Origin: Escherichia phage vB-Eco-KMB41 | Direction: 5' to 3' (one strand) | Sequence record: OR539216.1 | Length of the DNA: 41,822 nt | Part shown: positions 1 through 41,822 of the stretch, one piece after another | Layout: the number at the start of each line of letters is the position of its first letter | How positions within the stretch are numbered: position 1 is the first letter of the stretch | The notes under the pieces: generated by a model | Told to the model about the DNA's origin: nothing | What the model saw: the letters and a program-made list of their open reading frames with translations, nothing else | Databases searched by the model: none | Position numbers and translations under genes: made by a program

Positions 1-61
1 TATCCGATCGGGCCGGACTCGGATCTGGTTGCCCGGTTGAGCGAATATCTTTACCCGACTG

Positions 62-81
62 AATAGCACGAATTGCTAAAA
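62..81 (+). promoter_or_regulatory. Palindromic box site 1 (AATAGCACGAATTGCTAAAA; core TAGCA-N5-TGCTA)
   Basis: Perfect 5-bp inverted repeat with 5-bp spacer; about 22 bp downstream lies TATTAT, then a GC hairpin, SD and ATG of 153..401. The stop codon of the wrap-around ORF (64..66) overlaps the box. Confidence 0.5.
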
Positions 82-152
82 GCGATTTATCAAATGTTGT
101 TATTATCTTTTCACCGGGCGGCAATGGGTCGCCCACTACCGGAGACGAGACG

Positions 153-401
153 ATGGCAAACTTAACAATCATTGTAAAAGGCGATCAAGAGCGCGGGCGT
201 CAGTGGTCACGCCACTTTAAAAACCTGCTCCCGGCGTTCGTGAAAACTGGCACAGTTAAGCGCCATCTCTCATGGAAAGCGCCGGAGTTAACAGGCGAGG
301 AGCCGGAACTGGAGGAGCGCGTGGACGAGTTCACCACACGCGGCGAGTACGAACTGAATCGCCTGATCCACCGTAACAAGATCCGCGCCGACGAATATTA
401 A
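153..401 (+). CDS. hypothetical protein (82 aa)
   Basis: ORF with GGAGACGAG SD-like stretch upstream; no recognisable motif. Confidence 0.55.
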   Translation: MANLTIIVKGDQERGRQWSRHFKNLLPAFVKTGTVKRHLSWKAPELTGEEPELEERVDEFTTRGEYELNRLIHRNKIRADEY

Positions 402-406
402 CAGCC

Positions 407-422
407 TGGCCCTTCGGGGCCA
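407..422 (+). promoter_or_regulatory. Intercistronic GC hairpin with UUCG tetraloop (GGCCC-TTCG-GGGCC), immediately 5' of SD
   Basis: Stem-loop followed by CCCAGGAGC and ATG at 441; near-identical cassette recurs at about 13193..13225. Confidence 0.45.
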
Positions 423-440
423 TCCACCCAGGAGCTACTT

Positions 441-803
441 ATGGCAATTACAGTTAACACTCGTTTCCCGACATACACGGACGCTCTGATCGACTCGCAT
501 CGCGTCCAGGCGCTTCTCCGTGTGAACACATGCGCGAAGCTGGCCCCGGTATCGTGCAACGTGTACGAGCGCGAGAACAAGGGCGAAAAGCTGGGGTTCG
601 GCTACGTGCTGCGCGTCGGTCCGATCACAATCCACTGTAGAGGGATCACCCGGTACTCCGTGGACTACCACGACGAGGGGAGCGGCTGGACTTGCGACGC
701 GGTGACGGCGGAGGACGCTATACAAGAGGCTTACGAGTACCTGGCGAAGCGCCTCCAGTGTCTCCAGCTTGGGATCGCCATCCTGTCGGACGCTGCCGAA
801 TGA
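441..803 (+). CDS. hypothetical protein (120 aa)
   Basis: ORF with AGGAG SD about 7 nt upstream; ATGA stop/start overlap with the next ORF. Confidence 0.6.
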   Translation: MAITVNTRFPTYTDALIDSHRVQALLRVNTCAKLAPVSCNVYERENKGEKLGFGYVLRVGPITIHCRGITRYSVDYHDEGSGWTCDAVTAEDAIQEAYEYLAKRLQCLQLGIAILSDAAE

Positions 804-1036
804 TCCCGGAGAAGGTCCAGCGAAAAGCCGACGAGATTCTGGCCCGGTATTACGCGAAGGAGATCGCGCCTAAGAGGTTGAAGGGGTTCGGCAAGGTATC
901 AGCGTTCAACGTTGGCTATAGCTGGCGGCTCGTAACGTGGGACGAGGGGGAGACGTGGGATCTTTTGTCCCACGAGGAGTACAACAACAAAACGCGGGGC
1001 CGTCGTCAGCGGCTCCAGGTCAAAGGCAAAAGGTAA
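800..1036 (+). CDS. hypothetical basic protein (78 aa)
   Basis: Internal ATG of ORF 692..1036 chosen because it gives an ATGA overlap with 441..803; the longer upstream extension is Arg/Gly-rich and overlaps the previous gene. Confidence 0.45.
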   Translation: MIPEKVQRKADEILARYYAKEIAPKRLKGFGKVSAFNVGYSWRLVTWDEGETWDLLSHEEYNNKTRGRRQRLQVKGKR

Positions 1037-1045
1037 GAGGTATTT

Positions 1046-1357
1046 ATGGAACGTTTCGCACACATTTTTGAAGCACACGATCGCCAGGTTCTGGTCCGCC
1101 GGGGTGAGGACTCCGAGGACAATCCAGCGATCAACCTGATCACTGAGATCCAGGGCGCGGAGTTGTCGTTTAACATCGTGTTCCACCCGGACGACGAAGC
1201 GATGGACGGACAAGCGGCCTACGACGAAGCGATGGCGAAGCGCGATCAAGCCTTCGAGAAGGTGGACACGCTTAAGGAGGCGGCGGAGGGATTCGCTAAA
1301 CAGTTAGCCGGGGCGGTGTCCCCGATGGACGCCTTACGCCTTCTTTCCGGCAAATAA
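1046..1357 (+). CDS. hypothetical acidic protein (103 aa)
   Basis: ORF followed directly by an intrinsic terminator; no recognisable motif. Confidence 0.6.
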   Translation: MERFAHIFEAHDRQVLVRRGEDSEDNPAINLITEIQGAELSFNIVFHPDDEAMDGQAAYDEAMAKRDQAFEKVDTLKEAAEGFAKQLAGAVSPMDALRLLSGK

Positions 1358-1380
1358 CAATAAGTTAACAATCAATCATA

Positions 1381-1409
1381 AAAGGGCCTTTGCGGCCCTT
1401 TCTTTTTTC
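1381..1409 (+). terminator. Rho-independent terminator (AAGGGCC-loop-GGCCCTT + T-run)
   Basis: GC stem-loop followed by TCTTTTTTC directly after the 1046..1357 stop. Confidence 0.7.
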
Positions 1410-1455
1410 ATTTACCCTTTTAGCGTTCACTCACTTGTTAAAAGGGATCCCTCCA

Positions 1456-1809
1456 ATGTCTGAGCATACGACGCTATGGCAATTATTCCAGCTATACCGC
1501 GTTGAGTTGGGTTATTCATTCATCGCGGCATCGGTGGCGGTGTTCCGTCACTGGCAATTGCGCCACCCGTTCCGCGATATCGTGAGCGGCGGGGCTATCT
1601 GCGCTGCTGTCGCTTTCGGTATGAATAATATTTTATCCTTCTTCGGGGTCGATCATGGAACGTGGGGTTATCTGGCCTCCGTGTTCCTGGGCTACGTTGG
1701 CGTAGAGACTGCGCTCGACTGGGCCAGCGAAAAGATCCCATTCCTGAAAAAAATCCGCGCCACTCCGGCGCACACTGCAAACGAGGATCAGACCGATGGC
1801 AAAATTTGA
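1456..1809 (+). CDS. holin, lambda S-like
   Basis: Hydrophobic protein with predicted TM segments; C-terminal part (YLASVFLGYVGVE...KK) resembles lambda S; sits immediately upstream of and overlaps the endolysin. ATG at 1456 preferred over the TTG at 1390 that lies inside the terminator. Confidence 0.8.
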   Translation: MSEHTTLWQLFQLYRVELGYSFIAASVAVFRHWQLRHPFRDIVSGGAICAAVAFGMNNILSFFGVDHGTWGYLASVFLGYVGVETALDWASEKIPFLKKIRATPAHTANEDQTDGKI

Positions 1810-2275
1810 AGTAACGCCACAGCGTAAGGCATTCCTGGACGCGATCGCCGTGGGCGAGGGGACCGATAACGGACGCCAGCAGACCAAAAATCACGGCTAC
1901 GACGTGATCGTGGGCGGCTCCCTGTTCTCCGACTATTCGAAGCATCCGAACCGCCTCGTAAAGCTGCCGAAGCTGGGGATCAATTCAACCGCCGCCGGGC
2001 GTTACCAGCTTTTGAGCCGCTACTATGACGTGTACAAAAAACAGCTTGGACTCCCGGACTTCTCTCCAGCCAGCCAGGACCAGATCGCGCTCCAGCAGAT
2101 CAGCGAGCGTAAAGCGCTGGAGGATATCGACGCGGGCCGGATCAAAGACGCCGTGAAGAAATGCCGGACCATCTGGGCCTCCCTGCCCGGCTCCCCATAC
2201 GGTCAGCGAACGGAGACTTTCGACGACTTCCTGGGCTACTTCCGCGCCGCTGGCGGTAAGGTTGCCGACGAATGA
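1796..2275 (+). CDS. R: endolysin, lambda R-type lytic transglycosylase
   Basis: Translation aligns along its length with lambda R as recalled (QRKAFLD..EGTDNGRQ.T.NHGYDVIVGG.LF.DYS.HP...GRYQLLSR..D.Y.KQLGL.DFSP.SQD..ALQQI.ER.AL..ID.G.I..A...C...WASLPG). Confidence 0.95.
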   Translation: MAKFEVTPQRKAFLDAIAVGEGTDNGRQQTKNHGYDVIVGGSLFSDYSKHPNRLVKLPKLGINSTAAGRYQLLSRYYDVYKKQLGLPDFSPASQDQIALQQISERKALEDIDAGRIKDAVKKCRTIWASLPGSPYGQRTETFDDFLGYFRAAGGKVADE

Positions 2276-2793
2276 TCGCCGCCCTCCGGTTGTTCCTCTC
2301 GACTCACTGGCGCGTCGTGCTGCTGGCTCTTGTCGTGCTGCTGGCGCTGGGGGGATCTTTCTGGGCTGGCTCGGCGTGGACCGATCGGGGCTGGACCGCT
2401 CGCGACAATGCTCGGATCGCGAAGGAATCCACCCAGGAGGCGAACGCACAAGCCGCCGCCCGTATCATTGAACAAGGCCGGGCCATCGCCCGCGAGGAGT
2501 CCGTAAAATATGCGAACGCACAAGCCGCAAAAGCTCGCGCTGATTCTGCCGCTGCTGGCGCTGCTCTTAATCGGTTGCTCGAACGAGCCAGCAAGGAAGC
2601 CGCCAGACGCGAAGCCGCTGATCAGACCGCTTCCCTCGGAAGGGCGTCAGGGGAAAAGACCGCCCGAATGTATTCCGAGTTGCTCGAAGGGACTGGAAAG
2701 ATCGCTCGACGGTATGCTGATATAGCGGAGAAGGCGATCACCGCCGGGGAGGTGTGCGAATTGAACTACGACGCGGTAGAGCGTCAGCAATAA
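2272..2793 (+). CDS. Rz: i-spanin (Rz-like)
   Basis: N-terminal TM segment then long Ala/Arg/Glu-rich helical periplasmic domain; follows endolysin with overlapping start; contains an embedded +1-frame lipoprotein ORF. Confidence 0.8.
   Translation: MIAALRLFLSTHWRVVLLALVVLLALGGSFWAGSAWTDRGWTARDNARIAKESTQEANAQAAARIIEQGRAIAREESVKYANAQAAKARADSAAAGAALNRLLERASKEAARREAADQTASLGRASGEKTARMYSELLEGTGKIARRYADIAEKAITAGEVCELNYDAVERQQ
2510..2725 (+). CDS. Rz1: o-spanin (Rz1-like outer-membrane lipoprotein), embedded in Rz
   Basis: Signal peptide with lipobox LLIGC and Pro-rich mature part, wholly inside the Rz gene in another frame. Confidence 0.8.
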   Translation: MRTHKPQKLALILPLLALLLIGCSNEPARKPPDAKPLIRPLPSEGRQGKRPPECIPSCSKGLERSLDGMLI

Positions 2794-2795
2794 GT

Positions 2796-2820
2796 AAGGG
2801 GCCAGAAGGCCCCTTTTTTA
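2796..2820 (+). terminator. Rho-independent terminator (AAGGGGCC-AGAA-GGCCCCTT + T-run)
   Basis: Perfect 8-bp GC stem and T5 tract right after the Rz stop; also closes the convergent minus-strand gene. Confidence 0.8.
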
Positions 2821-3624
2821 TGCTGCCGGGTTGACCGTGACCGTACAGACGGCGGAGGTAACGGTGTTCGGCGCGACGGTGTTCGAACTGGTGGCAATAC
2901 AGCGGTATTGACCAGCGTCCCCGGTCGCCGGGCTGGCAACGTTCAGCGTTGCGGCGGTAGCCCCGGAGATGTTCGTCCAGGAGGTCCCGCCGTTCGTGGA
3001 CTTCTGCCACTGGTAGGAGTACGGCGCGAGGCCCGTCGTGGAGTTTACCGCGATCGACAAGCTGGCTGCGGTCCCCACGGTCCAGGTGGCGGTCGCCGGG
3101 AGGTTGGTCGAGAGAGCGATCGCTGGCTTGGTACGCTCGCGCAAGCTCTCGGCGGTCTGGCCCGCGCTGTCGGTTACGCGGCAAAAATAATCGCCGTTGT
3201 TCCCTGCTGCGTACCCGGTGATCGTATACGTCGGGGAGTTCGTCCCCACTGGGTTGTCGGTGCTGGATGCCCGGCGAAACCATGCGTAAGTATACGGCGG
3301 GACGCCACCACTCACGGCGACCGTGAACGTCTTGTTACTTCCCAGTGGGATATAACTCGCCCCGGCGTCGTTGGCGTTGTTACCCGGTAAATTTTGGGTA
3401 AACACGATCGGCGGGACCAGCGCCGGATCCAGTTCGATGTAAAACATTTTCGTGGGGTCCAGGTTGGACGGTTCACTGTCCAGCCAGATCACATCCTTTT
3501 GATGGACCTTGCTCGGATCAAGGATTCGCGTCACTTTCCAGCCCATCAGGTCGGCGCGGCGGTAACGATGCCAATAAGCCATAATTTTGTCCTCGTGAAA
3601 TTGTGCGGTATACTGCCCCGGCAT
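2818..3624 (-). CDS. Ig-like domain protein (two tandem Ig-like repeats)
   Basis: Two ~80-aa repeats sharing PPYTYAW/APYSYQW and GDYFC/GQYRC motifs typical of Ig-like folds; N-terminal ~90 aa unrelated. Alternative start at Met15 (about 3582) has a better SD (GAGGA). Confidence 0.75.
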   Translation of the reverse strand: MPGQYTAQFHEDKIMAYWHRYRRADLMGWKVTRILDPSKVHQKDVIWLDSEPSNLDPTKMFYIELDPALVPPIVFTQNLPGNNANDAGASYIPLGSNKTFTVAVSGGVPPYTYAWFRRASSTDNPVGTNSPTYTITGYAAGNNGDYFCRVTDSAGQTAESLRERTKPAIALSTNLPATATWTVGTAASLSIAVNSTTGLAPYSYQWQKSTNGGTSWTNISGATAATLNVASPATGDAGQYRCIATSSNTVAPNTVTSAVCTVTVNPAA

Positions 3625-3651
3625 TGTAGATCATCTCTGGCGTTAAAACGA

Positions 3652-3683
3652 AAGGAGCCGCTTTTTAAGCGGCCCTTTTTTTT
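3652..3683. terminator. Terminator hairpin (GCCGCTT-loop-AAGCGGC) flanked by A- and T-runs
   Basis: Stem-loop with T9 on plus side and T-rich tract on minus side; lies between two minus-strand genes. Confidence 0.6.
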
Positions 3684-3783
3684 AGAGTACCATCGACACG
3701 CCGAAACCGATTAAAGCCCACAGCGCGGCGCTGGCTGCGATTACGCCCCATATAACGTATTTACTTCCGCGTAAGTCAGTCAT
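3682..3783 (-). CDS. small hydrophobic peptide (33 aa, single predicted TM helix)
   Basis: Unlisted small ORF MTDLRGSKYVIWGVIAASAALWALIGFGVSMVL; its ATG overlaps the TGA of 3780..4172 (ATGA coupling) and it ends at the terminator. Confidence 0.35.
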   Translation of the reverse strand: MTDLRGSKYVIWGVIAASAALWALIGFGVSMVL

Positions 3784-4172
3784 GATATTTTCCCCTCTCT
3801 TTTGAATTTACCCAGGCGCCCGCGAATGGATGCCTTGCTCTTGTTCAACCACTGCCCGACCTGCTCGTGGGTCAGGTCTGCCCGCGTTACCTCATGAAGC
3901 CCGGTAGCCTGAGCGATATCAAGAACGTCGTCCGGCGTCAGTTCATCCACCCAGAAGCGGATCAGCTTCTTGTCCTCGTCAGTGGTCCACCAGCTATAGG
4001 TCCGGCGGTGAGCCAGTGAAACGCCCAGCTTGGACGCTCGGACTTGCATCTGGCGGAAGTTACGCCCGATCAGCTTCGCCAGGTCATGCGCTGGCATCGT
4101 CCCCGCCAGCTTCTCCAGTTCTAAATCTTCCTGCCCGGTCCATCCGATCCGGGTTGCGTTCTTTTTAGCCAC
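3780..4172 (-). CDS. hypothetical protein (130 aa)
   Basis: ORF with GTG start preceded by AAGGAGG SD; no recognisable motif. Confidence 0.65.
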   Translation of the reverse strand: MAKKNATRIGWTGQEDLELEKLAGTMPAHDLAKLIGRNFRQMQVRASKLGVSLAHRRTYSWWTTDEDKKLIRFWVDELTPDDVLDIAQATGLHEVTRADLTHEQVGQWLNKSKASIRGRLGKFKREGKIS

Positions 4173-4443
4173 GTTTGCCTCCTTTGAGGTGCTTCCGGTT
4201 TTTGGTGTCGGCGATCGCGTTCTTGAGATCGTTCTTTCCGCCTTTGGTCCCCGGAACGACGCGCCAGTGATGCGGGTCCGGGTTGTTCAGGTACATCTCG
4301 CCGTCCGGCGTCTCGATCGATATGTCCGCGATCGCCTCCTTGCCGAACACGCGGGAGACTGCGCTGATCATGCCGTCCAGTTCGGCGGCTTGCGCCGCCT
4401 CCCATAACTCCCGGCGCGTTGCCTTAATCGGCCCCGTAGCCAT
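4165..4443 (-). CDS. hypothetical protein (92 aa)
   Basis: ORF in co-directional array with short overlaps; basic C-terminus. Confidence 0.6.
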   Translation of the reverse strand: MATGPIKATRRELWEAAQAAELDGMISAVSRVFGKEAIADISIETPDGEMYLNNPDPHHWRVVPGTKGGKNDLKNAIADTKNRKHLKGGKRG

Positions 4444-4651
4444 AAGCCCCCCGGATAAGCTCGCGGGCGTCGCTCTCTGCCTGAGCCGCTTCGCGCTTTA
4501 AAGCTGCTGTAGCGTGAGGCCCTGCCGCGTACATCTTGAGACGGTTGCGGAGGATCATCGCCACCTCGATCAGAATGTGCGCCTGTTTGAGTAACATCCA
4601 GTTAATCACGACCGCTTTATTTGTTTTGGTCTGAATCAGTGCCTTTTCCAT
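4424..4651 (-). CDS. hypothetical protein (75 aa)
   Basis: ORF with AAGGAG SD 6 nt upstream of ATG. Confidence 0.55.
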   Translation of the reverse strand: MEKALIQTKTNKAVVINWMLLKQAHILIEVAMILRNRLKMYAAGPHATAALKREAAQAESDARELIRGAYGYGAD

Positions 4652-4652
4652 C

Positions 4653-4976
4653 TTAAGCTCCTTTGCTTTCCAGTACGTCGATCACTTTGGTGTAGAAAAC
4701 TTCTTTCGCGCTGAGGGCGGTCAGGCACTCCTCGCGGGTCCGCTTCTTCTCAATACACCAGTAGCAACGGCACAAAGCGGCGCGGAAATAATCCAGTTGC
4801 GGGTCGCTCTTATAATGCGCCTCCAGCTTCTGATTAAGCTCGGCCTCCATCATGGCCTTAAGACCTTTCAGTGACGCCTTACTGGTGCGGATCAGGGTGG
4901 CGTATTTGTGGGCGAAGGCGCGGACCTCTTTCGCTTCCGCCGGGGTGTATTTGATTGTGTTCGGTACTGTAGCCAT
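4653..4976 (-). CDS. hypothetical protein (107 aa)
   Basis: Start set at MATVPN (GAGGA SD upstream); the longer ORF form to 5039 would run through the promoter-like element. Confidence 0.65.
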   Translation of the reverse strand: MATVPNTIKYTPAEAKEVRAFAHKYATLIRTSKASLKGLKAMMEAELNQKLEAHYKSDPQLDYFRAALCRCYWCIEKKRTREECLTALSAKEVFYTKVIDVLESKGA

Positions 4977-5031
4977 TTCGTTGTCCTCGTGTTGGTGTGA
5001 AAAGATAATAACAAAGGATAAGTGAAAGCGC

Positions 5032-5050
5032 TTTAGCAAAAAGTGCTATT
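5032..5050 (-). promoter_or_regulatory. Palindromic box site 2 (TAGCA-AAAAG-TGCTA)
   Basis: Same oriented box, followed about 22 bp downstream (minus sense) by TATTAT, then SD and ATG of 4653..4976. Confidence 0.45.
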
Positions 5051-5054
5051 TGAT

Positions 5055-5076
5055 AAAAAGGCCCCGGAGGGCCTTG
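5055..5076 (-). terminator. Rho-independent terminator (minus sense: GGCCC-TCCG-GGGCC + TTTTT)
   Basis: GC hairpin followed by T5 on the minus strand, right after the stop of 5079..5819. Confidence 0.6.
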
Positions 5077-5078
5077 TG

Positions 5079-5819
5079 TCAGAATGGGGAGTTTTCGATG
5101 AATACCGCGACGGCGAAGCCTTCGGGAGTGGCGGAGCGGATGTTCTTCGTTCGTGTGCTGGATCCTCCCAGCTTCGACCAGCCCGGATTATCCTTCACCG
5201 CCGGGACGCTCTGCGCTGCTGGCATACGGAAGCCGCCACCGCACCAGATCCCCGTCTGCTTCGGGTAAGCATCGCGCGGAGGGTAGATCTCCGGGTATAG
5301 CGTATGCTGGTGGTTCTCCGGCAAGTAGCCGCCGAAGTGGTAAGGGTGGAACCAGTGATCGCAAGGTCGCCACATCGTCGAGAGCCGGGAGATCTTCGGA
5401 TTCTCCAGCATCCAGGGGACCGGGTTCCGGTCCTCATAGTCGCCCTTTTCGTACCCGGCGAACATTGCCACCTGCTCCACCATGCGGGCCAGGTTAACGG
5501 CCTTCTGTTGGAAGCGCGGATCCTTCTTGCGCTTCGCTTCCCACCATCGCGCCCCGGTACAAGTAAGATCCGTACACTCGGCGAAGGATGCAACGAAGAT
5601 CACGCCGGGGCCTACCTCGTCGGCAATGCGAAGCGCTTCCGCTTCCGTGTTCTCTGCGTCGAACATCCGGCCCACACGGATCAGGTTCGGCTCGTTCGGG
5701 TCTGGGTGGATCCCTGGCTCGTGCTGCCCGTCATACATCCAGCATTCGACGCCAGCCTCCAGCCACTTGTCCACCATGATCCGGGTCAGGTTAAAAAGGA
5801 AAATTGCCTTATGCTTCAC
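5079..5819 (-). CDS. hypothetical protein (246 aa), possible nucleic-acid-modifying enzyme
   Basis: Long well-behaved ORF upstream of the terminator; contains ECTDLTC and ENPK stretches but no canonical C5-methyltransferase motif I, so function is left open. Confidence 0.7.
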   Translation of the reverse strand: MKHKAIFLFNLTRIMVDKWLEAGVECWMYDGQHEPGIHPDPNEPNLIRVGRMFDAENTEAEALRIADEVGPGVIFVASFAECTDLTCTGARWWEAKRKKDPRFQQKAVNLARMVEQVAMFAGYEKGDYEDRNPVPWMLENPKISRLSTMWRPCDHWFHPYHFGGYLPENHQHTLYPEIYPPRDAYPKQTGIWCGGGFRMPAAQSVPAVKDNPGWSKLGGSSTRTKNIRSATPEGFAVAVFIENSPF

Positions 5820-6045
5820 GGTTCAGATCCTTCTCGTATTCGTCGGCGTCACGCTTGATCAGCGCGTCCCACTGGTCCATATGGACCGGGTTAAAATCCT
5901 GCTCAAAAGAGAGATCGAGATCCCCGGCGAACAGGAGGCCCTCGGCCTCCGTGTCCACGAGGCCCCGGCGTAGTAGCTCGGCGGCGACCTTCTCCTGGAA
6001 GATGGCCCAGCGGCTATTAGTGTGACCGTCGTTATACTTCATCAC
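5809..6045 (-). CDS. hypothetical acidic protein (78 aa)
   Basis: ORF overlapping both neighbours by a few nt. Confidence 0.55.
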   Translation of the reverse strand: MMKYNDGHTNSRWAIFQEKVAAELLRRGLVDTEAEGLLFAGDLDLSFEQDFNPVHMDQWDALIKRDADEYEKDLNREA

Positions 6046-6626
6046 TAAATCCTCGCTGGCATGATGATCAGCGTTGCGTTGCCGTCCGGCGTTTCGAAGT
6101 CCACGCGGATCGGGTTGGTGTTGCCGTTAAAGCTGAGTTTCGCGAACGGCTTCTTAATGCCGAACTTTTTCCCCAGCTTCTCGATCATTCCGAGGTAAGG
6201 GGTCGCGACGCCGATCACTTCGACGGCCTTCGAGTTCTGGCGGGCCTCGTTCAGCAGACGATCAACGTCGGGATAGTTGGCGTCCACAATGTCCACGGTC
6301 CCCACGGCTACGCGGGCTTTCTTGTGGTCAACGTCGGCGAGGTCCTTCGGCTTGTCTGCCGGAATGTCCAGCCAGTACACGATCCCCGCCTCGGTGTCGA
6401 TCACGGCGGAATAGATCCGCCCAGTCGGTGGCGCGGAGATGTTCAGGATAATCCCCTCCGCTGGAGCCTCGACCAGCTTATGGTCGCTTTCGAGGCAAAC
6501 ATGACCGTTAGACGTGCGGATCCGGCTACCGATGAAGTGGATCGCGTTCAGGTAGTAGCGGACCTCGTTCTGGGCCTTCGTCAGTTGGTGAGCGCGTAAG
6601 GCGCTTACAGGTGCATAAATAATCAT
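6045..6626 (-). CDS. hypothetical protein (193 aa)
   Basis: ORF in replication-associated array; no recognisable motif. Confidence 0.65.
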   Translation of the reverse strand: MIIYAPVSALRAHQLTKAQNEVRYYLNAIHFIGSRIRTSNGHVCLESDHKLVEAPAEGIILNISAPPTGRIYSAVIDTEAGIVYWLDIPADKPKDLADVDHKKARVAVGTVDIVDANYPDVDRLLNEARQNSKAVEVIGVATPYLGMIEKLGKKFGIKKPFAKLSFNGNTNPIRVDFETPDGNATLIIMPARI

Positions 6627-6640
6627 CTCTGGGTCCTCTG

Positions 6641-7282
6641 TTAAATCATGCTTTTGCCGTCGAACATCATTTCCGCCTGGGTCAGATATTCAGTCTTGAT
6701 CGCGCCGCGCTTCTTCGGCTTGATAACGAACATCACAGACGGCTTGCTGTTCTTCTTGCCCGCGACTCCGGTCCCGGCCTTCACGAACGCCACGCGCCCG
6801 GAGTTCTCGCCGTCGCTGGTGATGTGAATAACCAGGCTTGCCGCGTCCAGTGCCTTTTTGAACCACGCCGTAGAGGCGTCGGAGTTCAGGAGAAACACGG
6901 TCGTAACGTCGCGATCCTTCGCTTGCTGGATGGCCTTCACGATCCACGGAAGCGGCTCGGCGTATGGCGGATTACACCAGGCCAGACCGCCCTCGGCTCC
7001 CCACTCCACGCCATCCTTGAGGGCGTCCGTTTTCTCGTCCAGGTAGACGTCACAGAGGGCGTTTTCCTTCTCCGCCGCCACGTCGATCCCGAACTGCCCG
7101 AAGCGCTTCGCGGCCCAGTCGAACAGCCAGCGCGGCGTCTGCCACTTCTGGCGGATAGCGTCCGGCGTGGTGGTCTTGTTGAAGCGGCGACCGCTAACAG
7201 TGGTCACGTCTGCCGCTGCGCGTTCCGCCTCGGTCATGCCGTCCACATGGTCGATCGTGCTGGTGTCTTTCTCGTCTTTCAT
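6641..7282 (-). CDS. DNA N6-adenine methyltransferase (phage Dam type)
   Basis: Contains the catalytic (N/D)PPY motif in context WCNPPYAEP, characteristic of amino-methyltransferases. Confidence 0.8.
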   Translation of the reverse strand: MKDEKDTSTIDHVDGMTEAERAAADVTTVSGRRFNKTTTPDAIRQKWQTPRWLFDWAAKRFGQFGIDVAAEKENALCDVYLDEKTDALKDGVEWGAEGGLAWCNPPYAEPLPWIVKAIQQAKDRDVTTVFLLNSDASTAWFKKALDAASLVIHITSDGENSGRVAFVKAGTGVAGKKNSKPSVMFVIKPKKRGAIKTEYLTQAEMMFDGKSMI

Positions 7283-7338
7283 CTGCTGCCCTTCTGTTGT
7301 TGGTGGTTATTAAAGATAATTGATTAACTGTTTAGTGT

Positions 7339-7357
7339 TTTAACAAAAAGTGCTATT
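7339..7357 (-). promoter_or_regulatory. Palindromic box site 3 (TAACA-AAAAG-TGCTA, one mismatch)
   Basis: Degenerate copy of the oriented box upstream of the methylase gene. Confidence 0.35.
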
Positions 7358-7412
7358 TATGGTTTCTCACGTTTCCCTGTAGCAACATTAGCGCCGCTGG
7401 TATCGACGCTTT

Positions 7413-7438
7413 AGCCCCCGCGCCGGGGCTTTTTTTTT
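7413..7438 (+). terminator. Plus-sense intrinsic terminator-like hairpin (AGCCCC-loop-GGGGCT + T8) inside a minus-strand operon
   Basis: 6-bp GC stem followed by T8 on the plus strand only; abuts the primase stop codon. Confidence 0.45.
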
Positions 7439-8255
7439 ACCCGAACGCGCCAGCCAGATCTCCCCCTATGCAAGCCCTCCCCGTCCTGTCGTAGCCGTAC
7501 AGGAAAACCTCGTCCGGGTCAGTGTAAACGAACCGGATCTCCCGATCGCCGTCGTAGATCGCCGAAGCCTGGACGGCGTTCATAGGCCGGAACGTCAGCC
7601 AGACCTCCGCCTCCCCTCGCGCCGCCACGTTCACGGCATGAGCCGGATCCGCCACGAGATACACCGGAGCGTCCGGCGCTGGGTGGATCAGTCCGACCGC
7701 GCCCCACGTTGGCCCGCCAGCGGCAAACACCACGGACCTGTCGGAGCCGATCTTCGCAACGTTGCACCACGGCCCCAGGGATCCCCCCAGTGGACGAGCG
7801 CATGGAACATACAGGAAGCCGTCCCGCATCGCGCCTTTAGCCATGACTCGCTCGACGTCCTCCGGGGAGAGTTCCCAGTCCTGCGCGGGCTTGTCCTGCT
7901 GCCGGGCATACTTGCGGGCCTCTTTGACGATCGTCTCCCGCTTCTCCGGGGTGAGTCCGCCTATCCAGTCGCCCAGGTCGTTGATCGCCTCGTTGAACGG
8001 CTGCGATCGGCTGGTCATAAACCAAAACATGCCATCACGAGCGCCACCGCACGAGCCGGAACAGTACCCGAAGCCCTCGGCCTTTTTCGTCTGCTGCTTA
8101 TGGCCCCAGCGAAAGCGATCGGTCCCGCCACAGATCGGGCATGGCTGGTGATTGCCGTTAAACGCCTTGCGGTCCCATCCACAGAGATCGAGGAGCGCCT
8201 GTTCCCATTTGCCGGGCATCGCCGCGAGAACGTCCTCTTTTTTATAAATTGCCAT
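7437..8255 (-). CDS. DNA primase (zinc-binding)
   Basis: N-terminal CPICGG...DRFRW zinc-ribbon typical of phage/plasmid primases plus a second Cys cluster; divergent from the helicase gene. Confidence 0.7.
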   Translation of the reverse strand: MAIYKKEDVLAAMPGKWEQALLDLCGWDRKAFNGNHQPCPICGGTDRFRWGHKQQTKKAEGFGYCSGSCGGARDGMFWFMTSRSQPFNEAINDLGDWIGGLTPEKRETIVKEARKYARQQDKPAQDWELSPEDVERVMAKGAMRDGFLYVPCARPLGGSLGPWCNVAKIGSDRSVVFAAGGPTWGAVGLIHPAPDAPVYLVADPAHAVNVAARGEAEVWLTFRPMNAVQASAIYDGDREIRFVYTDPDEVFLYGYDRTGRACIGGDLAGAFG

Positions 8256-8320
8256 CTTGCCCTCCGTTTCTTTCGCGGTTACTATAAATCATGCTTTAGT
8301 GATATTACAAGGGATAAACA

Positions 8321-10360
8321 ATGTTAATGACATTGGAAAAACAGATCGAGGCACTCGACCGGGACGCCATACTCCGCGCCCTCGGAGACATGCCTGTTAC
8401 ACCATACGATCACCAGTTCGTAGCATATGAGGCTTGCGCGGAGGCCATCCGTCGCTATCCTGGCCCGGTCATTGTGGACGCCGCCGTGAGTGCGGGTAAA
8501 ACCATCATGATCTCCATGCTGGCCCGCCGAATCAGGGATATGGGATTCCCCGCCATGATCCTGTCCCGTCAGGGGGAGATCATCGATCAGGACTTCGAGG
8601 AGTTGCGGAACTTCGGCGTAAACTCCTCGATCTACTGCGCCAGCCTGGGACGCAAGTCGGCACACTTCCCGATCGTCGTCGGCTCCGAGGGTACAGTGAT
8701 CGGAGGACTCCGCCCAGGTCAGGCCCTCGCCCATTACGCGCCGCTGTTCCTGCTGATCGATGAATGCCATCACGTCAACATTGAGGACCTGATCCGCTCA
8801 CAGGAGCGCATAGTCCCGGAGTACCTGCGCGACGATAAGGGGGAGATCATCCTTGACGGCTTCGGGGATCCGACCGTTATCGGAGAGCATAAGGGCGAGA
8901 CATACGAGGAGATGGTCGAGGCGGGCCGCGCCAGCTATACGATCATTATCCGCACGTTGCAGCAACGCGCCCGCGAGGTGTACGGGAAGGAACTCCGCAT
9001 TATCGGCTACACCGGGACGCCATACCGTGGCGTAGAGTCGATCATCCAGCCAGACCTCGAACAGCCCGGATTCTGGCGTAAAAAGGTCTGCGAGATCTCG
9101 ACGGAATACCTCGTAAGCGTCGGCGCTGTCGTTCCGACTCACTTCGGCCTGTCCAATCTCCACTATAACCTCGACCAGTGGCGATCGTCCGGCGAGGATG
9201 GCGTGAAGGAGTTCACGGACGCCGAAATGGACGCCATGCAAAAGGCGATCCTCAAAGAGAAAAAACTCACTCACGAGATCATGGCGGAGGTCTACGCCAT
9301 CGCACAGCACAGGAACGGCGTATTAGTGACGTGTGCGGGCGTGAGACACTGCAAACAGGCGGCGGAGGCCCTTCCCCCTGGTACGCCTTACGCCATCATC
9401 ACGGACGACACGACGGGCAAGAAGCGCATGGACATTTTGCGCCGCGCCAATACCGGGGAGATCAAGTTCATATTCCAGGTTAACGCCCTAACGACTGGCG
9501 TTAACGTCCCGTTCTGGGACACGTCGGTGATCCTGCGGAAGATAGGCTCCCTCACGCTCCTAACCCAGCTTTTAGGCCGTGGGATGCGAATCCTTAAGCC
9601 GTTCCATATCGCCGCCGGGGTGACGAAAGAGGATCACCTGGTGCTCGACTATGCCGGGACGCTGGACGAACTCGGATCCCTGTATTTCTCTCCGCTGCTG
9701 GAGGCATATCAGCACAGCGCCGACGAGAGCAAGGGGGAATTAGAGTTAGACTGTCCGAAGTGTCGCAAGGCGGGCCACCCTACGCTAAACGGCAAACACG
9801 CGCGACGCTGCCGCTACGTGGATCCAGACACTGGCGAACGCTGCGAACACTTTTTCCAGTTCATCACCTGCGACGACTGGAAGGACGCCAGCGGGCGGAA
9901 AGTGGTCCAGAAGGGATGCGGCGCACAAAACGACATCGTAGCGCGGATCTGTCGCTGCTGCGGGAACTCACTCGTAGATCCGAACAAGAACTTAAGCCGG
10001 ACGACCTACTCGCGGGACGACTACTACAACGTGAGGGACTTCCGCATGGAATTAGCGCGAGGGACTGGGGGGATCGCCTTCCGGTACGAACTGGAGAAGG
10101 ACGGGGACCAGTTTGTGGCGTGGCAAGTATTCTGGCCCGGTAGCGATAGCCCACAGGCGAAAAAGGAATGGCTCCATAATGGCATCCTTAAGCACGTACT
10201 GGACGGCAAGAAGCGGGCGGACATTAAGAAGCTACGGACGCCCCAGGAGGTCCTCGCGTATGCGCCTTACTTCATGGCTCCACTGAAAGTTACCCACCGG
10301 AAGATCGGCAAGGGTAAAGACGTTATATCAAACAAAATCTTTATGAATGAGGGTTTCTAA
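8321..10360 (+). CDS. superfamily-2 DNA helicase (DEAH-type) with C-terminal Cys-rich zinc-finger domain
   Basis: Walker A SAGKT, DEAH-like LLIDECHH, helicase C-terminal motifs (TGVNVP, LLGRGMR); C-terminal CPKC...CRCC clusters. Confidence 0.85.
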   Translation: MLMTLEKQIEALDRDAILRALGDMPVTPYDHQFVAYEACAEAIRRYPGPVIVDAAVSAGKTIMISMLARRIRDMGFPAMILSRQGEIIDQDFEELRNFGVNSSIYCASLGRKSAHFPIVVGSEGTVIGGLRPGQALAHYAPLFLLIDECHHVNIEDLIRSQERIVPEYLRDDKGEIILDGFGDPTVIGEHKGETYEEMVEAGRASYTIIIRTLQQRAREVYGKELRIIGYTGTPYRGVESIIQPDLEQPGFWRKKVCEISTEYLVSVGAVVPTHFGLSNLHYNLDQWRSSGEDGVKEFTDAEMDAMQKAILKEKKLTHEIMAEVYAIAQHRNGVLVTCAGVRHCKQAAEALPPGTPYAIITDDTTGKKRMDILRRANTGEIKFIFQVNALTTGVNVPFWDTSVILRKIGSLTLLTQLLGRGMRILKPFHIAAGVTKEDHLVLDYAGTLDELGSLYFSPLLEAYQHSADESKGELELDCPKCRKAGHPTLNGKHARRCRYVDPDTGERCEHFFQFITCDDWKDASGRKVVQKGCGAQNDIVARICRCCGNSLVDPNKNLSRTTYSRDDYYNVRDFRMELARGTGGIAFRYELEKDGDQFVAWQVFWPGSDSPQAKKEWLHNGILKHVLDGKKRADIKKLRTPQEVLAYAPYFMAPLKVTHRKIGKGKDVISNKIFMNEGF

Positions 10361-10361
10361 C

Positions 10362-10829
10362 ATGGCGATATTGAATAAAAAGACTGATTTCTGGCGCGAG
10401 TTTTACCCGGACCACATTCCGAGCTATTGCCCCCACGAGGACGTCGAACAGCAAAACATGGCGAGCAATATCCGGGAGATCTACGGCGATCCTCTGACTG
10501 ATCCCGACGCGCTTCTGGCGTTCCACCCAGTGAACGAGAGCGGGGCCAGTGGAGATCCTCGCTACGGGGCGAAGTTAAACGCGCTCGGACGGCTCGCCGG
10601 GATCTCTGACTGGGTTTTCCTGGAGCCTCGCGGCGGCTATGGCTTCGCGCTGATCGAGTTGAAACGGAATACCCGGAGCAAGTCCCGACTGAGCGCCGAC
10701 CAGAAAGCGGTCTTAGAACGGGCGCGGGCGCGTGGTGGCTGGACTGCTGTCGCGTGGGGCTGCGAGGCTGGTCTGGCTGCACTGGAGTATTATCTTAAAT
10801 TACCTGTTGCAAACATCACGAAAGAATGA
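10362..10829 (+). CDS. VRR-NUC domain nuclease
   Basis: Conserved D...ELK...LS..Q core (SDWVFLEP...ALIELKRNT...LSADQKAV) characteristic of VRR-NUC; the ORF track start at 10347 would overlap the helicase. Confidence 0.75.
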   Translation: MAILNKKTDFWREFYPDHIPSYCPHEDVEQQNMASNIREIYGDPLTDPDALLAFHPVNESGASGDPRYGAKLNALGRLAGISDWVFLEPRGGYGFALIELKRNTRSKSRLSADQKAVLERARARGGWTAVAWGCEAGLAALEYYLKLPVANITKE

Positions 10830-10835
10830 TTTAAT

Positions 10836-10865
10836 CCCTCTCACATTCACCAGTGAGAGGGTTTT
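10836..10865 (+). terminator. Hairpin CCCTCTCAC-loop-GTGAGAGGG + TTTT (weak terminator or attenuator)
   Basis: Perfect 9-bp stem between the VRR-NUC stop and the exonuclease start. Confidence 0.45.
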
Positions 10866-10868
10866 ACA

Positions 10869-11909
10869 ATGCAAACGAACGGCCTGATCCCGGCGCTTCC
10901 ATCCTACGACATAGGGGCTTCGATGTTTATCGACGCCAGGAGCGCCGACCAGCTTACTAACGAGCAATACCACGAGGACGAGATCTACATTACCGGGTCA
11001 AGCCTCTGGACCATCTACAGCAAATGTCCCGCCGCGTGGCGCTTCCAGAAGGCACAGGAAGCCGCAACAAAAAAACTGAATGCCGCCCAGAAGCCGCTCA
11101 CGTTCGGGACGACTTCCCACACGATGTTACTTGAGCCGGAGCGCTTCGAACGCGAGTTTATGCGTCTGCCTAACCCGGACGACTTCCCCGGCCTGATCAC
11201 CTCAATGTCCGGCATGACGTCATGGTTAAAGGAGCGCGGTCAGAAGGGCTACTCCAATAAAACCGCCGCCGAACTGATCGAGATGTGTCGCGCCATTCAG
11301 GCCCCGGACGAGGTTCTCCACATCTGGCACGAGATCGAGGCGAAGGCCATCGCGGAGGCGAACGGTCGCGAGATCGTCCCGGCGAAGGACTGGGACCGCG
11401 TTCACTCAATGCGTGACGTTCTGCTGGTAAACCACAATTACCGCCGGATCATCGAAACGGGCCTCCCGGAGTTGTCGCTGTTCTGCGTGATCGATGGCGT
11501 CCCGGTTAAGGTCCGTCTGGACCGCGTGACCGATACCGGGGAGATCATCGACTACAAGACCACGCAAAGCGCGGAGCCGGAGAAGTTCGGGCGTCTGGCT
11601 CACGATTTGGGCTACTGGTGCAAAATGGCGTTACAGCATGACTGTTTTAAGCTGGCCTACCAGCAGGATCCGGCGGGGACTAAATTACTCGTTCAGGAAA
11701 AAGACGAGCCGTGGCTGGCCCTCATGAATCGCCTTACGCCGGAGCAAATTATGATCGGTCGTATGCAATACAAGACGGCGCTCCAGGTCCTCAAACACTG
11801 CCGCGAGCGCGACGTCTGGCCCGCTTATGCAAACGGTCAGGAGGAGATCCCGCTGTCCACTCCGGCCTATTTACAACAACGTTACAAAGAATATTTTAAG
11901 GAGATTTGA
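10869..11909 (+). CDS. PD-(D/E)xK recombination exonuclease (RecB/Cas4-like fold)
   Basis: Nuclease core with D...(E/D)xK pattern (LDRVTDTGEIIDYKTTQ) and position directly upstream of Erf. Confidence 0.7.
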   Translation: MQTNGLIPALPSYDIGASMFIDARSADQLTNEQYHEDEIYITGSSLWTIYSKCPAAWRFQKAQEAATKKLNAAQKPLTFGTTSHTMLLEPERFEREFMRLPNPDDFPGLITSMSGMTSWLKERGQKGYSNKTAAELIEMCRAIQAPDEVLHIWHEIEAKAIAEANGREIVPAKDWDRVHSMRDVLLVNHNYRRIIETGLPELSLFCVIDGVPVKVRLDRVTDTGEIIDYKTTQSAEPEKFGRLAHDLGYWCKMALQHDCFKLAYQQDPAGTKLLVQEKDEPWLALMNRLTPEQIMIGRMQYKTALQVLKHCRERDVWPAYANGQEEIPLSTPAYLQQRYKEYFKEI

Positions 11910-11911
11910 TC

Positions 11912-12634
11912 ATGGTATTTTCTGAATCACGCGCCGCAATTGTCCCGGCAATGGTTAAGGCCCGAATCGCTATGATGTCGGAAGCCAAAAAGAACACGCA
12001 AAATAATCACCTTAATAACTGGTATGCGGATCTTGGATCGTTCCTGTCCACAATCCGCCCGGCGCTGGAGTCGAACGGTCTGATCGTCGTTCAGACGCCT
12101 ATGCCCTGCACTGAAAAAAATAACATGCTCGTGTTACCGCTGGAGACGATGGTCCTCCACGAGTCCGGCGAGTTCATGACCGCCGTTATGGAAATGCCTC
12201 TCTCGTTCGGCAAGGGCGCGGCGGCTCACTCTGTCGGCTCGGCGATCACCTATGCCCGACGCTATCACCTGGCGGCGCTGTTCGGCATCACCCAGGCAGA
12301 CGACGACGGCAACGCGACGAAGAAAACCGCCCGCCAGTGGATCGCAGATCTCGAAGGGATCGAGGACGTGGCGAAGCTGGACGAAGCCGTGGGGAAAGTG
12401 GTCCACGCGCTGGCAGACGATCAGGCATCCGTGAAGGTTGTCCGCGACTGGCATATTTCCCGCAAAGCGGCATTGCGAGCCAGCGAGGCGAAAGGCTTTA
12501 GCCCTGCCTCGGTTGTTAAACAGAAAAAAGGCGCTGATAATGCCCCGGCAAAAGAACAGCCCGCCGCCCCGGTAGAGCCTCAAAAGGACGAAGCCCCGGC
12601 GGCGGAAGATAAACCGAATATTGAGGACTTTTAA
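11912..12634 (+). CDS. erf: Erf-family single-strand annealing protein
   Basis: Erf signature region ([15 protein letters not shown]) and acidic/Pro-rich C-terminal tail; ATG at 11912 preceded by AAGGAGA. Confidence 0.8.
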
Positions 12635-12636
12635 GC

Positions 12637-13185
12637 ATGGCATCACGCGGCGTTAACAAGGTGATTCTGGTTGGCAATTTGGGCCAGGATCCCGAAGTGC
12701 GTTATATGCCGTCGGGTGGAGCGGTGGCGAACATCACGATCGCCACCTCTGAATCCTGGCGCGACAAGCAAACGGGCGAACAGAAAGAACAGACGGAATG
12801 GCATCGCGTCGTTCTGTTCGGGAAGCTGGCGGAGGTCGCCGGGGAGTACCTGAAAAAAGGCTCACAGGTTTACATTGAGGGCCAGCTTAGGACGCGCAAG
12901 TGGACGGACCAAAGCGGCGCGGAGAAATACACGACTGAGGTCGTCGTGAACGTCGGCGGCACTATGCAAATGCTCGGCGGGAAGCGTGAAGGTGGTCAGT
13001 CTGGGGGGAACGGACCTACCCACTCCGGCGGCGGTGGCAATTCTCGCAATTCTCCGGGCCGTGGCGCGACGAACTCGCAAAATCCGGGCAAGGGTAGCGG
13101 GTCAGGGTCTGCGCCTCGTGGTGGCTCTCCTGCTGCGTCTGGTGGCGAGCCTCCCCTGGACTTTGACGACGACATACCTTTTTAA
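12637..13185 (+). CDS. ssb: single-stranded DNA-binding protein
   Basis: Canonical OB-fold SSB N-terminus ([41 protein letters not shown]), Gly-rich linker and acidic C-terminal tip DDDIPF. Confidence 0.95.
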
Positions 13186-13192
13186 CAGGTGA

Positions 13193-13206
13193 GGCCCTTC
13201 GGGGCC
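13193..13206 (+). promoter_or_regulatory. Intercistronic GC hairpin with UUCG tetraloop (GGCCC-TTCG-GGGCC), second copy
   Basis: Identical hairpin to 407..422, again followed by CCCAGGAGC SD and an ATG (13229). Confidence 0.45.
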
Positions 13207-13228
13207 GATCCTCCCAGGAGCCGACGAG

Positions 13229-13669
13229 ATGAAACAATGCGCCATCTGTCAGACGGTCAAGCCTCTGGAGGACTTCCACAGGAACAAGCGGACGAAGGAC
13301 GGGCGGGATTGCCGTTGTAAGGTCTGCAAGGGGCAAAAGTACCGCGAGTATTACCACGGCGATCCATCCCGGAAGGAGAGGATCATCGCGAACGTTAAGA
13401 CATATCAGGCGGGGCCGGGACGCGAGAAGGCGAACGCCACAAAGTCCCACTATCAGGAGCGCCACCCTAAGAAGCGAAAGGCCCATAATCTGGTCCGTAA
13501 TGCTCTGAGGCGCGGAGAACTCCACAGGGGGCCGTGTGAGGTGTGCGGAGCCGACAAGGTAGTGGGCCACCATGACGACTATGATCGCCCGTTAGCGGTC
13601 CGCTGGTTGTGCGAGAGGCATCATAAAGAGTGGCATCTGGTCCACGGTGAAGCGCTTAACCCGGATTGA
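13229..13669 (+). CDS. HNH endonuclease
   Basis: N-terminal CxxC...CxxC zinc finger and C-terminal HNH core (CEVCG...HHDDYDRP...WLCERHHKEWH). Confidence 0.8.
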   Translation: MKQCAICQTVKPLEDFHRNKRTKDGRDCRCKVCKGQKYREYYHGDPSRKERIIANVKTYQAGPGREKANATKSHYQERHPKKRKAHNLVRNALRRGELHRGPCEVCGADKVVGHHDDYDRPLAVRWLCERHHKEWHLVHGEALNPD

Positions 13670-13716
13670 TTGCTTTTAGATAACGGTTTAATGAATAATC
13701 ACGGAGACGTTAACCA

Positions 13717-13950
13717 ATGAAGGAGCCTAACATGGCAGAATTAAAGGCCGTTTGCCTCGTGAAGCAAGTCCGAGAAGCGAAAGGCATCCAGCAGAAAGAT
13801 TTAGCGGAGCGAATCGGCATGATCCCGCATCAGTTGAGCCGCTACGAAAACGGGCACGAATTGCCATCTGTAACTAACCTCTGCCGGATCGCGAAGGCGC
13901 TCGACGTCTCGATCGCGGATCTGATTGAAACAGGAGTAAACCACGATTAA
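13717..13950 (+). CDS. helix-turn-helix transcriptional regulator (XRE/Cro-like)
   Basis: HTH signature QKDLAERIGMIPHQLSRYENG and LCRIAKALDVSIADL; alternative start at 13732 has AAGGAG SD. Confidence 0.75.
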   Translation: MKEPNMAELKAVCLVKQVREAKGIQQKDLAERIGMIPHQLSRYENGHELPSVTNLCRIAKALDVSIADLIETGVNHD

Positions 13951-13982
13951 CGAATTGTTAAACTCGTATCGAGGTACAAAGA

Positions 13983-14010
13983 GAAGGGGCCAATTAAGGC
14001 CCCTTTTTTT
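13983..14010. terminator. Bidirectional rho-independent terminator (GGGGCC-AATTAA-GGCCCC + T7)
   Basis: Perfect GC stem with T-run on plus side and T-rich tract on minus side, between the convergent HTH and tailspike genes. Confidence 0.8.
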
Positions 14011-16219
14011 ATGCTGGCGTCCTGAATTGGATCGGTTTCGCCGCTGCGAGTTGCGTCCCCGCCGGGGTCGCCGTCACGATAGCGTCCGCGATATCGATCG
14101 TTACCGGGGCCGTGGAGTTGCTCGGCGGCGTCTGGTACGGTCCGCGAGTGATGCGGGTCGAGAGGTTCGCGCCACCAGCGCCAGCGCCGGGGATGATGAT
14201 CCTCGTGCCAGGGGAGAGCGGGTTCCCGAACAGCCACGGGCGGGAGGTTTCGTTCGCGATCGGGGTCACGTTACAGATCAGCTTTTTGTCGCCGACTGCG
14301 GTCGCCGCGATCTTGAAATTATCCGTCGCCGGGATGTACGCCCCGGAGGCCGTCACGGTGAAGATCTTCCCATCCTCGCGCACAATCAGATCGCCCGCCA
14401 TAAACTCCTTACCAGTCGGGAACGCGTTACCATCCCACGCTCCGCTCGATCCCTTGTTGATGTAGGTCCGGTTGGAGTTGGTCATGATGGCCCCGATGCC
14501 TCCCGCGATGCCCTGGGGAGGATATGGGGTGGCGATCACGTTGGAGCCGATGCTCTCAATGTCGGAGTAGGAACACTTACTCCACGCCTGATCGCCGTAG
14601 CCGTTCACGTCGATCGCGTTCACGTTGATCATACGGAGGCGAGAGAGGCCACGCGTCACGAAGCCGTCCGAGGTGGTCCCGCCGCTGGAGTCATCGCCGA
14701 CCGCATCGAACGAGCGGCAAGAGATATTCGACATTTCCAGCAGGGACGCCACGCCGAACAGGGAGAGCGTATAACAGTCGATGTTTTCGAATACCATCCG
14801 GTTTTCGAAGCCATTCCCCGCCGCCACGCCAGCGTAAACGCGTCCGTATTTGGTGTGGACGTTACGGACCGTCATATCAAAGCAAGGGTTAGACGGTGCG
14901 CCAGCAGTCACGCCCCACTCCAGCATAACCATGCGGAGAGAGTGGACGTCGGTCGATCCGGTTGCCACTGGCTCGCCGCTCACGCCGTCGATCGTGATGC
15001 GTTTGCAGCCATAACAGACCACTCCCCCCACGGTCAGGCCGGAGCCGACGCCGTAGCCCATATCCGGGTTTACATCGACATTGGTCACGGTACAGTCGCG
15101 CGCGACTTCCAGGTGGACACATTGGCGGCAACGGACGGCGGTCACGTTGGTGATCGTAACGTTCTTCGCGTATTGGCTGTCCGGGATATCCCAGCCATAC
15201 GGGCCTTGTCCGGCGATACCGATCCCGATGCCCCACGAAGGGTTAGCGGAGCCGATGGTGTCCAGTTGGATCCCGTCAATCAAACAGCCTTCATCGTAGT
15301 GCTTCTGGACCACGTTAAGCTCGATCCCGTCGCCGTCCATTTTGTAGAACGAAAGGTTACGATAAACGCCGCGCGTTACTGGCTCCCCGGTCCCCTGCTG
15401 CAAGATGCCGTAAAGGCCATTTTTGAACTCGCACTCCGTGACCTCGATCGTCCCGGTTTTCGGGTTAGCCTGGAGAACAATCGATCCCACTTTGGACGCG
15501 GTAGGCTTGCCGTCAAACAGGCAGTCACGGATCCGCACATCACCGCCCCAGAAGCGAACGCGCAAATTATTGATCGTCGCGCCCTTGAGGATTGAGCCAT
15601 CCAGGAAAAAGTCCGCCGTCCCTTTCCACGTACCGCCCATGATCAGGATGTTCTCGGCGGTCACATTGCCGTCGAGGGTCCCGGTCCAGCCCACCGCGTT
15701 AACCGCGAGTTTCTGGGCCTCTGCCGTGTCAAACATCGTCTGAATCGCTGCGGACACGCTGGTGAATGGCGCTTTACCCACGAACTGGAAAGGCGTCAGC
15801 CAGCCCTGGATCGACTCCTTCACGTTGCCGTAAGTGGTCCCGACGTACTCCCACCCAGTCGGCGAGGTGAGAAGGTTCCACATCTGCACAGGGTCATACT
15901 TGAACAGGTTCGCAAAATAGAACTGCTCGACGTCGTTCCGGTCTAAAACCTTCATGGACGATTCGATCTTGGTGATCAGCTTGACTACTTGACCGTTCCA
16001 GACCGGATAGCCGGAGACGTTGGTCCTGATCGGCTGAGGGATCGGCGTCAGAGTTCCGTCCTCGTCCTCGACAAAGACCTGAGTCTGGTTAGCCGGGTTT
16101 AATGGGTCGGTGTCCTTCACGCCGATATAAATTTTCCCATCCACCAGCGCCGCGAAACGGTCCAGGCGGAGGAAAGGCGTCGAAGGCATACCAATATCAG
16201 CGTATACGTCGCGGGCCAT
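14009..16219 (-). CDS. tailspike protein (P22 gp9-like N-terminal head-binding domain + distinct beta-helix receptor-binding body)
   Basis: N-terminus matches P22 tailspike as recalled (DGKIYIGVKDTDPLNPANQ...YDP); remainder is Gly/Asn/Thr-rich like parallel beta-helix enzymes. Start set at second ATG (GGAGA SD); ORF track start is 16231. Confidence 0.85.
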   Translation of the reverse strand: MARDVYADIGMPSTPFLRLDRFAALVDGKIYIGVKDTDPLNPANQTQVFVEDEDGTLTPIPQPIRTNVSGYPVWNGQVVKLITKIESSMKVLDRNDVEQFYFANLFKYDPVQMWNLLTSPTGWEYVGTTYGNVKESIQGWLTPFQFVGKAPFTSVSAAIQTMFDTAEAQKLAVNAVGWTGTLDGNVTAENILIMGGTWKGTADFFLDGSILKGATINNLRVRFWGGDVRIRDCLFDGKPTASKVGSIVLQANPKTGTIEVTECEFKNGLYGILQQGTGEPVTRGVYRNLSFYKMDGDGIELNVVQKHYDEGCLIDGIQLDTIGSANPSWGIGIGIAGQGPYGWDIPDSQYAKNVTITNVTAVRCRQCVHLEVARDCTVTNVDVNPDMGYGVGSGLTVGGVVCYGCKRITIDGVSGEPVATGSTDVHSLRMVMLEWGVTAGAPSNPCFDMTVRNVHTKYGRVYAGVAAGNGFENRMVFENIDCYTLSLFGVASLLEMSNISCRSFDAVGDDSSGGTTSDGFVTRGLSRLRMINVNAIDVNGYGDQAWSKCSYSDIESIGSNVIATPYPPQGIAGGIGAIMTNSNRTYINKGSSGAWDGNAFPTGKEFMAGDLIVREDGKIFTVTASGAYIPATDNFKIAATAVGDKKLICNVTPIANETSRPWLFGNPLSPGTRIIIPGAGAGGANLSTRITRGPYQTPPSNSTAPVTIDIADAIVTATPAGTQLAAAKPIQFRTPA

Positions 16220-16231
16220 TGTGATCTCCAT

Positions 16232-16258
16232 GAGAAAGGGGGCTTATCGCCCCCGTTG
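16232..16258 (-). promoter_or_regulatory. Intergenic hairpin GGGGGC-loop-GCCCCC upstream of tailspike
   Basis: GC stem-loop between the ejection-protein stop and tailspike start, followed (minus sense) by TTTCTC. Confidence 0.35.
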
Positions 16259-19200
16259 TTATTGTTGCTGCTGCTGTTCGGTTGCTGCCGCCCTGCCACC
16301 TGCGCCGGAAAAGAATCCGACGATCCCGGCTCGGTTAACGGCTGCTTTCTCCTCCGGGCTGAATGCCTCATACAAGGCCCGCCACTCCGGGGAGTTCGCC
16401 GCCGCTTGCTCGGCCTCTCGGACGAACGTCCGGCCCGCTGGGGTCAGCTTCCCGGAACTCTGCGCGGCTGCGGCTTGCATAAGTTTGGAGAAGTCCGGGG
16501 ACGAAAGCAAGTTGTCCGCCAGTACCGAACGAGGCACACGAGCGCCCCGCGCCGCCTGAGCCGCCGACAATGCCGCGTTACCTGCCGGACCTGCCGCCAG
16601 ATAAGCCGCCGTGTGCTTCGCCAGCCAGCCCCCCGCGCCGTACAGCTTGGACAAGACGCCGCCCGCGTTCGGGTCGTCGAAGCGCTTCACGAAGTCGGAG
16701 ATCGATCCGGTCGTGGTGGTAAAGCGTTTCGCCCGGTCGATGCCATTCGCCACGCGGTAGATCTGCATGAGGCGCACACGCTGATCGCGCGGTAGGTGCT
16801 TCATGACATTGCCTAACGTCCCGTTTGCCTGGGCGGTCTTGTACCAGTCCACGAAGCCGGGGATCGCGAAGGTATCGCGGGCGCTACGGTTCCCCAGGGT
16901 CCGCTCCAGCGCGTTAGCCACTACGTCGCCTTTGAGGCTCTCCGGGGTTGCAGCCATCAGGCGGTCCCAGTCCTTCGCGCTGCCGCCTTTCTTGCCCAGG
17001 TTTAAGATCGCGTTCTGCACTTTCCCGGTGATCGAGTCGGTGAGGTTCTTTCCGAGTGCGTCCTGGGCGATCGTCTCCAGATCCTTACGGCGTTTAACGA
17101 GTTGTTTCGCCACGTTCCAGTCGTCCGCCGCGCCGTACTGAGCCGCGACTTTCTCCTGGTCGTCAGTCAGGCGGGCGTAAAGCTGTTTAAGTGCGCCCGT
17201 CTCCTCGTCCTTGAACGGACCAGATTTTTTGTTGAGCGCCTGGCCCACCTGCTTACGGAGCGTGTCGATCCGCGAGTAGGTCGGAATGGTCGCTACGTCC
17301 TGATCCGGGAGGCCCGTCGCCGGGTCCACCTTGCCAGGCTTCGGAGCCATCCAGTCGAGCGCCTTACGTTCTGCGCTGGAGAGATACGCCTCGCCGCCTA
17401 ACTCGTCAGCCTTCGCCGTCAGATAGTCCACGGTGCTGTCCGGCCTTACTTGCGCGTTACGCGGGATCTTCGCCGCGATCGCGTTATAAGCCTTCTCCGC
17501 CTCGTCGCCCAGACCGTCGATCACCGCACGAGTGCGGGCCGTGAACGCCTGATCAATGGTCTGCGCGTTCATGCTTGACATGCTATCGATCAGCTCGTCC
17601 GCCTTCTCGCCTAAGCGGGAGATCCCGTTTAACTGCTGCGTCTCCAGCGCGGAGCCTTTACGGCTCACAAGCTGCTGGATCGTGCTGCGGAAATTCGTGT
17701 CTCGCGCGTAAGCCGCCGGGGTCAGTTGATCCTCCAGCCCCAGATCGCGGGCCGTCTTGATCAGCTTCTTGTCCACGTCCGCCATGTTCGCCAGGTCGAT
17801 CGCGTCGTCAGAAGCGCGGAGGGCCTCCCCGTTCGCGCCCTGGACGTTACGGTCTGGCGTCAGTCGGAACTTGCTCGCGTCACGAGCCACAGCGTCGGAA
17901 ATGCCCGCCTCGGTCGCCTGGGTGGATCGGGTTGCGTCTGCTGCGGCGTCAGCGGCCCCACCTGCGGCCCCCTCCGGCGCTCTGAGCGCGTTCCACAGTT
18001 TACCCGCGCCACCGATAACAGCACGACCGATCGCCTCTCCTGCGGGCGCTAGTGCGATATTCGTCAGCGTCTCCTCCGGGTCGCCTCGACCAGCGGCCAC
18101 CGCGCCGGGGACGGCACGAGCCGCCGGGGCTGCGATCCAGTTCTGGGTCATATCGGCGAGACGGGTCGCGAAGCTGGTCGCGTCCGGCGCTTCACGGACC
18201 AGTCCGAGGAGTTCGGTCGCCGCCTGAGCCTTACGCGGGCCAGGCAGTGGCGCGAGCATATCCCCGATCAGGGTCCCGATCTGCGCGTATTTGTCCGTGG
18301 GAGCCAGACCAGGGATCCCCCCAGGCGTGATAGTCGGCGCTTGGGTGTTCTGGTCCACCAGCCCGACGCCCTTCCCGGCATCGGTCACGGCTTGGGAGAT
18401 CATGTTCGCCAGCGAGATCGGCGTGTTCAGCAGGTCGATCCCCGTCTGAGCCACGCCGCGAGCGCCCTGATCCAGTGAATGGAGGACGGTCTGGCCTAAC
18501 TGTTCCCAGTTTCGGGCGGCTTCTTCGTTTGGATCGGTTTGTCCGGGCTGATTAGCTCCGCTCTGGACTCCGTTACTGTTCGGCGCTGCCGCCCCTTGTG
18601 CGCCATCAGATCCCGCTTGATTAGGTGCATTGCCAGCGGCGACGGCTGCGACTTGTTGATCGGCTCCGGGTGCTCCGGCTCCGTCTGCGGCTGCTGCTGG
18701 GGGTTGGTAGTCCCCGAACTGGTCGAAAACATTACCGCCAGCGCTCGGAGATCGTGCGCTGGTTGCGTATTGAGTAGGTTCGCCGCTGCCATCGCTGCCA
18801 GCGCCTCGCCCAGTCCATTGATTAAACCGATCATCCACATATTGACGCCCCTCCGGGCCAGGGGTTGCCTGTCCCGCCAGTTGTTTGTCTACATTGCCGG
18901 GGCCGTCATGGTAAGCCTGGAGGGCGGTCCCCCAGTCTCCATAGCGCTGATACATGCGGGAAAGGTACTGCGCCCCCGCGTCCGCTTGCATTGCTGGATC
19001 CTGCGCCAGCGCGTCCGGGTCGTAGCCCATTTCGCGGGCCGTGTCCGGCATCACTTGCGTAAGTCCCATTGCGCCTTTTTTCGATCGCGCCGCTGGGTTG
19101 CCGCTGGACTCTTTTCCCATTAACTGGGTCATGAGTCCGGCGGGGATCCCCCATTTAGCCCCGGCGCTCTCTACCACATCAGCATAACCCGAACCGGACG

Positions 19201-19285
19201 ATCCGGGCTGAGTTGGGACCTGATTAGGGAGCGCCGTCGCATTTTCCGGCATATTCTGATCGAACTGGTCAAAGATGTTAGCCAT
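16259..19285 (-). CDS. ejection/internal virion protein with N-terminal lytic transglycosylase (SLT) domain (1008 aa)
   Basis: SLT signature near N-terminus (LMGKESSGNPAA...GAMGLTQVMPDTA...AQYLSRMYQRYGDW), long Gly/Ala/Gln-rich linker, large C-terminal body; occupies the position of P22 gp16. Confidence 0.75.
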   Translation of the reverse strand: MANIFDQFDQNMPENATALPNQVPTQPGSSGSGYADVVESAGAKWGIPAGLMTQLMGKESSGNPAARSKKGAMGLTQVMPDTAREMGYDPDALAQDPAMQADAGAQYLSRMYQRYGDWGTALQAYHDGPGNVDKQLAGQATPGPEGRQYVDDRFNQWTGRGAGSDGSGEPTQYATSARSPSAGGNVFDQFGDYQPPAAAADGAGAPGADQQVAAVAAGNAPNQAGSDGAQGAAAPNSNGVQSGANQPGQTDPNEEAARNWEQLGQTVLHSLDQGARGVAQTGIDLLNTPISLANMISQAVTDAGKGVGLVDQNTQAPTITPGGIPGLAPTDKYAQIGTLIGDMLAPLPGPRKAQAATELLGLVREAPDATSFATRLADMTQNWIAAPAARAVPGAVAAGRGDPEETLTNIALAPAGEAIGRAVIGGAGKLWNALRAPEGAAGGAADAAADATRSTQATEAGISDAVARDASKFRLTPDRNVQGANGEALRASDDAIDLANMADVDKKLIKTARDLGLEDQLTPAAYARDTNFRSTIQQLVSRKGSALETQQLNGISRLGEKADELIDSMSSMNAQTIDQAFTARTRAVIDGLGDEAEKAYNAIAAKIPRNAQVRPDSTVDYLTAKADELGGEAYLSSAERKALDWMAPKPGKVDPATGLPDQDVATIPTYSRIDTLRKQVGQALNKKSGPFKDEETGALKQLYARLTDDQEKVAAQYGAADDWNVAKQLVKRRKDLETIAQDALGKNLTDSITGKVQNAILNLGKKGGSAKDWDRLMAATPESLKGDVVANALERTLGNRSARDTFAIPGFVDWYKTAQANGTLGNVMKHLPRDQRVRLMQIYRVANGIDRAKRFTTTTGSISDFVKRFDDPNAGGVLSKLYGAGGWLAKHTAAYLAAGPAGNAALSAAQAARGARVPRSVLADNLLSSPDFSKLMQAAAAQSSGKLTPAGRTFVREAEQAAANSPEWRALYEAFSPEEKAAVNRAGIVGFFSGAGGRAAATEQQQQQ

Positions 19286-20610
19286 TAAAGCCCCTCCGGT
19301 AAGAATCCGTATTTTGCTTTAAATTGCTCTTTGACGCTAGGCGTAGGATTTTGCATCAGGTAATTAAGCGCCGCCTGGGCGTTCTGCTGCGGGATCCCCC
19401 CAGCGGTCAGTTGCCCGATTGCCTCCTGTTTCGCGTCGTCCAGTTGGATCTCGCGACGGTAGGACTCCACGCGCCCGCCCTGGTTCTTCTCCAGCGCCGC
19501 CTTGCCCTTCTCCAGACTGGTGACATAACGCTGGATCACGGCCTTAAGCTGGTCCTCGCTCATTTGTCCGGGGTTGGCGTTCAGCAGGGCATTAGCCGCC
19601 GCCTCGCCTTCCTTCTCCGTGACCGAACCAGTCCCGCGTAAGGACTCCATCCCGGCGAGTCGCGCCTGGCTCTTAAGCTGGTCCAGGGTCTGGACGATCT
19701 CCGCCGTGTTATCGCCGCCACCAGTCGCCGCCGACCAGAAGCGGTTTCCGTAGCCGTTGATCCCGGTAACGTAGCCCAGGTCCTTACGCGCTAAAAGCTG
19801 TTTAGCCAGATCCAGCGACGTGTCGATCGGGGCCAGCGTCTTGTCGAACGTCTGGAGAAAATCGCGTTTCGTGTTGAGGCTGTCGGCCTGTAGCTTCGCT
19901 TGCTGCTGGGCGTACTTGCCGCGCTCAATGTCGTTTTTCTCCTGCGCGATCCGGGTGTTCAGTCGCTCGTTTTGTAGCCCGATGTAACGGAGGTTACGGT
20001 CCGCCGCCTGGCTGGCTGCGTTAAGGTCCTGCCCCCTGATCGTGGTCGTGTTCTTCATGACCTCTTTCGCGTAGTCCAGTTGGTCCTTGCTGGTGTTGCT
20101 GGCAAGGTGGAGCGCCTGGACGGAACGGCGGAACGCGTCCGGGTCGTTCTGCGCGGCCTGTAGTGCTGCGTTCGGGTCAATCCCCATAGCCTGGAGCGCC
20201 GGGGCGTTCTGCTGGACGAACTGCGCCGCCGCCTCTGGTCCTTGCGCGATCGCGACGTCCGCCTGGCTGGCTAACTGGGATCCCTGCTGCTGGCGAATCT
20301 GGTCCGTCAGTCCGAGACGTTTCTGGAGCGCCTCGATCTGGTTCGGGTACTTGTACGCCAGCGCCTGGATCGCGGAAGGGTCGCCCGCTGCCGCTTGCCA
20401 GTCTTTATTGAACTGGGCCATTTGCTCCTGATTCACCTGCGCGGCTTTCATCGCCATTCCCTGCTGTCGGTTCTGGATCTGCTGCGCGGTGTTGTTCTGG
20501 ATCAGGCCGATATTCTGGAGCGTGTTCGTCCCCGCCGCCTGGATGTTCTGGAGGTTGTTCCACAGGTCGCCCGGATCCGCGCCGCCGCCACCGCCTAATA
20601 ATTGAGCCAT
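19285..20610 (-). CDS. ejection protein (P22 gp20-like, positional)
   Basis: 441-aa Gln/Ala-rich protein between gp7-like and gp16-like genes, with ATGA-type overlaps. Confidence 0.65.
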   Translation of the reverse strand: MAQLLGGGGGADPGDLWNNLQNIQAAGTNTLQNIGLIQNNTAQQIQNRQQGMAMKAAQVNQEQMAQFNKDWQAAAGDPSAIQALAYKYPNQIEALQKRLGLTDQIRQQQGSQLASQADVAIAQGPEAAAQFVQQNAPALQAMGIDPNAALQAAQNDPDAFRRSVQALHLASNTSKDQLDYAKEVMKNTTTIRGQDLNAASQAADRNLRYIGLQNERLNTRIAQEKNDIERGKYAQQQAKLQADSLNTKRDFLQTFDKTLAPIDTSLDLAKQLLARKDLGYVTGINGYGNRFWSAATGGGDNTAEIVQTLDQLKSQARLAGMESLRGTGSVTEKEGEAAANALLNANPGQMSEDQLKAVIQRYVTSLEKGKAALEKNQGGRVESYRREIQLDDAKQEAIGQLTAGGIPQQNAQAALNYLMQNPTPSVKEQFKAKYGFLPEGL

Positions 20611-21272
20611 TAGATCATACCTCCGAACATGCCGCCGAACATGGACGTAAAGCTGTTCGCGTCCTGCGCCGCGCCTTGTGACATTTGATTATTAGCCGTT
20701 GCTGCGGTGTTCCACGGCAAGGCCGCTTTTTGGCCCAGGATCTGGCCCTTCTGTCCTGCGAGAGCGGTCAGGGCGTTAGTCGTCCCGGTAGCCGCTGCGG
20801 ACTGAGCGCCAGCGCCAGATAAGCCGACGTTAGTCAGGCCCAGAAGCTGGTTAAACATATCTTGCTGCTGCGCTTGCATCGCGTTCAGGTAGTTCTGGCC
20901 CAGCGTAGGCGCGATCGCCGCGAGTCCGTTCTGGGTAGCCGTCGATCCGAGGCCCCCGGTCGCTTCCGCGCTGGCGAGTTGCGTCCGACGCGCCGCGTCC
21001 TCGTTCATGGCGAACTCTTTCCCGCCGTAGTAGTCGGAAAGAAGCTGCTCACGATCGATCGGCTGGCCCGCGATCGCCGTCAGTTGTGGGAGTGCATTCG
21101 TCCCGGCCTCACGGAAGGGGCTTAACCATTCCGCCTGTTGCGCCTGTAGCTCGCGCTGATAGTCCATCTGTTTATCGGTGGCTTTCTGCTGCTGCTTAAG
21201 GGCCTTATTCGTCCCGATGCCGCCTAAAACGGATGATACAGCGCCGCCGATCCCGCTAATTGCTCCGCCCAT
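20610..21272 (-). CDS. ejection protein (P22 gp7-like)
   Basis: Gly-rich N-terminus, PFREAGT motif as recalled in P22 gp7, Gln/Ala-rich body, C-terminal FGGMFGGM. Confidence 0.7.
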   Translation of the reverse strand: MGGAISGIGGAVSSVLGGIGTNKALKQQQKATDKQMDYQRELQAQQAEWLSPFREAGTNALPQLTAIAGQPIDREQLLSDYYGGKEFAMNEDAARRTQLASAEATGGLGSTATQNGLAAIAPTLGQNYLNAMQAQQQDMFNQLLGLTNVGLSGAGAQSAAATGTTNALTALAGQKGQILGQKAALPWNTAATANNQMSQGAAQDANSFTSMFGGMFGGMI

Positions 21273-21715
21273 TTGGTCCTCTCCTCAAAAAAATTACTTC
21301 CGCCATGTTACCGTCCGCCAATTGTACAAGCTGCGGGGCGCTTTCAACAAATCCCACCTTTCGGACCACGTTCCGCGCGTGTCGGTGTGACATGAGAACA
21401 GGGACGCGGATCGCATAATGGCCCCAGTGAGCCAGAAAAGCCTCGCAAGCCTCGCGTGACCGTCTGCGTCTGGGTGGATCCATCGCCATATGACCATCGA
21501 TCCCGCCTTCGTCGTTTGCCATGATGGCGAACACGCAACGCCATATGACCATCGATCCCGCCTTCGTCGTTTGCCATGATGGCGAACACGCAACATTTTT
21601 CCCACAGAAAATATTTTGCCTCGACGTGGCGAGGCCATTCCGGCAAGCCCCAGGCGTGGAGGAGGTCCACGCCGGAGTCTGGCACGAGTTCGATCATCTC
21701 TCCATAGTCCATCAT
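21256..21715 (-). pseudogene. virion gene at the P22 gene-14 position, frameshifted by an exact 55-bp tandem duplication
   Basis: Three overlapping minus-strand ORFs in different frames; peptide CVFAIMANDEGGIDGHMA is encoded twice, once per repeat copy; removing one copy would give a single ~134-aa ORF. Confidence 0.55.
21484..21593. repeat. Exact tandem direct repeat, 2 x 55 bp (GCCATATGACCATCGATCCCGCCTTCGTCGTTTGCCATGATGGCGAACACGCAAC)
   Basis: Two identical adjacent copies read directly in the sequence; 55 is not a multiple of 3. Confidence 0.85.
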
Positions 21716-22287
21716 TACGTCCCGATAAAGCCCTGGCTGATACCCATAGCCACCAGCGCGGCTACGACCTGCCGGATCTCCATCAGCCCGGCGTTTAGCG
21801 TTGCTACGTCCGAGTAGGTCGCGTCAGCGTTAAAGCCGCCTTTCTGCTGGGTTCCGGTTGCTGCCGTCCATCCGGTGTTACGCCCGCCCATTACCTTGAC
21901 GTTGTTCACGCGGATCTCCGTCCCGATGGATAACGGGCCTTGCATCACCTGGAGCGCCGTCAGCGCCTTTTTAATCACCTCCCCGTCCAGATCGCTAACG
22001 GTCTGTTCCAGCGTGTCAAAATTGCCCTGGAGGGTGTTAAAATCGACCTCGATCGTGTTCATGCGACCGTTAAGGCTGGAGATCTCCCCGTCCTGCTGGT
22101 CGTTTCGGATTCGCTGCTGGTCGGCGATTTGGAACGCGTCAGACGCCGCTCCCTCGGCGTTGTTCGCGGTGTCCCCGGTTCCCTGCGAGAAGGCCCCCAG
22201 TCGGATCAGCCAGTCCTTGAACGCCGGAGGAGTACCCGGCGGGAAGCTCTGGACGTTTAGCTGTTGAAGCGTGTTAACAGTAGCCAT
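21715..22287 (-). CDS. tail needle protein (P22 gp26-like)
   Basis: Heptad-rich coiled-coil region and C-terminal motif TGWTAATGTQQKGGFNAD matching P22 gp26 as recalled. Confidence 0.85.
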   Translation of the reverse strand: MATVNTLQQLNVQSFPPGTPPAFKDWLIRLGAFSQGTGDTANNAEGAASDAFQIADQQRIRNDQQDGEISSLNGRMNTIEVDFNTLQGNFDTLEQTVSDLDGEVIKKALTALQVMQGPLSIGTEIRVNNVKVMGGRNTGWTAATGTQQKGGFNADATYSDVATLNAGLMEIRQVVAALVAMGISQGFIGT

Positions 22288-22300
22288 GATCCCCCCAGAA

Positions 22301-23752
22301 TCAGGTCACACGGACACGCGCCCGCGAGAGAGTCGCCGGGGTTGCGCCTACGGTGCGAATTTTGAAGCCAATAGCGGACCGGACTCGGCCCACGACGCGT
22401 AAGATAACGTTCTGGAGCCAGTGGAAAGGCTTGTTATAGTCGATGCTTTTCTCCTGCCCGTACACGATCCCGTCCTCGGTAGCGGAGAGCCAGATCCGGC
22501 TCGCCACGGAGTCGCCCCCGGTGCTGGCGTCCATGCGGAAGTCAGCAAGGATCGCATTCTCGGCCCACAGCAAAGGCGTATACAGGACGATCTCCTGGTC
22601 CTCGCCATATTGAGCGCTGGTCGTGTGGTCAAGCTGGCCCAGCCACGGCTCCACCTTGTCGCCACAGGTGATCACCTTGCCCTCGTTCACGTAGTCGATC
22701 GCGCGGTGCGGCTTGATGCCGTTAATACCCGTTTTGATGTACGACCAGACCGGGACGCCCTGCGCCTGGCTAACCGGGTGATCGTAAACCAGCGTGTAGT
22801 CCGGGAGGTGGACAATAAGCAATTTGTGCGTTTCAAAGGTCAGTGACTCCAGTCGGACGTCCGCCAGTTCCTCCACGGTGTAACCCATGAGGATCTTCTT
22901 AACTTCCACGCTCGCCAGTTCGGACCACGATCCGCCGCCGGGGTTCATGAGGCCGATCGAGAGGTCGCCGGAGAACGGGGAGACGAGGAACGCGAAGGAC
23001 TCCAGATACTCGCACACGCTTTCACGCCCGATCGTCCCGGCGTCGATGGTGTAGGAGGGCTGGTTCGCGTAGACGTTCTGATCGTCACCAGTCAGGCCGA
23101 AGAACTCGATCGAGGCGCTACCGAAGCAAACGACATAATCACGCCACGAGCGGATCGCCACGATGCCGTCCGGCATGGACTCGGCACGATACGCCGGGGC
23201 CGTCTTGTCCGGGTGCGTCTCGTCGTCCAGGTCGGAGATCCAAAAGGTGTCCGTCCCCTTCGTGGAGAAAATAAAGCGCTGGCGGAGGTGGCACACGTCG
23301 TTAATGTCGCCCCAGTTGTATTGTGCGATCGGGTCGTCGTCCGACGTGGGCCAGTTGGAGAACGCCGTCCGGCTCCCGTCGTAGCCGATCATGATCATCC
23401 TGTTCTCGGTCACGATCGCCACGCGGTCCCGGCTATGCGCCATCGGGGTACGGTCTACGCCCGTGATATCCGTCACCACTTCGCCGTCCAGATAAAGGGA
23501 CTGGCCCATGACGCGGTAAGTCTGGCCTTTGACCGTGTTCCAGTCAGCGCCACGGCTTACGCCCGCCACGTCGTCCCCGCGCTTCGTAATGCCCGGCATG
23601 ATGCGCATATAGCCGTTGCCGCCCTTGATGTTGCGGCTCACGGCGAGCATGTTCTCCGGTAGCCGCGTTGACCAGTCGAGCGTGTTGGAGCGACGTCCGT
23701 CGCCATAGAGCAAGGGGATCGTGATCTCCTGCCCGCGTTCTGGGTTCCTCAT
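22301..23752 (-). CDS. tail hub protein (P22 gp10-like)
   Basis: Multiple blocks match P22 gp10 as recalled (PGITKR, GVSRG, SNWP, DLDDETHPD, YRAESMPDGI, WRDYVVCFGS, ITCGDK, LSATEDGI.YG.E, IGFK.R). Confidence 0.9.
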   Translation of the reverse strand: MRNPERGQEITIPLLYGDGRRSNTLDWSTRLPENMLAVSRNIKGGNGYMRIMPGITKRGDDVAGVSRGADWNTVKGQTYRVMGQSLYLDGEVVTDITGVDRTPMAHSRDRVAIVTENRMIMIGYDGSRTAFSNWPTSDDDPIAQYNWGDINDVCHLRQRFIFSTKGTDTFWISDLDDETHPDKTAPAYRAESMPDGIVAIRSWRDYVVCFGSASIEFFGLTGDDQNVYANQPSYTIDAGTIGRESVCEYLESFAFLVSPFSGDLSIGLMNPGGGSWSELASVEVKKILMGYTVEELADVRLESLTFETHKLLIVHLPDYTLVYDHPVSQAQGVPVWSYIKTGINGIKPHRAIDYVNEGKVITCGDKVEPWLGQLDHTTSAQYGEDQEIVLYTPLLWAENAILADFRMDASTGGDSVASRIWLSATEDGIVYGQEKSIDYNKPFHWLQNVILRVVGRVRSAIGFKIRTVGATPATLSRARVRVT

Positions 23753-24204
23753 TTCGCCGTCCCGTCATAGTAGAATCGATCTTGTGGGAAATATGGGTTA
23801 TTCCCCTGCCCGGTTGGCATATCGTTACGCTGTTTGAGGCTCGGCACTTCGTAGAACTGGATCTTAATGATGTCCCATTGTTCCTTTAGTACCGCGTTCA
23901 TTTCCGGCGTTAAATCGCGCTGCATATCCAGGAGGATCCGCTGGGCCAGCTTGAGGGCGATCCCCTCTTTGGTCCACAGGTCCAGCCCGGAGTCCTCGTT
24001 CCCGTCCGGTACGCCGTCGGCGTTGGTCGTGAAGATATAGGGCAAGGCTACGCCGTCTTTGATCACCGTAGCCATTAAGCCCTCCAGATCCTCCAGCGCG
24101 TCGTTGATTTGCTGGGGATCTGGCATCATGAGAACAGCAGACGACGCCAGCCCGCCACGGCGTAACGCCAGGTTAACGATCTGGATCTTCTGCAAAGTTG
24201 CCAT
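23749..24204 (-). CDS. tail adaptor protein (P22 gp4-like)
   Basis: N-terminal block (VNLALRRGGLASSAVL...INDALEDLEGLMA) and C-terminal MPTGQGN match P22 gp4 as recalled. Confidence 0.85.
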   Translation of the reverse strand: MATLQKIQIVNLALRRGGLASSAVLMMPDPQQINDALEDLEGLMATVIKDGVALPYIFTTNADGVPDGNEDSGLDLWTKEGIALKLAQRILLDMQRDLTPEMNAVLKEQWDIIKIQFYEVPSLKQRNDMPTGQGNNPYFPQDRFYYDGTAK

Positions 24205-24206
24205 AA

Positions 24207-24716
24207 TTATTTTTTCGCCTTCTTGTCAGTCGGGACTTTCGCGCCGTCTACCTTCTCGCCGTCTTTCGGCTTGGATTCGTCGGCCTTCGCTTCCTGGGTG
24301 GATTCCTGAGCCTCTGCGCCGCTCTCTGGCGCTTTCTCGGCTTCGGCGTCCTTCGGTGCGTATTTAGGCTCGGAGGCCGTAGCGGTCGATTCTGGGGCCT
24401 TCTCGTCCACCTTCTTGTCCTGCTCTTTCTTGAGGTTCTCGGCTTCCTGCTCGTCCTGCTCCTGTTTGTCGGCCTTCGCCTCCTTCTCGGCGGCTTCCTT
24501 GATCGCTTCGTCCAGTTCGGCGAGGCGGTTCGGATGATCCACCCAGAAGCCAGACGCCAGACGCTCGGCGGCTTCTTCTTCGGCAAAGATGGCGTAATGG
24601 CCTTCGATATTGCCGGAACGGAACGGCGTCAGACGGATGCCCTCGGCGGCTACGATAGCCGGGCGGGTGTACAACATTACGGTGATAGCTGCTGCGAGTG
24701 CGGTTTTACGCGTCAT
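24207..24716 (-). CDS. secreted low-complexity Lys/Glu/Ala-rich protein with N-terminal signal peptide (169 aa)
   Basis: N-terminus MTRKTALAAAITVMLYTRPAIVAA has signal-peptide character; the rest is highly charged low-complexity sequence. No P22 gene sits between coat and gp4. Confidence 0.6.
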   Translation of the reverse strand: MTRKTALAAAITVMLYTRPAIVAAEGIRLTPFRSGNIEGHYAIFAEEEAAERLASGFWVDHPNRLAELDEAIKEAAEKEAKADKQEQDEQEAENLKKEQDKKVDEKAPESTATASEPKYAPKDAEAEKAPESGAEAQESTQEAKADESKPKDGEKVDGAKVPTDKKAKK

Positions 24717-24761
24717 GGTAGATCCTCGTTATTGGGTGATGTTCGGGGAACAGTATAAGCG

Positions 24762-24790
24762 ATAAAAAAAGGGGAGCCAATGGCTCCCCC
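24762..24790 (-). terminator. Rho-independent terminator after coat gene (minus sense: GGGGGAGCC-loop-GGCTCCCC + T7)
   Basis: Long GC stem followed by TTTTTTT on the minus strand just downstream of the coat stop. Confidence 0.75.
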
Positions 24791-24812
24791 TTCTGCGAGT
24801 GCTTTCGCGCTC

Positions 24813-26072
24813 TTACGACTGCTTAGGCAGTACCAGGCCGACATATTCCGGCACGAGGACGGAGGTCCCGTACAGGGTAGTGAATCGGCAAGTGGTCACG
24901 CCCGCGATGTGATCGAACGCGTAGGACATGATCAGCGTCGCGCCCTGTTTGGTGGTGGCTCGCATTACCTGCGGACCTTGACCAGTAGGGAACGCCAGAT
25001 TACCGAACATCAGTTCCACGGAGCCGTCGGCCCACAGGAGGTTAGCGTTAGCCGCTGCCTTGTTGATCACGGTCAGCGCTGCGCCGGAGGCCGCGTTCGC
25101 GTCCACGTTCGCGTAAGGGCGAGATGGCACGTCGGCATTGTTCGGCGGCAGGATCTGAGGGGTGATCGTGATGTTGTTGCCGGAAACATCCAGGACGCGG
25201 AACACTTGAGGGGTGTCCGTGGTGTCCTTGCTGATCATGTGAACCATGTTCACGCCCGCGATGGTGAACGCGTCGCCAGCTTCCAGGCCGTGACCAGCGG
25301 AAACGGAGATGATGCCCTGGCGGTTATCGACCGGGAGATCGTTCGCGTCTTTCGCTACGACTTTGTGAGCCGGAGCGGAGGCCAGCGTGATCGCGCCAGT
25401 CGGGCCAGCGCCCAGTCGTGCGGAGATGTCGGTCTGGTACGAGTCAAAGCCCGCAACGTCCGGGATCTTCGCCTTTTCGTAGGCGGTCTGGGTCAGACCT
25501 GCGGCGTATTGACGTCCGCCCAGTTCTTTAGCCAGATCTTTGTAAGAGAACGCGTTCCAGAAGGAGCGCTTATTCACGCCCTGCGGGATGCCGATCGAGG
25601 TGAACTGAGCGCCCACTTGTGCGGCTGCGTCCCACAGATCGAGGCCCAGGGTCCCCTGAGAGTTATCGCCTACCGGGATCACATGGGTAGCGTAACGCGC
25701 TGCGGTAGCGATCAGGTCGGAGTCGATCTTCGCTGCTACACGCTGGCCCGCTGCTCGGCCCATTTCTTTCTTGTGCTCCGGGTCGCGCATCTCGCGAGCG
25801 TCCAATTTCCACAGGACGTTCTGAGGCTCTTTAAAAGCCGACGGGACGAGACGCTGGACGATATCGGTCCCGGTTTTCCCGGTCAGGTCCAGACCTTCGA
25901 TGATATCCGCGTGATAACGCTGCGGACGGTATTCAACGTCCCCGGCGCGTTGCATCGCGGTATCGCTTGGGCGGTATTTCGCGGCGTTCTGCGATACCAC
26001 GCAAGACGCTTCGAAGCTCTCCACATACTCCTCGAAAGCGATTTCGAGGTCCTTCGCTAACTGGTTAGCCAT
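24813..26072 (-). CDS. major capsid (coat) protein, P22 gp5-like
   Basis: Blocks match P22 coat as recalled (AKYRPSDTAMQR, RPYANVDANAASGAALTVIN, LLWADGSVEL); 419 aa; followed by a strong terminator. Confidence 0.9.
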   Translation of the reverse strand: MANQLAKDLEIAFEEYVESFEASCVVSQNAAKYRPSDTAMQRAGDVEYRPQRYHADIIEGLDLTGKTGTDIVQRLVPSAFKEPQNVLWKLDAREMRDPEHKKEMGRAAGQRVAAKIDSDLIATAARYATHVIPVGDNSQGTLGLDLWDAAAQVGAQFTSIGIPQGVNKRSFWNAFSYKDLAKELGGRQYAAGLTQTAYEKAKIPDVAGFDSYQTDISARLGAGPTGAITLASAPAHKVVAKDANDLPVDNRQGIISVSAGHGLEAGDAFTIAGVNMVHMISKDTTDTPQVFRVLDVSGNNITITPQILPPNNADVPSRPYANVDANAASGAALTVINKAAANANLLWADGSVELMFGNLAFPTGQGPQVMRATTKQGATLIMSYAFDHIAGVTTCRFTTLYGTSVLVPEYVGLVLPKQS

Positions 26073-26108
26073 TTATCCTTTCTCCACCGATGGTTAATCG
26101 AATTTAGT

Positions 26109-27107
26109 TTACTTCTTCCGGTTCTTCGCTGCCAGGTAATCCGTATAATCTCCGGTTGCTTCGGCGCGTTTGCGGAGGGCTTCGAGTTGCCCCACGTTCG
26201 CGACGCCGTTCTGGCCTTTGACTTCTGGCGTTTTGTTTACTTCTTTCTTGGCCTTTGGTGCGCGTCCTGCGCGGCTCTCAATATCGCGGATAAGGTAGCC
26301 CAGCCCGATATGGTCCGTATTGTAGGCTTCCTCGACCTGTTTACGCAAATCCGCGTTACGACCGATCGCCATTACGACGCCCGCCGGGTCGTTCTTGCTA
26401 TGGATCATCATTGCCGCCTGGAGTGGTTCCGGCAGTTCTGCGATCACGGCTTCCGCCTTCTCATAGCCCGCAAAGCGTTTTAACGCCTTCGCGCGTTCCG
26501 TCTGGTAGCGCTGCTGGCCTTCGCTGAATTGTTTGCCGAAAACCTCCATGCGCTGGGCTTGCTTTTCCTGGTGCTGCTGCCATGCGGCCTTATCTTCGGT
26601 CCACTTGTCCAGCGCCTCGGCGTACTTCTCCGGGTCCCAGTCGATCCCTTCGTCGCCCATTTCCGGCTTACGCGGCATATCGGCGGGGATGTTCGCTGGA
26701 TCCTTCTTCTGGGTGGATTCCTTGAACTGTTTCTTTTGCTCGCGGAGTTGGGCGCGAAGATGCTTAACCAGATCGGTGTCGCCTTCCTGATCGTCCTCGT
26801 CGGAGGCTTCCACGGTCACAGGCTTGCCGTCGAACAAAAACTCCTCTTGCTCGTCGTCGTCGCCGCCGTTCTCGCCGTTCTCGCCTTCCTTCGCCTTCGG
26901 CTTGCCGTTTTCGTCCAGGTCCTGCTCGTCCGTGTCAGTGTCCGCATTGTCGCGATCCTGCTCGTCCGGGTCGGTGTCCGGGGTGTCGTCGGCGTTGTCG
27001 TTCTGGTCCGCGTTCTCGCTGTTCTGCATAGCTTCATACGCCGCCGCGCCGCCGTCGTTCTCGGTGTGCGGTGCGTAATATTTCAAAAACATTTCACGGA
27101 ATTTCAT
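26109..27107 (-). CDS. scaffolding protein
   Basis: Highly acidic N-terminal half, helical Lys/Glu/Gln-rich body; positioned immediately upstream of coat as in P22 gene 8. Confidence 0.75.
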   Translation of the reverse strand: MKFREMFLKYYAPHTENDGGAAAYEAMQNSENADQNDNADDTPDTDPDEQDRDNADTDTDEQDLDENGKPKAKEGENGENGGDDDEQEEFLFDGKPVTVEASDEDDQEGDTDLVKHLRAQLREQKKQFKESTQKKDPANIPADMPRKPEMGDEGIDWDPEKYAEALDKWTEDKAAWQQHQEKQAQRMEVFGKQFSEGQQRYQTERAKALKRFAGYEKAEAVIAELPEPLQAAMMIHSKNDPAGVVMAIGRNADLRKQVEEAYNTDHIGLGYLIRDIESRAGRAPKAKKEVNKTPEVKGQNGVANVGQLEALRKRAEATGDYTDYLAAKNRKK

Positions 27108-27235
27108 CGTAGATCCTCACTTTGTTACATACGCGATGTATTTCGCCCATCGGTGGCGGGAGTAAGTTTAAGCGAGGGCGGCGGGAAAATGCAAATAGGG
27201 GAGATCGCGATTAACGATCCCCCCAGTGTGGCGGG

Positions 27236-27505
27236 TTATTTCGTGGCGGCTTTTACGAGGGCCTGAGAGAGATAGAGCGCCTCGTGGTGCGGTGGAACCG
27301 AAGCGGGGATCACGTAGTACAGCGCGACGTCCGGGCCTTCTTCGGCGTGGATCCTCTCACTGGCGACGATCCTCCACTTCTCCCCCTCCTCCGGTCCTTC
27401 CAGTATGCCGTCCAGGTCGTGGCGTTCTTCGAGTGTCTGGCCCAGCTTGCGGAGGGCGGACACTCCCCCGCCCGGAAAGGCGAGGTAGTGATGGATTATG
27501 CTCAA
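27236..27505 (-). CDS. hypothetical protein (89 aa)
   Basis: ORF with balanced composition between the 158-aa ORF and scaffold; overlaps upstream gene by 4 nt. Confidence 0.55.
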   Translation of the reverse strand: MSIIHHYLAFPGGGVSALRKLGQTLEERHDLDGILEGPEEGEKWRIVASERIHAEEGPDVALYYVIPASVPPHHEALYLSQALVKAATK

Positions 27506-27978
27506 AATGGAATGTCCAGTGGTTTGTCGTTGTTGTTTGGCGGAAGGATCTCGGCGTCCTCCACCTCCTCGTCCTTGCGTGGGTTAACTTCGCGAGCGCT
27601 GTCCGCCGCTGCCACGTAGTCGCCTTCGATCGGTCCTTTGTAGGTAAGCTGGCGAATGCTGGCAATGTCCGCCAGGAAGCGAGTCTCCGCCACCATGAAG
27701 TCGGCGCGGAGTTTCTGTAGTCCGGCCTCCATGATCGGGAGGGTGATCTCCGCCAGTTCCTCCGGGGATGGCATCACGTAATTCACGACGATCTCCTGTT
27801 TTGAGAGAGTGATCATCGCCGGGACGTCGTTCCGTGACTGGTATTTCTCCACGCTGTAGAGGTCGCCCAGGTCGTGGTCGCTGAGTGTTACGGTCCCGCG
27901 TTTATAATGCGAGTAGCCGCTGTCTTTCTGTTCTGCGACGCAAAGGCAAACGTATTGAGTTTTGGTTACTGTAGGCAT
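27502..27978 (-). CDS. hypothetical protein (158 aa)
   Basis: First ORF downstream of palindromic box site 4 and its hairpin; no recognisable motif. Confidence 0.65.
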   Translation of the reverse strand: MPTVTKTQYVCLCVAEQKDSGYSHYKRGTVTLSDHDLGDLYSVEKYQSRNDVPAMITLSKQEIVVNYVMPSPEELAEITLPIMEAGLQKLRADFMVAETRFLADIASIRQLTYKGPIEGDYVAAADSAREVNPRKDEEVEDAEILPPNNNDKPLDIPF

Positions 27979-28052
27979 TGTCTCGATCTCTCTGGTTTGG
28001 CGGGGCCGTTCCCCGCCGTTGAAATAACTATAACATTTGATAAAAGACGCGT

Positions 28053-28071
28053 TTTAGCAATTCGTGCTCTT
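28053..28071 (-). promoter_or_regulatory. Palindromic box site 4 (TAGCA-ATTCG-TGCTC, one mismatch)
   Basis: Oriented box followed about 22 bp downstream (minus sense) by TATAGT and a GGCGGGG-loop-CCCCGCC hairpin, upstream of 27502..27978; overlaps the stop codon of 28054..28359. Confidence 0.5.
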
Positions 28072-28359
28072 TCTGATTTGAATCTCGTCCCACTCGCTCC
28101 AGTGCTCATACTGAGCCAGCCAGCGGCGGAGACGTTCACGGCGTCGGTAGGTTGCAGCCAGCCCGCGCCCGTCACTTTTCCGTAATTTGATCCGGTGGAG
28201 TACGCGCTCCAGCGGCTCGCCGTCAGGACGGAAACCGCGCAAAATGACCGCCGTCTCCTCCTCGTTAATGTAGATCGTGAACTTGTTACATTTGTGCTCG
28301 CGCAAGTGGGCTTTTACGATGCAAAGCCACTCAATTTTAGAGAGGCGATGTTTTTTCAT
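28054..28359 (-). CDS. hypothetical basic protein (101 aa)
   Basis: ORF visibly more AT-rich than its surroundings; 4-nt overlap with upstream 77-aa ORF; no P22 counterpart at this position. Confidence 0.6.
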   Translation of the reverse strand: MKKHRLSKIEWLCIVKAHLREHKCNKFTIYINEEETAVILRGFRPDGEPLERVLHRIKLRKSDGRGLAATYRRRERLRRWLAQYEHWSEWDEIQIRKSTNC

Positions 28360-28589
28360 GCGTAAGCCCCTTCGAAGGTGGTCAGCGATAAGCCGCTGTA
28401 GTAGTGATTCAGTTCGTACACGACGCCCAGGCCATCAGCCCCGGCGCTTACTGGTTCCAGCACGAGGATTGTTATCCGGTGCGTGTCGGTTCGCTTATCT
28501 TCTGGCAACGGCTCCACGCGCTGGATGTTCTTCGCTGCGATCAGATACTTGTCGCCCGCGCTGTCAATAACTGGAATTAAGCCTCTCAC
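28356..28589 (-). CDS. hypothetical protein (77 aa)
   Basis: ORF with GTG start preceded by AAGGAG SD; forms an overlapping pair with 28054..28359. Confidence 0.55.
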   Translation of the reverse strand: MRGLIPVIDSAGDKYLIAAKNIQRVEPLPEDKRTDTHRITILVLEPVSAGADGLGVVYELNHYYSGLSLTTFEGAYA

Positions 28590-28629
28590 GTTTTGCTCCT
28601 TGTAACTGTTTAGTGATGTGTCGAGGCAA

Positions 28630-28655
28630 AGAATAGCCCGGACTTGCCGGGCTTG
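28630..28655 (-). terminator. Terminator-like hairpin after portal gene (AGCCCGG-loop-CCGGGCT)
   Basis: 7-bp GC stem followed in minus sense by ATTCTTT, about 30 bp downstream of the portal stop. Confidence 0.45.
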
Positions 28656-28683
28656 TCTTTAGCTTTTCGTGCGGTCAGACCAG

Positions 28684-30918
28684 TTAGACGCCTTCGAGTC
28701 CCATCTGGCGGTCTGCGGTCTGCCGGGCTTGCTGCTCTGCCAGTTCCTGCGCCCGCTGGTCGCTCTGCTGGCTGTAGCCCTGGCCCTGAGCCTTGAGGAA
28801 CAGATCCGCCTGTTTGTGGGCGTCGCTGTTCTGCTGGCTCACGTACTTCTGGAGGACGGCGATCGCGTTCAATAGCTGATCCTGCGGGATTGCCGCCGCC
28901 TCTGCCATCGTCTTGACCGTCTGGGCGTTTTTCAGTTGACCGTCGGACGCGGTGCTCTGCGCTTTCAGGGTCAGATCTAAACGCTTGTTCTCCTGCTCCA
29001 TCACTGCGGCCTTGCCCTGGTCGGCTACGCCCTGCGCGGCTACCATTTCGGCGTCCGGCTGGCTCTGGGAGGCTTGCTGGGCCTGGGCGACCATCGCCTT
29101 TTCTTCGTCCGTCTGCGGCTTGATGATGCCATTCAGGAGAAGCTGGCGGCGGCTGTATTCTTTGAAGTCCTGCAAGCCTTCGCCGTCCATGTTCATGATG
29201 ATCAGGCCCATGACTACAGCGGCGTTCGGGTCGCCTGGTGCCATCGACTGGAGGAGATTCGTCAGGCTGCGAACGGTTGCGACGCGCTTCGTCTGGGAGG
29301 ATTCGCCCACGTCGGCCTCGACCTCATATTTCCCGCGCTTGAGGTCGTTAATCGCGATCGCCTCGTCAGTGTCACGGTCGATCACTTTCCCGGTCATTAA
29401 CACGAGATCGTCCGTTCCGTCCTCGTTCTTGATGCGGACATAGTTCTCCGAGCCGTAGACCTTGCGGGCCGCGCTGAGGTAAACGCGTCCGCAATGGCGG
29501 AGGGTTTTCCCCAGGTTGTCCATGTAGAGAGCGCCCTGTCCGTCCATGCGGGCGAAAATGGCCTCCACGGTTTCGGTCGCCAGGTTCGACGGTAGCGCCT
29601 CCACCTGGGACGAGCCGACGATCTGCTGGATAGTGCTCCCGGTGTACTGTAGGACCGCTGCCAGCGCCGGAGAGAGCGGAGTCGATGGCGTGTATCCTAA
29701 CGGCCCGGCTTGCTGCACGACCTCACCAGCGGCATTACGGAGCGATTTCGCGGGCAAGTATGCCGGGCGCTTCGTGTTACGTTCCCCCCAGGCGTCCGCC
29801 AGCTTGCCGGGAATCATATCAATGTCCATGATCGGGATGTTATCGCCGCCAGACTGCGCGGCCTGGTCCGCCATCATGGACACGATCAGGTTTTCCAGAC
29901 GTTGCGCGTCGAGGGCCTGGGTCGCATGACCGCTTACGCGCTCCATGTTGTCGATGAAGGAGCGGCGGGCGTTGAACACGAAGATCGGGATCCACTCGAA
30001 CGGGATCAGCTTCGGCTCCTCCAGCCATTCGCCGCCAGTCATAAGGCCGCAATAGACCTTACGGCGTTTCACCTTGCGGTCCTTCTGGCGCTCCCAGCCT
30101 CCGGCCTTAAGCTCGTCCTCGATCTGTTCGATATCGTCCTCGTCGTAGACCTCCACCTCCCCGGTGATCGGGTTCTTATAGGAGATCACGGTGGTGTCCT
30201 CGATCTTCACCTCGTAGTAGCGGGCGATGTAGATCGCGTCCTTCGTGGCCCAGTCGAATTGTTTCCCGGTATCGATCGCCATCAGGTCCTCCGGTGCGAG
30301 GGCATCGGGATAGCGCTCCTCGTACTTGTCCGGGGTCATGCTGAATAGCTCCGCCATCCACATAGCATCACTGCGATCGTACATTTTGGAGTCCTGATCG
30401 ACGAACAGGCACGAGGCCGGATCATAGATCGGATAAAACACGATATGCCGCGTCTCGTTGTCCGGGTCGAACTCGTCCTCCAGTTCGGTGTCCATGCGGA
30501 AAGCGCCCATTCCCCCGGTCACGCCGTCGTCGTAGGTGTTGTCTACGGCTTCCGGCCCGTTTGACTCCTGGAAGTCGGCGCGAAACTTGCCGTTCAGCTT
30601 GTCCGCCAGTTCCTCGGAGGCCTGGGTGTCTTTCGGGCGGAACGTCACGGAGACGCGGTTCAGGCGGTAGTCGGAAATGATGCGATCGACCTCGCGCCCG
30701 ACTTTGTTAAGTTCGAATCGAGGGTATTTCTGGAAACGCTCGTCGTCCATAGCAAAGCCGGAGTTCGTCGAGCCTTCCCACTGAGCGCCGGGGATGCGGA
30801 CGAAGCGGGCCGTCTCGATCATCTTCTTGCGGCTCTGCTCCTCGCTGCCGATCGCGGCGCTTAATTTGTTTCGGGCGCATTCCTGCCAGTTCTGCGCCTT
30901 CTTCGTGACTCGTGCCAT
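28684..30918 (-). CDS. portal protein (P22 gp1-like)
   Basis: Blocks match P22 portal as recalled (YDRSDA, ARYYEVK, NPITGEVEVY, RKVKRRKVY) with a Gln/Ala-rich helical C-terminal barrel region; 744 aa. Confidence 0.9.
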   Translation of the reverse strand: MARVTKKAQNWQECARNKLSAAIGSEEQSRKKMIETARFVRIPGAQWEGSTNSGFAMDDERFQKYPRFELNKVGREVDRIISDYRLNRVSVTFRPKDTQASEELADKLNGKFRADFQESNGPEAVDNTYDDGVTGGMGAFRMDTELEDEFDPDNETRHIVFYPIYDPASCLFVDQDSKMYDRSDAMWMAELFSMTPDKYEERYPDALAPEDLMAIDTGKQFDWATKDAIYIARYYEVKIEDTTVISYKNPITGEVEVYDEDDIEQIEDELKAGGWERQKDRKVKRRKVYCGLMTGGEWLEEPKLIPFEWIPIFVFNARRSFIDNMERVSGHATQALDAQRLENLIVSMMADQAAQSGGDNIPIMDIDMIPGKLADAWGERNTKRPAYLPAKSLRNAAGEVVQQAGPLGYTPSTPLSPALAAVLQYTGSTIQQIVGSSQVEALPSNLATETVEAIFARMDGQGALYMDNLGKTLRHCGRVYLSAARKVYGSENYVRIKNEDGTDDLVLMTGKVIDRDTDEAIAINDLKRGKYEVEADVGESSQTKRVATVRSLTNLLQSMAPGDPNAAVVMGLIIMNMDGEGLQDFKEYSRRQLLLNGIIKPQTDEEKAMVAQAQQASQSQPDAEMVAAQGVADQGKAAVMEQENKRLDLTLKAQSTASDGQLKNAQTVKTMAEAAAIPQDQLLNAIAVLQKYVSQQNSDAHKQADLFLKAQGQGYSQQSDQRAQELAEQQARQTADRQMGLEGV

Positions 30919-30933
30919 GTTAATCTCCGGGGG

Positions 30934-32556
30934 TTAGCGGTTACTCGGCACATTATAGCCGGAATAATCTTCGTCTTTCACTGCCTCCGGTGGCTGCATT
31001 AACATGCAAAGCACGTCAGCCATCCCCGGCGACTTCATTTTGAGTTTGGTCCGCATCTGCGGCTTAGGCATCCTAGCAAATTTTCCGTTGGTGTTATAAA
31101 TACGCGGAATACGGCACACTTCCGCGCGGAGTTTGGTCATATGCTCCCCGATCCCCTCGCTGTCGAGGCTGATCATCTCGTCCGGGTTGTGATATTCGCC
31201 CTTTACTACCGCCTGGTAGGTCTTTTCGAAGCGCTTCCGTAAGAGGTAGATGTCCTGGGAGCCACGGTTCGCGAACGCGTCCACGTTCTTCTGAATGTTG
31301 TCCCCGCTGGCCTTGTTGTTCAGCCAGTGATCCAGCTCCACCGGGTTGTCCGGGAACTTCACGCCGTCCCCGGCGTTGTAGCCGTCTACGAGGACCTTCG
31401 TCCCGGCGTAAGCCTCCGTGACCTGGCGACGTAAGCCAGCGCCCAGTCCCGCGCGGTCCCACACGAACGCCTCCACGCCGTGATCCTTCGCCGTGTTGAT
31501 CGCCTTGTCTACGCTGTCGTTCGCGTCCCCTTCGAACCACTCCTCCATGTGAGTGACTACGGAGCCGTAGCGCTCGCCGTAAGCCTTGTTATCCGCGCCA
31601 ACGTCCGCCGGGTCGAGTGCGCCGATACGCATCCCCGAAGGCTTCCATCCGAGTTTCTTGTGGGCGTCCACGGCTGCGTCGAACCATTCCGCCGGGATAA
31701 TGGCGTCAGGAACAGAATCGTTAAAATGGCCTTCCCATACGTGGTTAAACAGCGCTTTCGAGAGGGTTACGCGGTCGAACTCCATCTCCGATCGAAGCTC
31801 TGGGGGGAACCACGGATTATCTGACCAGTTCACGCGGATAATCAGGTGGAGATCGTCCTCGTAGATGCCGTCCCGCTGGAGATCCTCCCAGAATGGGATG
31901 AGAAAACGTTGAGAGAACGCATCCTCCGAGGATCCGGGGTTGGCGGTGAACAGCATCATGCCGCCCGTTTCGCGCATGGTCGGGGTTAACTGGCGGAGAG
32001 ACTCGGCGGAAAAGGTCTGCGCCTCCTCGCCCCAGAAGCGACGGAAGCCGAACGCGGACTTAACTCCCGCCGGGTCCCTGGCCATCCCCTTAAATCGGAT
32101 GATCGCGCCGTTGGAGTGGCGGATCTCCTTCTCCAGTACCTCGAAGCCGTCCAGCCCGTAAGCCTCGATCCGGTTGACGAGGAGCGGGTGGACTGAATCC
32201 TTGATCGATGCCTGATACTCACGGAGACACATCGCGCTCGCTGCCTCGTCGTGGGCGTCAGCGTCGATGATCCCCCCGACGGTGAGCGACTTCCCGGAGC
32301 CACGTCCGCCGACCAGGATAATAAAGCGCTTCGGACGGAGGAGGATCGGGGTCAGGACCTCGGCGATCGTGATGTCGTGCGGCTCACTGGTGTAAACCCA
32401 TTCGCCCTTTACTTTTTTCATGTTGTAGAGGTGCTTCGCGCTGGTCCCGTCCGGCTCATATACGCCGTAGATCAGCCCGCCCTCTCGCGCCACGTAAGCG
32501 GCCCGCCCCTCCAGGCGAGCCAGTCGATCGAGATTATCCTTTCTGTTTTTTGCCAT
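30934..32556 (-). CDS. terminase large subunit
   Basis: N-terminal ATPase with Walker A VGGRGSGKS, C-terminal nuclease-like region, position immediately upstream of portal. Confidence 0.9.
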   Translation of the reverse strand: MAKNRKDNLDRLARLEGRAAYVAREGGLIYGVYEPDGTSAKHLYNMKKVKGEWVYTSEPHDITIAEVLTPILLRPKRFIILVGGRGSGKSLTVGGIIDADAHDEAASAMCLREYQASIKDSVHPLLVNRIEAYGLDGFEVLEKEIRHSNGAIIRFKGMARDPAGVKSAFGFRRFWGEEAQTFSAESLRQLTPTMRETGGMMLFTANPGSSEDAFSQRFLIPFWEDLQRDGIYEDDLHLIIRVNWSDNPWFPPELRSEMEFDRVTLSKALFNHVWEGHFNDSVPDAIIPAEWFDAAVDAHKKLGWKPSGMRIGALDPADVGADNKAYGERYGSVVTHMEEWFEGDANDSVDKAINTAKDHGVEAFVWDRAGLGAGLRRQVTEAYAGTKVLVDGYNAGDGVKFPDNPVELDHWLNNKASGDNIQKNVDAFANRGSQDIYLLRKRFEKTYQAVVKGEYHNPDEMISLDSEGIGEHMTKLRAEVCRIPRIYNTNGKFARMPKPQMRTKLKMKSPGMADVLCMLMQPPEAVKDEDYSGYNVPSNR

Positions 32557-32971
32557 AGCCCAGATCCTGGAATGATCGTTCCGTCATATGGAATAAATGC
32601 CCCACCAGATACGCCTCCGGCTCGTCGTTGTTGGCGTCGTGCGTGAATCCAAGCGTGTCGGCGATGAAGTTCTTAACGTGGACCAGTTCGTGGGCGATGG
32701 TCGTCCGCCAGTGCGGCCCACGCTTTACTCCCACTAAGACCAGTTTCACGCCGTCGTCCGCGTGGTACTCCGTGGCGCTGCCCTGCGGGAAAGGATCAAG
32801 CATGGCCCACCGTGGGAAGCATTCGAGCATTTTCCCCACCATCTCCTCGTCCTGCGGGTCGTAACATACAATAAAGTAAGGGTAAGGTGAGGCGGTGAAC
32901 CATTTCAGGCCCAGCGCCTCCAGTCTGCCGTAAGTGTCCGGCGGTAGCTTATTCTTGCGGGTTCTCGCCAT
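32534..32971 (-). CDS. hypothetical protein with HExxH zinc-metallopeptidase-like motif (145 aa)
   Basis: IAHELVHV followed by EPEAY about 25 residues downstream; sits between TerS-like and TerL with 23-nt overlaps on both sides. Confidence 0.55.
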   Translation of the reverse strand: MARTRKNKLPPDTYGRLEALGLKWFTASPYPYFIVCYDPQDEEMVGKMLECFPRWAMLDPFPQGSATEYHADDGVKLVLVGVKRGPHWRTTIAHELVHVKNFIADTLGFTHDANNDEPEAYLVGHLFHMTERSFQDLGYGKKQKG

Positions 32972-33503
32972 TCAGTCGGGCCTCCAGTGCGTCCAGACGC
33001 TTGACCATCTCGGACATTTCGAACACTTCCGCGCCGTGGCGGATCATCTTCACCATTGCCTCCGCCGCGTCGAACGGTAGCTCCCCATTCGCCACCAGGT
33101 CCTCGATCTCGGTGATACGCTCGGACGGGGTGGATCCGGTCAGTTCAAAGCAATAGGTCGGGCTGGTCGGCTTCGTGTAGGGGATTAAGCGGCTCATGAT
33201 ATCGCGCATCATGGATCCGTCTACCATTGCCATCTGGATCGCTCGCTGGATGAAGATATCCTCCGTAAGTTGGATCTCCTCGTACTCGTCAACCATGATC
33301 GGCTCGCCCGTCTCCGGGTCGCGCTTCACCTCGCCAGTGTTGGGATCGACGTCCTCGACCTTGCGCCCGGTGCGCTCCTTGATGCGGACTTTTTTCAGCG
33401 CTTCGAGGAGTAACGTCCGGTTCTGCTTCGCCCGGCCCCGGCGCTCTGGCTGGTTGTCTTTGGAGAACTTCTTCCCCTTCGTTAAATTCTGTTCGTTAGC
33501 CAC
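32949..33503 (-). CDS. putative terminase small subunit
   Basis: Basic N-terminus (KGKKFSKDNQPERRGRAKQNRTLLLEALKK), acidic helical remainder, two genes upstream of TerL; assignment positional and compositional only. Confidence 0.5.
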   Translation of the reverse strand: MANEQNLTKGKKFSKDNQPERRGRAKQNRTLLLEALKKVRIKERTGRKVEDVDPNTGEVKRDPETGEPIMVDEYEEIQLTEDIFIQRAIQMAMVDGSMMRDIMSRLIPYTKPTSPTYCFELTGSTPSERITEIEDLVANGELPFDAAEAMVKMIRHGAEVFEMSEMVKRLDALEARLNGENPQE

Positions 33504-33576
33504 AAAAAAATCCTCCGTTTATCGCCTGAGTCTCACAGGGTTACGCGGAGGATTATCGGCGGTTACGGAACAGTGA

Positions 33577-33876
33577 TCAAGCCCGCTTAAACGAGAGGTC
33601 AGGGCATAGGTGCATATTCTCGGCGGTTATCGGCCAGGGGCTTACGGGGTGATTGAATGCCAGCGTGTCCCGCTTCTTCGCCACATAGCCCCGACTCTTG
33701 CCCTTCGGCTCCGCCAGGCTGGCGCACAGCACACAAGCGCCGTTTGACGTGTACCGGGTGAAGTTCCCGCCGTGGGTCTTGCACTCCGGCCCGTAGTACG
33801 TCCGGGCCTTGAGGAGACGCGCCTCCGCCTTGTTCTTCGCCGTGACCTTGTTCGGCTCCTTGCTCTGCCAGCCCAT
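33577..33876 (-). CDS. hypothetical Cys-containing basic protein (99 aa)
   Basis: Contains GPECKTHGG...ACVLC; overlapping alternative-frame ORF 33599..33991 is Arg/Ala-rich and rejected. Confidence 0.55.
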   Translation of the reverse strand: MGWQSKEPNKVTAKNKAEARLLKARTYYGPECKTHGGNFTRYTSNGACVLCASLAEPKGKSRGYVAKKRDTLAFNHPVSPWPITAENMHLCPDLSFKRA

Positions 33877-34439
33877 CAGTCACAGCCCCCCGGTGAGGTG
33901 TAGGATCCGCCGCTGTCTCCGCTGTCATAGCTCGGTGACGGGTCGTAGCTGGGCGAGTGGTGCGTGACTGGCTCGCACACGGACGGCTCACTGGAGGCGC
34001 TCGTGTGGCGGTGGCTGCTGTCGTCCCAGTCGTTCAGCGGATTGAGCGGGGAGATCGGGGAAGGCGGGTTTAACGGGTTGAGGAGGTGCATCGGGTCCGA
34101 GATCGGATCCTGCTGCGTTCCGCGCGCTGCCGGGCGTGGGTCCTGCGCCATAGCGCGGGCAAGCTGGGCCGCTCGTGGGTCGCGGTGCTGCGCTGCCTTC
34201 GCTGCCTGGCGCTGTTTGGCGATCACGCTCTGCGGTAGGTACGCCGGGCGCTGTTCCGCCAGCCTCTCCTGAGCGCGGCGTGACTGCTCCAGATGTCCCT
34301 CGCTCTGGGTGATCATATCGCGAATGGCGCGGCGGGTGTCTGCCTGGCACTCGTCACACTGATAAATGTCCGCCTCTGTCCAGCGACGCGGCTCCGTCTT
34401 GCCACATGTGCGGCACTCTTTGAAACGTTGTATTGACAT
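33876..34439 (-). CDS. zinc-ribbon protein with Pro/Ser-rich low-complexity C-terminus (187 aa)
   Basis: N-terminal CRTCG...CDEC (CxxC-N17-CxxC), then repeats NPLNPPSPISPLNPLN and SPSYDPSPSYDSGDSGGSY. Confidence 0.6.
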   Translation of the reverse strand: MSIQRFKECRTCGKTEPRRWTEADIYQCDECQADTRRAIRDMITQSEGHLEQSRRAQERLAEQRPAYLPQSVIAKQRQAAKAAQHRDPRAAQLARAMAQDPRPAARGTQQDPISDPMHLLNPLNPPSPISPLNPLNDWDDSSHRHTSASSEPSVCEPVTHHSPSYDPSPSYDSGDSGGSYTSPGGCD

Positions 34440-34504
34440 TGTTCGATCTCTCTCGTGGGTGGAAACGGCCCCAGCATATCGCCGGGGCGTACATCATGCA
34501 AGCG

Positions 34505-34687
34505 TTATCTAATGAAGGTATGGAAGAACCACAGCAGACCACAGACGCACAGGAACAGCGTCACGCCGCGCCATACCAGATCGAACCAGTCGATCGAGGT
34601 GTCCGGCTCTGCTGGTACGACTACCCAGCCCGCCGCGATCTCGCGCTTCTTCGCTTCGTGTTCTGCCAGCGTTACCGGGGGACGCAT
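34505..34687 (-). CDS. small membrane protein (about 60 aa)
   Basis: Start set at internal Met (MRPPVT...); C-terminal hydrophobic segment LFLCVCGLLWFF; the longer form overlaps the upstream gene with Arg-rich sequence. Confidence 0.45.
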   Translation of the reverse strand: MRPPVTLAEHEAKKREIAAGWVVVPAEPDTSIDWFDLVWRGVTLFLCVCGLLWFFHTFIR

Positions 34688-34728
34688 AACGAAAAAGGGG
34701 GCGTTACGATCCCCCCAGGCGCTGGCCC

Positions 34729-35673
34729 TCACTTTACGACGCGGTAGCGCTTCACGTCGGCCCATTCAACCACGGACGAGTCCAGGGTGACGCGATCGCC
34801 GCTGGTCAGTTCAAGCTCCAGCAACGTGTCGCGGTTGAGAGACTTCGGCGCGTAGCCCCATTCCCACACGGTCCAGCCTTCGTCCTGCTCGCCAGTCTGC
34901 GGACGGTCCAGCAGTACGTCCATGAGTTCGGACGCTGCCGCCACGCGGATCTCCCCGTTGTTGTTCATGCGGTGGATAAGCTGGCGGACCGCTTCGTGGC
35001 GCTTGACGTGCCAGCGGAGGCTCTGTTCCGTCTCCTGGCGCTTGCGCTCGGCGAAGTGGTTCAGGCGATCGCCGTCCGTTTCGCAGTTGGTCAGGCGCTC
35101 GGTCGCCTCTGCCGCCTGGACGGTGTGGCGGAGTGCTGCGGTCGGTAACTTGAACACGTTCCAGTTATACGGGATCCGCTTCTCGTCGCAAGCCTTCACG
35201 TAACGGCCCAGCAGGTCCACGCGGGCCTCGGCGTCCTCTGCTGCCTTGCGGTTGCGCTCGGAGTTCTCGCTGTTCGCCACCAGCGCCCGCGCCCGCTGCT
35301 CGGTGTACTGGATATGCTTCGGCTTGCCCGGCTTCGGGTTGAAGTAGTGCGGGACGTCCTGCGTCCCCAGGATCACGCGAAGGTCCACGTAGTAGCCGCC
35401 GATCCGTTCGTTGTCCTCGCGCATACGTTCCGCCAGCGCTTCCAGTTCGCGCTCGCGGGTCTTGTCGCGCCACTTCTCGGACTCGGAGAACACGCGGGCC
35501 AGCGCCTCGTCGGAGAGGAGCGGGAGGTGATGTTCCGCCAGGTCTGGCTCCGGTTTGAAGCCCTGCGCCATCGCGTCGCGAATGTCGGCGAGGTGGATCT
35601 GGCGAGTGGTAAGGCGTTGACGCTGTTCAATGGTCAGGCAAGCGTAGAGCAAGCCCTGATCGTGTGAGTTCAT
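34729..35673 (-). CDS. hypothetical protein (314 aa)
   Basis: Long ORF with balanced composition and predicted helical content; preceded by GAAA-tetraloop hairpin and CCAGAGGA SD. Confidence 0.7.
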   Translation of the reverse strand: MNSHDQGLLYACLTIEQRQRLTTRQIHLADIRDAMAQGFKPEPDLAEHHLPLLSDEALARVFSESEKWRDKTRERELEALAERMREDNERIGGYYVDLRVILGTQDVPHYFNPKPGKPKHIQYTEQRARALVANSENSERNRKAAEDAEARVDLLGRYVKACDEKRIPYNWNVFKLPTAALRHTVQAAEATERLTNCETDGDRLNHFAERKRQETEQSLRWHVKRHEAVRQLIHRMNNNGEIRVAAASELMDVLLDRPQTGEQDEGWTVWEWGYAPKSLNRDTLLELELTSGDRVTLDSSVVEWADVKRYRVVK

Positions 35674-35718
35674 GCTGTAGATCCTCTGGTTGGTTGGCCC
35701 CTTTCGGGGCCGGGTTGG

Positions 35719-36048
35719 TTAGAACTTGATAGCCGGGATGTAAACGGACTCTTTCGCGCCACCTTTCAGGCTGGACGCTGCCACACATCCCCCGGTGATC
35801 CAGTGCTCCAGGTTGATTTTGCCGCCCGCTGCGTTGATGCGCTCCAGCAGGTGCTCCGCCTGTTCGCGTGTCTCAAAGACCGCGTAATGATAAAGCTCGT
35901 CGTAATAGCTGTCGTATGTAGCGGCGAACAGCATCTTAACGCGGAAGGCCGGGAGGCGCTTCGGCATGTCGCGGCCCACGCGCTCGTCGAAGGCTTTCTC
36001 TGTTTTGCTGTAGAAAAGCGGGGATTCAATTTCGAAGTATGTAGCCAT
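35719..36048 (-). CDS. hypothetical protein (109 aa)
   Basis: Start set at MATYFE (GGAGAC SD); the ORF track's 224-aa form would run through the promoter module and the neighbouring membrane-protein gene. Confidence 0.65.
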   Translation of the reverse strand: MATYFEIESPLFYSKTEKAFDERVGRDMPKRLPAFRVKMLFAATYDSYYDELYHYAVFETREQAEHLLERINAAGGKINLEHWITGGCVAASSLKGGAKESVYIPAIKF

Positions 36049-36120
36049 TTTGTCGTCTCCAGTTGGGCGGGACCATTTCCCGCCTCTGGAAATAACTATA
36101 CAGTGATTTATCAAATGTGT

Positions 36121-36139
36121 TTTAGCAATTCGTGCTATT
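36121..36139 (-). promoter_or_regulatory. Palindromic box site 5 (TAGCA-ATTCG-TGCTA, perfect)
   Basis: Followed about 22 bp downstream (minus sense) by TATAGT, then GGCGGGA-loop-TCCCGCC hairpin, SD and ATG at 36048; overlaps the stop codon of 36135..36416. Confidence 0.55.
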
Positions 36140-36416
36140 CGTCCCAGCGCCCCGGCTTGAACAGGACGCCGCGCCGCCAGTCCTGCCACGTCCAGTAAGG
36201 CCAGCCAAACGCCATCAGCACGACGGCGCATATCAGCATAAGCGCGACGATGAAGGCCGCGAGGGGTAGGAGGGCTGGCGGGATGTGCGCCGCCTCCTTG
36301 CGCGTCAGGTTGGCGAGGTGCTTCGCCCCGCCTCCCTGGGTGAACTCGACCACGAACCAGGCTATGCCGACCAGCCACCACGCGAAGATCCAATTTAACA
36401 TTTCAATACATCCCAT
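36135..36416 (-). CDS. small integral membrane protein (93 aa)
   Basis: Two strongly hydrophobic segments (WIFAWWLVGIAWFVV and LPLAAFIVALMLICAVVLMAF). Confidence 0.6.
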   Translation of the reverse strand: MGCIEMLNWIFAWWLVGIAWFVVEFTQGGGAKHLANLTRKEAAHIPPALLPLAAFIVALMLICAVVLMAFGWPYWTWQDWRRGVLFKPGRWDE

Positions 36417-36756
36417 TAGTGAGTAAGTATAAGCGCCCGTTCCTCATGGAGCGGACCATCTGCGAGGATCCCCAGCCTCCCGGCACTCGGTACATCATGC
36501 CGTTAGCGCCCCGGCAGTAGAGGCGGTTACGGTCGCGGAAGCCGCGAAGCTGTCGCCCTGTCTGCGTCCCCTTCGGGTCCACGATGCGGCAGAATACCGG
36601 AGCGCCGCCGTATAGCTGCGTAAGGTCGTGAATGTGCTTACGCTGGGCTTGCTGGACCATCTCCTCCGCCTCTTTCCATGCGCATGACTCGCACAGGCCG
36701 GAGGCAGTACCCGCCGCGATCGGCAGGTGGCAACGTCGGCAGTAACTAAAGACCAT
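36403..36756 (-). CDS. zinc-ribbon protein (117 aa)
   Basis: N-terminal CRRCH...CESC (CxxC-N12-CxxC) motif. Confidence 0.6.
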   Translation of the reverse strand: MVFSYCRRCHLPIAAGTASGLCESCAWKEAEEMVQQAQRKHIHDLTQLYGGAPVFCRIVDPKGTQTGRQLRGFRDRNRLYCRGANGMMYRVPGGWGSSQMVRSMRNGRLYLLTNGMY

Positions 36757-37033
36757 CGGCTGGTCCCTCCTGCATGTTGTCGGCGACCTGCTGCATATAG
36801 ATCGCGTAAAGGTTCTGGCCTATCGCCAGGATATCCTCCGGGCGGAGCAATGCCCGCGCCGTGTGAGGGTTGGAGAGCGCCGCCACCAGGACGTCCCGCT
36901 GGCGATGGTTAAGCCGGACCTCGCTCCACGGTGCGGAGTTCGCCATCTGGATCACCTGCTCGATCTTGAGGTGGTCGAACCAGACAAGGATCTCCGGCTT
37001 CGGCTCCTGCTCCTGCTGCTCGTCGATCACCAT
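36746..37033 (-). CDS. hypothetical protein (95 aa)
   Basis: ORF in tightly packed co-directional array. Confidence 0.55.
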   Translation of the reverse strand: MVIDEQQEQEPKPEILVWFDHLKIEQVIQMANSAPWSEVRLNHRQRDVLVAALSNPHTARALLRPEDILAIGQNLYAIYMQQVADNMQEGPADGL

Positions 37034-37386
37034 TCGCCCGGCTCCTTCGCGTCGCGGTAGCCCATGATCAGCGCTTGCACGACGTCGAACACGTCAGCCC
37101 TGATCGACTGGTGGAGGAACAGCCCGAAGTGTCGGCGTTGCACTCCGTCCGAGAGGTTCCAGTGTTGGAGGTGGTAGTCATGTAAGACCATCGGCTCCAT
37201 CTTGGGCGGCTCGTCCCTGGTCAGGTCGATCAGCGTGTCGTCGTGCTTGAACTCAATCTCCCTGATCATCTGCGTGTCAGGTGTTACGGTGCGGCGCTTG
37301 CCGTCGAACGGCCCGCCGATCAGCAGGGCCAGCATGTACTCCGGTACGGCTGGCGGCTGGTGGTTGCGGTAATGTGTCGGGTGCAT
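37027..37386 (-). CDS. hypothetical protein (119 aa)
   Basis: ORF preceded by GC hairpin and GGGAGGA SD. Confidence 0.6.
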   Translation of the reverse strand: MHPTHYRNHQPPAVPEYMLALLIGGPFDGKRRTVTPDTQMIREIEFKHDDTLIDLTRDEPPKMEPMVLHDYHLQHWNLSDGVQRRHFGLFLHQSIRADVFDVVQALIMGYRDAKEPGEW

Positions 37387-37431
37387 GGTAGATCCTCCCA
37401 GGATGCCCGGCTCTCGACCGGGCGGTGGTTG

Positions 37432-37707
37432 TTAGATGTTCGCGGCGATGAATGCCAGGACTTCGCGGAGGTGCTTCTCGTCGCGGATAGTGGCTGGCAA
37501 TTCCTCTTTCACGCTGCTGTCGAGATAGATATTGCCATTCCATGTATAAGAGCCGTTCGGGTTGACCAGGTAGGAGAACATCCATTCACAATCGTTATCC
37601 GCTTCCCACACGCACAGCAGGATCTTATCGTCGTCCAGGTCCTCGATCGTCACATCCAGGCCGCGCTTCGCTGCGAATTTCTTGGTGGTTGCGTTGACTG
37701 CTTTCAT
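37432..37707 (-). CDS. hypothetical acidic protein (about 91 aa)
   Basis: Start set at MKAVNA (internal Met of ORF 37432..37764); lies downstream of palindromic box site 6. Confidence 0.6.
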   Translation of the reverse strand: MKAVNATTKKFAAKRGLDVTIEDLDDDKILLCVWEADNDCEWMFSYLVNPNGSYTWNGNIYLDSSVKEELPATIRDEKHLREVLAFIAANI

Positions 37708-37780
37708 GGTCTTGCCCTCTGGTTGTTGTGGGCGTCTCGTCGCCCGGTGAAAACATATTATCAATTATCACCGGGGACGT

Positions 37781-37799
37781 TTTAGCAATTCGTGCTATT
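37781..37799 (-). promoter_or_regulatory. Palindromic box site 6 (TAGCA-ATTCG-TGCTA, perfect)
   Basis: Followed about 22 bp downstream (minus sense) by TAATAT, then GGGCG-loop-CGCCC hairpin and the ATG at about 37707. Confidence 0.55.
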
Positions 37800-37977
37800 T
37801 ATCCTTTCTCATTCGTCGGAGTGATCGGACCAGATCGACGACGGCCCAGCCAGACGCCAGCAGGAACGGCGCGAGGACCGCCAGCTTTTCCCAGTTGGTC
37901 AGGATCGTGTCGGTCCCCTTCGTCATGCCGATCCAGGCTATCACCAGGACCTCGTAAGCGAACGCGAGCCAGATCAT
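37795..37977 (-). CDS. small membrane protein (60 aa)
   Basis: Two hydrophobic segments and basic C-terminus RSLRRMRKDK. Confidence 0.5.
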   Translation of the reverse strand: MIWLAFAYEVLVIAWIGMTKGTDTILTNWEKLAVLAPFLLASGWAVVDLVRSLRRMRKDK

Positions 37978-38207
37978 TTACCCAGCCTAACCTTGCGTAC
38001 GATCGTCGCTGCGGTGTCGTAGGCGTCGCGCTGCCGTGGCGAGACGCTACTTTCCCGTAGCTCCACCAGTCCACGCTCCAGGACTTCCAGCGCGGCCCAG
38101 CGCCCGGATAGGTCCATGATCACCTCCTCGGCGTCGCGGTTGATCTTGCCTGGCGGGTGTCCTTCCGCCATCAGCTTGATCTCCTCGGTGGTCATTGGCT
38201 TAAGCAT
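37974..38207 (-). CDS. hypothetical protein (77 aa)
   Basis: ORF with 4-nt overlap to downstream gene. Confidence 0.5.
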   Translation of the reverse strand: MLKPMTTEEIKLMAEGHPPGKINRDAEEVIMDLSGRWAALEVLERGLVELRESSVSPRQRDAYDTAATIVRKVRLGK

Positions 38208-38508
38208 CAGCGCCCCCTTTCGGCCCCAGTTCCTGGTCGATAAAGTCCTGGGCCATCTCGTCCGCGCTGTCGTGGCGTCCGTCCTGCTCGGCCTGGCGAA
38301 TGGCGTCGATCTGCTTCTGGCGCTGATCAGCCATGAAGCCCTCGACCGCCTGGTGTGCGAGCGCCGTCGCCTGGTTGTGGCTGTAGCCCTGTTTGCGGAA
38401 GCGGTTGAACGCGTTCTCCAGCAGTGAGGCGCGTTGGTTCGGGCCTACATACATACGCGAGATATCCGCGACGGCTGATTTCTTCTCTGCATTGTCTTTC
38501 ATCATCAT
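38200..38508 (-). CDS. hypothetical protein (102 aa)
   Basis: ORF with helical, charged composition. Confidence 0.55.
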   Translation of the reverse strand: MMMKDNAEKKSAVADISRMYVGPNQRASLLENAFNRFRKQGYSHNQATALAHQAVEGFMADQRQKQIDAIRQAEQDGRHDSADEMAQDFIDQELGPKGGADA

Positions 38509-38538
38509 CTCCTCGTTTCTTCGTCGTCGTGACGGGCC

Positions 38539-38727
38539 TCACATCAGGCCCAGCATGTTAAACAGGATCGCCGCGAGTGATATCACGATCGCGCCGATGG
38601 TTGTCGCTACCATCAGGAAGTAATTCCACAATCCGAAGCGCTCGATCCAGTCGTTCGATCGTACTGGTTGAGTGTTCCCGATCGGTGTCCGTCTGGGGAA
38701 TAAAATCACGTTGTTATTGTCGCTCAA
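38539..38727 (-). CDS. small membrane protein (62 aa)
   Basis: C-terminal TM segment (FLMVATTIGAIVISLAAILF); apparent TTG start preceded by AAAGGTGA SD. Confidence 0.45.
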   Translation of the reverse strand: MSDNNNVILFPRRTPIGNTQPVRSNDWIERFGLWNYFLMVATTIGAIVISLAAILFNMLGLM

Positions 38728-38749
38728 ACTATATCACCTTTCAATGATT

Positions 38750-38980
38750 AAATCATGGTTACGTGAGGTTTTCATTAAGCCCTCAAAAAGTGCCAGCAAA
38801 TGGCCCCGGTTACATCATTTAAAATCTGTCACCAAATGTTAGTTAAGTGATTGAATTAAATCCGGTTACATTGCAGGTTTCATTGTCTCAAAAAATGTAA
38901 CTTGCGCTTAACTCGGTTACGGTTACAGGTTACATCTCTCTCTATATAGAGAGAGTGTAACTGTCACCGATGTAACCGGG
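38750..38980. repeat. Iteron-like array: at least 8 GGTTAC/GTAACC hexamers (three in tandem at about 38915..38933), TGTCACC motifs and a perfect 20-bp palindrome CTCTCTCTATATAGAGAGAG (about 38936..38955)
   Basis: Read directly; 255-bp non-coding gap immediately downstream of the AAA_25 ATPase gene; hexamer density far above the roughly 1 per 2 kb expected by chance. Confidence 0.7.
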
Positions 38981-38982
38981 CC

Positions 38983-40638
38983 TTAAAAGTCGTTCAGATC
39001 GTCGTCCTGATCCTCCGCTTTTGAGGATGGTTTCCAGTCCGTCGGGAGTGGCTTCTGATCGCGGATTCCACCCAGGAGCGGAGCCGCTTCTTTCGTGGCG
39101 GTCAGCGTCTCGTCTCCGGCGACCTTGATGATCCCCATCGTGTTAGTGGCGTGAAGGAATGCGCGACGGAATGCCGTCTTGTCGATCTGCGGGTCCGCGC
39201 TGTTCCGCGCCCACTCACTGAGCGCCGCCTTTGTCAGCTTCGGAGTGCGGCCTCTGCGCTTGCTGTTGTACTCGTGGACGAAGTTCACCAGTCGGATCGC
39301 GTTCTCCTCCTGCTGGCTGCGCTTCGGCCCCTCGTCGGCCTTCTCCTCCTTGTCGCCAGTCGGTACAGCCTCCAGCGCGTTAATGACGACCAGCGTCCCC
39401 AGGTTGTCGCCAATCTCCCACGCTGCCGGGTTCTGCTGCGCTTCGGGGCGTACTGGCTTCATGCGGGCCATTGCCTCGCGCTTCATCTTGACCAGTTCAG
39501 GCGGGAGCGGGACGGATTGCGTCCGCATGGCGCGAGGAGGGAGGAGCGCACAGCCTTTCGCCTTCGTGTGCTCAATGACAAAAAGCTCCTTGTCCTTGCA
39601 CTTCTTCACCATGATCTCGAATCCGGCGTTTGCCCGGAGGGTTGACGCGCCACGAGCGCCGCGCTCGGTGTCCTTCCCGGTGTGGTGGATCACCATCACG
39701 GCACAGTTGAGCATTTCCGCCAGCTTCGCCGCGTTCGCCATCAGGATCGCCGCCACGTTGTTGTCGTTCTCGTTGAAGTCCTGCCCGCCTACCCATTCGA
39801 TCACCTTGCCGTCCGCGTCACGCTTCGCGGTCTGGCCCACCTTCTGGCCCGCGCTGTTGGCGCTGTAGGTATCAATGACCACGAGGGCCGGTGCGTTCTC
39901 CTCAATGCCGAAGAACGGGGAGGAGAGGACCTTCCCGGCGAAGCGCTGGAGGATCTCCGCGTTATGGAGGGGGACCTGTTCGCCGATGATAAACAGGTTA
40001 TTCAGATCCTTGTTGCCGTTGCGCTTGTACTTCCATCCCGCGTAACGTTCACGGACGCCGCTCGCATCCTCCGGCGCGAAGTACAGGACGGATCCCTGTC
40101 GGACCGGAAGCCCGGCGAAGTCGATCCCGGTGGCGACACAAATCGCCATCTGTAACGCGCAAAAAGTCTTTTTAGCGCCCGACTCGCCGACCAGGAAGCC
40201 CACGGAGCGCTCCGGGACCAGCGACTGGATCACATAGTTAACGGGGGTGATTTTGTTCCCGGCGCGTAACTTGTCCAGGAACTCGTCCGGCTGGTCTGCC
40301 AGCAGTTCGGCGATCGCCTTCTTGTCCTTCTCGCGCTGGTCCTCTGTCGTCTCGCTGCGTGGCTTCGCGACGGGCTTCTGGTTCTCGTCCAGTACGAGGT
40401 CCCACTGGTGATCGTCCTCATTGTCGCCGAACGCGTAAAGCTCCATCTCCGCCAGTGATAGGCCCTGCTCTGCTGCCTGGTCTGCCGCGATCGCCATCTG
40501 CTGGTCCATGTCCGCCTCTGTCGGCTCCGGCGCTGCGTTCAGCCATTCCGGGACGGGTTCCAGACGAGCCTCGCCTGGGAGGATCTGGTCCAGTAGTTCC
40601 TCGCGGGTCGGTTCCTGCTGTTCTTCGTCGTGCATCAT
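38983..40638 (-). CDS. RecA-fold ATPase of the AAA_25/RepA-like type (putative replication initiator or helicase), 551 aa
   Basis: Walker A GESGAKKT, Walker B LVVIDTYS, downstream VMVIHHTGKD motif typical of RepA-like ATPases; acidic N-terminal ~130 aa; flanked on both sides by GGTTAC repeat clusters. Confidence 0.75.
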   Translation of the reverse strand: MMHDEEQQEPTREELLDQILPGEARLEPVPEWLNAAPEPTEADMDQQMAIAADQAAEQGLSLAEMELYAFGDNEDDHQWDLVLDENQKPVAKPRSETTEDQREKDKKAIAELLADQPDEFLDKLRAGNKITPVNYVIQSLVPERSVGFLVGESGAKKTFCALQMAICVATGIDFAGLPVRQGSVLYFAPEDASGVRERYAGWKYKRNGNKDLNNLFIIGEQVPLHNAEILQRFAGKVLSSPFFGIEENAPALVVIDTYSANSAGQKVGQTAKRDADGKVIEWVGGQDFNENDNNVAAILMANAAKLAEMLNCAVMVIHHTGKDTERGARGASTLRANAGFEIMVKKCKDKELFVIEHTKAKGCALLPPRAMRTQSVPLPPELVKMKREAMARMKPVRPEAQQNPAAWEIGDNLGTLVVINALEAVPTGDKEEKADEGPKRSQQEENAIRLVNFVHEYNSKRRGRTPKLTKAALSEWARNSADPQIDKTAFRRAFLHATNTMGIIKVAGDETLTATKEAAPLLGGIRDQKPLPTDWKPSSKAEDQDDDLNDF

Positions 40639-40664
40639 TGTTTAATCACCTCATGGTTACATTA

Positions 40665-40701
40665 CGGGAGACAATGTAACCGCTATTTGTCACCGCGTCA
40701 A
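40665..40701 (-). promoter_or_regulatory. Sigma70-like promoter (TTGACG-17 bp-TACATT) overlapped by inverted repeat GGTTACATT-N9-AATGTAACC
   Basis: Read on minus strand: -35 TTGACG, 17-bp spacer, -10 TACATT, then AGGTGA SD and ATG of the ATPase; the 9-bp-arm palindrome covers the -10 and start region. Confidence 0.5.
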
Positions 40702-40779
40702 TTCAGCGCCAGTAAAGAAAACTCTTTACATCACGGTTACGTTACCTTAAGGTGATAGCCGAACACGACGGAGGTCATT

Positions 40780-41217
40780 ATGTCACTGTTTGACGATGAA
40801 GCGCCACGCGCCCCACTTCGGGCCAACGTAGCGCCACGTAAGACGCCACAGGAGAGACTCCTGGAGATACTGGAGAAGGTCCGCTCCACCGATCCGTCCA
40901 TCCATGACGCGATCGAACAGGGGAGAATGGATCCTTATCTGCCGACGGTCGAGACGCGGAACGCTTTTCTAACTCTGCGCCCGTCGGAGCAAATATTCGC
41001 GGCGTTCTGGGACTGCCCCGGCGTCGATCGTAAGAAGTTAATGGACCTATGCCGACACGCCGGAAAGATGGAGCGAGCCGGAAAATTACGGGACCTTAAG
41101 GTGGACCGCTCGAAGCTGGCGACCACTGAAAGCGGGATCCCCCCAGGCGTCGAGATTGGCCCGGAGTTGGCCCTCGCCGCACTACAATGCAAGCAAGCCA
41201 TGAGGAAAGAGAGATGA
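40780..41217 (+). CDS. hypothetical protein (145 aa)
   Basis: ORF with GGAGG SD 7 nt upstream, first gene of the rightward unit leaving the divergent control region; the overlapping minus-strand ORF 40935..41798 is rejected. Confidence 0.65.
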   Translation: MSLFDDEAPRAPLRANVAPRKTPQERLLEILEKVRSTDPSIHDAIEQGRMDPYLPTVETRNAFLTLRPSEQIFAAFWDCPGVDRKKLMDLCRHAGKMERAGKLRDLKVDRSKLATTESGIPPGVEIGPELALAALQCKQAMRKER

Positions 41218-41822
41218 TCAGATATATCGCAGTAACCGAAGAAGCGGACCAGGACGAGAGCATGGCGTCCCACATCCCGGAGAGTCAGATCGAGCGCATC
41301 GATCGCGCTGCTAATGGTAAGGCTATCCTGATCGTTCGTGAATATCGCGAGAAGTGCCGCGAAGATTCCGAGTGTTACGGTCGGAAGGAATGGCGGATCG
41401 ATGGCTACGAGTCGCAAGAGCGCTACAGCGTGATGAAGTTCGACGACCTGATCGCCTGGCTGAATGGCATCCCGCCGGAGCCGATGGTGGTTGACTTCGA
41501 TCGCCTGTCGCCGGAGGAGCGCGAGAACGTCATGGACAATCTGGTGGCGGCGCGTCATGCCCTGCGCAACGTGAACAGTAAGACCGTACTCCAGCCAGCG
41601 CCAGCGCATCACGTCGGCCTCGACTCGGACGTGTGGGCCGTGGTCAAACTGCTGGAGGCTCGCGAGTGGGCCGAACATTGCACGACGACCGAACTCGGCG
41701 GACGTCTGGAGTCGGAGATCACGAAGCTGGTCGGGACTGAGAACGAAACGGCGGGCAAGCTCAAACGGGCGGAGCAATTGCTGGCGGAGATCCATCACGC
41801 GGTCAATAACGACGGCGGGCTT
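41214..41822 (+). CDS. hypothetical protein, 3'-truncated at window end (203 codons here; continues in frame at 1..66 if the molecule is circular)
   Basis: ATGA overlap with 40780..41217; open to the last base; frame closes exactly at the window end and resumes at position 1 to a TAG at 64..66. Confidence 0.6.
   Translation, partial: MIRYIAVTEEADQDESMASHIPESQIERIDRAANGKAILIVREYREKCREDSECYGRKEWRIDGYESQERYSVMKFDDLIAWLNGIPPEPMVVDFDRLSPEERENVMDNLVAARHALRNVNSKTVLQPAPAHHVGLDSDVWAVVKLLEAREWAEHCTTTELGGRLESEITKLVGTENETAGKLKRAEQLLAEIHHAVNNDGGL

Follow-up and report, generated by a model that had tools for sequence, protein, structure and literature searches.

Gene content and completeness of the genome

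The window analyzed here, that is, the whole 41,822-nucleotide stretch of Escherichia phage vB-Eco-KMB41 (record OR539216.1), contains about 60 genes, is 94.6% coding and has no tRNA gene. As listed in Table 1, the genes fall by homology into four modules, namely a P22-like virion module, a T1-like DNA metabolism module, a lambda-type lysis module, and a RepA-like (AAA_25) helicase gene together with about 25 small genes without functional assignment. The initial annotation had described the genome as a mosaic of P22-like virion genes, a lambda-like lysis cassette and a primase/helicase module, and each of these elements was found. Specifically, the endolysin, which had been likened to lambda R, was 63% identical to that protein and gave no match to P22 gp19, and the holin was 28% identical to lambda S. 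Note that no counterpart of the gene at 4653-4976 exists in IME_EC2, ST231 or Sortsne, and that the accessory genes between portal and scaffold are flanked by terminator-like hairpins (28635-28653 and 27198-27224).

Table 1. Features of the 41,822-nt window, in order of position.
Feature	Position	Strand	Basis or remarks
Palindrome P1, TAGCACGAATTGCTA	64-78	+	TGtTATTAT 22 nt downstream; ATG at 153 another 46 nt on
Small gene	153-401	+	
Small gene	441-803	+	
Small gene, ParE_like toxin domain	800-1036	+	Pfam E 4e-16
Small gene	1046-1357	+	
Holin, lambda S family (Phage_holin_3_1)	1456-1809	+	PF05106 E 2.6e-7
Endolysin, lambda R type, lytic transglycosylase fold	1796-2275	+	PDB 1am7 (lambda lysozyme) E 4e-58
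Rz-like i-spanin (DUF2514)	2272-2793	+	
Rz1-like lipoprotein ORF	2510-2725	+	Embedded, +1 frame; lipobox LLIGC
Terminator-like hairpin, bidirectional	2796-2815		Between convergent lysis and Ig-like genes
Ig-domain protein, Hoc-like decoration or adhesin	2818-3624	-	Pfam Ig_3; PHROG 2973 E 4e-65
Four small genes	3780-4976	-	
One of these four, 'transcriptional regulator'	3780-4172	-	PHROG 323
Palindrome P2, TAGCACTTTTTGCTA (as read on - strand)	5034-5048	-	TGtTATTAT 23 nt downstream
Second DNA methyltransferase	5079-5819	-	PHROG 757 E 2.5e-64
193-aa protein, 'RusA-like' as PHROG label only	6045-6626	-	PHROG 3007
Dam-type N6-adenine DNA methyltransferase	6641-7282	-	PF05869 E 4e-44
Palindrome P3, one mismatch	7341-7355	-	TATCTT 22 nt downstream; precedes Dam gene
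Primase, Zn_Ribbon_Prim (primase-helicase type)	7437-8255	-	Pfam; PHROG 510 E 2e-50
SF2 helicase, ResIII + Helicase_C	8321-10360	+	Cys-rich C-terminal region
VRR-NUC-like PD-(D/E)xK nuclease	10347-10829	+	Weak Pfam; D...ELK motif
ExoVIII-like PDDEXK exonuclease (DUF3799)	10869-11909	+	Pfam
Erf annealase (ERF)	11906-12634	+	Pfam
SSB	12637-13185	+	Pfam
HNH-like endonuclease	13229-13669	+	PHROG 2340
XRE/Cro-C1-type HTH protein, 77 aa	13717-13950	+	HTH_3 E 2.5e-15
Terminator-like hairpin	13984-14005	-	Convergent junction
Tailspike, P22 Head_binding domain (aa 12-114)	14009-16231	-	Pfam E 2e-32
gp16-position ejection protein, 1008 aa	16259-19285	-	N-terminal SLT lytic transglycosylase domain
gp20-like ejection protein, Inj_translocase	19285-20610	-	Pfam
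gp7-like ejection protein, P22_gp7	20610-21272	-	Pfam
Conserved gene, P22 gene 14 position	21256-21715	-	Frameshifted
Tail needle	21715-22287	-	PHROG 1219
gp10-like, Phage_stabilise	22301-23752	-	Pfam E 4e-137
gp4-like, P22_Tail-4	23749-24204	-	Pfam
Coat, P22_CoatProtein	24813-26072	-	Pfam E 4e-71
Scaffold	26109-27107	-	PHROG 648
Four small accessory genes	27236-28589	-	Inserted between portal and scaffold
Palindrome P4	28055-28069		Within accessory-gene insert
Portal, P22_portal	28684-30918	-	Pfam E 2e-155; best PDB Sf6 7sfs E 5e-198
TerL, Terminase_3	30934-32556	-	Pfam; 38% identical to CUS-3-like TerL
HExxH-motif protein, 145 aa	32534-32971	-	
Putative small terminase, 184 aa	32949-33503	-	Position and N-terminal basic motif only
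About 16 small genes without functional assignment, presumed early or host take-over	33577-38727	-	
Palindrome P5	36123-36137		Within small-gene cluster
Two-helix membrane protein, 93 aa	36135-36416		
Palindrome P6	37783-37797		Within small-gene cluster
Iteron region	38728-38982		7 GGTTACR copies + palindrome CTCTCTCTATATAGAGAGAG
AAA_25/RepA-like ATPase, putative replicative helicase-initiator	38983-40638	-	Pfam AAA_25 E 6e-25
Divergent promoter region	40639-40779		3 GGTTACR copies
145-aa gene	40780-41217	+	
Junction ORF start	41214	+	Continues to 66

The junction ORF spans the window end and encodes 224 aa, and its ST231 homologue is contiguous; an ORF bridging both ends indicates that the assembly is circularly closed. 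The cut point is the same as that of the IME_EC2 record. Megablast alignments with IME_EC2, ST231, Lumpael and sortsyn spanned 80-96% of the window and showed 84-90% identity, and the product of identity and coverage was 0.77 for IME_EC2 and 0.82 for ST231. The phage is distinct from both at the species level. A length of 41.8 kb and 78% similarity to EC2 were reported for vKMB41 (PMC11162368). Collinearity with IME_EC2 and ST231 was borne out gene by gene by tblastn. The matching records are classified as Murrayvirus, a genus already named (ICTV); the window belongs to it as an ordinary member and is not a new type.

One gene is broken as assembled. A 55-bp tandem duplication (21481-21535 and 21536-21590) shifts the reading frame of the ORF at the P22 gene 14 position, and in silico deletion of one copy restored a 134-aa ORF closely matching the IME_EC2 and ST231 homologues. 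The assembly may thus be in error at this point, or the sequence may come from a defective variant. This duplication, together with the adjoining of modules of very different ancestry, could be taken to mean that two or more unrelated phages were joined artificially during assembly, or that the window is a prophage excised from a bacterial chromosome. However, the same module order is present at full length in at least 8 independently sequenced isolates as well as in metagenomic contigs of 41-42.7 kb, the window ends are bridged by an ORF, and bacterial flanking DNA, tRNA and integrase are all absent from the window. The collinear independent genomes effectively refute such an origin.

Virion module

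The virion genes are all on the minus strand and in P22 order, as examined by Pfam and by six-frame tblastn with P22 proteins. The P22-like character claimed for them was therefore upheld for gene order and protein families, but not for closest kinship: TerL and scaffold gave no match at all to P22 proteins, and the nearest subtype was CUS-3/Sf101/Sf6. The coat protein was 72% identical to CUS-3-like/Sf101 coats versus 26% to that of P22, with PDB matches at E 6e-192 (8skg) versus E 4e-34 (P22 coat). Identity to the P22 ejection proteins was 25% for the gp20-like and 36-38% for the gp7-like protein, and the gp16-position protein matched P22 gp16 weakly (E 7e-3, six-frame tblastn). By these comparisons the module is far closer to the CUS-3/Sf101/Sf6 subtype, and 'P22-like' is a loose label. 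Note that in the CUS-3-like lambdoid phage with the 72%-identical coat, int, cII, cIII and Q are present along with a gene for a DnaB-type replicative helicase.

Beyond its head-binding domain, the tailspike matched a Phi92 gp150-type colanidase domain (PDB 6e0v, E 1e-83, and 7sg7, E 8e-30; PHROG 6117); by homology it is a chimera of a P22-type head-binding domain and a Phi92 gp150-type colanidase domain. The 184-aa protein is likely the small terminase, given its position and N-terminal basic motif; both it and the neighboring 145-aa HExxH protein belong to PHROGs without known function and had no PDB match.

Replication, recombination and modification genes

All the genes that the initial annotation had named for replication and modification are present, i.e., a primase, an SF2 helicase with a Cys-rich tail, a VRR-NUC protein (a weak Pfam match), a RepA-like ATPase and a Dam-type methylase. 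The primase gene is divergent from the helicase gene, and its product was 30% identical to T1 primase. The helicase was 48% identical to T1 gp22 and 46-48% to other Drexlerviridae homologues. VRR-NUC scored 17.3 bits in Pfam against a cut-off of 23.8, with the D...ELK motif present and 33% identity to T1 gp21. The T1 homologues of the recombination block showed 38% and 34% identity, and Dam was 34% identical to T1 Dam. By homology, the primase/helicase/VRR-NUC/ExoVIII/Erf/Dam block is T1-like (Drexlerviridae-type), and SSB belongs to the same module. The second methyltransferase had no Pfam match, and the 'RusA-like' label of the 193-aa protein had no backing from Pfam or PDB.

The RepA-like ATPase matched RSF1010 RepA in PDB (1g8y, E 1e-3) and was 24-34% identical to plasmid RepA helicases. 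Its gene is framed by iterons, with 10 of the 18 GGTTACR sites of the window located within the 396 nt flanking it. In the divergent promoter region, a minus-strand promoter (TTGACG-17-TACATT) was predicted, and one iteron overlaps it. The iteron/palindrome region on the other flank is a candidate replication origin or control region.

Absence of lysogeny genes

Integrase, excisionase, CI/Cro/CII/CIII, N/Q and O/P-type genes were searched for by Pfam, PHROGs and six-frame tblastn, and none were found, the 77-aa XRE protein aside. The Pfam and PHROG scan covered 59 of the 60 called genes (all except 36135-36416) and 24 antisense ORFs; lysogeny proteins of P22 or the CUS-3-like phage gave no six-frame matches in the window. 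The reported lack of integrase, antiterminator, O/P-type and CI-type repressor genes thus held, including in the proposed HMM search for integrase and repressor, although a small Cro/C1-type XRE protein, which has no CI-like C-terminal domain, had been overlooked. Integration into a host chromosome had been named as one observation that would overturn a virulent lifestyle; a search of 5,426 complete E. coli genomes yielded no integrated copy, and GTDB representative genomes and IMG/VR contained genome-length free contigs only. In addition, IME-EC2 is lytic, with a defined packaging start and ~300 bp terminal redundancy (PMC3896407), further lytic relatives have been described (PMC7552041, PMC8402661), and the relatives are all lytic isolates from sewage or wastewater. 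Gene content, absence from the databases and the behavior of relatives together support a virulent phage with a P22-type particle, as was initially proposed, and with a non-lambdoid early region.

An unconventional temperate lifestyle was also considered, in which the phage would persist without integrating, as a plasmid-like prophage or in a carrier state, with the XRE protein as repressor, the RepA-like protein and iterons as plasmid replicon, and the ParE-like protein as addiction toxin. The XRE gene is annotated as a 'transcriptional repressor' in Sortsne, the AAA_25 protein does resemble plasmid RepA helicases and has iterons on its flanks, a ParE_like domain protein is encoded, and about 25 genes have no functional assignment. 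However, the window gave no sign of genes for ParA/ParB partition, a telomerase, an integrase or a repressor of CI length, and 72,556 plasmids included no Murrayvirus-like record: the RepA-like protein reached at best 24-34% identity there, and the sole close coat match was a lambdoid phage. Moreover, the E. coli genomes contained no copy, every relative was obtained as a lytic phage that forms plaques (PMC3896407, PMC7552041, PMC8402661), and the phage has its replication genes in common with T1, which is virulent. We consider such a lifestyle quite improbable. The preferred reading, to which we assign a probability of roughly 0.88, is that the window holds the entire genome of a virulent Murrayvirus podovirus, composed of four modules that differ in ancestry.

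XRE protein and predicted palindrome promoters

The palindrome TAGCA-N5-TGCTA occurs at six sites versus 0.36 expected by chance, all of them intergenic and oriented with the downstream gene. The spacing to the predicted -10 box is 22-23 nt at all six, and in four of the six predicted promoters this box is of the extended type (TGn). The palindromes are kept in IME_EC2, ST231, Skarpretter and C130_2. In Sortsnevirus, on the other hand, they are absent, and the orthologous promoters of Sortsne have a proper -35 box (TTGCAT or TTGCGG, 17-nt spacer). The three palindrome-bearing genera share the recognition-helix sequence QLSRYEN in the XRE protein, versus RLSCYEN in Sortsne, even though overall identity to the window protein is higher for Sortsne (70%) than for Skarpretter and C130_2 (43-46%). 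Because the recognition helix co-varies with palindrome presence, the XRE protein is a candidate palindrome binder, the four genera compared representing few independent events. We hypothesize that it binds the six palindromes and switches an accessory-gene regulon on or off; palindromes and iterons are candidate control elements for the distinct regulatory scheme at which the initial annotation had guessed.

The direction of this switch can be argued both ways. The palindromes would be centered near -42 of extended -10 promoters devoid of a -35 box, an arrangement that is well established for class II activation by CRP/FNR and by lambda CI at PRM. The gain of a -35 box upon palindrome loss in Sortsne is likewise what would be expected if the need for an activator had been replaced. 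Alternatively, the XRE protein could be a Cro-like repressor that shuts the six promoters late in infection. The four promoters with an extended -10 box could fire without an activator, and repression is the usual role of small XRE proteins with a single domain; the PDB relatives of this one are generic XRE proteins including SinR, HipB, C.AhdI and DdrO. Furthermore, the XRE gene is the last in the helicase-recombination operon, so that its product would build up after operon expression. We rate repression a serious contender at somewhat below even odds.

Proposed infection cycle and comparison with known phages

In the cycle that we propose for this virulent phage, the particle would bind and degrade colanic acid or capsule, and DNA ejection would be aided by the SLT-bearing ejection protein. 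Host sigma-70 RNA polymerase would transcribe many short units; neither a phage RNA polymerase nor N/Q antiterminators are encoded in the window. Replication, probably starting at the iteron/palindrome region adjoining the RepA-like gene, would use the phage primase, helicases and SSB along with the host polymerase, since the window has no polymerase gene. ExoVIII/Erf recombination may then produce concatemers, the DNA would be methylated by the two phage methyltransferases, and packaging would proceed from a defined start with ~300 bp terminal redundancy, as measured for IME-EC2. Lysis would involve holin, transglycosylase and spanin.

Among known phages, Enterobacteria phage IME_EC2, the Murrayvirus type species, is collinear with the window, and six proteins encoded in the window share 30-48% identity with proteins of T1, in the same local order. 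The relatives have the same iteron architecture around the RepA-like gene with another repeat sequence; between IME_EC2 and ST231, the N-termini of the RepA-like proteins are nearly identical whereas the iterons differ.

Relationship of KMB41 to Murrayvirus

We compared the window with 50,697 phage records by megablast. Phage ST231 (OP921041) aligned to 96% and 75% of the two halves of the window at ~90% identity, and IME_EC2 (NC_047742) aligned to 90% and 82% of them at 84-87% identity; both records are classified as Caudoviricetes; Murrayvirus. Long collinear matches were also obtained with Salmonella phage Lumpael and Escherichia phages sortsyn and sortregn, and more distant ones with Sortsne, sortkaff, Klebsiella phage IME279 and Kosakonia phage Kc237. 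Identity multiplied by coverage, as examined by blastn, was 0.769 against IME_EC2 and 0.816 against ST231. Given a genus line of at least ~70% genome-wide nucleotide similarity to members and a species line of 95%, these values place the window within Murrayvirus and below the species line, the best value being the 82% against ST231. Furthermore, tblastn matches in IME_EC2 were found for 55 of the 60 window ORFs, with their order kept. A 2024 paper lists the phage as Murrayvirus vB-EcoP_KMB41 (OR539216), 41.8 kb, with 78% similarity to EC2 (PMC11162368). The window is a member of a known, named lytic coliphage genus, and its module composition is common to several sequenced relatives.

The genome has ~59% GC and 60 counted genes covering 94.6% of the sequence, and tRNA and Rfam scans of it were both empty. 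Its first base is the same start point as that of the IME_EC2 record. An ORF bridges the two ends of the window, and ST231 has the homologous ORF in one piece, showing that the window is a complete, circularly closed genome. Two genes had no tblastn homologue in IME_EC2, ST231 or Sortsne and are thus window-specific accessory genes. Coordinates of the features are collected in the table.

Features of the KMB41 genome
Feature	Position	Strand	Remark
Palindrome copies	64-78, 5034-5048, 7341-7355, 28055-28069, 36123-36137, 37783-37797		core TAGCA-N5-TGCTA; TAGCACGAATTGCTA as candidate target proposed for the XRE protein; intergenic, 6/6
Pair resembling toxin-antitoxin	441-1036	+	upstream ORF 120 aa
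ParE_like ORF	800-1036	+	78 aa; Pfam, E 4e-16
Holin	1456-1809		PF05106, E 2.6e-7
Endolysin	1796-2275		lambda R-type
Spanin	2272-2793		DUF2514
Rz1-like lipoprotein ORF	2510-2725		within spanin gene, +1 frame
Terminator-like hairpins	2796-2815, 13984-14005		both convergent junctions
Accessory gene	4653-4976	-	window-specific
XRE protein	13717-13950	+	77 aa, HTH_3
Tailspike with P22 Head_binding domain	14009-16231	-	Pfam
SLT-domain protein at gp16 position	16259-19285	-	Pfam
Inj_translocase/gp20	19285-20610	-	Pfam
P22_gp7	20610-21272	-	Pfam
Gene at P22 gene 14 position	21256-21715	-	frameshifted
55-bp tandem duplication	21481-21590		two copies, 98% identical
Tail needle	21715-22287	-	190 aa
Phage_stabilise/gp10	22301-23752	-	Pfam
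P22_Tail-4	23749-24204	-	Pfam
P22_CoatProtein	24813-26072	-	Pfam
Accessory gene	28054-28359	-	window-specific
P22_portal	28684-30918	-	Pfam
Large terminase (Terminase_3)	30934-32556	-	Pfam
HExxH protein	32534-32971	-	145 aa
Promoter-like segment and stem	33504-33576	-	directly upstream of putative TerS gene
Membrane protein	36135-36416		93 aa
Gene of PHROG 6147	37432-37710	-	behind one palindrome promoter
Downstream iterons	38728-38982		7 GGTTACR around palindrome CTCTCTCTATATAGAGAGAG
RepA-like gene	38983-40638	-	AAA_25 ATPase
Promoter-region iterons	40639-40779		3 GGTTACR, one overlapping -10 box
End-spanning ORF	41214 to 66		across the window end

Virion module

The initial annotation had described P22-like virion genes in P22 order, which was borne out by Pfam families, PHROGs and six-frame tblastn. 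Specifically, scaffold and tail needle were recognised through PHROGs, and P22 queries for portal, coat, gp4, gp10, gp26, gp7, gp20, gp16 (weak) and gp9 matched the window by six-frame tblastn in the exact P22 order, while P22 TerL, scaffold, gp14, gp19 and gp15 found no match there. The window carries the P22-type virion cluster in conserved order together with a head-binding tailspike, as expected of P22-like phages. The virion proteins were only 25-46% identical to those of P22 itself. On the other hand, the window coat was 72% identical to the coats of Sf101 and of the 39-kb E. coli record pEM03-18-08_2, and the portal, TerL and endolysin were 53%, 38% and 64% identical to those of the latter record. 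The top solved-structure matches were the Sf6 portal (E 5e-198) and coat 8skg (E 6e-192). By these identities, the virion module is of CUS-3/Sf101 type rather than P22 type, within the P22-like group.

Note that pEM03-18-08_2 (NZ_CP063485.1, 39,096 bp) is filed as an E. coli plasmid, although what it contains is the complete genome of a CUS-3-like, lambdoid phage of the P22-like group. Its gene content includes int, cII, cIII, Q, nin genes, DnaB and virion genes; being an ordinary lambdoid temperate phage, it served as a positive control for the genes missing from the window.

The tailspike is a chimera, in which a head-binding domain of P22/Sf6 type (residues 12-114) precedes a region (residues 117-737) that matches gp150, the colanidase of myovirus Phi92 (PDB 6e0v, E 1e-83). 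The ejection protein at the P22 gp16 position has 1008 aa and an N-terminal SLT lytic transglycosylase domain, unlike P22 gp16 (609 aa), which is without an SLT domain; the arrangement recalls T7 gp16. The tail needle was 91% identical to the ST231 needle, and it aligned only to the first half of the 256-aa 'tail needle knob' protein of IME_EC2 (21678-22448 of that record). The IME_EC2 needle has a knob whereas the window needle is without one, which points to a swap of the needle C-terminal domain within the genus.

The conserved gene at the P22 gene 14 position is frameshifted by a tandem duplication. When one 55-bp copy was removed, a 134-aa ORF was restored that closely matches the homologues in IME_EC2, ST231 and Sortsne. 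The duplication, by which the window differs from the IME_EC2/ST231 group, is either a misassembly or a real defect. Flanked by the genes of the large terminase and the putative small terminase is that of a conserved 145-aa protein, whose HExxH motif reads HELVH; the protein had no Pfam or annotated PHROG family, and may be a metalloprotease in an odd position.

Lysis cassette

The endolysin matched the lambda lysozyme (PDB 1am7, E 4e-58) and was 63% identical to lambda R over 96% of its length, confirming the lambda R-like assignment made at first reading, and it did not match P22 gp19. The holin gene lies directly upstream of the endolysin gene and overlaps it; its product belongs to the lambda S family. 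An Rz1-like lipoprotein ORF with a signal peptide and lipobox lies within the spanin gene, and PHROGs 312 and 11621 were matched; lambda Rz/Rz1 gave no tblastn match in the cassette.

DNA-metabolism module

The primase, SF2 helicase, VRR-NUC, RepA-like ATPase and Dam set named in the initial annotation is present: Pfam and PHROGs recognised a Zn-ribbon primase, an SF2 helicase with a cysteine-rich tail, an AAA_25 ATPase and Dam, and the VRR-NUC match was weak but motif-consistent. Outside the clade, the nearest relatives of the helicase were in Drexlerviridae (46-48% identity). Identities to T1, a classic virulent phage, were 30% for the primase, 48% for the SF2 helicase, 33% for the small nuclease, 38% for the ExoVIII-like exonuclease, 34% for Erf and 34% for Dam, and the local arrangement of these six proteins agreed with the T1 annotation. 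Beyond the six, no window protein matched T1, the RepA-like protein had no detectable relative there, and the T1-type siphovirus structural genes that membership of Drexlerviridae would entail were absent. By these matches, the replication block is of T1-like origin, a source which had not been named at first reading.

PDB sequence searches returned nothing for the primase, the putative TerS and a 193-aa 'RusA-like' protein. The RusA label of the last was discarded, as it had no Pfam support and no match to a real RusA. Pfam 'Serglycin' matches were likewise set aside as artefacts of the GS linkers joining concatenated small proteins.

RepA-like gene and its flanking repeats

The AAA_25 domain of the RepA-like protein, of RecA fold, covers residues 127-324 (Pfam, E 6e-25), and its only PDB relative was the RSF1010 RepA helicase (1g8y, E 1e-3). 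The heptamer GGTTACR occurs 18 times in the genome, and 10 of these copies lie within the 396 nt flanking the RepA-like gene. This clustering of iterons around the gene is the sole indication of the putative helicase activity and origin binding of its product. The same layout with other repeats was seen in IME_EC2 (GTTAAC), in ST231 (TAACAT), and in Sortsne and the MAG contig QFQS01000013.1 (GGTAAC/GTTACC), and the RepA-flanking regions are among the few parts of the window without an alignment to IME_EC2 or ST231. By analogy with iteron replicons, we read the flanks as a candidate origin and autoregulatory region whose specificity would be exchangeable.

The RepA-like N-terminus of the window is Sortsne-like, and differs in type from that of IME_EC2 and ST231. 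The window, Sortsne and the MAG contig have a common N-terminal type and GGTWAC-like repeats. The idea that the N-terminus reads the iterons holds only partly, since IME_EC2 and ST231 share an N-terminus and their repeats differ. GC skew was rejected as an origin locator, as it tracks the transcription strand instead.

In the IME_EC2 record (38456-38852), the annotated RepA-like gp59 stops ~50 aa early, and a different frame immediately downstream encodes the conserved RepA-like C-terminus (…IKMAGDETLTA…DDLSDF), suggesting a frameshift or sequencing error in that record.

Palindrome promoters and the XRE protein

A repeat search revealed a multi-copy element of 25-63 nt whose core is the palindrome TAGCA-N5-TGCTA. 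With one mismatch allowed, it occurs 6 times in the window against 0.36 expected by chance, and all six copies are oriented with the downstream gene. The palindrome is followed at 22 nt (23 nt in one copy) by a -10 hexamer, which has a TGn extension in four of the six. No -35 box was found at the proper distance, and with this spacing the palindrome centre falls near -42. Among others, the Dam/second-methylase operon and several accessory genes lie downstream; the accessory gene at 4653-4976 is directly behind the copy at 5034-5048. A generic sigma-70 scan gave no more sites in the window than in shuffled sequence. A sigma-54 (-24/-12) reading of the palindromes was rejected, as TAGCAC-N3-TTGCT has AG for GG and, against the required 10 nt (TGGCAC-N5-TTGC), its spacing is 2 nt short in all six copies.

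IME_EC2 and ST231 keep the six palindrome cassettes at the orthologous positions, and 7 palindrome promoters are present in each of Skarpretter and C130_2, which are much more remote from the window. Sortsnevirus is without palindromes, and the orthologous promoters there have ordinary -35 boxes. The recognition helix of the small XRE protein is QLSRYEN in Murrayvirus, Skarpretter and C130_2, and RLSCYEN in Sortsne, although the overall identity to the window protein is only 43-46% for Skarpretter/C130_2 as against 70% for Sortsne. On the basis of this co-variation of helix and palindrome across genera, we propose that the XRE protein binds the palindrome.

How such binding would act is a separate matter. 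The protein matched HTH_3 at E 2.5e-15 (Cro/C1-type), its PDB relatives were generic small XRE proteins, and it has no CI-like C-terminal domain; a Cro-like repressor of the palindrome promoters is conceivable, albeit somewhat on the doubtful side. With the palindrome centred near -42 and no -35 box, it could alternatively activate them in a class II geometry. For either sign of control, XRE binding to the 15-bp palindrome at six or seven extended -10 promoters would time a regulon including both DNA methyltransferases and several swappable accessory genes. A more far-reaching reading, to which we assign a probability of roughly 45%, is that Murrayvirus, Skarprettervirus and Hungariovirus share a previously undescribed control scheme, in which a regulon of a 70-77-aa XRE protein and its palindrome, together with an exchangeable RepA-like origin, would replace the lambdoid immunity, antitermination and O/P circuitry that a P22-type virion module usually comes with.

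Terminator-like hairpins were found at both convergent junctions, and others bracket inserted gene groups. Hairpins downstream of four promoters were more stable than shuffled sequence in only two of the four cases (z -5.1, -2.7, -1.4 and -1.3), and were set aside. In the C130_2 record, an unannotated ORF at 20475-20663 (+) encodes an XRE HTH protein 46% identical to that of the window, and fills an apparent gap at the end of the recombination operon.

Lysogeny genes and lifestyle

No integrase, excisionase, CI/CII/CIII, antirepressor, N/Q antiterminator or O/P-type gene was found by Pfam and PHROGs in 59 of the 60 called genes, the gene left out of these scans being that of the 93-aa membrane protein, and 24 unselected antisense ORFs (at least 150 aa) gave zero Pfam matches. 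In a six-frame tblastn of the circularised window, 19 P22 and 10 CUS-3-like lysogeny, regulation and replication proteins gave nothing at E<=0.1, and structural proteins in the same run reached 5e-122. Accordingly, int/xis, c2/cro/c1/c3, the 24/23 antiterminators, the 18/12 replication genes, the nin region, immI and gtr of P22-like phages are absent from the window, which has neither the lambdoid early region nor the integrase/excisionase and prophage state of P22-like phages in the strict sense. The initial annotation had seen no lysogeny genes at all; this stood for integrase, CI, antiterminator and O/P genes, but has to be qualified by the presence of the 77-aa Cro/C1-type HTH protein.

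Integrated copies were sought in several collections, and none was found. Among 5,426 complete E. coli genomes, the only megablast matches were to a stretch of 39-66 bp in a single small gene. When 185,579 species-representative genomes were scanned with the portal, one close relative came up, a 42.7-kb genome-length contig in a 'Cereibacter' MAG; the IMG/VR scan returned 12 loci, every contig being <=42.7 kb, and the plasmid collection held no Murrayvirus-like record. The MAG contig (QFQS01000013.1, 42,764 bp, labelled MAG Cereibacter sphaeroides) encodes a portal 84% identical to that of the window in the same gene order, and is a genome-length phage relative binned into a bacterial MAG.

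IME-EC2 appears in a list of lytic phages isolated from sewage (PMC3896407), every one of the Danish isolates was lytic on MG1655 (PMC7552041), and Kc237, a related phage, is lytic on its host with a latent period of 40 min (PMC8402661). Together, gene content, the lack of integrated copies and lytic relatives support the earlier view of a virulent phage of P22 morphotype. For IME-EC2, a defined packaging start and ~300 bp of terminal redundancy were measured (PMC3896407), and the C130_2 record is annotated with 284-bp terminal repeats; the relatives of the window thus have short (~300 bp) terminal repeats, in contrast to the long headful redundancy of P22 (PMC3896407).

Accessory genes and other observations

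The ParE_like ORF and the ORF upstream of it overlap by 4 nt at the stop of the latter, much as in a toxin-antitoxin pair, here in a lytic phage. The PHROG 6147 gene contains the 39-66-bp stretch, which is up to 100% identical to hypothetical genes in 34 E. coli chromosomes. Over 272 bp the gene is also 82.5% identical to Cronobacter phage ESP2949-1, and it seems to be an accessory gene subject to horizontal exchange. CRISPR spacers were rejected as an explanation for the E. coli matches of at least 99% identity, as all lie in this one stretch and inside annotated hypothetical genes. The segment upstream of the putative TerS gene holds a promoter-like TTGATC-17-GATAAT, two GGTTACG copies that IME_EC2 and ST231 also keep, and a stem (AATCCTCCG...CGGAGGATT) with a T7 run after it. 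Early genes and the late operon may be separated at this point.

Discussion

The life cycle outlined here is inferred, the underlying gene functions being shown by homology. The phage would adsorb to and degrade colanic acid or capsule, and ejection proteins of gp7/gp20/gp16 type, one with a lytic transglycosylase domain, would deliver the DNA. Transcription would be by host RNA polymerase; neither a phage RNA polymerase nor an antiterminator is encoded in the window. Replication would use the phage primase, helicases and SSB with a host polymerase, because the window has no polymerase gene. ExoVIII/Erf recombination would feed concatemer formation, two methyltransferases would modify the DNA, and packaging would proceed from a defined site with ~300 bp of terminal redundancy, by analogy with IME-EC2 and C130_2. 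Lysis would occur via the holin, the transglycosylase and the spanin.

These results carry little weight for classification, as the genus is a named lytic coliphage genus with members already in GenBank, and the missing lysogeny genes are what is expected of a phage-therapy-type isolate. The genome is nevertheless a clear case of modules exchanged between lifestyles and between morphotypes, as it combines a virion module of temperate lambdoid type (coat 72% identical to its counterpart in a CUS-3-like phage) with T1 DNA-metabolism genes and a myovirus-type colanidase domain. What the analysis adds is the T1-like origin of the replication block, the CUS-3/Sf101 type of the virion module and two sequence-level leads on regulation and replication control. 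If confirmed, the palindrome promoters with a co-varying XRE helix and the swappable iterons would constitute the first regulatory and replication model for the group.

Comparison with known systems

The window and P22-like temperate phages (Lederbergvirus P22; CUS-3, Sf101 and Sf6 types) have a common virion assembly set and order and a common tailspike head-binding domain, and both have a lambda-S-type holin and an Erf annealase. The lambda S, R, Rz/Rz1 cassette has the same holin, endolysin, spanin order with an embedded Rz1; however, the window holin is only 28% identical to lambda S, the spanin is a DUF2514 protein and, unlike in lambda, no Q-dependent late promoter lies upstream of the cassette.

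T1/Drexlerviridae and the window share the divergent primase / SF2 helicase plus small nuclease, the ExoVIII-like exonuclease next to Erf, and the Dam methylase, whereas the siphovirus virion genes of T1 are entirely unlike the P22-like podovirus genes of the window, and lysis and early genes also differ. The RSF1010 RepA helicase and the RepA-like protein are both RecA-fold AAA_25-type proteins, although their sequence relationship is very distant. The iterons lie on both sides of the RepA-like gene next to an AT-centred palindrome, as in iteron-controlled helicase replicons, a comparable one being the P4 alpha protein with ori and crr. The window differs from such replicons in that it has its primase in a gene apart, at a distance of ~8.6 kb around the circle.

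The sister genera Sortsnevirus, Skarprettervirus and Hungariovirus (C130_2) are lytic podoviruses with the same four-module layout and strand blocks, but with lower nucleotide identity and with dUTPase and other extra genes. IME_EC2, ST231, Lumpael, sortsyn and sortregn are like the window in length (41-42 kb), GC (~59%), gene order and strand blocks, and most of their proteins are 80-100% identical to those of the window, with a species-level gap to IME_EC2 and ST231 (identity multiplied by coverage, 77-82%).

Follow-up and report, generated by a model that had tools for sequence, protein, structure and literature searches.

Compact stop-hairpin-Shine-Dalgarno cassettes and a genome-wide DNA motif in a Murrayvirus-like podophage

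The stretch of DNA that we analysed (41,822 nucleotides, 59% GC; hereafter the window) comprises the complete 41.8-kb genome of a Murrayvirus-like podophage. Phage ST231 shares about 90% identity with it; Enterobacteria phage IME_EC2 and Salmonella phage Lumpael, of the genus Murrayvirus, share 86-89%, and Sortsnevirus genomes about 76-79%. We compared the window with nine relatives (loci L001-L009), which gives a set of ten genomes, and we mapped its genes from codon usage; the map agrees with the annotation of the relatives. A search guided by the HNH protein (described below) found 9 loci. A scan of IMG/VR for the hairpin plus its spacer gained three further relatives; among the matches listed, most were due to chance. 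A literature search for regulatory elements of Murrayvirus- and Sortsnevirus-type genera found nothing.

Four intercistronic sites in the window share a common plan. Read in the sense orientation, all four run from TAA-C through a CA-rich linker, a GC stem with its loop, and a second CA-rich linker to a Shine-Dalgarno (SD) sequence and an ATG. The first linker is 4-8 nt long, the stem has 5-7 G/C base pairs, the spacer before the SD is 6-9 nt, and the SD is followed after 5-9 nt by the ATG. Each cassette is 39-45 nt long and C/A-rich, and in each case a gene in the same direction begins 16-22 nt 3' of the hairpin. The stem energies (5-7 GC pairs) range from -9.6 to -13.3 kcal/mol, and the loops at sites 1 to 4 are UUCG, UUCG, GAAA, and CGAGA. 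GC tetraloop hairpins near 407, 13193, 35680-35715, and 37390-37430 had been noticed in an earlier sequence-only reading of this DNA, and we found all four of them. That reading had missed that sites 3 and 4 lie on the other strand; because they serve minus-strand genes, their sense orientation is that of the reverse complement. On the transcribed strand, then, the loops are C(UUCG)G at sites 1 and 2, C(GAAA)G at site 3, and CGAGA (or GAGA with a bulged U) at site 4.

Cassette 1 (399..443, plus strand) has its TAA at 399-401, the linker CAGCC, the hairpin UGGCCC-UUCG-GGGCCA at 407-422, the SD AGGAG at 430-434, and the ATG at 441. A copy of a motif that recurs throughout the genome, ATCCACCCAG, occupies 422-431 on the plus strand. 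Cassette 2 (13183..13231, plus strand) separates the SSB gene (upstream) from a zinc-ribbon HNH-like gene (downstream). Here the TAA is at 13183-13185, and it is followed by the linker CAGGUGA, the hairpin GGCCC-UUCG-GGGCC at 13193-13206, a motif copy (ATCCTCCCAG; 13208-13217, plus strand), the SD AGGAG at 13216-13220, and the ATG at 13229. On the minus strand, cassette 3 (35671..35721) consists of TAA, CCAACCC, the hairpin GGCCCC-GAAA-GGGGCC (35696-35711), AACCAACC, the SD AGAGGA (35682-35687), and the ATG (35673). Cassette 4 (37384..37434, also minus) consists of TAA, CAACCACC, the hairpin GCCCGGU-CGAGA-GCCGGGC (37405-37423), AUCCUGGGAGGAUCUACC, and the ATG (37386). An alternative fold of this hairpin, in which one U is bulged and the loop is GAGA, has nearly equal energy (-12.0 versus -12.7 kcal/mol). 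After the main hairpin of cassette 4, AUCCUGGGAGGAU forms a weak second hairpin that covers the SD, and the motif copy in this segment (37392-37401, plus strand) is in the opposite orientation, where it supplies the SD.

Sites 1 and 2 had been described as lying in near-identical contexts. Indeed, both contain TAACAG, a linker of 3-4 nt, GGCCCTTCGGGGCC, and (G)ATCC[A/T]CCCAGGAGC, and GGCCCTTCGGGGCC occurs three times with at most one mismatch, versus 0.06 expected. The resemblance is real, but much of it is due to the genome-wide motif, (G)ATCCNCCCAG, and to a consensus SD, and not to the hairpin. The recurrent context is thus made up of the hairpin and a consensus SD, to which sites 1, 2, and 4 add a single motif copy within the spacer. 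Across the ten genomes we counted 52 compact cassettes, of which 29 lack a U tract and are distinct in sequence. In these cassettes the hairpins begin 4-8 nt past the stop codon and end 16-28 nt ahead of the next start codon, and the two linkers are 83% and 74% C+A, compared to 48% for the genome.

Could these hairpins be chance palindromes in a GC-rich genome? In the window, perfect GC-rich hairpins are ten-fold more frequent in intergenic than in coding DNA (7.6 versus 0.72 per kb), and the intergenic regions contain 19 GC hairpins versus 1.47 +/- 1.15 in dinucleotide shuffles of the same regions. Folding the intergenic regions had been proposed as a check, and folding energies alone are not decisive: the single-sequence z-scores for minimum free energy (MFE) were -2.5 at site 3 and -1.6 at site 4, and those at site 1 (-0.87) and site 2 (-0.08) lie inside the range of the shuffles, as chance palindromes would. 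Because the z-scores are weak at sites 1 and 2, energy alone proves nothing, and since the folding energy there is not above chance, the case for the hairpins rests on comparison with relatives. Together with the intergenic enrichment, the conservation of the hairpins in orthologues with compensatory changes and their strand bias (both described next) refute an origin by chance, which we consider extremely improbable.

At site 1, the loops of the orthologues are UUCG, UCCG, UACG, UGCG, and, once, CACG; apart from CACG, they differ just in the N of UNCG. At site 2, most relatives have UUCG or UCCG, and the loop of Kc237 is 6 nt long. At site 3, the orthologues have GAAA, GCGA, or GCAA, all of which are of the GNRA type. 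When hairpins with 4-nt loops were grouped by orthology, 10 groups had UNCG or GNRA loops in the sense orientation and 1 had a loop of the reverse-complement class (binomial p = 0.012). A purely DNA-level palindrome does not predict this asymmetry between sense and antisense loops.

The stems also change in a coordinated way. Compared to its relatives, the window lacks one C in the 5' arm of site 1 and one G in the 3' arm. The stem of site 3 is GGCCCC/GGGGCC in the window and GCCCCG/CGGGGC in IME_EC2, with identical flanks, which amounts to two compensated pairs. In a gap-free alignment of 15 cassettes, 90 of 90 cells pair, and 2 of the 6 pairs have changed on both sides. The covariation score of this alignment is 0.279, versus 0.054 in shuffles, for sequences that were chosen as hairpins and anchored on the structure; and because the stems are near-invariant G/C, the substitution covariation rests on few events. 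The hairpins are conserved across Murrayvirus and Sortsnevirus, and the same architecture is found in Skarpretter (with a UGCG loop) and in a Klebsiella siphophage of unrelated morphology (with a UACG loop). Loop changes within a class, together with compensatory stem changes, on the transcribed strand imply selection on the RNA. The hairpins are thus real and conserved, and the comparisons indicate that they are selected as RNA; they are an ordinary and well-known kind of element. The suggestion that they are stabilisation sites fits these patterns, as the loops stay UNCG or GNRA on the transcribed strand while the stems change in compensation.

A broader sample gave a similar picture. Among viral contigs from IMG/VR we collected 102 GGCCCC-UNCG-GGGGCC hairpins. 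An open reading frame ends just upstream of 52 of these if they are read in the UNCG orientation, versus 19 in reverse; a U-rich tail follows 49 in the UNCG orientation, versus 5 in reverse; and the layout of stop, hairpin, SD, and start is found for 20 in sense, versus 1 in antisense. Terminators make up about half of the sampled hairpins, and intercistronic cassettes about a fifth. These strand counts imply that the GGCCCC-UNCG-GGGGCC hairpin is a common, strand-specific RNA element of phages.

Rho-independent terminators can have the same GC stem and UNCG loop, and the four sites might be leaky intrinsic terminators, or attenuators, that lower the transcription of the downstream gene. Besides the 49 of 102 sampled phage occurrences in which the same stem has a U-rich tail, the window itself has a U tract after this stem at 5058-5075 (minus strand; AAGGCCC-UCCG-GGGCCUU, then UUUAUC). 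This hairpin has a UNCG loop, resembles an intrinsic terminator, and lies ahead of a palindromic-box module (see below). Also, genes that precede the hairpins, such as SSB, might need more expression than their neighbours. E. coli RNA polymerase needs a U tract for efficient intrinsic termination. In contrast to the terminators, all four sites have just 0-2 U in the 8 nt 3' of the stem, so they are not canonical terminators, and the proposal that they are attenuators, in the sense of intrinsic terminators, is not supported for the compact cassettes. Without a U tract, E. coli RNA polymerase should read through them. A terminator scan of the window flagged only site 4 among the four, and there on the plus strand, antisense to the genes. 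Furthermore, canonical U-tract terminators are present elsewhere in the window (1381-1401, 2796-2815, 3655-3675, 5058-5075, 13984-14005, about 24771-24789, and 27198-27224), which implies that the phage uses the canonical form when it terminates transcription. We therefore view leaky termination at the four sites as unlikely. For annotation, the hairpins help to separate true U-tract terminators from read-through hairpins, and they mark boundaries inside operons in little-studied coliphages and in phages of Salmonella and Klebsiella.

Another possibility is that each hairpin is an operator for an RNA-binding protein, such as an antiterminator like N acting at boxB, a translational repressor, or a block to ribosomes that scan onward past the upstream stop. 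Short GC stems with GNRA-type loops are reminiscent of boxB; lying 6-10 nt before the SD, the hairpins would be well placed to control translation; and cassette 4 has its second, weak hairpin over the SD. However, a search of about 47 nt upstream of each hairpin found no boxA (CGCUCUUA-like), so the four sites lack the makeup of a lambdoid nut site. The loops are UNCG at some sites and GNRA at others, and within a site the loop letters vary; both observations speak against a single sequence-specific reader. The flanking proteins that were scanned have no RNA-binding domain, and the sites are spread among operons instead of lying just after early promoters. Overall, an operator of this kind seems quite improbable.

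Other known elements do not match the cassettes either. Covariance models from Rfam had no matches above the gathering threshold in the whole window. The cassettes contain no promoter hexamers (the best matches have 3-4 of 6 positions). As for the suggested role in RNA processing, the stems of 5-7 bp are too short for an RNase III site of the T7 type, in which roughly 20 bp are double-stranded, often with an internal loop, and the linkers, being C/A-rich and U-poor, are unlike RNase E sites. At three of the four sites in the window the ATG is in frame with the preceding stop codon, as might be expected for programmed read-through to a fusion protein, but the gap modulo 3 is not kept in the orthologues (at site 1 it is 39 nt here and 41 nt in relatives). 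Because the reading-frame relationship is not conserved, a read-through fusion is excluded. The idea that the hairpin insulates the ribosome-binding site gained no computational support: in predicted folds the SD was no more likely to be unpaired with the hairpin than when the hairpin was deleted or one of its arms was complemented. (These are equilibrium foldings of 160 nt of GC-rich RNA, which are a poor model of a translated mRNA.)

Instead, we propose, with a probability of roughly 0.55, that the four sites are compact intercistronic RNA cassettes whose hairpins would be read through and would act as boundaries and decay barriers within operons. They would belong to a lineage-wide set in which one hyperstable hairpin is placed between a UAA-C stop and a strong SD. 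Capped by a UNCG or GNRA loop and set in C/A linkers that should be unable to pair nearby, the hairpin would be the sole stable structure possible there and would give the polycistronic mRNA a fixed structural boundary. It could block 3'-to-5' exonucleases, so that after a cut in the downstream RNA the upstream cistron (such as SSB before site 2) would be protected. Ribosome footprint sizes are well established, and by these sizes the hairpin would be located at the mRNA entrance of the terminating ribosome, and it would give the downstream cistron a structured 5' border immediately beyond the 30S footprint.

Similar elements are known from other systems. Hyperstable C(UUCG)G and GNRA hairpins were reportedly first noted in the intercistronic mRNA of phage T4, by Tuerk and colleagues in PNAS in 1988. 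Like the hairpins described here, those of T4 have a short GC stem and a C-G-closed UUCG or GNRA loop, and they are intercistronic, non-coding, and on the sense strand; they are thought to stabilise RNA, as we propose for the cassettes. The difference is that here the hairpin sits in a stereotyped cassette (UAAC, CA linker, hairpin, CA linker, SD), in a podophage of 59% GC. In bacterial operons, decay barriers such as the REP sequences of malE-malF and those of puf and pap block PNPase and RNase II and lead to differential expression within the operon. These too are stable hairpins 3' of a cistron with no U tract. In contrast to REPs, which are imperfect palindromes of about 35 nt found throughout the host genome, the cassette hairpins are perfect stems of 14-19 nt that are specific to phages and lack a match in Rfam. 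As compact natural parts that combine a stop, an insulating hairpin, and a ribosome-binding site, the cassettes could be of use in engineering.

Three of the four cassettes also lie at mosaic junctions, which the sequence-only reading had not seen. BLAST homology to Murrayvirus genomes stops at 434, inside the SD of site 1, and the gene downstream is an allele with 44% identity. Further breaks in homology fall at site 3 (35696-35724) and site 4 (37382-37438). ST231 and Lumpael have an extra gene that lies between two cassettes (at 781-821 and 1137-1181 of L002), both of which end in GAGGATCTACCATG. At cassette 4, 40 nt over the hairpin and SD are identical in the relatives that were hit, including one sortsnevirus, and the neighbouring genes differ. 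Across junctions, breakpoints were found at 5 of 8 cassette junctions versus 7 of 26 tight junctions; this excess is suggestive but is not significant. The cassettes thus coincide with points of gene swap, gain, or loss, given that they have 15-40 nt of sequence in common.

These observations raise the possibility that the cassettes are DNA linkers, that is, short homologies by which Erf/ExoVIII recombination swaps, inserts, or deletes gene cassettes. The breakpoints at three of the four sites, the extra gene bracketed by two cassettes with the same ending, the joining of cassette 4 to at least three different downstream genes, and the fact that the flanking genes are mostly ORFans would all fit. 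There is also a precedent in the PeSL cassettes of T4-type phages (PMC2839356, PMC4122927). PeSLs and the present cassettes are both repeated and intergenic; and both extend from an upstream stop to a downstream SD and ATG and include a G/C stem-loop. PeSLs are associated with ORFans and lie at junctions of insertion, deletion, or replacement, and the present cassettes may do the same. PeSLs, however, are about 100 bp long and AT-rich, carry a strong sigma-70 early promoter, and have stem-loops that terminate transcription, whereas the present cassettes are 39-45 nt, C/A-rich, and have neither promoter nor U tract. Furthermore, a role as DNA linkers leaves the strand-specific tetraloop classes and the loop substitutions within a class unexplained, the excess of breakpoints over other junctions falls short of significance, and recombination at these sites could be a by-product of the conservation of the cassette sequence. 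We doubt that exchange is what the cassettes are for. Even so, their coincidence with junctions would extend the PeSL idea, in which conserved linkers guide modular exchange, to podophages whose cassettes do not bear promoters.

Besides the four RNA cassettes that we interpret as boundary hairpins, the window contains several other hairpins near gene starts. On the minus strand, the intercistronic hairpin GCCCCGGCG-AUA-UGCUGGGGC (34468..34488) lacks a U tract and precedes a CA-rich linker with an SD, and a compact intercistronic hairpin (CCUCGCCU-UUCC-GGGCGGGG, 27466..27485) precedes a gene whose start is uncertain. Between the VRR-NUC and exonuclease VIII genes lies a 9-bp hairpin (10836..10861, plus strand; z = -4.7) that has the SD within its 3' arm, GUGAGAGGG. 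It is a separate sub-type that is predicted to sequester the SD, and its stem is retained in relatives with one G-U change. Upstream of the tailspike gene, GGGGGC-GAUAA-GCCCCC is followed by UUUCUC (16238..16254, minus strand; z = -3.7). This hairpin may be a terminator-like or attenuator sub-type, and it may attenuate transcription.

Hairpins were also said to be present in every palindromic-box module. In three modules there is indeed a hairpin just 5' of the SD. The first, GGGCGGC-AAUGG-GUCGCCC (116..134, plus strand), lies 3' of a module with a palindromic box and an extended -10-like element, and its equivalents are at 27999-28017 and 36066-36084 on the minus strand. All three have AAYGG pentaloops and begin about 10 nt past the extended -10-like sequence TGnTATAGT/TATTAT, and the palindrome of these modules, TAGCAC-N5-GCTA, is centred near -42. 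These three hairpins probably form 5'-terminal stem-loops of transcripts, a sub-type distinct from the compact cassettes. The leaders of ompA and of T7 phi10 have 5'-terminal stem-loops that stabilise the mRNA; the likeness holds for the three hairpins of the box modules and not for the promoter-less compact cassettes. The claim does not extend to the remaining boxes. Those near 5035 and 7340 come after hairpins (5058-5075 and 7413-7430) that adjoin the stop of the upstream gene, the second of which has no U tract on the sense strand, and near 37784 the box is arranged differently.

Finally, we searched for the spacer sequence ATCCNCCCAG by itself and found 26 copies in the window, versus 0.38 +/- 0.55 expected. 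It is the most over-represented gapped 10-mer of the genome. There are 16 copies on the plus strand and 10 on the minus strand, and in 20 copies it is preceded by G, which makes a GATC site. The 20 copies inside genes are split evenly between sense and antisense (10 each) and occur in all frames, so we rejected the motif as an RNA or protein-coding signal.

The arrangement of the motif is far from random. With A or T allowed at the first base, there are 31 sites in 25 strand runs (p = 1e-4), so the strands alternate far beyond chance. Twelve inverted pairs have the form CTGGGNGGAW, 80-820 bp, WTCCNCCCAG. The interval from a minus to a plus site has a median of 426 bp, versus about 2.0 kb otherwise (Mann-Whitney p below 1e-4). 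The clusters are quasi-regular, about 2.3 kb apart: when clusters in the window are merged, the spacing CV is 0.35, versus 0.57 for the null (p = 0.009), and the clusters of Lumpael, IME279, and Skarpretter are also even (p of 0.001 or lower).

The positions of the motif are conserved across Murray-, Sortsne-, Skarpretter- and Hungarioviruses. The relatives have 18-26 copies each, Skarpretter has 12, and C130_2 has 11, one of which lies within the 284-bp terminal repeat of that phage. In Murrayvirus genomes, 19-23 of the 23-26 sites that can be aligned are intact, as are 9-15 of 16-22 in Sortsnevirus genomes, where identity per base is 0.80-1.00 in the motif and about 0.75 in the flanks. In contrast, ATCCNCCCAG is absent from siphophage K70PH128C1 and from a sampled 50 kb of E. 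coli K-12, and a literature search with the motif string found nothing. We rejected the motif as a recombination hotspot (4 breakpoints within 50 nt versus 3.1 expected, p = 0.38). We also rejected it as a Chi or KOPS site (GCTGGTGG or GGGNAGGG): the sequence differs, and the motif has no copies in the 50 kb of E. coli K-12.

What might read the motif? A reader in the replication module (primases, helicase, methyltransferases) is weakened as a candidate because K70PH128C1, a single genome, has homologues of all of these and no copies of the motif. Among the genes that are common to all motif-bearing phages and absent from this motif-free siphophage are the zinc-ribbon HNH gene, those for the terminase, and virion genes. 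The zinc-ribbon HNH protein encoded after cassette 2 (13229-13669) and the terminase, with a putative TerS at 32949-33503, are therefore candidate readers. Zinc-ribbon HNH proteins of phages are known as site-specific nickases (PMC3592412). We put even odds on the idea that the spacer is an element of a phage-specific array, the recognition site of a DNA enzyme of the phage, for which the cassettes would double as landing pads that cost nothing. Possible roles of such an array are site-specific nicking of both strands or self-marking of the phage DNA for packaging or replication.

Arrays of a nick consensus are known from other podophages, on a single strand (PMC3517423); single-strand nick sites have been described in phages tf (14 copies of TACTRTGMC), phiKMV, and T5 (PMC3517423). 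Like ATCCNCCCAG, these sites are non-palindromic, 9-10 bp long, over-represented, phage-specific, and found in genes regardless of frame. In tf, phiKMV, and T5 the nick sites keep to a single strand, whereas ATCCNCCCAG is on both (16 plus, 10 minus), in inverted pairs with quasi-regular spacing. An array of inverted pairs that are conserved in position, built from a 10-bp site that is absent from the host sample, is undescribed for these phages. The motif would offer a larger pay-off than the hairpins and is the item that deserves follow-up. As a separate observation, canonical Chi is itself enriched in the phage, with 8 copies versus 1.3 expected.

The 10-bp motif ATCCNCCCAG, which lies in the spacer of hairpin cassettes 1, 2 and 4, recurs throughout the window. 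We found 26 exact copies of (G)ATCCNCCCAG, versus 0.38 expected, and 31 if either A or T is allowed at the first base. Both strands carry copies, which can fall in any frame; they make up 12 inverted pairs, and their clusters recur at quasi-regular intervals of about 2.3 kb. Among the sites are 422-431, 13208-13217 and 37392-37401, as well as 2347-2356 (minus strand) with 2427-2436, 7679-7688 (minus) with 7781-7790, 24294 (minus) with 24537, and 31800 (minus) with 31882. Furthermore, motif positions are kept across four podophage genera (the Murray-, Sortsne-, Skarpretter- and Hungarioviruses).

The motif had no copies in a 50-kb sample of E. coli sequence, and it was not found in the one siphophage genome (K70PH128C1) that was searched and that carries the same replication module as the window. 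In the related phage C130_2, direct terminal repeats of 284 bp are annotated (1-284 and 41492-41775), and each repeat contains one copy of the motif, at positions 80 and 41570. The presence of these copies in the terminal repeats hints that the motif is linked to the genome ends.

A second recurrent element is the palindromic box (A)TAGCAC-N5-GTGCTA, found at 64-78, 5034-5048, about 7340, 28055-28069, 36123-36137 and 37783-37797. The centre of the box is about 30 nt upstream of an extended -10-like element (TGnTATAGT/TATTAT), which would place the box near -42. Judging from this arrangement, the box looks like a site that is bound by a class II activator or by a repressor at phage promoters. 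A candidate for the protein that binds it is the XRE-type HTH protein encoded at 13717-13950.

Another repeat, YGTAACC, occurs 18 times in the window, and 11 of these copies are in the two intergenic regions (38728-38982 and 40639-40779) on either side of the primase-helicase gene (38983-40638). The palindrome CTCTCTCTATATAGAGAGAG is also present, and the arrangement looks like an iteron array or a replication origin.

The exonuclease VIII-like gene has its SD inside the 3' arm of a 9-bp hairpin (10836-10861; z = -4.7). This hairpin is kept in relatives, with a G-U change, and is a candidate translational control element.

GATC occurs 487 times in the window (about once per 86 bp), or roughly three times the expectation from composition, and the phage encodes a Dam-like methyltransferase. 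The canonical Chi sequence GCTGGTGG is present in 8 copies versus 1.3 expected, with 6 of the 8 on the minus strand.

As for gene content, the genes at 4653-4976 and 37795-37977 are missing from the closest relatives, and the gene region 37027-37386 is missing from IME_EC2. The edges of these genes fall at intergenic modules or at overlapping start/stop junctions. Within a small gene region (21294-21638), there is a 55-bp tandem duplication (21481-21590) that is in perfect register and 98% identical. Finally, the commonest stop context is TAA followed by C (13 of 59 genes), and almost all of the hairpin cassettes have it.

Follow-up and report, generated by a model that had tools for sequence, protein, structure and literature searches.

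The open reading frame at 2818..3624 on the minus strand, which encodes 268 aa, was studied in the context of the window, i.e. the whole 41,822-nucleotide stretch of DNA from Escherichia phage vB-Eco-KMB41 (OR539216.1). This gene, hereinafter the Ig gene for the Ig-like domains of its product, converges on a lysis cassette comprised of genes for a holin (1453-1809), an endolysin (1796-2275) and, in the same plus-strand operon, an Rz-like spanin (2272-2793). It is the final gene of the strand that carries the replication genes, with the stretch from 3.7 to 13.7 kb being given over to replication and recombination, and the virion gene closest to it, that for the tailspike (14009-16231), is about 10 kb away. 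Hence, the initial annotation correctly described the gene as lying outside the structural module and facing the lysis genes. An out-of-frame ORF with a lipobox (LLIGC) is embedded in the spanin gene at 2510-2725 on the plus strand; it has the features of a typical Rz1-type o-spanin and is without annotation in the related RefSeq records. On the other side of the Ig gene, a 33-aa ORF with a single TM segment (MTDLRGSKYVIWGVIAASAALWALIGFGVSMVL) occupies 3682-3783 on the minus strand, stopping just short of a conserved hairpin at 3655-3675. Versions of it that are 91-100% conserved are present in IME_EC2 and, as annotated genes, in ST231 and Lumpael. The ORF overlaps the stop of the next gene (ATGA). 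This next gene (3780-4172, minus strand), which is directly upstream in the same operon, matches the PHROG family 'transcriptional regulator, D5-like' (E=3e-18) and is among the more divergent genes, with 61-67% identity between close relatives.

The first 8 kb of the window are 86-88% identical to the Murrayvirus genomes ST231 and IME_EC2, with about 91% of the length covered, and PHROG searches recovered a P22-type virion module on the minus strand at approximately 14.0-33.0 kb. This module encodes a tailspike with a colanic-acid-degradation domain, three ejection proteins, the tail needle, Hc3, Ad3, the major head protein, scaffold, portal and terminase. The window represents a Murrayvirus-like podophage whose virion module is of the P22 type. 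Its coat protein (24813-26072, minus strand, 419 aa) shares 70-72% identity with its counterparts in CUS-3, Sf101 and Kapi1, which are temperate P22-like phages. Outside the virion module, i.e. in the replication module and the methylases, the genome is unrelated to the lambdoid/P22 phages. Apparently, the phage is lytic and has either kept or acquired a P22-type virion module. Scans of the window for tRNA genes and for Rfam families returned no matches.

The Ig gene offers two in-frame start codons. A Shine-Dalgarno sequence GAGGA at 3590..3594 lies 7 nt 5' of the ATG at 3582, and this GAGGA-N7-ATG arrangement is invariant in an alignment of the upstream DNA from the window, IME_EC2, Sortsne and Skarpretter, which represent three genera. 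It is a strong signal that resembles those of the structural genes. The ATG at 3624 is preceded by a weak SD-like GATGA, and in Skarpretter there is no start codon at the equivalent position. Most gene calls among the homologs begin at the methionine equivalent to M15 (query coverage 94-95%), and residues 1-13 are predicted to be disordered, with pLDDT below 50 in the AlphaFold2 (AF2) model. Given the invariant signal, the starts of the homologs and the low confidence of these first residues, the true start is probably ATG 3582 (M15). The most probable coding sequence, for which the match to the family phrog_2973 was also considered, is then 2818..3582 (minus strand), with 254 aa plus stop. 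The 14 codons of the upstream extension (3583..3624; MPGQYTAQFHEDKI) would probably serve as a leader that is not translated, or else provide a minor alternative start. As several spurious ORFs overlap in this region on both strands, one might suspect an ORF that is open by chance in DNA rich in G+C, or what is left of a decaying gene. We give this possibility virtually no weight, as it is already refuted by conservation and structure prediction: among the 63 homologs of the protein the domain boundaries are maintained and the core residues of the Ig domains do not vary, AF2 yields a confident model, both the SD and the start codon show conservation, and the Pfam scores exceed the curated cut-offs.

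Two conserved hairpins bracket the gene, and both exceed shuffled sequence in stability (z -2.8 to -4.6). The G+C-rich hairpin at 2796..2815, between the spanin stop and the Ig-gene stop, has a predicted stability of -21.8 kcal/mol on the plus strand (z -4.6) and -20.4 kcal/mol on the minus strand (z -3.5). It is predicted to be a strong terminator of the plus-strand lysis operon, with a weak U-tract on the minus strand. The second hairpin, at 3655..3675 upstream of the gene, is likely a terminator or attenuator closing the upstream minus-strand operon; its stem and CTCCTTTCGTTT tail are invariant in the window, IME_EC2, Sortsne and Skarpretter. In both cases the better T-tract is on the plus strand (T6 in the first and a perfect T8 in the second), the minus-strand tails being ACTTATTGCT and CTTTCGTTTT, respectively. 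A scan of the minus strand over 3625-3800, from beyond the upstream hairpin to the start codon, found no sigma-70-like promoter. The TACAAT at 3625-3630 was considered as a -10 element (5/6) and rejected, as it has no acceptable -35 or extended -10, and an apparent late-promoter motif shared with two structural genes (GATGATCTACAATG against GAGGATCTACCATG) proved to be merely the SD-plus-start context.

We also recognized a promoter/operator-like element that occurs in six copies (AGCAC-N3-TTGYTAAA, with the palindrome TAGCA-N5-TGCTA inside it), where 0 matches would be expected by chance. The copies are at 65-80 on the plus strand and at 5032-5047, 7339-7354, 28053-28068, 36121-36136 and 37781-37796 on the minus strand. 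Each of them is directed at downstream genes, with TATTAT, TATAGT or TAATAT approximately 22 nt downstream, and they lie upstream of the lysis operon, a head-gene block, dam and other blocks. The element looks like an activator-dependent class of phage promoter common to the lysis, head and replication blocks, and the D5-like product of the 3780-4172 gene is a candidate for its regulator. No copy is found at the Ig gene; the nearest one upstream on its coding strand (5032..5047) is a candidate source of read-through transcription. The initial annotation had proposed a separate, terminator-bounded transcription unit. There are indeed hairpins on both sides of the gene, but a separate unit is not established because the better T-tracts are on the plus strand and neither a promoter of its own nor a copy of the element was found. 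Read-through of a leaky hairpin at 3655-3675 is an equally good inference, and transcription would probably proceed in this way from an upstream phage promoter, or else from an unrecognised one.

The bulk of the protein is made up of two Ig-like domains of the I-set/Ig_3 type, encoded on the minus strand at 3127..3408 (domain 1) and 2821..3126 (domain 2). Pfam searches recovered Ig_3 in two stretches (E=6.1e-12, 46.3 bits against a cut-off of 30), as well as I-set (E=2.2e-7) and the SprB repeat (E=3.3e-7), and the two domains are paralogous to each other (29% identity, E=2e-6). The AF2 model, built with 43 homologs, has a mean pLDDT of 91.3 and displays a small β-domain followed by two β-sandwich domains. 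Foldseek searches against the PDB recovered I-set Ig proteins, with the Hoc protein of RB49 (3shs) at rank 2, and a phage N4 capsid entry (9e99) was also matched. Domain 1 is thus delineated by Pfam, AF2 and Foldseek, and domain 2 by Pfam, its paralogy to domain 1 and matches to known decoration proteins (see below). These results support the two tandem Ig-like repeats that had been recognized earlier, for which a Pfam check had been suggested. Across the family the number of Ig domains varies between 2 and 3.

In searches of the PHROG profiles the protein was matched over its whole length by phrog_2973, 'Hoc-like head decoration' (E=3.2e-65), with residues 2-268 aligned to positions 25-286 of 310. 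Its best sequence relatives in the PDB are all capsid decorators, namely gp20 of Sf14 (9c2d_S, E=5e-16) and Hex-Dec of Bas63 (9ncf_S, E=1e-11), with pb10 of T5 also being matched (8zvi_a, E=2e-8; 5lxk, E=3.5e-7). All three are positioned at hexamer centres, with a variable number of Ig-like domains pointing outward (PMC11821841; PMC12609058). The gp20/Hex-Dec proteins of the Ounavirinae (9C2D, 9NCF) share with the window protein the order of an N-terminal non-Ig domain, an anchor in their case and a putative one here, followed by C-terminal Ig-like domains, of which there are 2-4 in these monomeric proteins and 2 or 3 in the window family. However, their capsid-binding domain (CapBD) is about 118 aa long, largely helical and two-lobed (PMC11821841; PMC12609058), whereas the N-terminal domain of the window protein is about 58 aa long and all-β. 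Likewise, their T=9 HK97-like capsids belong to myophages, as against the P22-type coat of the window podophage. The Ig domain of T5 pb10 (5LXK, 8ZVI) matches domain 2 of the window protein (E=2e-8), but pb10 has one Ig domain rather than two, and no relationship was detected for its N-terminal domain; pb10 itself is dispensable and binds hexamer centres (PMC11821841). Hoc of T4 and RB49 similarly displays tandem Ig-like domains from the capsid, but has three of them and the reverse polarity, with its capsid-binding domain at the C-terminus (PMC11821841). Its sequence relationship with the window protein is limited to the Ig fold. On the P22-type coat lattice, an accessory protein is known in the form of Dec from phage L, which most P22-like phages are not known to carry. 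Dec is a trimeric OB-fold/β-tulip-type cement protein at quasi-three-fold sites with no Ig domain. It resembles the proposed role of the window protein in being an accessory addition to such a coat, and differs in being a non-Ig protein; no search with the window protein returned any similarity to it.

The database names of the homologs, such as 'tail protein', 'neck whiskers' and 'major tail subunit', raise the alternative of a virion protein of the neck or tail, i.e. an Ig-like collar, whisker or tailspike accessory with an N-terminal domain that binds the portal, adaptor or tailspike. Weaker PHROG matches through the Ig domains are indeed to 'tail protein'/'major tail protein' families (phrog_3995, E=1e-30; phrog_158, E=7e-22), related Kosakonia phages have been described with a 'collar' (PMC8402661), and Ig-like collar proteins are found in Bas63 and GP4 (PMC12609058). 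Nevertheless, we consider such a location rather unlikely. The names 'neck whiskers' and 'major tail subunit' trace to Ig similarity with tail-tube proteins such as lambda gpV and Sf11 gp24, which combine a tail tube with a C-terminal Ig domain. Sf11 gp24 was itself deposited as 'neck whiskers' and then shown to be the tail tube. The window protein shares the Ig-like domain with them but not the tail-tube fold: in place of the latter there is the 58-aa β-domain without a fold match, and the P22-like virion module, with its needle, Hc3, Ad3 and ejection proteins, belongs to a podophage without a tail tube. Moreover, the Ig domain of the Sf11 tail tube is a marginal match (E=0.066), and the capsid decorators, with E-values from 5e-16 to 2e-8, resemble the Ig domains of the window protein far more closely. 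As Ig cassettes are known to be passed from one virion protein to another, Ig homology alone does not fix the location.

The N-terminal domain (N-domain; 3409..3582, minus strand) is a small four-stranded β-domain that is folded and distinct from the Ig part, and is a putative virion anchor. The initial annotation had described an unrelated N-terminal domain of about 90 aa; the domain is indeed unrelated to anything known, but the start at ATG 3582 reduces it to about 58 aa. Profile searches against the PDB yielded no match, fold searches found no similar fold and recovered family members only in the BFVD, and neither in sequence nor in fold could the domain be related to the gp20/Hex-Dec CapBD, the N-terminal domain of pb10 or the C-terminal domain of Hoc. 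A full-protein alignment that ran into the gp20 CapBD is accordingly not supported, as the profile, BFVD and HMM searches with the N-domain itself match the family alone. An exhaustive HMM search of 1.84 billion representatives recovered 7 clusters, all from one phage lineage. In all 7 the domain is either the N-terminus of an Ig protein of 238-333 aa or stand-alone (72 aa), with no fusion to any other display module among them. Two stand-alone proteins of 70-72 aa were observed, one encoded by a Salmonella phage, Lumpael, immediately downstream of its Ig gene (gp24; 3008-3220, minus strand, 70 aa), and the other on a further contig (P0065/L008, 122-340, 72 aa). Their homology is with the first ~40 residues of the N-domain, against whose profile they score 32 and 44 bits, and both are encoded adjoining the lysis cassette.

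The divergence of the N-domain does not track the overall divergence of the coat. In Lumpael, whose coat is 85% identical to that of the window phage, the whole Ig protein is about 42% identical and its N-domain is too diverged to be found by tblastn. Sortsne and Skarpretter have N-domains that are about 67% identical and coats that are 78% and 69% identical, respectively. We therefore do not use this comparison as evidence for a coat-binding domain, as it is uninformative or mildly against simple co-evolution, and the uncoupling from coat identity counts in favour of a neck or tail attachment. A somewhat doubtful extension of the capsid reading is that the ~58-aa N-domain represents a previously undescribed anchoring fold which docks Ig display modules on the P22-type coat, that the stand-alone copies in Lumpael (gp24) and P0065 are competitors or occupants of a second site, and that this would be the first Ig-type decoration on P22-like capsids.

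The Ig region has a wider distribution than the N-domain. In a 75-kb phage (contig ERR11525688_6351) that carries DNA pol A, rIIB and two tailspikes, the Ig region of the protein P0015 is 76.5% identical to that of the window protein and the N-domain is unrelated (21.7%). In GAP227, a Cronosvirus of the Autographiviridae, the Ig region is 44.6% identical and the N-domain, of 110 aa, is again unrelated (14.5%). The gene is co-directional with the virion genes in both, following the tailspikes and a DUF2514 spanin in the 75-kb phage and the large terminase subunit in GAP227. The 75-kb phage (L007) has two adjacent Ig-domain genes, at 7482-7934 (150 aa) and 8001-8762 (253 aa), the latter being the one with the 76.5% identical Ig region and the unrelated N-domain. 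This suggests that the Ig cassette moved between unrelated phages in recent times, and the pairing of a lineage-specific N-domain with a promiscuous Ig cassette fits the pattern expected of an anchor-plus-display protein. Murrayvirus, Sortsnevirus and Skarprettervirus all carry the gene at this same locus, where it converges on the spanin. DNA homology to Lumpael ends at 2823 and restarts at 3609; the neighbours are far better conserved (small ORF 100%, spanin 91%) than the ~42% identical Ig protein. The alignments indicate that the Ig coding sequence is exchanged as a recombination cassette between close relatives. CUS-3, Sf101 and Kapi1 lack the gene despite their 70-72% identical coats, an indirect indication that it would be an add-on to the capsid, dispensable for capsid assembly. 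In this sense the gene is accessory, as had been suggested earlier.

The further suggestions that the gene is moron-like cargo or involved in exclusion fare less well. As a general proposition, it could specify non-virion cargo, either a moron-like product that acts in exclusion or manipulates the host, or a soluble protein with Ig-like domains, freed at lysis, that binds host surface glycans. This would be consistent with a hairpin-bounded gene that lies outside the virion module and shares its strand with the replication genes, with a coding sequence swapped as a cassette between close relatives, and with its absence from temperate P22-like phages with similar coats. We regard it as decidedly unlikely, given that the same locus is filled in three genera, no promoter of its own was found, homologs elsewhere lie within late/virion operons, the Ig domains group with proven virion proteins, and the base composition is typical (GC 0.612 against 0.592 for the genome; GC3 0.761, similar to that of the neighbouring genes). 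The signal-peptide prediction proposed at the outset was negative: neither a signal peptide nor a lipobox nor a TM segment is present in the protein, with the maximum Kyte-Doolittle value over 15 residues being 1.29 and the N-terminus hydrophilic. This implies that the protein would stay cytoplasmic until lysis, with the envelope out of its reach before that point, which makes a role in exclusion or at the host surface unlikely. The surface exposure suggested earlier is plausible, on the virion rather than on the cell.

Taken together, we propose that the gene probably, albeit with considerable room for doubt, codes for a decoration protein of the Hoc/pb10/Hex-Dec type, non-essential and exposed on the virion surface, with the capsid as its location. 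This proposal draws on the phrog_2973 match, the PDB relatives, the modular N-domain confined to one lineage, the lack of an export signal, the strong SD and the co-direction with virion genes in GAP227 and the 75-kb phage. On the other side of the ledger, the 'Hoc-like' label rests on similarity, the N-domain matches no known capsid-binding domain and its divergence is uncoupled from that of the coat, and the gene ends the replication-gene strand rather than lying within the virion module. A literature search for virion proteomics or cryo-EM on any family member, including the Murrayvirus, Sortsnevirus, Skarprettervirus and Cronosvirus homologs, returned none. The analysis shows the domain architecture and Ig fold of the protein, the homology of its Ig domains to proven capsid decorators, the swapping of N-domains, the conserved locus and the absence of an export signal; its incorporation into virions, its site on the capsid, its role in adhesion and the way it is expressed are inferred. 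Under the proposed mechanism the protein would be synthesized in the cytoplasm, after which its ~58-residue lineage-specific β-domain would dock on the assembled P22-type particle, most likely on the coat-protein lattice, e.g. at a hexamer centre. The two I-set Ig-like domains would then project outward and may adhere, weakly and with low specificity, to surface glycans, host polysaccharide or mucus.

Proteins of the Hoc/pb10/Hex-Dec type are an ordinary, already-annotated kind of phage protein, and the RefSeq relatives carry that label; the unexplored feature is the small, putative N-terminal anchor domain without a fold match. If found on the virion, the protein would extend Ig-type (Hoc/pb10-like) decoration to P22-type capsids, and its very small lineage-specific anchor could be used for phage display as a compact tag for P22-like capsids. 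The clean swaps of the N-domain across three phage lineages illustrate the way in which adhesive Ig cassettes come to be directed to different particles. The analysis also has practical value in correcting misleading names ('major tail subunit', 'neck whiskers', 'tail protein') and the probable start codon. Elsewhere in the window, two tandem repeats were observed among the virion genes: a 55-bp head-to-tail duplication (21481-21590, 98% identical) in small minus-strand ORFs between the needle and ejection-protein genes, and a 36-bp tandem repeat (26913-26984, 78% identical) inside the scaffolding-protein gene.

Follow-up and report, generated by a model that had tools for sequence, protein, structure and literature searches.

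Small membrane proteins encoded by phages are numerous and almost entirely uncharacterised, and the few that have been studied act as precise inhibitors of essential envelope machinery. Several described systems are comparable in scale or setting to the locus examined here. MgrB, AcrZ, MgtS, KdpF and CydX are proteins of fewer than 50 residues that have one transmembrane (TM) helix and dock onto a larger membrane protein. Type I toxins such as TisB, Hok, Ibs and Ldr are hydrophobic single-helix peptides of 19-50 residues. SAR and pinholin helices are rich in Ala, Gly and Ser, and the superinfection-exclusion proteins T4 Imm and P22 SieA are early accessory inner-membrane proteins of 80-160 residues or more with several TM segments. 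In a Staphylococcus aureus phage, the early small membrane protein PhiNM1 Gp11 binds MurG and DivIC (PMC11237401).

Here, we analysed a short hydrophobic open reading frame (ORF) in a complete podophage genome of the Murrayvirus group (~41.8 kb). The whole stretch of 41,822 nucleotides is referred to as the window. Based on gene anatomy, conservation and structure prediction, the ORF almost certainly represents a real protein-coding gene, and its product is predicted to be a membrane helix with one conserved face.

A 33-codon gene between a putative regulator gene and a terminator

The closest relative of the window phage is phage ST231 (90% identity), followed by IME_EC2, Lumpael, sortregn and sortsyn, and more distant relatives include the Sortsnevirus phages IME279, sortkaff and Sortsne as well as Kosakonia phage Kc237. 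On the minus strand, positions 3783..3682 read ATG ACT GAC ... CTC TAA, with the stop codon at 3682..3684, and encode MTDLRGSKYVIWGVIAASAALWALIGFGVSMVL. An earlier note on this DNA had described a 33-codon hydrophobic ORF at this place (3682..3783) that overlaps the stop of the preceding gene and ends at a terminator; translation and hydropathy bear out the ORF, and both of its borders were found as described. At the 5' border, an ATGA at 3780..3783 (-) combines the start codon (ATG, 3783..3781) with the stop codon (TGA, 3782..3780) of a 130-aa gene. A Shine-Dalgarno (SD)-like GAGGGG is located 8 nt 5' of the ATG (3792..3797, -), within the conserved ...EGK codons of the upstream gene, and is kept in all relatives. 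At the 3' border, an intrinsic terminator (3645..3675, -), consisting of a hairpin at 3655..3675 and a T-tract, closes the leftward operon and begins 6 nt past the TAA. The hairpin has 9 bp including 6 GC pairs (GGGCCGC-TTAAAAA-GCGGCTC, then CTTTCGTTTT; 3675..3645), and the folding energy of the region is -24.7 kcal/mol (z = -3.7 versus shuffles). It is preceded on the 5' side by an A-tract, so that it also scores as a plus-strand terminator and is bidirectional. In the relatives, the start junction is either ATGA or TGATG, and the distance between stop and hairpin is 5-7 nt across all loci.

A filter for small hydrophobic ORFs, which required a start at ATG, an SD-like motif, a length of 20-60 codons and a hydrophobic stretch of 18 residues, was passed by only two ORFs in the entire window of 41.8 kb, one of them being 3682..3783. 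The other SD-preceded ORF, at 37795..37977 (-), encodes 60 aa with two predicted TM segments (MIWLAFAYEVLVIAWIGMTKG...).

The 33-codon ORF is the final gene in a leftward unit, whose start lies close to a sigma-70-like site at 8310..8281, and no minus-strand terminator was found between this site and 3675. This unit encodes primase-like, methyltransferase and RusA-like proteins together with small unknown proteins. Its adjacent cistrons commonly overlap, by 8 and 20 nt in the two cases just upstream of the ATGA junction. The coupling to the upstream gene by overlap, as described in the earlier note, is upheld; the junction is not special in this operon, however, and since neighbouring cistrons overlap too, the ATGA alone does not tie the peptide functionally to the protein encoded upstream. 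We also considered a frameshift or read-through product that would fuse this protein to the TM helix. It was rejected, since a slippery heptamer is lacking and the two frames are offset by -1 in genomes with ATGA and by +1 in those with TGATG.

The upstream gene (3780..4172, -) encodes a putative tandem-helix-turn-helix (HTH) regulator of 130 aa, which matched PHROG_323 ('transcriptional regulator, D5-like') with E = 3e-18. Its AF2 model contains seven helices and shows two three-helix bundles (pLDDT 79). Foldseek searches of BFVD matched this model to phage HTH proteins (1e-5 to 1e-3) and, more weakly, to Myb-like and GcrA-like proteins (~1e-2); nothing significant was found in PDB by either sequence or Foldseek searches. 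By sequence, the regulator is clade-restricted, with 29 clusters that are all at least 49% identical. When viral contigs were scanned with the single regulator protein, no match was obtained, whereas an alignment-based scan did recover loci.

Downstream of the peptide-gene terminator there is a conserved box that resembles a promoter, CCAGAGATGATCTACAATGCC (3620..3640, -), and after it comes a Hoc-like gene with an Ig domain (2818..3624, -). A second bidirectional terminator (2796..2815) separates this gene from the lysis cassette, which is convergent and lies on the opposite strand (1390..2793). This cassette comprises a lambda-S-type holin of the PF05106 family (1390..1809), an endolysin, Rz (DUF2514; 2272..2793) and, out of frame inside Rz, an Rz1-type o-spanin ORF (2510..2725, +) of 71 aa that is Pro-rich and has the lipobox LLIGC. 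The embedded Rz1 ORF is easy to overlook in annotation.

Several further observations concern this region. Because the Hoc-like gene is bracketed by bidirectional terminators (2796..2815 and 3655..3675) and is absent in the loci L022, L023 and L025, it appears to behave like a moron-type cassette. The first ATG of this ORF (3624) falls inside the promoter-like box, and an in-frame second ATG at 3582, which has a GAGGA 7 nt upstream, is the likelier start; annotation is inconsistent in this respect, the first ATG being used in the Lumpael RefSeq record and the second one in sortregn. Antisense to the 5' end of the Hoc-like gene there is a sigma-70-like site, TTGTCC-16-TATACT (3587..3614, +), a transcript from which would stop at the plus-strand terminator (3657..3673) after ~60 nt. 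In the Logan contigs L022 and L025, the box CCAGAGA...CTACAATGC...CAGTATA is retained after the terminator (L022 1960..2040) without the Hoc-like gene; it runs antisense into Rz/Rz1 and may be either a remnant or an antisense promoter. Compared with IME_EC2 (L002), the regulator gene shows 66% nucleotide identity and the adjacent peptide gene 93%, and the terminator and promoter box read identical in the printed sequences. This suggests a mosaic boundary in 3645..4172, with recombination in or beside the regulator gene.

The earlier note had called the ORF unannotated, which is correct for the 60-aa ORF track used at that stage but not for the databases. The identical peptide has been deposited as AZF88773.1 and YP_009816958.1 (both Lumpael gp26), QHR68034.1 (sortregn_12) and WPJ70595.1, all labelled "hypothetical protein", and the close variants sortsyn_19, ST231 ORF48 and sortkaff_25 are annotated in the same way. 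On the other hand, the 33-codon ORF is absent from the annotation of the IME_EC2, IME279, Kc237 and Sortsne records. Together, Lumpael gp26, sortsyn_19, ST231 ORF48 and sortkaff_25 form a Murrayvirus/Sortsnevirus cluster of 33-aa proteins, defined by the same length, at least 67% identity and a location between the 130-aa gene and the terminator. The window peptide belongs to this cluster: it is identical to Lumpael gp26 and sortregn_12, shares 67-94% identity with the other members, and its synteny was confirmed.

Profile searches of Pfam, PHROGs, NCBIfam and PADLOC with the peptide returned no family at E <= 0.1 to 1. A phmmer search against 1.84 billion cluster representatives yielded a single match, a 33-aa close relative with 69% identity, and tblastn against the phage collection gave no match, presumably due to low-complexity masking. 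The literature on these phages consists of genome descriptions, in which we found no expression or proteomic data. In summary, the gene is already in databases as a hypothetical protein and is a clade-restricted gene for a small predicted membrane protein.

Conservation and distribution of the gene

To examine the conservation of the ORF, we used 35 loci that have the upstream 130-aa gene, which were collected from GenBank phages, IMG/VR, JGI/ENA metagenomes and Logan assemblies. An intact small ORF was present at the junction in all 35 of them, in 20 distinct nucleotide versions that encode 14 distinct peptides. In 29 loci it was the 33-codon form, whose length was always 33 codons, with zero indels and zero stops, and in the other six, which come from divergent relatives, it was a different hydrophobic ORF of 25/26 codons. 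The earlier note had proposed conservation in relatives as a check, and the ORF was intact in every relative examined and never disrupted.

In the frame of the 33-codon ORF, dN/dS ranged from 0.15 to 0.39 (Nei-Gojobori), whereas in the other two frames it was >1 for most pairs and lower only in a few Sortsnevirus-side comparisons. In divergent pairs dN was smaller than dS, with Fisher p values of 1e-4 to 1e-2. Third codon positions accounted for 23 of the 45 variable columns, and the replacements within the 33-aa peptide were conservative and hydrophobic. With a dN/dS of 0.20-0.46 for the regulator gene, constraint on the peptide ORF is comparable or stronger. In addition, gene callers predicted the 33-codon ORF on at least 10 assembled contigs. 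It is therefore almost certain, as far as sequence comparison can tell, that 3682..3783 is a real protein-coding gene.

The alternative ORF was found in L022, L023, L024, L025 and L028, in which the regulator is 50-54% identical. Here, the junction carries a 25/26-codon hydrophobic ORF, MIVVKCVVFGVLWCIAGWLAMSYLG or MMLLKCVLFGAVWGFIGWAAMTFIQ, which is coupled via TGATG or ATGA and followed by a terminator, and which has a dN/dS of 0.27 (p = 0.02). We tried to relate the two forms by HMM comparison, which gave 0.6 bits (43% of shuffles were as good) and 6.5 bits (1.1% of shuffles). Homology is not demonstrable on this basis, and the 33-aa and 25-aa forms are treated here as probable positional analogues. 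The 25-residue form does not have the LRG motif present near the N-terminus of the 33-aa form, so that, if both forms share one job, this motif would not be essential. In the same clade, a 65-aa protein with two hydrophobic segments is encoded just upstream of the regulator (L022 1307..1504, +), where it replaces the 92-aa PHROG_2817 protein of the window (4165..4443).

Some other relatives have no ORF at this position, among them the sister phages Kc166B and C130_2, in which the terminator directly follows the regulator stop. Kosakonia phage Kc166B contains a 170-aa regulator homologue and a Hoc-like gene but no small ORF, and in Hungariovirus C130_2 and Stutzerimonas phage STP9 the stop of a "D5-like" regulator abuts the same terminator (GGGCCGCAAAACGCGGCTCCTTTCGTTTT), with a Hoc-like gene next. 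The absence of the ORF in these three phages implies that the peptide gene is a clade-specific accessory gain. It appears that ~100 nt were gained between the regulator stop and the terminator and that this slot has been filled by two types of peptide, in which case C130_2 would represent the empty site in its ancestral-type state. Elsewhere in its early region, Kc166B (L031) encodes an annotated 37-aa protein with an N-terminal TM segment and a basic C-tail (MAGLIIMFIFGVVAGVGGTVVLGYVRNLERQARKGGE; 40219..40332, -).

The predicted membrane helix and its possible role

Structure prediction by AF2 without an alignment gave one continuous helix comprising residues 4-32 (pLDDT 90.8). The product can be divided into a polar, net-basic N-terminus, MTDLRGSK (codons 1-8; 3760..3783, -), in which L4-R5-G6 is invariant, and an Ala/Gly/Ser-rich helix up to the C-terminus (codons 9-33; 3685..3759, -), which was assigned as a TM helix from conservation, hydropathy and the AF2 model. 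Residues 9-33 have a mean Kyte-Doolittle (KD) value of 1.98 and consist of Ala, Gly and Ser to 44-52%. The C-terminus reads ...GVSMVL, and no residue past K8 is charged. The single helix and the hydropathy agree, as predictions, with the small single-TM peptide suggested in the earlier note. On the other hand, a simple sum on the Hessa scale rates the segment as marginally hydrophobic (+0.1 to +0.5 kcal/mol), which means that stable membrane insertion is not certain. Considering these data, it is quite likely that the peptide is a membrane helix. According to the positive-inside rule, by which a basic flank stays cytoplasmic, the N-terminus would be cytoplasmic and the C-terminus outside.

Judged by eye, the peptide does not resemble a Sec signal peptide: A17-S18-A19 is AXA-like, but the hydrophobic stretch that precedes it is ~8 residues long and 14 hydrophobic residues would be left behind it. 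The single continuous helix of the AF2 model also counts against a cleaved signal peptide. Neither a Cys nor a lipobox, as expected for spanins (Rz1-type o-spanin or u-spanin), is present in the peptide.

Column counts and helical-wheel conservation were taken over 22 distinct peptides. They revealed an invariant or near-invariant stripe with 3-4-3-4 spacing, W12-A16-A19-A23-G26-S30, to which I15, W22, V29 and L33 can be added. The conserved positions occupy one side of the helical wheel (~240 to 100 degrees), and the variable positions 13, 21, 24, 28, 31 and 32 are opposite. A conserved stripe of small residues is a classic signature of tight packing between TM helices. With one predicted TM helix, fewer than 50 residues and a conserved face, the product has the features of a small single-pass membrane modulator, although a small-residue face of this kind would fit self-association into a pore equally well as docking on a partner.

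We propose that the peptide gene is a genuine accessory gene for an inner-membrane micro-protein and that it would be expressed as the last cistron of a leftward early/middle operon, which carries DNA-metabolism genes and the putative regulator. Translation would occur via re-initiation or from the ORF's own SD at the ATGA junction, and transcription would end at the terminator that follows the peptide stop. We infer that the peptide inserts as one helix, with its basic end, MTDLRGSK, on the cytoplasmic side and its C-terminus facing the periplasm, and that the invariant face W12-A16-A19-A23-G26-S30 docks against a TM helix of another protein. The partner would most plausibly be either a protein of the inner membrane that is conserved in enterobacteria or the machinery with which incoming phages span the envelope. 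Its activity might be altered during infection, which would amount to host take-over or superinfection exclusion. A modulator that acts by helix packing on another membrane protein is a tentative reading, to which we give slightly less than even confidence, and on inference we prefer it to a lysis protein or a toxin of the type I kind.

A more specific version is improbable: the two apparently unrelated peptides (33 and 25 aa) may fill the slot as "traptamer"-like TM inhibitors of a conserved inner-membrane protein of Enterobacteriaceae. If this were true, they might for example block the P22-type DNA-ejection conduit, in which case the peptide would be the smallest known superinfection-exclusion factor, or, as another example, a division or peptidoglycan enzyme.

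Proximity to the lysis genes raises the question of whether the peptide could instead be a lysis-timing accessory, i.e. an antiholin or a holin-like or pinholin-like helix that tunes the triggering of the lambda-S-type holin (1390..1809). The peptide gene is ~0.9 kb from the convergent cassette, and in L022 and L025, which have no Hoc-like gene, it stands tail-to-tail with Rz across one bidirectional terminator. Moreover, its Ala/Gly/Ser-rich TM segment is reminiscent of SAR and pinholin helices, and there is a weak match to TMD2 of pinholin S21 (VSPSQWAAIGVLGSLVL; 47% identity over 17 columns, hhalign P = 0.0011, probability 21%). However, the peptide gene is located in a different and apparently earlier transcription unit, which has its own terminator and lies on the strand opposite to the cassette, and the cassette already has all its parts (a PF05106 holin, an endolysin, Rz and the embedded Rz1). 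No co-variation is seen either, as the holin is almost the same whether a phage carries the 33-aa or the 25-aa form, and Kc166B, which lacks the peptide, has a holin of the same family. The peptide also has no charged hydrophilic C-terminal tail, and no holin was recovered with it by phmmer (1.84 billion representatives) or from profile libraries. All these make a function in lysis timing unlikely. The earlier note had named membrane-targeting toxins or modulators as possible roles for such small phage peptides. A type I-like toxin (TisB, Hok, Ibs), which would oligomerise via the small-residue face, depolarise or permeabilise the inner membrane and thereby shut down the host, would fit the small hydrophobic nature of the product (33 aa, one helix, mean KD 1.98 for residues 9-33), and oligomerisation would be consistent with its size, its one helix and the conserved face of Ala and Gly. 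Such a toxin is nonetheless rather improbable, given that no antisense or antitoxin RNA signature was detected, that Rfam gave no match at the gathering score, and that the peptide ends without a charged or amphipathic segment. On the plus strand, a single promoter-like site was seen (3587..3614), and transcription from it would stop at the plus-strand terminator without reaching the ORF, although a scan for consensus motifs counts as weak evidence. Strong depolarisation would also be at odds with expression from an early/middle operon, given that a virulent phage depends on an energised host for its replication. A non-coding RNA as explanation of the locus was rejected separately, with no Rfam family at the gathering score.

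The constant neighbourhood of the regulator could be taken to mean that the peptide is its dedicated partner, which would keep the tandem-HTH protein tethered to the membrane, or sequestered there, in an anti-sigma-like manner and time the early-to-late switch. Indeed, the peptide is the next cistron, coupled by ATGA or TGATG, in 35/35 loci, even where the type of peptide differs. We nevertheless hold such a partnership to be very doubtful: few residues would be cytoplasmic (8 for the 33-aa peptide, ~5 for the 25-aa one), cistrons of the leftward operon commonly overlap anyway, the regulator homologues of Kc166B and C130_2 manage without a peptide, and the differing frame offsets exclude a regulator-peptide frameshift fusion. 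It is also conceivable that the peptide is functionless, either because translation up to the terminator is all that matters, for termination or for read-through into the Hoc-like gene, or because the ORF is spurious. The stop is 5-7 nt from the hairpin in all loci, and, considering the size of the ribosome footprint, a terminating ribosome would cover the 5' arm. What makes this highly improbable is that purifying selection acts on the amino-acid sequence (dN/dS 0.15-0.39, Fisher p down to 1e-4), that the unrelated-looking ORF in the same slot again encodes a hydrophobic helix, and that C130_2 uses the same terminator without an ORF.

The peptide provides a clean testable case, combining strong purifying selection with a defined conserved helix face. 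The natural empty-site relatives (C130_2 and Kc166B) and the replacement peptide in the same slot offer a convenient experimental system, and the host is easy to handle, as sortsyn, sortregn and Sortsne are E. coli K-12 phages. A target, if found, could uncover a so far unrecognised weak point in the inner membrane of enterobacteria. At present, what follows in practice is mainly that the annotation of IME_EC2, IME279, Kc237 and Sortsne can be improved, and otherwise this is an ordinary hypothetical small gene.

Comparison with known systems

In scale and in having a single helix, the window peptide corresponds to MgrB, AcrZ, MgtS, KdpF and CydX; those proteins are chromosomal, and no homology to them was seen in the phmmer search, whose single match was a close relative of the peptide. 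The type I toxins differ in gene organisation, as the peptide is encoded at the distal end of a long operon and not by a stand-alone, tightly repressed gene, and there is no sequence similarity. The pinholin S21 68 of Escherichia phage 21 shows a local resemblance, in that its TMD2 matches the C-terminal half of the peptide (WAAIG..SL.L) and both are Ala/Gly/Ser-rich. However, the pinholin has two TMDs and a charged C-terminal tail, its gene belongs to a lysis cassette, the matched helix has the opposite predicted orientation, and the similarity is not significant database-wide (phmmer, 1.84 billion representatives).

T4 Imm and P22 SieA are bigger than the window peptide, have several TM segments and share no sequence similarity with it. 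The window phage itself has P22-type ejection proteins ("DNA transfer proteins"), which a superinfection-exclusion protein could block. PhiNM1 Gp11 differs in its Gram-positive host, in having experimentally shown targets and in the lack of any sequence relationship, and it is comparable by description rather than by size or architecture. It is a precedent for the reading favoured here, being a small phage membrane protein that is encoded among early genes and binds host envelope enzymes, with an accessory function in host take-over such as is proposed for the window peptide.

Follow-up and report, generated by a model that had tools for sequence, protein, structure and literature searches.

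A compact Dcm-like cytosine methyltransferase and a truncated beta-clamp homologue predicted in one gene cassette of a Murrayvirus-like coliphage

In this study we analysed DNA of Escherichia phage vB-Eco-KMB41 (OR539216.1; the whole stretch of 41,822 nucleotides is called the window here), a Murrayvirus-like coliphage with ~89% identity to IME_EC2. We consider it likely that positions 5079-6626 encode a compact C5-methyltransferase together with a mini-clamp, a truncated homologue of the bacterial beta sliding clamp that has been reduced to a ring-less pocket module, and that both belong to a four-gene cassette. Homology, fold, domain content, conservation of the pocket and gene context are the observations on which this joint reading is built. 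The interval would form the distal part of a cassette in the early DNA-metabolism region, with the order Dam, truncated clamp, a small acidic gene (orf78) and the Dcm-like gene (Table 1).

The first-pass annotation had described this interval as two uncharacterised genes that are co-transcribed with a Dam methylase gene and a primase gene. Both reading frames are real: they lie on the minus strand, have conserved full-length homologues and are each preceded by a purine-rich ribosome-binding site 8-10 nt upstream, as read directly from the sequence. A third gene had been overlooked, namely orf78, whose product has 77 aa when the ATG at 6042 is taken as the start. The Dam neighbour is confirmed by its profile matches. 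Dam and the mini-clamp gene are separated by a gap of 14 nt, the mini-clamp gene and orf78 overlap by 1 nt, and orf78 and the Dcm-like gene overlap by 11 nt. This packing supports co-transcription with Dam, whereas the 154-nt spacer between the primase and Dam genes, with its hairpin and a repeated palindromic element, speaks against co-transcription with the primase. A promoter-like site for the primase is found at 8310-8281, and the primase probably constitutes a separate transcription unit. The four genes look like a unit of their own because of their tight packing, the spacer before the primase and the terminator-like hairpin after the stop codon of the gene for the 246-aa protein.

Table 1. 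Features of the cassette and its surroundings, in positions of the window
Feature	Position	Strand	Remarks
Second palindrome copy, TAGCACTTTTTGCTA	5034..5048	-	just past the terminator, upstream of the next minus-strand gene block
Terminator-like hairpin	5058..5075	-	3 nt past the stop codon of the 246-aa gene; 7-bp stem, tetraloop, then U-run
Dcm-like methyltransferase gene	5079..5819	-	246 aa; GTG start
E139-N140-P141 codons	5397-5405	-	
Codon of the putative catalytic Cys82	5574-5576	-	
Acidic ORF (orf78)	5809..6045	-	78 aa; phrog_2676 at 7.6e-18; overlaps both neighbouring genes
Mini-clamp gene (truncated beta-sliding-clamp homologue)	6045..6626	-	193 aa; ATG start
C-terminal M189-P-A-R192	6051-6062	-	
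Pocket motif R23-Y-Y-L-N27	6546-6560	-	
Phage Dam N6-adenine methyltransferase gene	6641..7282	-	213 aa; first gene of the cassette; PF05869 1.7e-45; TIGR01712 2.6e-35
Palindromic element TAGCA-N5-TGTTA	7341..7355	-	~60 nt upstream of the Dam start
Primase gene (context)	7437..8255	-	272 aa; phrog_510 7.9e-52; PF08273 1.7e-06

The terminator-like hairpin folds at -14.5 kcal/mol (z -3.2), and none of 200 shuffled sequences folded as well. The 15-nt palindrome upstream of Dam, a candidate operator or promoter element of the cassette, is present in five copies in the window, with copies at the corresponding positions of IME_EC2; a 20-nt match, AAATAGCACTTTTTGYTAAA, occurs three times where no occurrence is expected.

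By its homology the 193-aa protein is a mini-clamp derived from DnaN that comprises domain II and the C-terminal half of domain III. At 50% clustering, 139 representatives of its family remain, and 237 phage records contain a match. A profile of 73 members matches the E. coli beta clamp at 1.7e-21, and PF02767 matches 34 of these 73. The alignment of the 193-aa protein to DnaN covers residues 126-250 and 312-366 only, and its third structural unit can be placed, with a lower score, on either of the two halves of DnaN domain III. In the predicted model the protein has a clamp fold of three half-domain units, of which the middle one has no helix of its own; the second channel-lining helix of domain II is missing. 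Hence the three-domain architecture of DnaN is not found here. The E. coli ring is closed by a head-to-tail interface between domain I and the N-terminal half of domain III, and both of these contributors to the dimer interface are absent from the 193-aa protein. A role in DNA modification or anti-restriction had been proposed for this protein too; given its confident beta-clamp homology we abandon that proposal, and neither methyltransferase nor nuclease features were found in it.

What has apparently been kept almost unchanged in sequence is the cleft for clamp-binding motifs. Across the family the 20 pocket positions show 67% identity to E. coli DnaN, compared with 19% at the 145 other positions (permutation p < 1e-5), and pocket residues account for 10 of the 15 most conserved columns (R152, Y154, L155, G174, H175, P242, Y323, M362, P363 and R365). 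P242, V247, M362 and P363 have been implicated experimentally as pocket residues of the clamp. The conservation may partly reflect constraints of the fold, since true clamps, too, conserve their pocket residues more than any others. The family is also less acidic than DnaN, with a median pI of 8.6 versus 5.25, though the protein of the window is only weakly basic (pI 7.8); in an earlier survey, a raised pI was associated with clamps that form no ring and contact DNA directly.

Mini-clamps of 170-215 aa are found in a few hundred phage genomes. We searched for further loci with a subset of 12 sequences, the family-wide alignment being too divergent as a seed. Other phages have the gene within replication modules, one such module having the order cII, clamp, RepO and DnaB; neither a clamp loader nor a polymerase was found in the phage replication modules that encode it. 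As such the mini-clamp is a conserved replication-module protein. The anti-Tmn protein of Dhillonvirus was considered as a further mini-clamp and rejected, as it is a helical, rod-shaped protein. No paper describing a phage beta clamp in truncated form turned up in our literature searches.

How might such a protein act? We infer its oligomeric state, its ligand and its physiological effect as follows. The mini-clamp would descend from a proteobacterial dnaN that lost its ring-closing elements (domain I and the N-terminal half of domain III) and kept the hydrophobic cleft. It would not encircle DNA as DnaN does and would instead serve as a pocket module, soluble or directly bound to DNA, that captures proteins with clamp-binding motifs. 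Candidate partners in the host might be the alpha or epsilon subunit of Pol III, the delta subunit of the clamp loader, Hda, and mismatch-repair, other repair or translesion factors; the delta wrench of the clamp loader prefers monomeric beta. Captured host proteins could then be coupled or diverted to the replication of a phage that would need the host polymerase; no DNA polymerase was found in this Murrayvirus-like phage. We tentatively suggest that the mini-clamp represents an undescribed class, a 'pocket-only' derivative of the host clamp by which phages without a polymerase capture or redirect clamp-docking host proteins. It might work as an adaptor of the phage replisome or as a decoy that disarms replication control or repair of the host.

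It might also be possible that the 193-aa protein works as a true sliding clamp and closes into a ring of a new type, for example from four protomers whose three half-domains each add up to the usual twelve. The host clamp loader would place this ring on phage DNA for processive synthesis by host Pol III. The clamp fold, the intact binding pocket for polymerase and clamp loader and the location in replication modules of phages obliged to use the host polymerase all agree with such a ring, as does the E. coli beta* protein (domains II-III), which reportedly works as a trimer. We nevertheless regard a ring as unlikely: domain I and DnaN residues 251-311, which hold the strands of the dimer interface, are absent, the second inner helix of domain II is missing from the model, protomers of 1.5 domains cannot be arranged into a ring by rotation alone, and the raised pI of the family is the signature that the survey assigned to clamps that form no ring.

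Another explanation is that the protein tethers modification enzymes, holding Dam, the Dcm-like enzyme or Nmad5 at replicating DNA. PCNA does likewise for DNMT1. The gene neighbourhoods are suggestive in this respect: Dam, mini-clamp, orf78 and the Dcm-like gene follow one another in this order in the podophage clade of our phage and also in Pantoea myophage PSKM, which is unrelated to it, the mini-clamp gene of a Vibrio phage is followed by Dam, and in Dhillonvirus EP23 the mini-clamp and Nmad5 (PF18757, 2.2e-58) form a two-gene island. Of the palindromic tetramers in the window, GATC is moreover the one with the strongest over-representation. Against a tether stands the observation that most members of the family are not located beside a modification gene; among 80 IMG/VR loci, 27 belong to lambdoid cII/RepO/DnaB modules and in ~33 the gene comes after one for a ParB-like protein. 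Nor was a clamp-binding motif found in the Dcm-like family, and among the proteins of the phage itself we saw none that convinces, which counts against the pocket module as well. The C-terminus of Dam, ...TQAEMMFDGKSMI, resembles QADMF or QxxMxF. This 'QAEMMF' is unconvincing as a motif, lying inside the Pfam Dam domain and not being kept in the Dams of Skarpretter-like phages or PSKM. IME_EC2, Skarpretter-like phages and PSKM all have homologues of orf78 at this position, which share a core L-[DE]-x-S-[FY] that is followed by an acidic stretch and a tyrosine (LD[LM]SFE.DY in most). We rejected the LDLSF of orf78 as a clamp-binding motif, as its fourth position varies (L, D, M, A) and a homologue is encoded in Bas01, in whose record no clamp-like gene was detected. 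Taken together we consider a tether quite improbable, and a pocket module that captures host proteins remains our preferred reading of the mini-clamp.

The partner of the mini-clamp in the interval, the 246-aa protein, is according to its homologues a compact Dcm-like, SAM-dependent C5-cytosine DNA methyltransferase of PHROG 757, a family that has already been tested. Residues 1-244 match phrog_757 at 4.5e-65. The protein has matches in 1478 phage records and 452 database homologues of ~230-260 aa, many of them named 'Dcm methylase' at their source, and it aligns over its full length with bas06_0055 of phage KarlJaspers (Bas06; 36% identity, E 1e-49). In an alignment of 38 sequences the stretches ECTDLT (with E81-C82) and ENP (139-141) are invariant, as are the residues C82, E139 and K187. 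The first-pass annotation had seen no canonical motif in this protein, which was wrong; the ECTDLTC and ENPK stretches that it had flagged correspond to the catalytic cysteine motif (C82) and the ENV-type motif (E139), so that the suggested function in DNA modification is borne out by family membership and invariant catalytic motifs. In the predicted structure (pLDDT 92) F79-A-E-C82 follows the strand 73-78 and E139-N-P141 ends the strand 136-141, which would place Cys82 and ENP as in motif IV and motif VI of C5-methyltransferases, in spellings that vary from the canonical ones (in this family EC or PC at motif IV, ENP at motif VI). The invariant Asp30 ends strand 2, the expected site of the ribose-binding acid, and strand 1 is followed by FLFNLTRIM, which contains no glycine (family consensus FLFDxTGxM). 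The predicted fold is that of a class I methyltransferase with C5-methyltransferases closest and DNMT3B as the best structural match; Foldseek supports this weakly, with no match at E <= 1e-3 and a TM of about 0.4. Sequence profiles do not reach as far. Neither PF00145 nor any other Pfam family matched the protein or any of the 38 relatives, searches of NCBIfam and PDB sequences with the protein or the 38-member alignment gave nothing useful, and hhalign of the family against E. coli Dcm returned a non-significant probability of 1.2%, with a single local alignment on motif IV.

By homology Cys82 would attack C6 of a flipped-out cytosine while Glu139 of ENP would contact the base, and the product would be 5-methylcytosine, in the DNA of the phage as well as in whatever other DNA the cell contains. 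According to a preprint, the Dcm of phage K42 makes 5mC and triggers the retron Ec86; the modification was detected on Ec86 msDNA by LC-MS and depended on a CCWGG site, and the enzyme was inactivated by mutating C82, E128, K175 and K176. The 711-bp gene bas06_0055 carries these four residues. They correspond to C82, E139, K187 and Q188 of the 246-aa protein, the last being unconserved. The site specificity cannot be transferred at 36% identity. CCWGG appears 1.8-fold enriched in the window against dinucleotide shuffles; with an observed/expected ratio of 0.82 under a third-order Markov model this is no real enrichment, and the site is simply not avoided. It would be conceivable that the product of the enzyme is not plain 5mC or that its site is not CCWGG, for instance with carboxy-SAM as cofactor or as the start of a hypermodification. 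This seems highly unlikely to us in view of the 5mC that the preprint measured for the K42 homologue by LC-MS, of catalytic residues that are ordinary, and of the proteins of the window that we scanned and the annotation of IME_EC2, in which no gene for a Cx-SAM synthase or for hypermodification was found. As regards a protective function, the BASEL study saw no simple relation between methyltransferase genes of this kind and resistance to restriction, and the homologue that was tested is known above all for triggering a host defence, the retron Ec86.

The methyltransferase assignment would correct labels of 'hypothetical protein', and it predicts that the phage methylates cytosines whatever its previous host and that it is sensitive to hosts with the retron Ec86. 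In our view the truncated clamp is the more interesting of the two proteins, a remnant of DnaN in which the partner-binding cleft is the most conserved part. If it binds clamp-binding motifs without a ring, small phages that lack a polymerase would have in it a new means of joining or disturbing the host replisome. The pocket of the beta clamp is a target of antibiotics, and the mini-clamp, if our reading is true, would be a natural minimal scaffold of it. Databases list the mini-clamp as 'RusA-like resolvase', 'DNA polymerase III beta subunit' or 'hypothetical'. Its annotation in RefSeq and PHROGs as a RusA-like Holliday junction resolvase is ruled out for practical purposes by the fold and profile evidence, as its sole support is the label of phrog_3007 that was copied into RefSeq records and neither a RusA fold nor a RusA profile was found in the 193-aa protein; correcting this label matters for automated annotation.

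Compared with known enzymes, the 246-aa protein is closest to the Dcm of K42 and KarlJaspers. They belong to the same family (236 versus 246 aa), align over their full length and share Cys82, the glutamate of ENP, the lysine at 175/187, a C-terminal RTK.IRS.TP.GFA motif and a resemblance to DNMT3 in AlphaFold models. They differ in that K42 and KarlJaspers are siphoviruses of the Drexlerviridae, whereas our protein comes from a Murrayvirus-like podovirus, has Gln in place of K176 and carries a 10-residue insertion after the long helix. With the canonical PF00145 enzymes (E. coli Dcm, M.HhaI and DNMT3A/B) it would share the Rossmann-type methyltransferase fold, a nucleophilic cysteine directly after strand 4, an E-N-x that ends strand 5 and a TP-R-x-x near the C-terminus. 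Unlike PF00145 enzymes, it has no detectable sequence-profile similarity to that family, reads EC (or PC) instead of PCQ and ENP instead of ENV, lacks the FxGxG glycines of motif I, and is ~80-230 residues shorter with no separate target-recognition domain.

The mini-clamp differs from E. coli DnaN (366 aa, three domains) in having only 1.5 domains, being without domain I, without residues 251-311 and the dimer interface they carry, and without one inner helix; DnaN is acidic, whereas the phage-encoded family is near neutral to basic in charge. Like beta*, it begins at the start of domain II. Beta* is an internal-start product of dnaN (domains II-III) that reportedly forms a trimeric ring; it keeps the whole of domain III, whereas the mini-clamp has only three half-domains. 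Finally, the raised pI of the family and the lack of a cognate clamp loader are shared with monomeric, non-ring processivity factors of the UL42 type, and the earlier survey connected these features with direct binding to DNA. Herpesvirus UL42, however, has two full clamp domains and binds the polymerase of its own virus, while the mini-clamp has three half-domains and is encoded by a phage in which no polymerase was found.

The DNA-modification or anti-restriction role that the first-pass annotation proposed for both proteins applies, judged by homology, to the 246-aa protein, but for the 193-aa protein (here the mini-clamp) it is refuted by homology to the beta sliding clamp, a replication accessory protein of the kind that the annotation itself had named as speaking against it. 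Both ORFs are present on the minus strand exactly as it described them; orf78, an acidic ORF between the two, was absent from its list. Over nt 4600-8300 the window shows ~89-90% nucleotide identity to Enterobacteria phage IME_EC2, Escherichia phage sortsyn, Phage ST231 and Salmonella phage Lumpael, Murrayvirus-type podoviruses of ~41-42 kb, with remoter matches to Sortsne, IME279 and Kosakonia phage Kc237. orf78 shares 1 nt with the clamp-like gene and 11 nt with the methyltransferase gene, the gap from Dam to the clamp-like gene is 14 nt, a terminator-like hairpin with a U-run (dG -14.5 kcal/mol, z -3.2) lies directly 3' of the 246-aa stop codon, and the 154-nt spacer between primase and Dam holds a GC hairpin and a 20-nt element, AAATAGCACTTTTTGTTAAA. 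The set of Dam, clamp-like gene, orf78 and Dcm-like gene hence has the look of a single, tightly packed transcription unit. The co-transcription claimed at first is thus likely for Dam, whereas a transcript shared with primase is possible but not indicated.

Positions of the features discussed (window coordinates unless a comparison locus is named)
Feature	Position	Strand	Remarks
246-aa Dcm-like gene	5079-5819	-	GTG start, purine-rich RBS upstream
orf78, 78-aa acidic	5809-6045	-	phrog_2676, conserved core
193-aa mini-clamp gene	6045-6626	-	ATG start, purine-rich RBS upstream
Dam methyltransferase	6641-7282	-	PF05869 1.7e-45, TIGR01712 2.6e-35
GC-rich hairpin	7414-7431		AGCCCCGGCGCGGGGGCT
Primase	7437-8255	-	154 nt further upstream of Dam
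551-aa protein	38983-40638	-	AAA_25 RepA/DnaB-type helicase domain (1.5e-25)
Palindrome copy	64-78
Palindrome copy	5034-5048		context examined
Palindrome copy	7341-7355		context examined
Palindrome copy	36123-36137
Palindrome copy	37783-37797		context examined
orf78 homologue, comparison locus L015	5575-5820		phrog_2676, conserved core
orf78 homologue, comparison locus L006	36817-37038		phrog_2676, conserved core
Mini-clamp/Nmad5 island of EP23, comparison locus L012	4977-6335

A further copy of the 20-nt element lies immediately 3' of the 246-aa gene, and one with three mismatches is found near 37.8 kb (3 matches vs 0 expected). A 15-bp palindrome, TAGCA-N5-TG(C/T)TA, is found five times, most copies sharing the longer context AAATAGCAC.....TGYTAAA. 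Two copies bracket the Dam/clamp/Dcm-like cassette, and the three copies examined are intergenic, ~55-80 nt ahead of gene blocks on the minus strand. IME_EC2 has six copies, including the corresponding positions, and none occurs in the Sortsne stretch examined; the palindrome looks like an operator or a phage-specific promoter element. The GC-rich hairpin, palindromic and just 3' of the primase stop codon, is bordered by a minus-strand A-run and a plus-strand T-run, and because of this placement it scores as a terminator for plus-strand transcription only; the adjoining genes are on the minus strand. The whole window contains 487 GATC sites, a density of one per 86 bp, where dinucleotide shuffles give 235 +/- 12; under a maximal-order Markov model the observed/expected ratio is 1.41, the top value among all palindromic tetramers. 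The phage with these very dense Dam sites also encodes a Dam. CTAG is nearly missing (3 sites, ratio 0.08), and CCWGG is neither avoided nor truly enriched (ratio 0.82).

Relatives carry the 246-aa gene under the names 'Dcm methylase', 'putative DNA cytosine C5 methyltransferase', 'DNA methyltransferase' or 'hypothetical'. Its protein belongs to phrog_757 ('DNA methyltransferase', 4.5e-65, PHROGs) and has 452 homologues of ~230-260 aa; tblastn matches were found in 1478 phage records, drawn from Drexlerviridae, Jersey-like, Webervirus and rV5-like phages and from some T4-like ones. Neither the protein nor an alignment of 38 relatives gave a match in Pfam, NCBIfam or PDB sequences, PF00145 does not detect the family, and hhalign against E. 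coli Dcm gave a probability of 1.2%, the sole local alignment falling on motif IV. Invariant blocks of the family are F79-x-E81-C82-T83, E139-N140-P141, R151, Y185-x-K187-x-T189-x-x-W192 and a C-terminal T-K-x-I-R-S-x-T-P-x-G-F-A. In a confident AlphaFold2 model (pLDDT 92.3) Cys82 comes right after the central strand 73-78 and ENP ends the next strand (136-141), which is the motif IV/VI arrangement of C5-cytosine methyltransferases; motif I is atypical, with a loop lacking glycine. Foldseek with this model returned nothing at E <= 1e-3, DNMT1 and 3g7u reaching TM 0.40, and the fold evidence alone for a C5-methyltransferase is therefore moderate.

The decisive link comes from experimental work on a homologue. 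In the retron Ec86 preprint, every escape mutant isolated from phage K42, which is related to KarlJaspers/Bas06, carried a disruption of a 711-bp 'Dcm-like C5 cytosine methyltransferase' gene, and expression of this gene was reported to activate the retron; LC-MS detected 5mC on msDNA, CCWGG site dependence was shown, and the enzyme was inactivated by C82A, E128A, K175A and K176A, picked from an AlphaFold superposition on DNMT3A. KarlJaspers bas06_0055 is 711 bp long and carries C82, E128, K175 and K176. The 246-aa protein aligns with it over the full length (36% identity, E 1e-49), as well as with the Bas01 orthologue (38%, E 5e-50), and the four residues correspond to C82, E139, K187 and Q188, the first three being family-invariant. 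On this homology the 246-aa protein is therefore a new member of a known, experimentally studied methyltransferase family, and the stretches 'ECTDLTC' and 'ENPK', earlier thought loosely reminiscent of nucleotide-modifying enzymes, are by the same homology its catalytic motifs, holding C82 and E139, the counterparts of residues substituted in the inactive form of the tested homologue. With phrog_757 and the K42-type Dcm homology, the guess of a DNA-modification role was thus apparently right. The enzyme would follow ordinary C5 chemistry, Cys82 adding to C6 of a flipped-out cytosine while SAM gives the methyl group and Glu139 contacts the base, and would leave 5mC on the phage DNA as it replicates, with CCWGG as a possible site. 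An identity of 36% is too low for site specificity to be carried over from the K42 type, and a product other than 5mC or a site other than CCWGG remains an alternative. An anti-restriction role is no more than a possibility; in the BASEL study restriction phenotypes had no simple relation to such methyltransferase genes.

For the 193-aa gene the labels in relatives are 'putative beta-clamp protein', 'RusA-like Holliday junction resolvase' and 'hypothetical', and in PHROGs the protein alone matched only phrog_3007 ('RusA-like Holliday junction resolvase') and, faintly, two polymerase processivity factors. An exhaustive search yielded 139 representatives, nearly all of 165-215 aa. The consensus of 73 sequences reads D-V-R-Y-Y-L-N-G...A-T-N-G-H...I-D-G-x-x-P-D...I-G-x-N-x-x-Y-L...I-M-P-x-R, the family profile hits the E. 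coli beta sliding clamp at E 1.7e-21 in two separate segments, DnaN 136-301 and 312-366, and PF02767, the Pfam central clamp domain, is matched individually by 34 of the 73 members. The model is very confident (pLDDT 96.0), with no RusA structure among the matches listed for it. The RusA label of RefSeq and PHROGs is therefore wrong, contradicted by clamp profile and fold, and the 'putative beta-clamp protein' of the original GenBank record is correct within its limits. The phrog_3007 label has spread to many RefSeq phage records (NC_047742, NC_048113, NC_048178, NC_047862, NC_016566 and others).

Aligned with DnaN of E. coli MG1655, mini-clamp residues 1-120 correspond to domain II (DnaN 126-250) and ~134-193 to the beta-alpha-beta-beta-beta unit that ends domain III (DnaN 312-366), true C-terminus included; domain I and DnaN 251-311 are absent from the family alignment, and the second inner helix of domain II is missing in the model. 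The E. coli DnaN dimer interface is formed by domain I against the first half of domain III, and since both are absent, the ring-closing elements are gone. Across the 73 members, identity to the E. coli residue averages 67% at the 20 positions that established structural work assigns to the cleft for clamp-binding motifs, against 19% at the other 145 aligned positions (permutation p < 1e-5). Cleft residues make up 10 of the 15 most conserved family columns, namely (window residue in brackets) R152 (R23), Y154 (Y25), L155 (L26), G174 (G41), H175 (H42), P242 (P119), Y323 (Y144), M362 (M189), P363 (P190) and R365 (R192); P242, V247, M362 and P363 are documented DnaN cleft residues. At the sequence level the cleft is thus kept.

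Among 80 related IMG/VR loci, 8 (Murray-, Sortsne- and Skarpretter-type) show the order primase, Dam, mini-clamp, (orf78), Dcm-like; in ~33 the mini-clamp lies behind a ParB-like HTH protein, as in Cedarrivervirus Sf11, and in 27 lambdoid loci between cII and the replication genes or adjoining one of them, with RepO, DnaB or DnaC-like genes downstream in the three checked with Pfam. The Dam, mini-clamp, orf78 homologue, Dcm-like order recurs in Pantoea myophage PSKM, a Vibrio phage has the mini-clamp followed by Dam and SSB, and in Shigella phage EP23 (Dhillonvirus) mini-clamp and Nmad5 (PF18757, 2.2e-58) make up an island of two genes, oriented against the structural genes around them. The passages of the Tmn defence paper used here report a missense change in Nmad5 as the escape route and do not mention a clamp-like gene beside it. 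A tether for the neighbouring DNA-modification enzymes remains an alternative for the mini-clamp; its link to such genes is recurrent but not general, and the replication module is the commonest theme. The Dam C-terminus, ...TQAEMMFDGKSMI, is like QADMF, the internal clamp-binding motif in Pol III alpha; it is kept in IME_EC2 and Sortsne, not in Skarpretter-like or PSKM Dams, and sits inside the Pfam Dam domain, and the likeness is probably coincidental. The orf78 slot between mini-clamp and Dcm-like gene is kept in Murrayvirus, Skarpretter-like phages and the unrelated PSKM; phrog_2676, also found in Drexlerviridae phage Bas01 following a helicase gene, has the core L-[DE]-x-S-[FY] with acidic residues and a Y after it, which in most members reads LD[LM]SFE.DY.

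No DNA polymerase was found in the window, the IME_EC2 annotation or the inspected stretches of other loci. Besides the 551-aa protein the window encodes a 679-aa SF2 helicase, primase, SSB, an Erf-like protein, an exonuclease, a VRR-NUC protein and an endonuclease VII-like protein, and the phage appears to have a pair of helicases and one small primase and to lack a polymerase. The 551-aa protein is labelled 'DNA primase' in RefSeq relatives and is weakly similar to primase-polymerase PHROGs. We infer that the mini-clamp is a non-ring module which, through the retained cleft, would bind clamp-binding-motif peptides, probably of host and less likely of phage proteins, and which might link or divert these partners during phage replication. 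A novel oligomeric ring acting as a real clamp remains an alternative to such a non-ring module.

The family is already loosely labelled 'beta subunit' or 'clamp' in databases, and our literature searches found no description of its 1.5-domain architecture, its selective cleft retention or a functional test. It is mostly basic, with a median pI of 8.6 and a pI > 7.5 in 57 of 73 members (window mini-clamp 7.8, E. coli DnaN 5.25). An earlier survey of viral clamps found clamp homologues usually absent altogether in phages of this genome size, and linked a raised pI and the lack of a clamp loader to non-ring factors binding directly to DNA.

Follow-up and report, generated by a model that had tools for sequence, protein, structure and literature searches.

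A conserved one-way terminator hairpin set against the primase operon of Murrayvirus-like phages, and the small antisense RNA that may end at it

The gap and its neighbours

Why should a terminator in a phage genome face against every gene around it? The question is raised by a short intergenic region of Escherichia phage vB-Eco-KMB41. The DNA analysed (41.8 kb; hereafter the window, in whose coordinates all positions are given) is a near-complete Murrayvirus-like phage genome with about 90% DNA identity to the coliphages IME_EC2, sortsyn and ST231 and to Salmonella phage Lumpael. In the annotation of IME_EC2 a leftward gene block running from about 8.25 to 2.8 kb contains the primase, a Dam methyltransferase, RusA, a second methyltransferase, small ORFs and a Hoc-like protein, and the helicase operon diverges rightward from the primase block. 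The genes from about 2.8 to 8.25 kb in that annotation are all on the same strand, as the initial annotation of the present DNA, which placed every surrounding gene on the minus strand, had it. Open reading frames and Pfam matches likewise bear out its 154-nt non-coding gap (7283-7436) between the Dam methylase and primase genes, and a pattern search finds at 7341-7355 the palindromic box that it assigned to the gap. The flanking features are:

7437..8255, minus strand: primase-type gene, 272 amino acids, with a PF08273 zinc ribbon (primase-helicase); the terminator abuts its stop codon
6641..7282, minus strand: Dam DNA adenine methyltransferase gene (PF05869, E=1.7e-45)
7295-7289 and 7282-7280, minus strand: start signals of the Dam gene, respectively SD AGAAGGG and ATG

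A scan for tRNA and tmRNA found none. Elsewhere in the window, a 55-bp tandem duplication (21481-21590, 98%) whose length is not a multiple of three lies inside a gp30-like gene, and the overlap there of the minus-strand ORFs 21294..21638 and 21344..21715 suggests either a frameshifted or split gene or an assembly artefact.

A hairpin with its U-tract on one side

The two elements of the terminator lie at the primase end of the gap:

7413..7430, plus strand: terminator hairpin hp1, arms AGCCCC (7413-7418) and GGGGCT (7425-7430), loop CGCGCC
7431..7438, plus strand: U-tract, T8 after the stem (T9 with T7430), overlapping TTA, the complement of the primase stop codon (7437-7439)

Reading of the sequence and a terminator scan both give hp1 a stem of six pairs, five of them G-C, and a loop of six, which falls within the limits for intrinsic terminators (a GC-rich stem of at least 5 bp and a loop of 3-8 nt), and U8 follows directly 3′ of the stem as it does in Rho-independent terminators. 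On its own hp1 contributes -11.1 kcal/mol. The T9 run is the longest homopolymer in the 41.8 kb, where the iid expectation for runs of nine or more is 0.06. On the minus strand A9 stands on the 5′ side of the hairpin and UAAAGCGU on its 3′ side. Hp1 is therefore terminator-like in the plus orientation only, and a test for the U-tract on both strands that marks a bidirectional terminator found just this UAAAGCGU as the minus-strand 3′ flank. The first description of the site, a 6-bp GC stem with T8 that works only when plus-oriented, is thus confirmed for the stem, the T8 and the minus-strand flanks. By its sequence the hairpin with its U-tract is a real intrinsic terminator for plus-strand transcription within a minus-strand operon, and we infer that termination takes place there in vivo. 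Slippage or frameshifting on the A9 run was considered and ruled out, as the run comes after the stop codon.

The sole other T-run of eight or more in the window is a T8 after the hairpin GAGCCGCtttttaaGCGGCCC at 3655-3683, between the gp09-like and Hoc-like genes; it has the look of a bidirectional terminator whose plus (antisense) direction is the stronger, so hp1 is not the only plus-facing terminator of the minus-strand block. Further left, at 1756-1772, the minus strand carries a terminator-like hairpin with T7 (TGCGCCGGAGTGGCGCG GATTTTTTT), opposed to the plus-strand holin gene that contains it, which may be due to chance or be a further antisense-blocking element.

Conservation in four phage genera

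Annotated phages, together with viral, metagenomic and genomic collections, supplied the region following the primase gene in 17 distinct versions from four genera. Murrayvirus is represented by the window, IME_EC2, sortsyn, ST231, one IMG/VR contig, Lumpael and sortregn, Sortsnevirus and its allies by Sortsne, IME279, sortkaff, Kc237 and three environmental contigs, and the further genera are Skarprettervirus and Hungariovirus (C130_2, with STP9 and one contig). Primase-based locus searches of the viral, metagenome and genome collections gained few new sequences, so the family is small. The comparison brings in a second hairpin next to hp1:

7390..7410, strand left open: hairpin hp2, AGCGCCG-ctggtat-CGACGCT

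Though primase identity to the window falls as low as 52%, the gap is 152-170 nt long in all 17 versions, and its last 50-60 nt, read antisense to primase, consist in every one of them of hp2, hp1 and a run of T7-T9 that leads at once into the stop codon. The T-run is always antisense to primase and always touches that codon (17/17). What lies downstream varies (Dam, dUTPase or a band-7 protein), and so does the type of promoter in the gap, which is of the box type in three genera and of a good sigma-70 type, TTGAAA-17-TATGTT, in the Sortsneviruses. The sequence of hp1 varies as well: by lineage its stem is AGCCCC/GGGGCT, GGCCCC/GGGGCC or GCCGC/GCGGC, and pairing is always kept. Across the 13 sequences that can be aligned, each of the 78 stem cells is paired, and the closing pair, G-C in seven and A-U in six, is nowhere broken, with both states in both main genera. 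Skarpretter, C130_2 and the locus L078 have GCCGC...GCGGC, and the Skarpretter and C130_2 group builds the same two-hairpin layout from unrelated sequence. Compensatory change is thus seen both in these 13 fully paired stems and in the unrelated stem of two further genera. About 90 nt of extra non-coding DNA is retained in all four genera.

The more distant primase relatives KLB22 and Ymer are without the gap, and the distantly related primase gene of the T1-like phage Rtp is followed by an ordinary terminator in sense orientation. The reversed orientation is therefore a derived, clade-specific trait. The anatomy of the terminator, its orientation and its conservation with compensatory change are plain in the alignments; that a reversed terminator should be conserved in one clade argues strongly that plus-strand transcripts end here, since an orientation kept in four genera is hard to explain unless such transcripts stop at it.

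A permissive terminator scan yields many chance matches (31 found in 20 kb against 20 expected), and on that ground the arrangement might be taken for a functionless relic or an accident. This is the least probable of the explanations considered: the T-run is the longest homopolymer in the window, the gap length stays within narrow bounds, and orientation and position are kept in four genera with compensatory stem changes.

The second hairpin and the primase-sense strand

The 5′ arm and loop of hp2, TTAGCGCC(C)GCTGGTAT at 7388-7403, are near-invariant in Murray- and Sortsneviruses, the rest of the gap being unalignable between them; in the group on the Skarpretter/C130_2 side TTAGCcagccaGCTAA stands at the hp2 position. 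The motif occurs once in the window, and an exact-pattern scan of IMG/VR for it gave 54 matches, five of them real and the rest chance occurrences in unrelated contexts. A variable stretch separates hp2 from the box:

7361..7387, plus strand: pyrimidine-rich variable spacer from box to hp2, the 5′ body of the shorter candidate plus-strand RNA

This spacer has two unrelated alleles inside Murrayvirus, a window type and a Lumpael type, and is unconserved across genera. In 15 of the 17 sequences, with all four genera represented, hp2 starts with TTAGC (7388-7392 in the window), which is also the pentamer of the box half-site TTAGCA; the match may be coincidental, or may mark a degenerate half-site at which the box-binding factor attaches.

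Hp2 forms on both strands in 13 of 13 sequences. Which strand it favours depends on G.U as against C.A pairs and is mixed (minus in the window, plus in ST231). The two-hairpin segment as a whole is the steadier on the primase-sense strand in 12 of the 13, with -23.0 against -15.4 kcal/mol on the plus strand in the window (U.G vs C.A). These foldings are one ground for supposing that the hairpins act instead in the minus-strand RNA, protecting or processing the 3′ end of primase mRNA or serving as a weak sense terminator, the A-run/T-run then being incidental. On the sense strand of IME279-type phages hp2 is, moreover, followed by UAAUUUUUU, and the sense terminator found directly before the box promoter at 5034 shows that a terminator-promoter module exists in the phage. 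Such a sense-strand element would, however, leave unexplained why T7-9 stands on the antisense side in 17 of 17 versions even as the hairpin varies in sequence. In the Murray-, Skarpretter- and Hungarioviruses the sense strand has no U-tract after either hairpin, hp2 of the IME279-type phages being the only exception among all versions; and an A-run 5′ of a hairpin has, to our knowledge, no stabilising role. Neither the sense-strand reading nor that of chance explains why the T-run is always on the antisense side of a hairpin whose own sequence changes, and we consider the sense-strand reading improbable.

The palindromic box and the Dam promoter

The middle of the gap is occupied by a promoter for the Dam gene:

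7341..7355, minus strand: palindromic box, plus read TAACAAAAAGTGCTA, minus read TAGCACTTTTTGTTA, centred at about -42 from the inferred start
7313..7318, minus strand: Dam promoter -10 TATCTT, 22 nt downstream of the box, with an inferred start near 7306

The box is one mismatch away from TAGCA-N5-TGCTA, of which repeat and pattern searches find six good copies in the window:

64-78, plus strand: box copy
5034-5048, minus strand: box copy
7341-7355, minus strand: box copy, the one in the gap
28055-28069, minus strand: box copy
36123-36137, minus strand: box copy
37783-37797, minus strand: box copy

In IME_EC2 the equivalent positions carry six perfect boxes. When each is read along its gene, all six in the window share one layout, aaaTAGCAC-nnn-TTGCTAaaa, then 22-23 nt, a -10-like hexamer (TATTAT, TATTAT, TATCTT, TATAGT, TATAGT and TAATAT), 25-50 nt, an RBS and ATG; and the copy at 64-78, upstream of plus-strand genes, is oriented opposite to the five in minus-strand operons. 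Since all six are gene-oriented with a -10 at a fixed spacing, the box is the upstream element of a phage promoter class, and the copy in the gap therefore belongs to the minus-strand Dam promoter; the initial annotation, which had named it alongside a possible plus-strand unit, is not supported on this point. Its centre near -42 appears to resemble a class II activator site, and the factor that binds it could be an XRE-family regulator or a host factor. Two other roles were rejected by eye: as an activator site in the plus direction the box has no -10 hexamer at 22-23 nt on that side in any genus, and as a sigma-54 promoter it falls 2 nt short in spacing and reads AG in place of GG. In the gap after primase, Skarpretter and C130_2 have one copy each, and the Sortsnevirus loci examined have none.

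A near-identical box, TTTTAACAAAAAGTGCTATTTA, is found at 10-12 places per genome in T1-like Drexlerviridae. In phage tonijn (locus L090, 268-290) it comes with the same 22 nt and -10, and in Rtp (locus L091, 1566-1585) one copy is reversed and lies between TACAAT and the tail-fibre RBS, which suggests that one regulator is used both as activator and at operators across unrelated phage families. A GC-rich leader hairpin (e.g. GGGCGgcaatgggtCGCCC, GGCGGGGaacggCCCCGCC) follows the -10 by about 10-35 nt at boxes 64, 28055, 36123 and 37783, and there is one in tonijn too; the promoters at 5034 and 7341 have none. Directly upstream of the 5034 promoter is a sense terminator (GGCCCtccgGGGCC plus T5). 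Between the gp11 and gp12 homologues (4652-5078) the window is longer than IME_EC2 by about 325 bp, and in this extra DNA an ORF of 107 aa (4976..4656, minus strand), without a PHROG match, stands behind the 5034 box promoter; with its terminator it looks like a moron-like cassette.

The gap adjoins an AT-rich stretch of about 60 bp (35-37% GC) and lies between replication genes, it is tightly linked to the primase gene across genera, and hp2 is conserved in primary sequence, all of which would suit a signal at the DNA level, part of a replication origin or a loading site for primase or helicase, with the hairpins forming in single-stranded DNA. Yet the sequence shows no iterons and no repeat other than the promoter box, the Dam promoter suffices to explain the AT-rich stretch, and the hairpin with its T-run has the textbook signature of a terminator. 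Nothing here is specific to an origin, and a role of this kind seems very improbable, little better placed than chance.

Where plus-strand transcripts might begin

A terminator needs transcripts to stop. Searches for a promoter to supply them were made in the gap and upstream of it. A consensus scan (9-of-12) found no plus-strand promoter in the gap in any genus, and a more permissive plus-strand sigma-70 weight-matrix scan of the gap peaked at 6.6 in the window, below the median top score of 8.0 for shuffled versions of this stretch. Between the previous plus-oriented terminator (3657-3683) and hp1, that is over 3684-7412, there is no strong conserved plus-strand promoter, so the source of the transcripts must be local; the single good upstream hit, at 4981-5009 in the window, adjoins the window-specific extra ORF. 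The local candidates are:

7315..7320, plus strand: -10-like GATAAT, the best plus-strand promoter candidate, back-to-back with the Dam -10; start at about 7327, RNA of about 110 nt
7351-7359 and 7358-7363, plus strand: alternative weak start signals, TGcTATTTA (box flank) and TATGGT respectively; start at about 7366-7370, RNA of about 68-72 nt

GATAAT is present in seven of seven Murrayviruses, though its full-promoter score is weak (5.6) and it has no good -35. The alternative signals are unconserved, IME_EC2 having TATGGC and Lumpael lacking both. In each of the four genera a -10-like hexamer on the plus strand, with the critical A and T at positions 2 and 6, overlaps the -10 of the gene direction and lies 114-140 nt ahead of the point where the T-run ends:

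Murrayviruses: plus-strand hexamer GATAAT, gene-direction -10 TATCTT or TATCGT
IME279 group: plus-strand hexamer CATAAT, gene-direction -10 TATGTT
Sortsne: plus-strand hexamer TAAAGT, gene-direction -10 TAACTT
Skarpretter: plus-strand hexamer TACACT, gene-direction -10 TATAGT
C130_2 group: plus-strand hexamer TACTAT, gene-direction -10 TATAGT

Overlapping -10-like hexamers are fairly likely to occur by chance in AT-rich DNA. In the window the divergent starts are predicted to be about 21 bp apart. By eye, at least three of the five other box promoters (64, 5034 and 37783) have antisense -10-like hexamers too; no antisense-facing terminator lies behind any of the five, the one at 5034 being sense-oriented, so insulation is no general rule in this phage. 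A small peptide gene in the gap was also considered and rejected, as ATG 7359 would give MVSHVSL-stop, has no SD and is missing in Lumpael.

The short plus-strand transcript originally proposed for this interval is thus upheld at its 3′ end, where the terminator is real and its orientation conserved in four genera, and lacks at its 5′ end a promoter scoring above shuffled sequence. The proposed size of 60-120 nt fits what the sequence offers, the starts near 7327 and 7370 giving RNAs of about 110 and 68 nt.

A functional small RNA?

An RNA ending at hp1 may be the point of the arrangement. A dedicated regulatory sRNA gene would have as its functional product the plus-strand RNA, with its CU-rich 5′ part, hp2, hp1 and U-tail, acting either in cis, like lambda OOP or P22 sar, by pairing with primase-to-Dam read-through mRNA, with RNase III cleavage or transcriptional interference, or in trans as an Hfq-type RNA through the conserved hp2 loop or the CU-rich region. 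Hp2, a short linker, hp1 and U8 do make up the layout of an Hfq-type sRNA, two hairpins and a U-tail being typical of enterobacterial sRNAs. The near-invariance of TTAGCGCC(C)GCTGGTAT over two genera with otherwise unalignable gaps suggests selection beyond a bare terminator, and the extra non-coding DNA kept in the four genera points the same way. There is precedent in lambda pO/oop, a short antisense RNA with its own terminator beside replication genes (PMC3985674).

With Rfam at gathering thresholds, the window and four relatives gave no match; a permissive scan gave sub-threshold hits, all to sRNA families and driven by the 3′ terminator module, the best at 15.8 bits against a cutoff of 49.5. 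E. coli genomes showed no host similarity to the candidate RNA, and a literature search found no transcription study for these genera. The best duplex with 313 translation-start regions, at -39.3 kcal/mol, is within the range of shuffled sequence (-35.6 to -45.2) in what is a low-power test. A conserved single-stranded seed with targets, as expected of an Hfq-type sRNA, was not found, the 5′ region being unconserved even inside Murrayvirus and the duplexes at shuffle level. Nor was the overlap with a coding 3′ end that marks OOP, the overlap with the reading frame being at most 2-3 nt, nor, in Rfam, homology to a described family. The candidate RNA would be fully complementary to any primase-to-Dam read-through transcript, but as it overlaps primase only at the stop codon and even its longest form (start about 7327) falls short of the Dam RBS at 7289-7295, its action could not be exactly like that of oop or sar. 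With no recognisable promoter, and with hp2 in the window folding better on the opposite strand, a dedicated sRNA gene is unlikely, if better placed than the other alternatives.

A more elaborate proposal, somewhat less likely again, is that the gap holds both an undescribed conserved phage sRNA and an early-to-middle switch, in which a primase-proximal antisense RNA with hp2 shares the activator-dependent Dam promoter region. Early on, this RNA would block primase read-through into the middle genes by convergent transcription and RNase III-sensitive pairing; later, a box-binding activator occupying the box (+14 to +28 of the plus-strand unit) would turn the RNA off and the Dam operon on. Such a switch would be functionally parallel to lambda pO/oop, though differently built.

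A proposed block to backward transcription

The explanation we prefer, at about even chances, is a one-way terminator at which backward transcription of local origin ends, right at the stop codon of primase, leaving a small antisense RNA. Polymerases that travel along the plus strand, and so counter to the primase-Dam operon, would be halted by the hairpin and U-tract. The transcripts so stopped would most likely begin inside this AT-rich gap, at the rear of the Dam promoter, where GATAAT (7315-7320) overlaps the Dam -10 TATCTT (7318-7313) as in intrinsically bidirectional bacterial promoters. The predicted product, a plus-strand RNA that codes for no protein, would have its 3′ end at 7436-7438 and measure about 110 nt, or about 70 nt with a start near 7370; both start site and role are deduced from sequence features. 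The main job of the terminator would be insulation, keeping polymerases and antisense RNA out of the early primase gene and its divergent promoter region, and the short RNA complementary to the primase-to-Dam read-through RNA would be a by-product. An oop-like regulatory role for that RNA is possible. Against this preferred reading, a plain insulator leaves the near-invariant 5′ arm and loop of hp2 across two genera unexplained.

Implications

If confirmed, the locus would be either an unannotated non-coding transcription unit or a dedicated insulator against antisense transcription, placed in the early replication region of virulent enterobacterial phages that belong to four genera and include some under consideration for therapy. 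It would also be a clean natural case of backward transcription from a bidirectional promoter being contained by a one-way terminator at a stop codon. Annotation pipelines miss the terminator, and engineering of the gap could unknowingly strip the primase gene of its protection. The box promoter class, with six copies per genome and common to T1-like phages, may be the more useful for understanding gene timing.

Comparison with known systems

In P22, the small antisense RNA sar of the immI region covers the RBS of the downstream gene ant. The present locus shares with it a P22-like podovirus background and, if the candidate RNA is made, a small antisense transcript started between genes of an operon; it differs in that the longest RNA predicted here stops short of the Dam RBS at 7289-7295.

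Intrinsically bidirectional bacterial promoters were reportedly described by Warman et al. in 2021. According to a later account, symmetry of the -10 lets RNA polymerase bind either way, with starts most commonly 18, 10 and 23 bp apart and small variations (PMC12825309). The opposite-strand, overlapping -10-like elements TATCTT and GATAAT resemble such promoters, and the predicted separation of the starts, about 21 bp, falls in the reported range and near the 18 and 23 bp classes. The difference is that the present pair is known from sequence only and is followed, about 110 nt on, by a dedicated one-way terminator, a feature that the described class does not include.

With Rho-independent terminators at large hp1 has in common the GC-rich stem, short loop and U-tract. 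The window has ordinary terminators, among them bidirectional ones at 2796-2815, 3655-3683 and 13984-14010; unlike canonical and bidirectional terminators, hp1 has a U-tail on a single side, the one pointing against all its neighbouring genes. Rtp differs again, its homologous primase gene carrying a sense-oriented terminator instead. The box promoter has the same layout as that of the T1-like phage tonijn.

Lambda pO/oop is the nearest functional precedent. OOP is an antisense RNA acting via RNase III, and pO in addition interferes with convergent transcription from pR (PMC3985674). Here the overlap would be with non-coding read-through RNA only, whereas that of oop is with the coding sequence of cII at its 3′ end; neither sequence nor Rfam comparison shows a likeness, and the promoter is represented by weak candidates only. 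The likeness lies in the proposed arrangement: a short transcript directed against an early operon, a promoter inside that operon and an intrinsic terminator of its own beside the replication genes.
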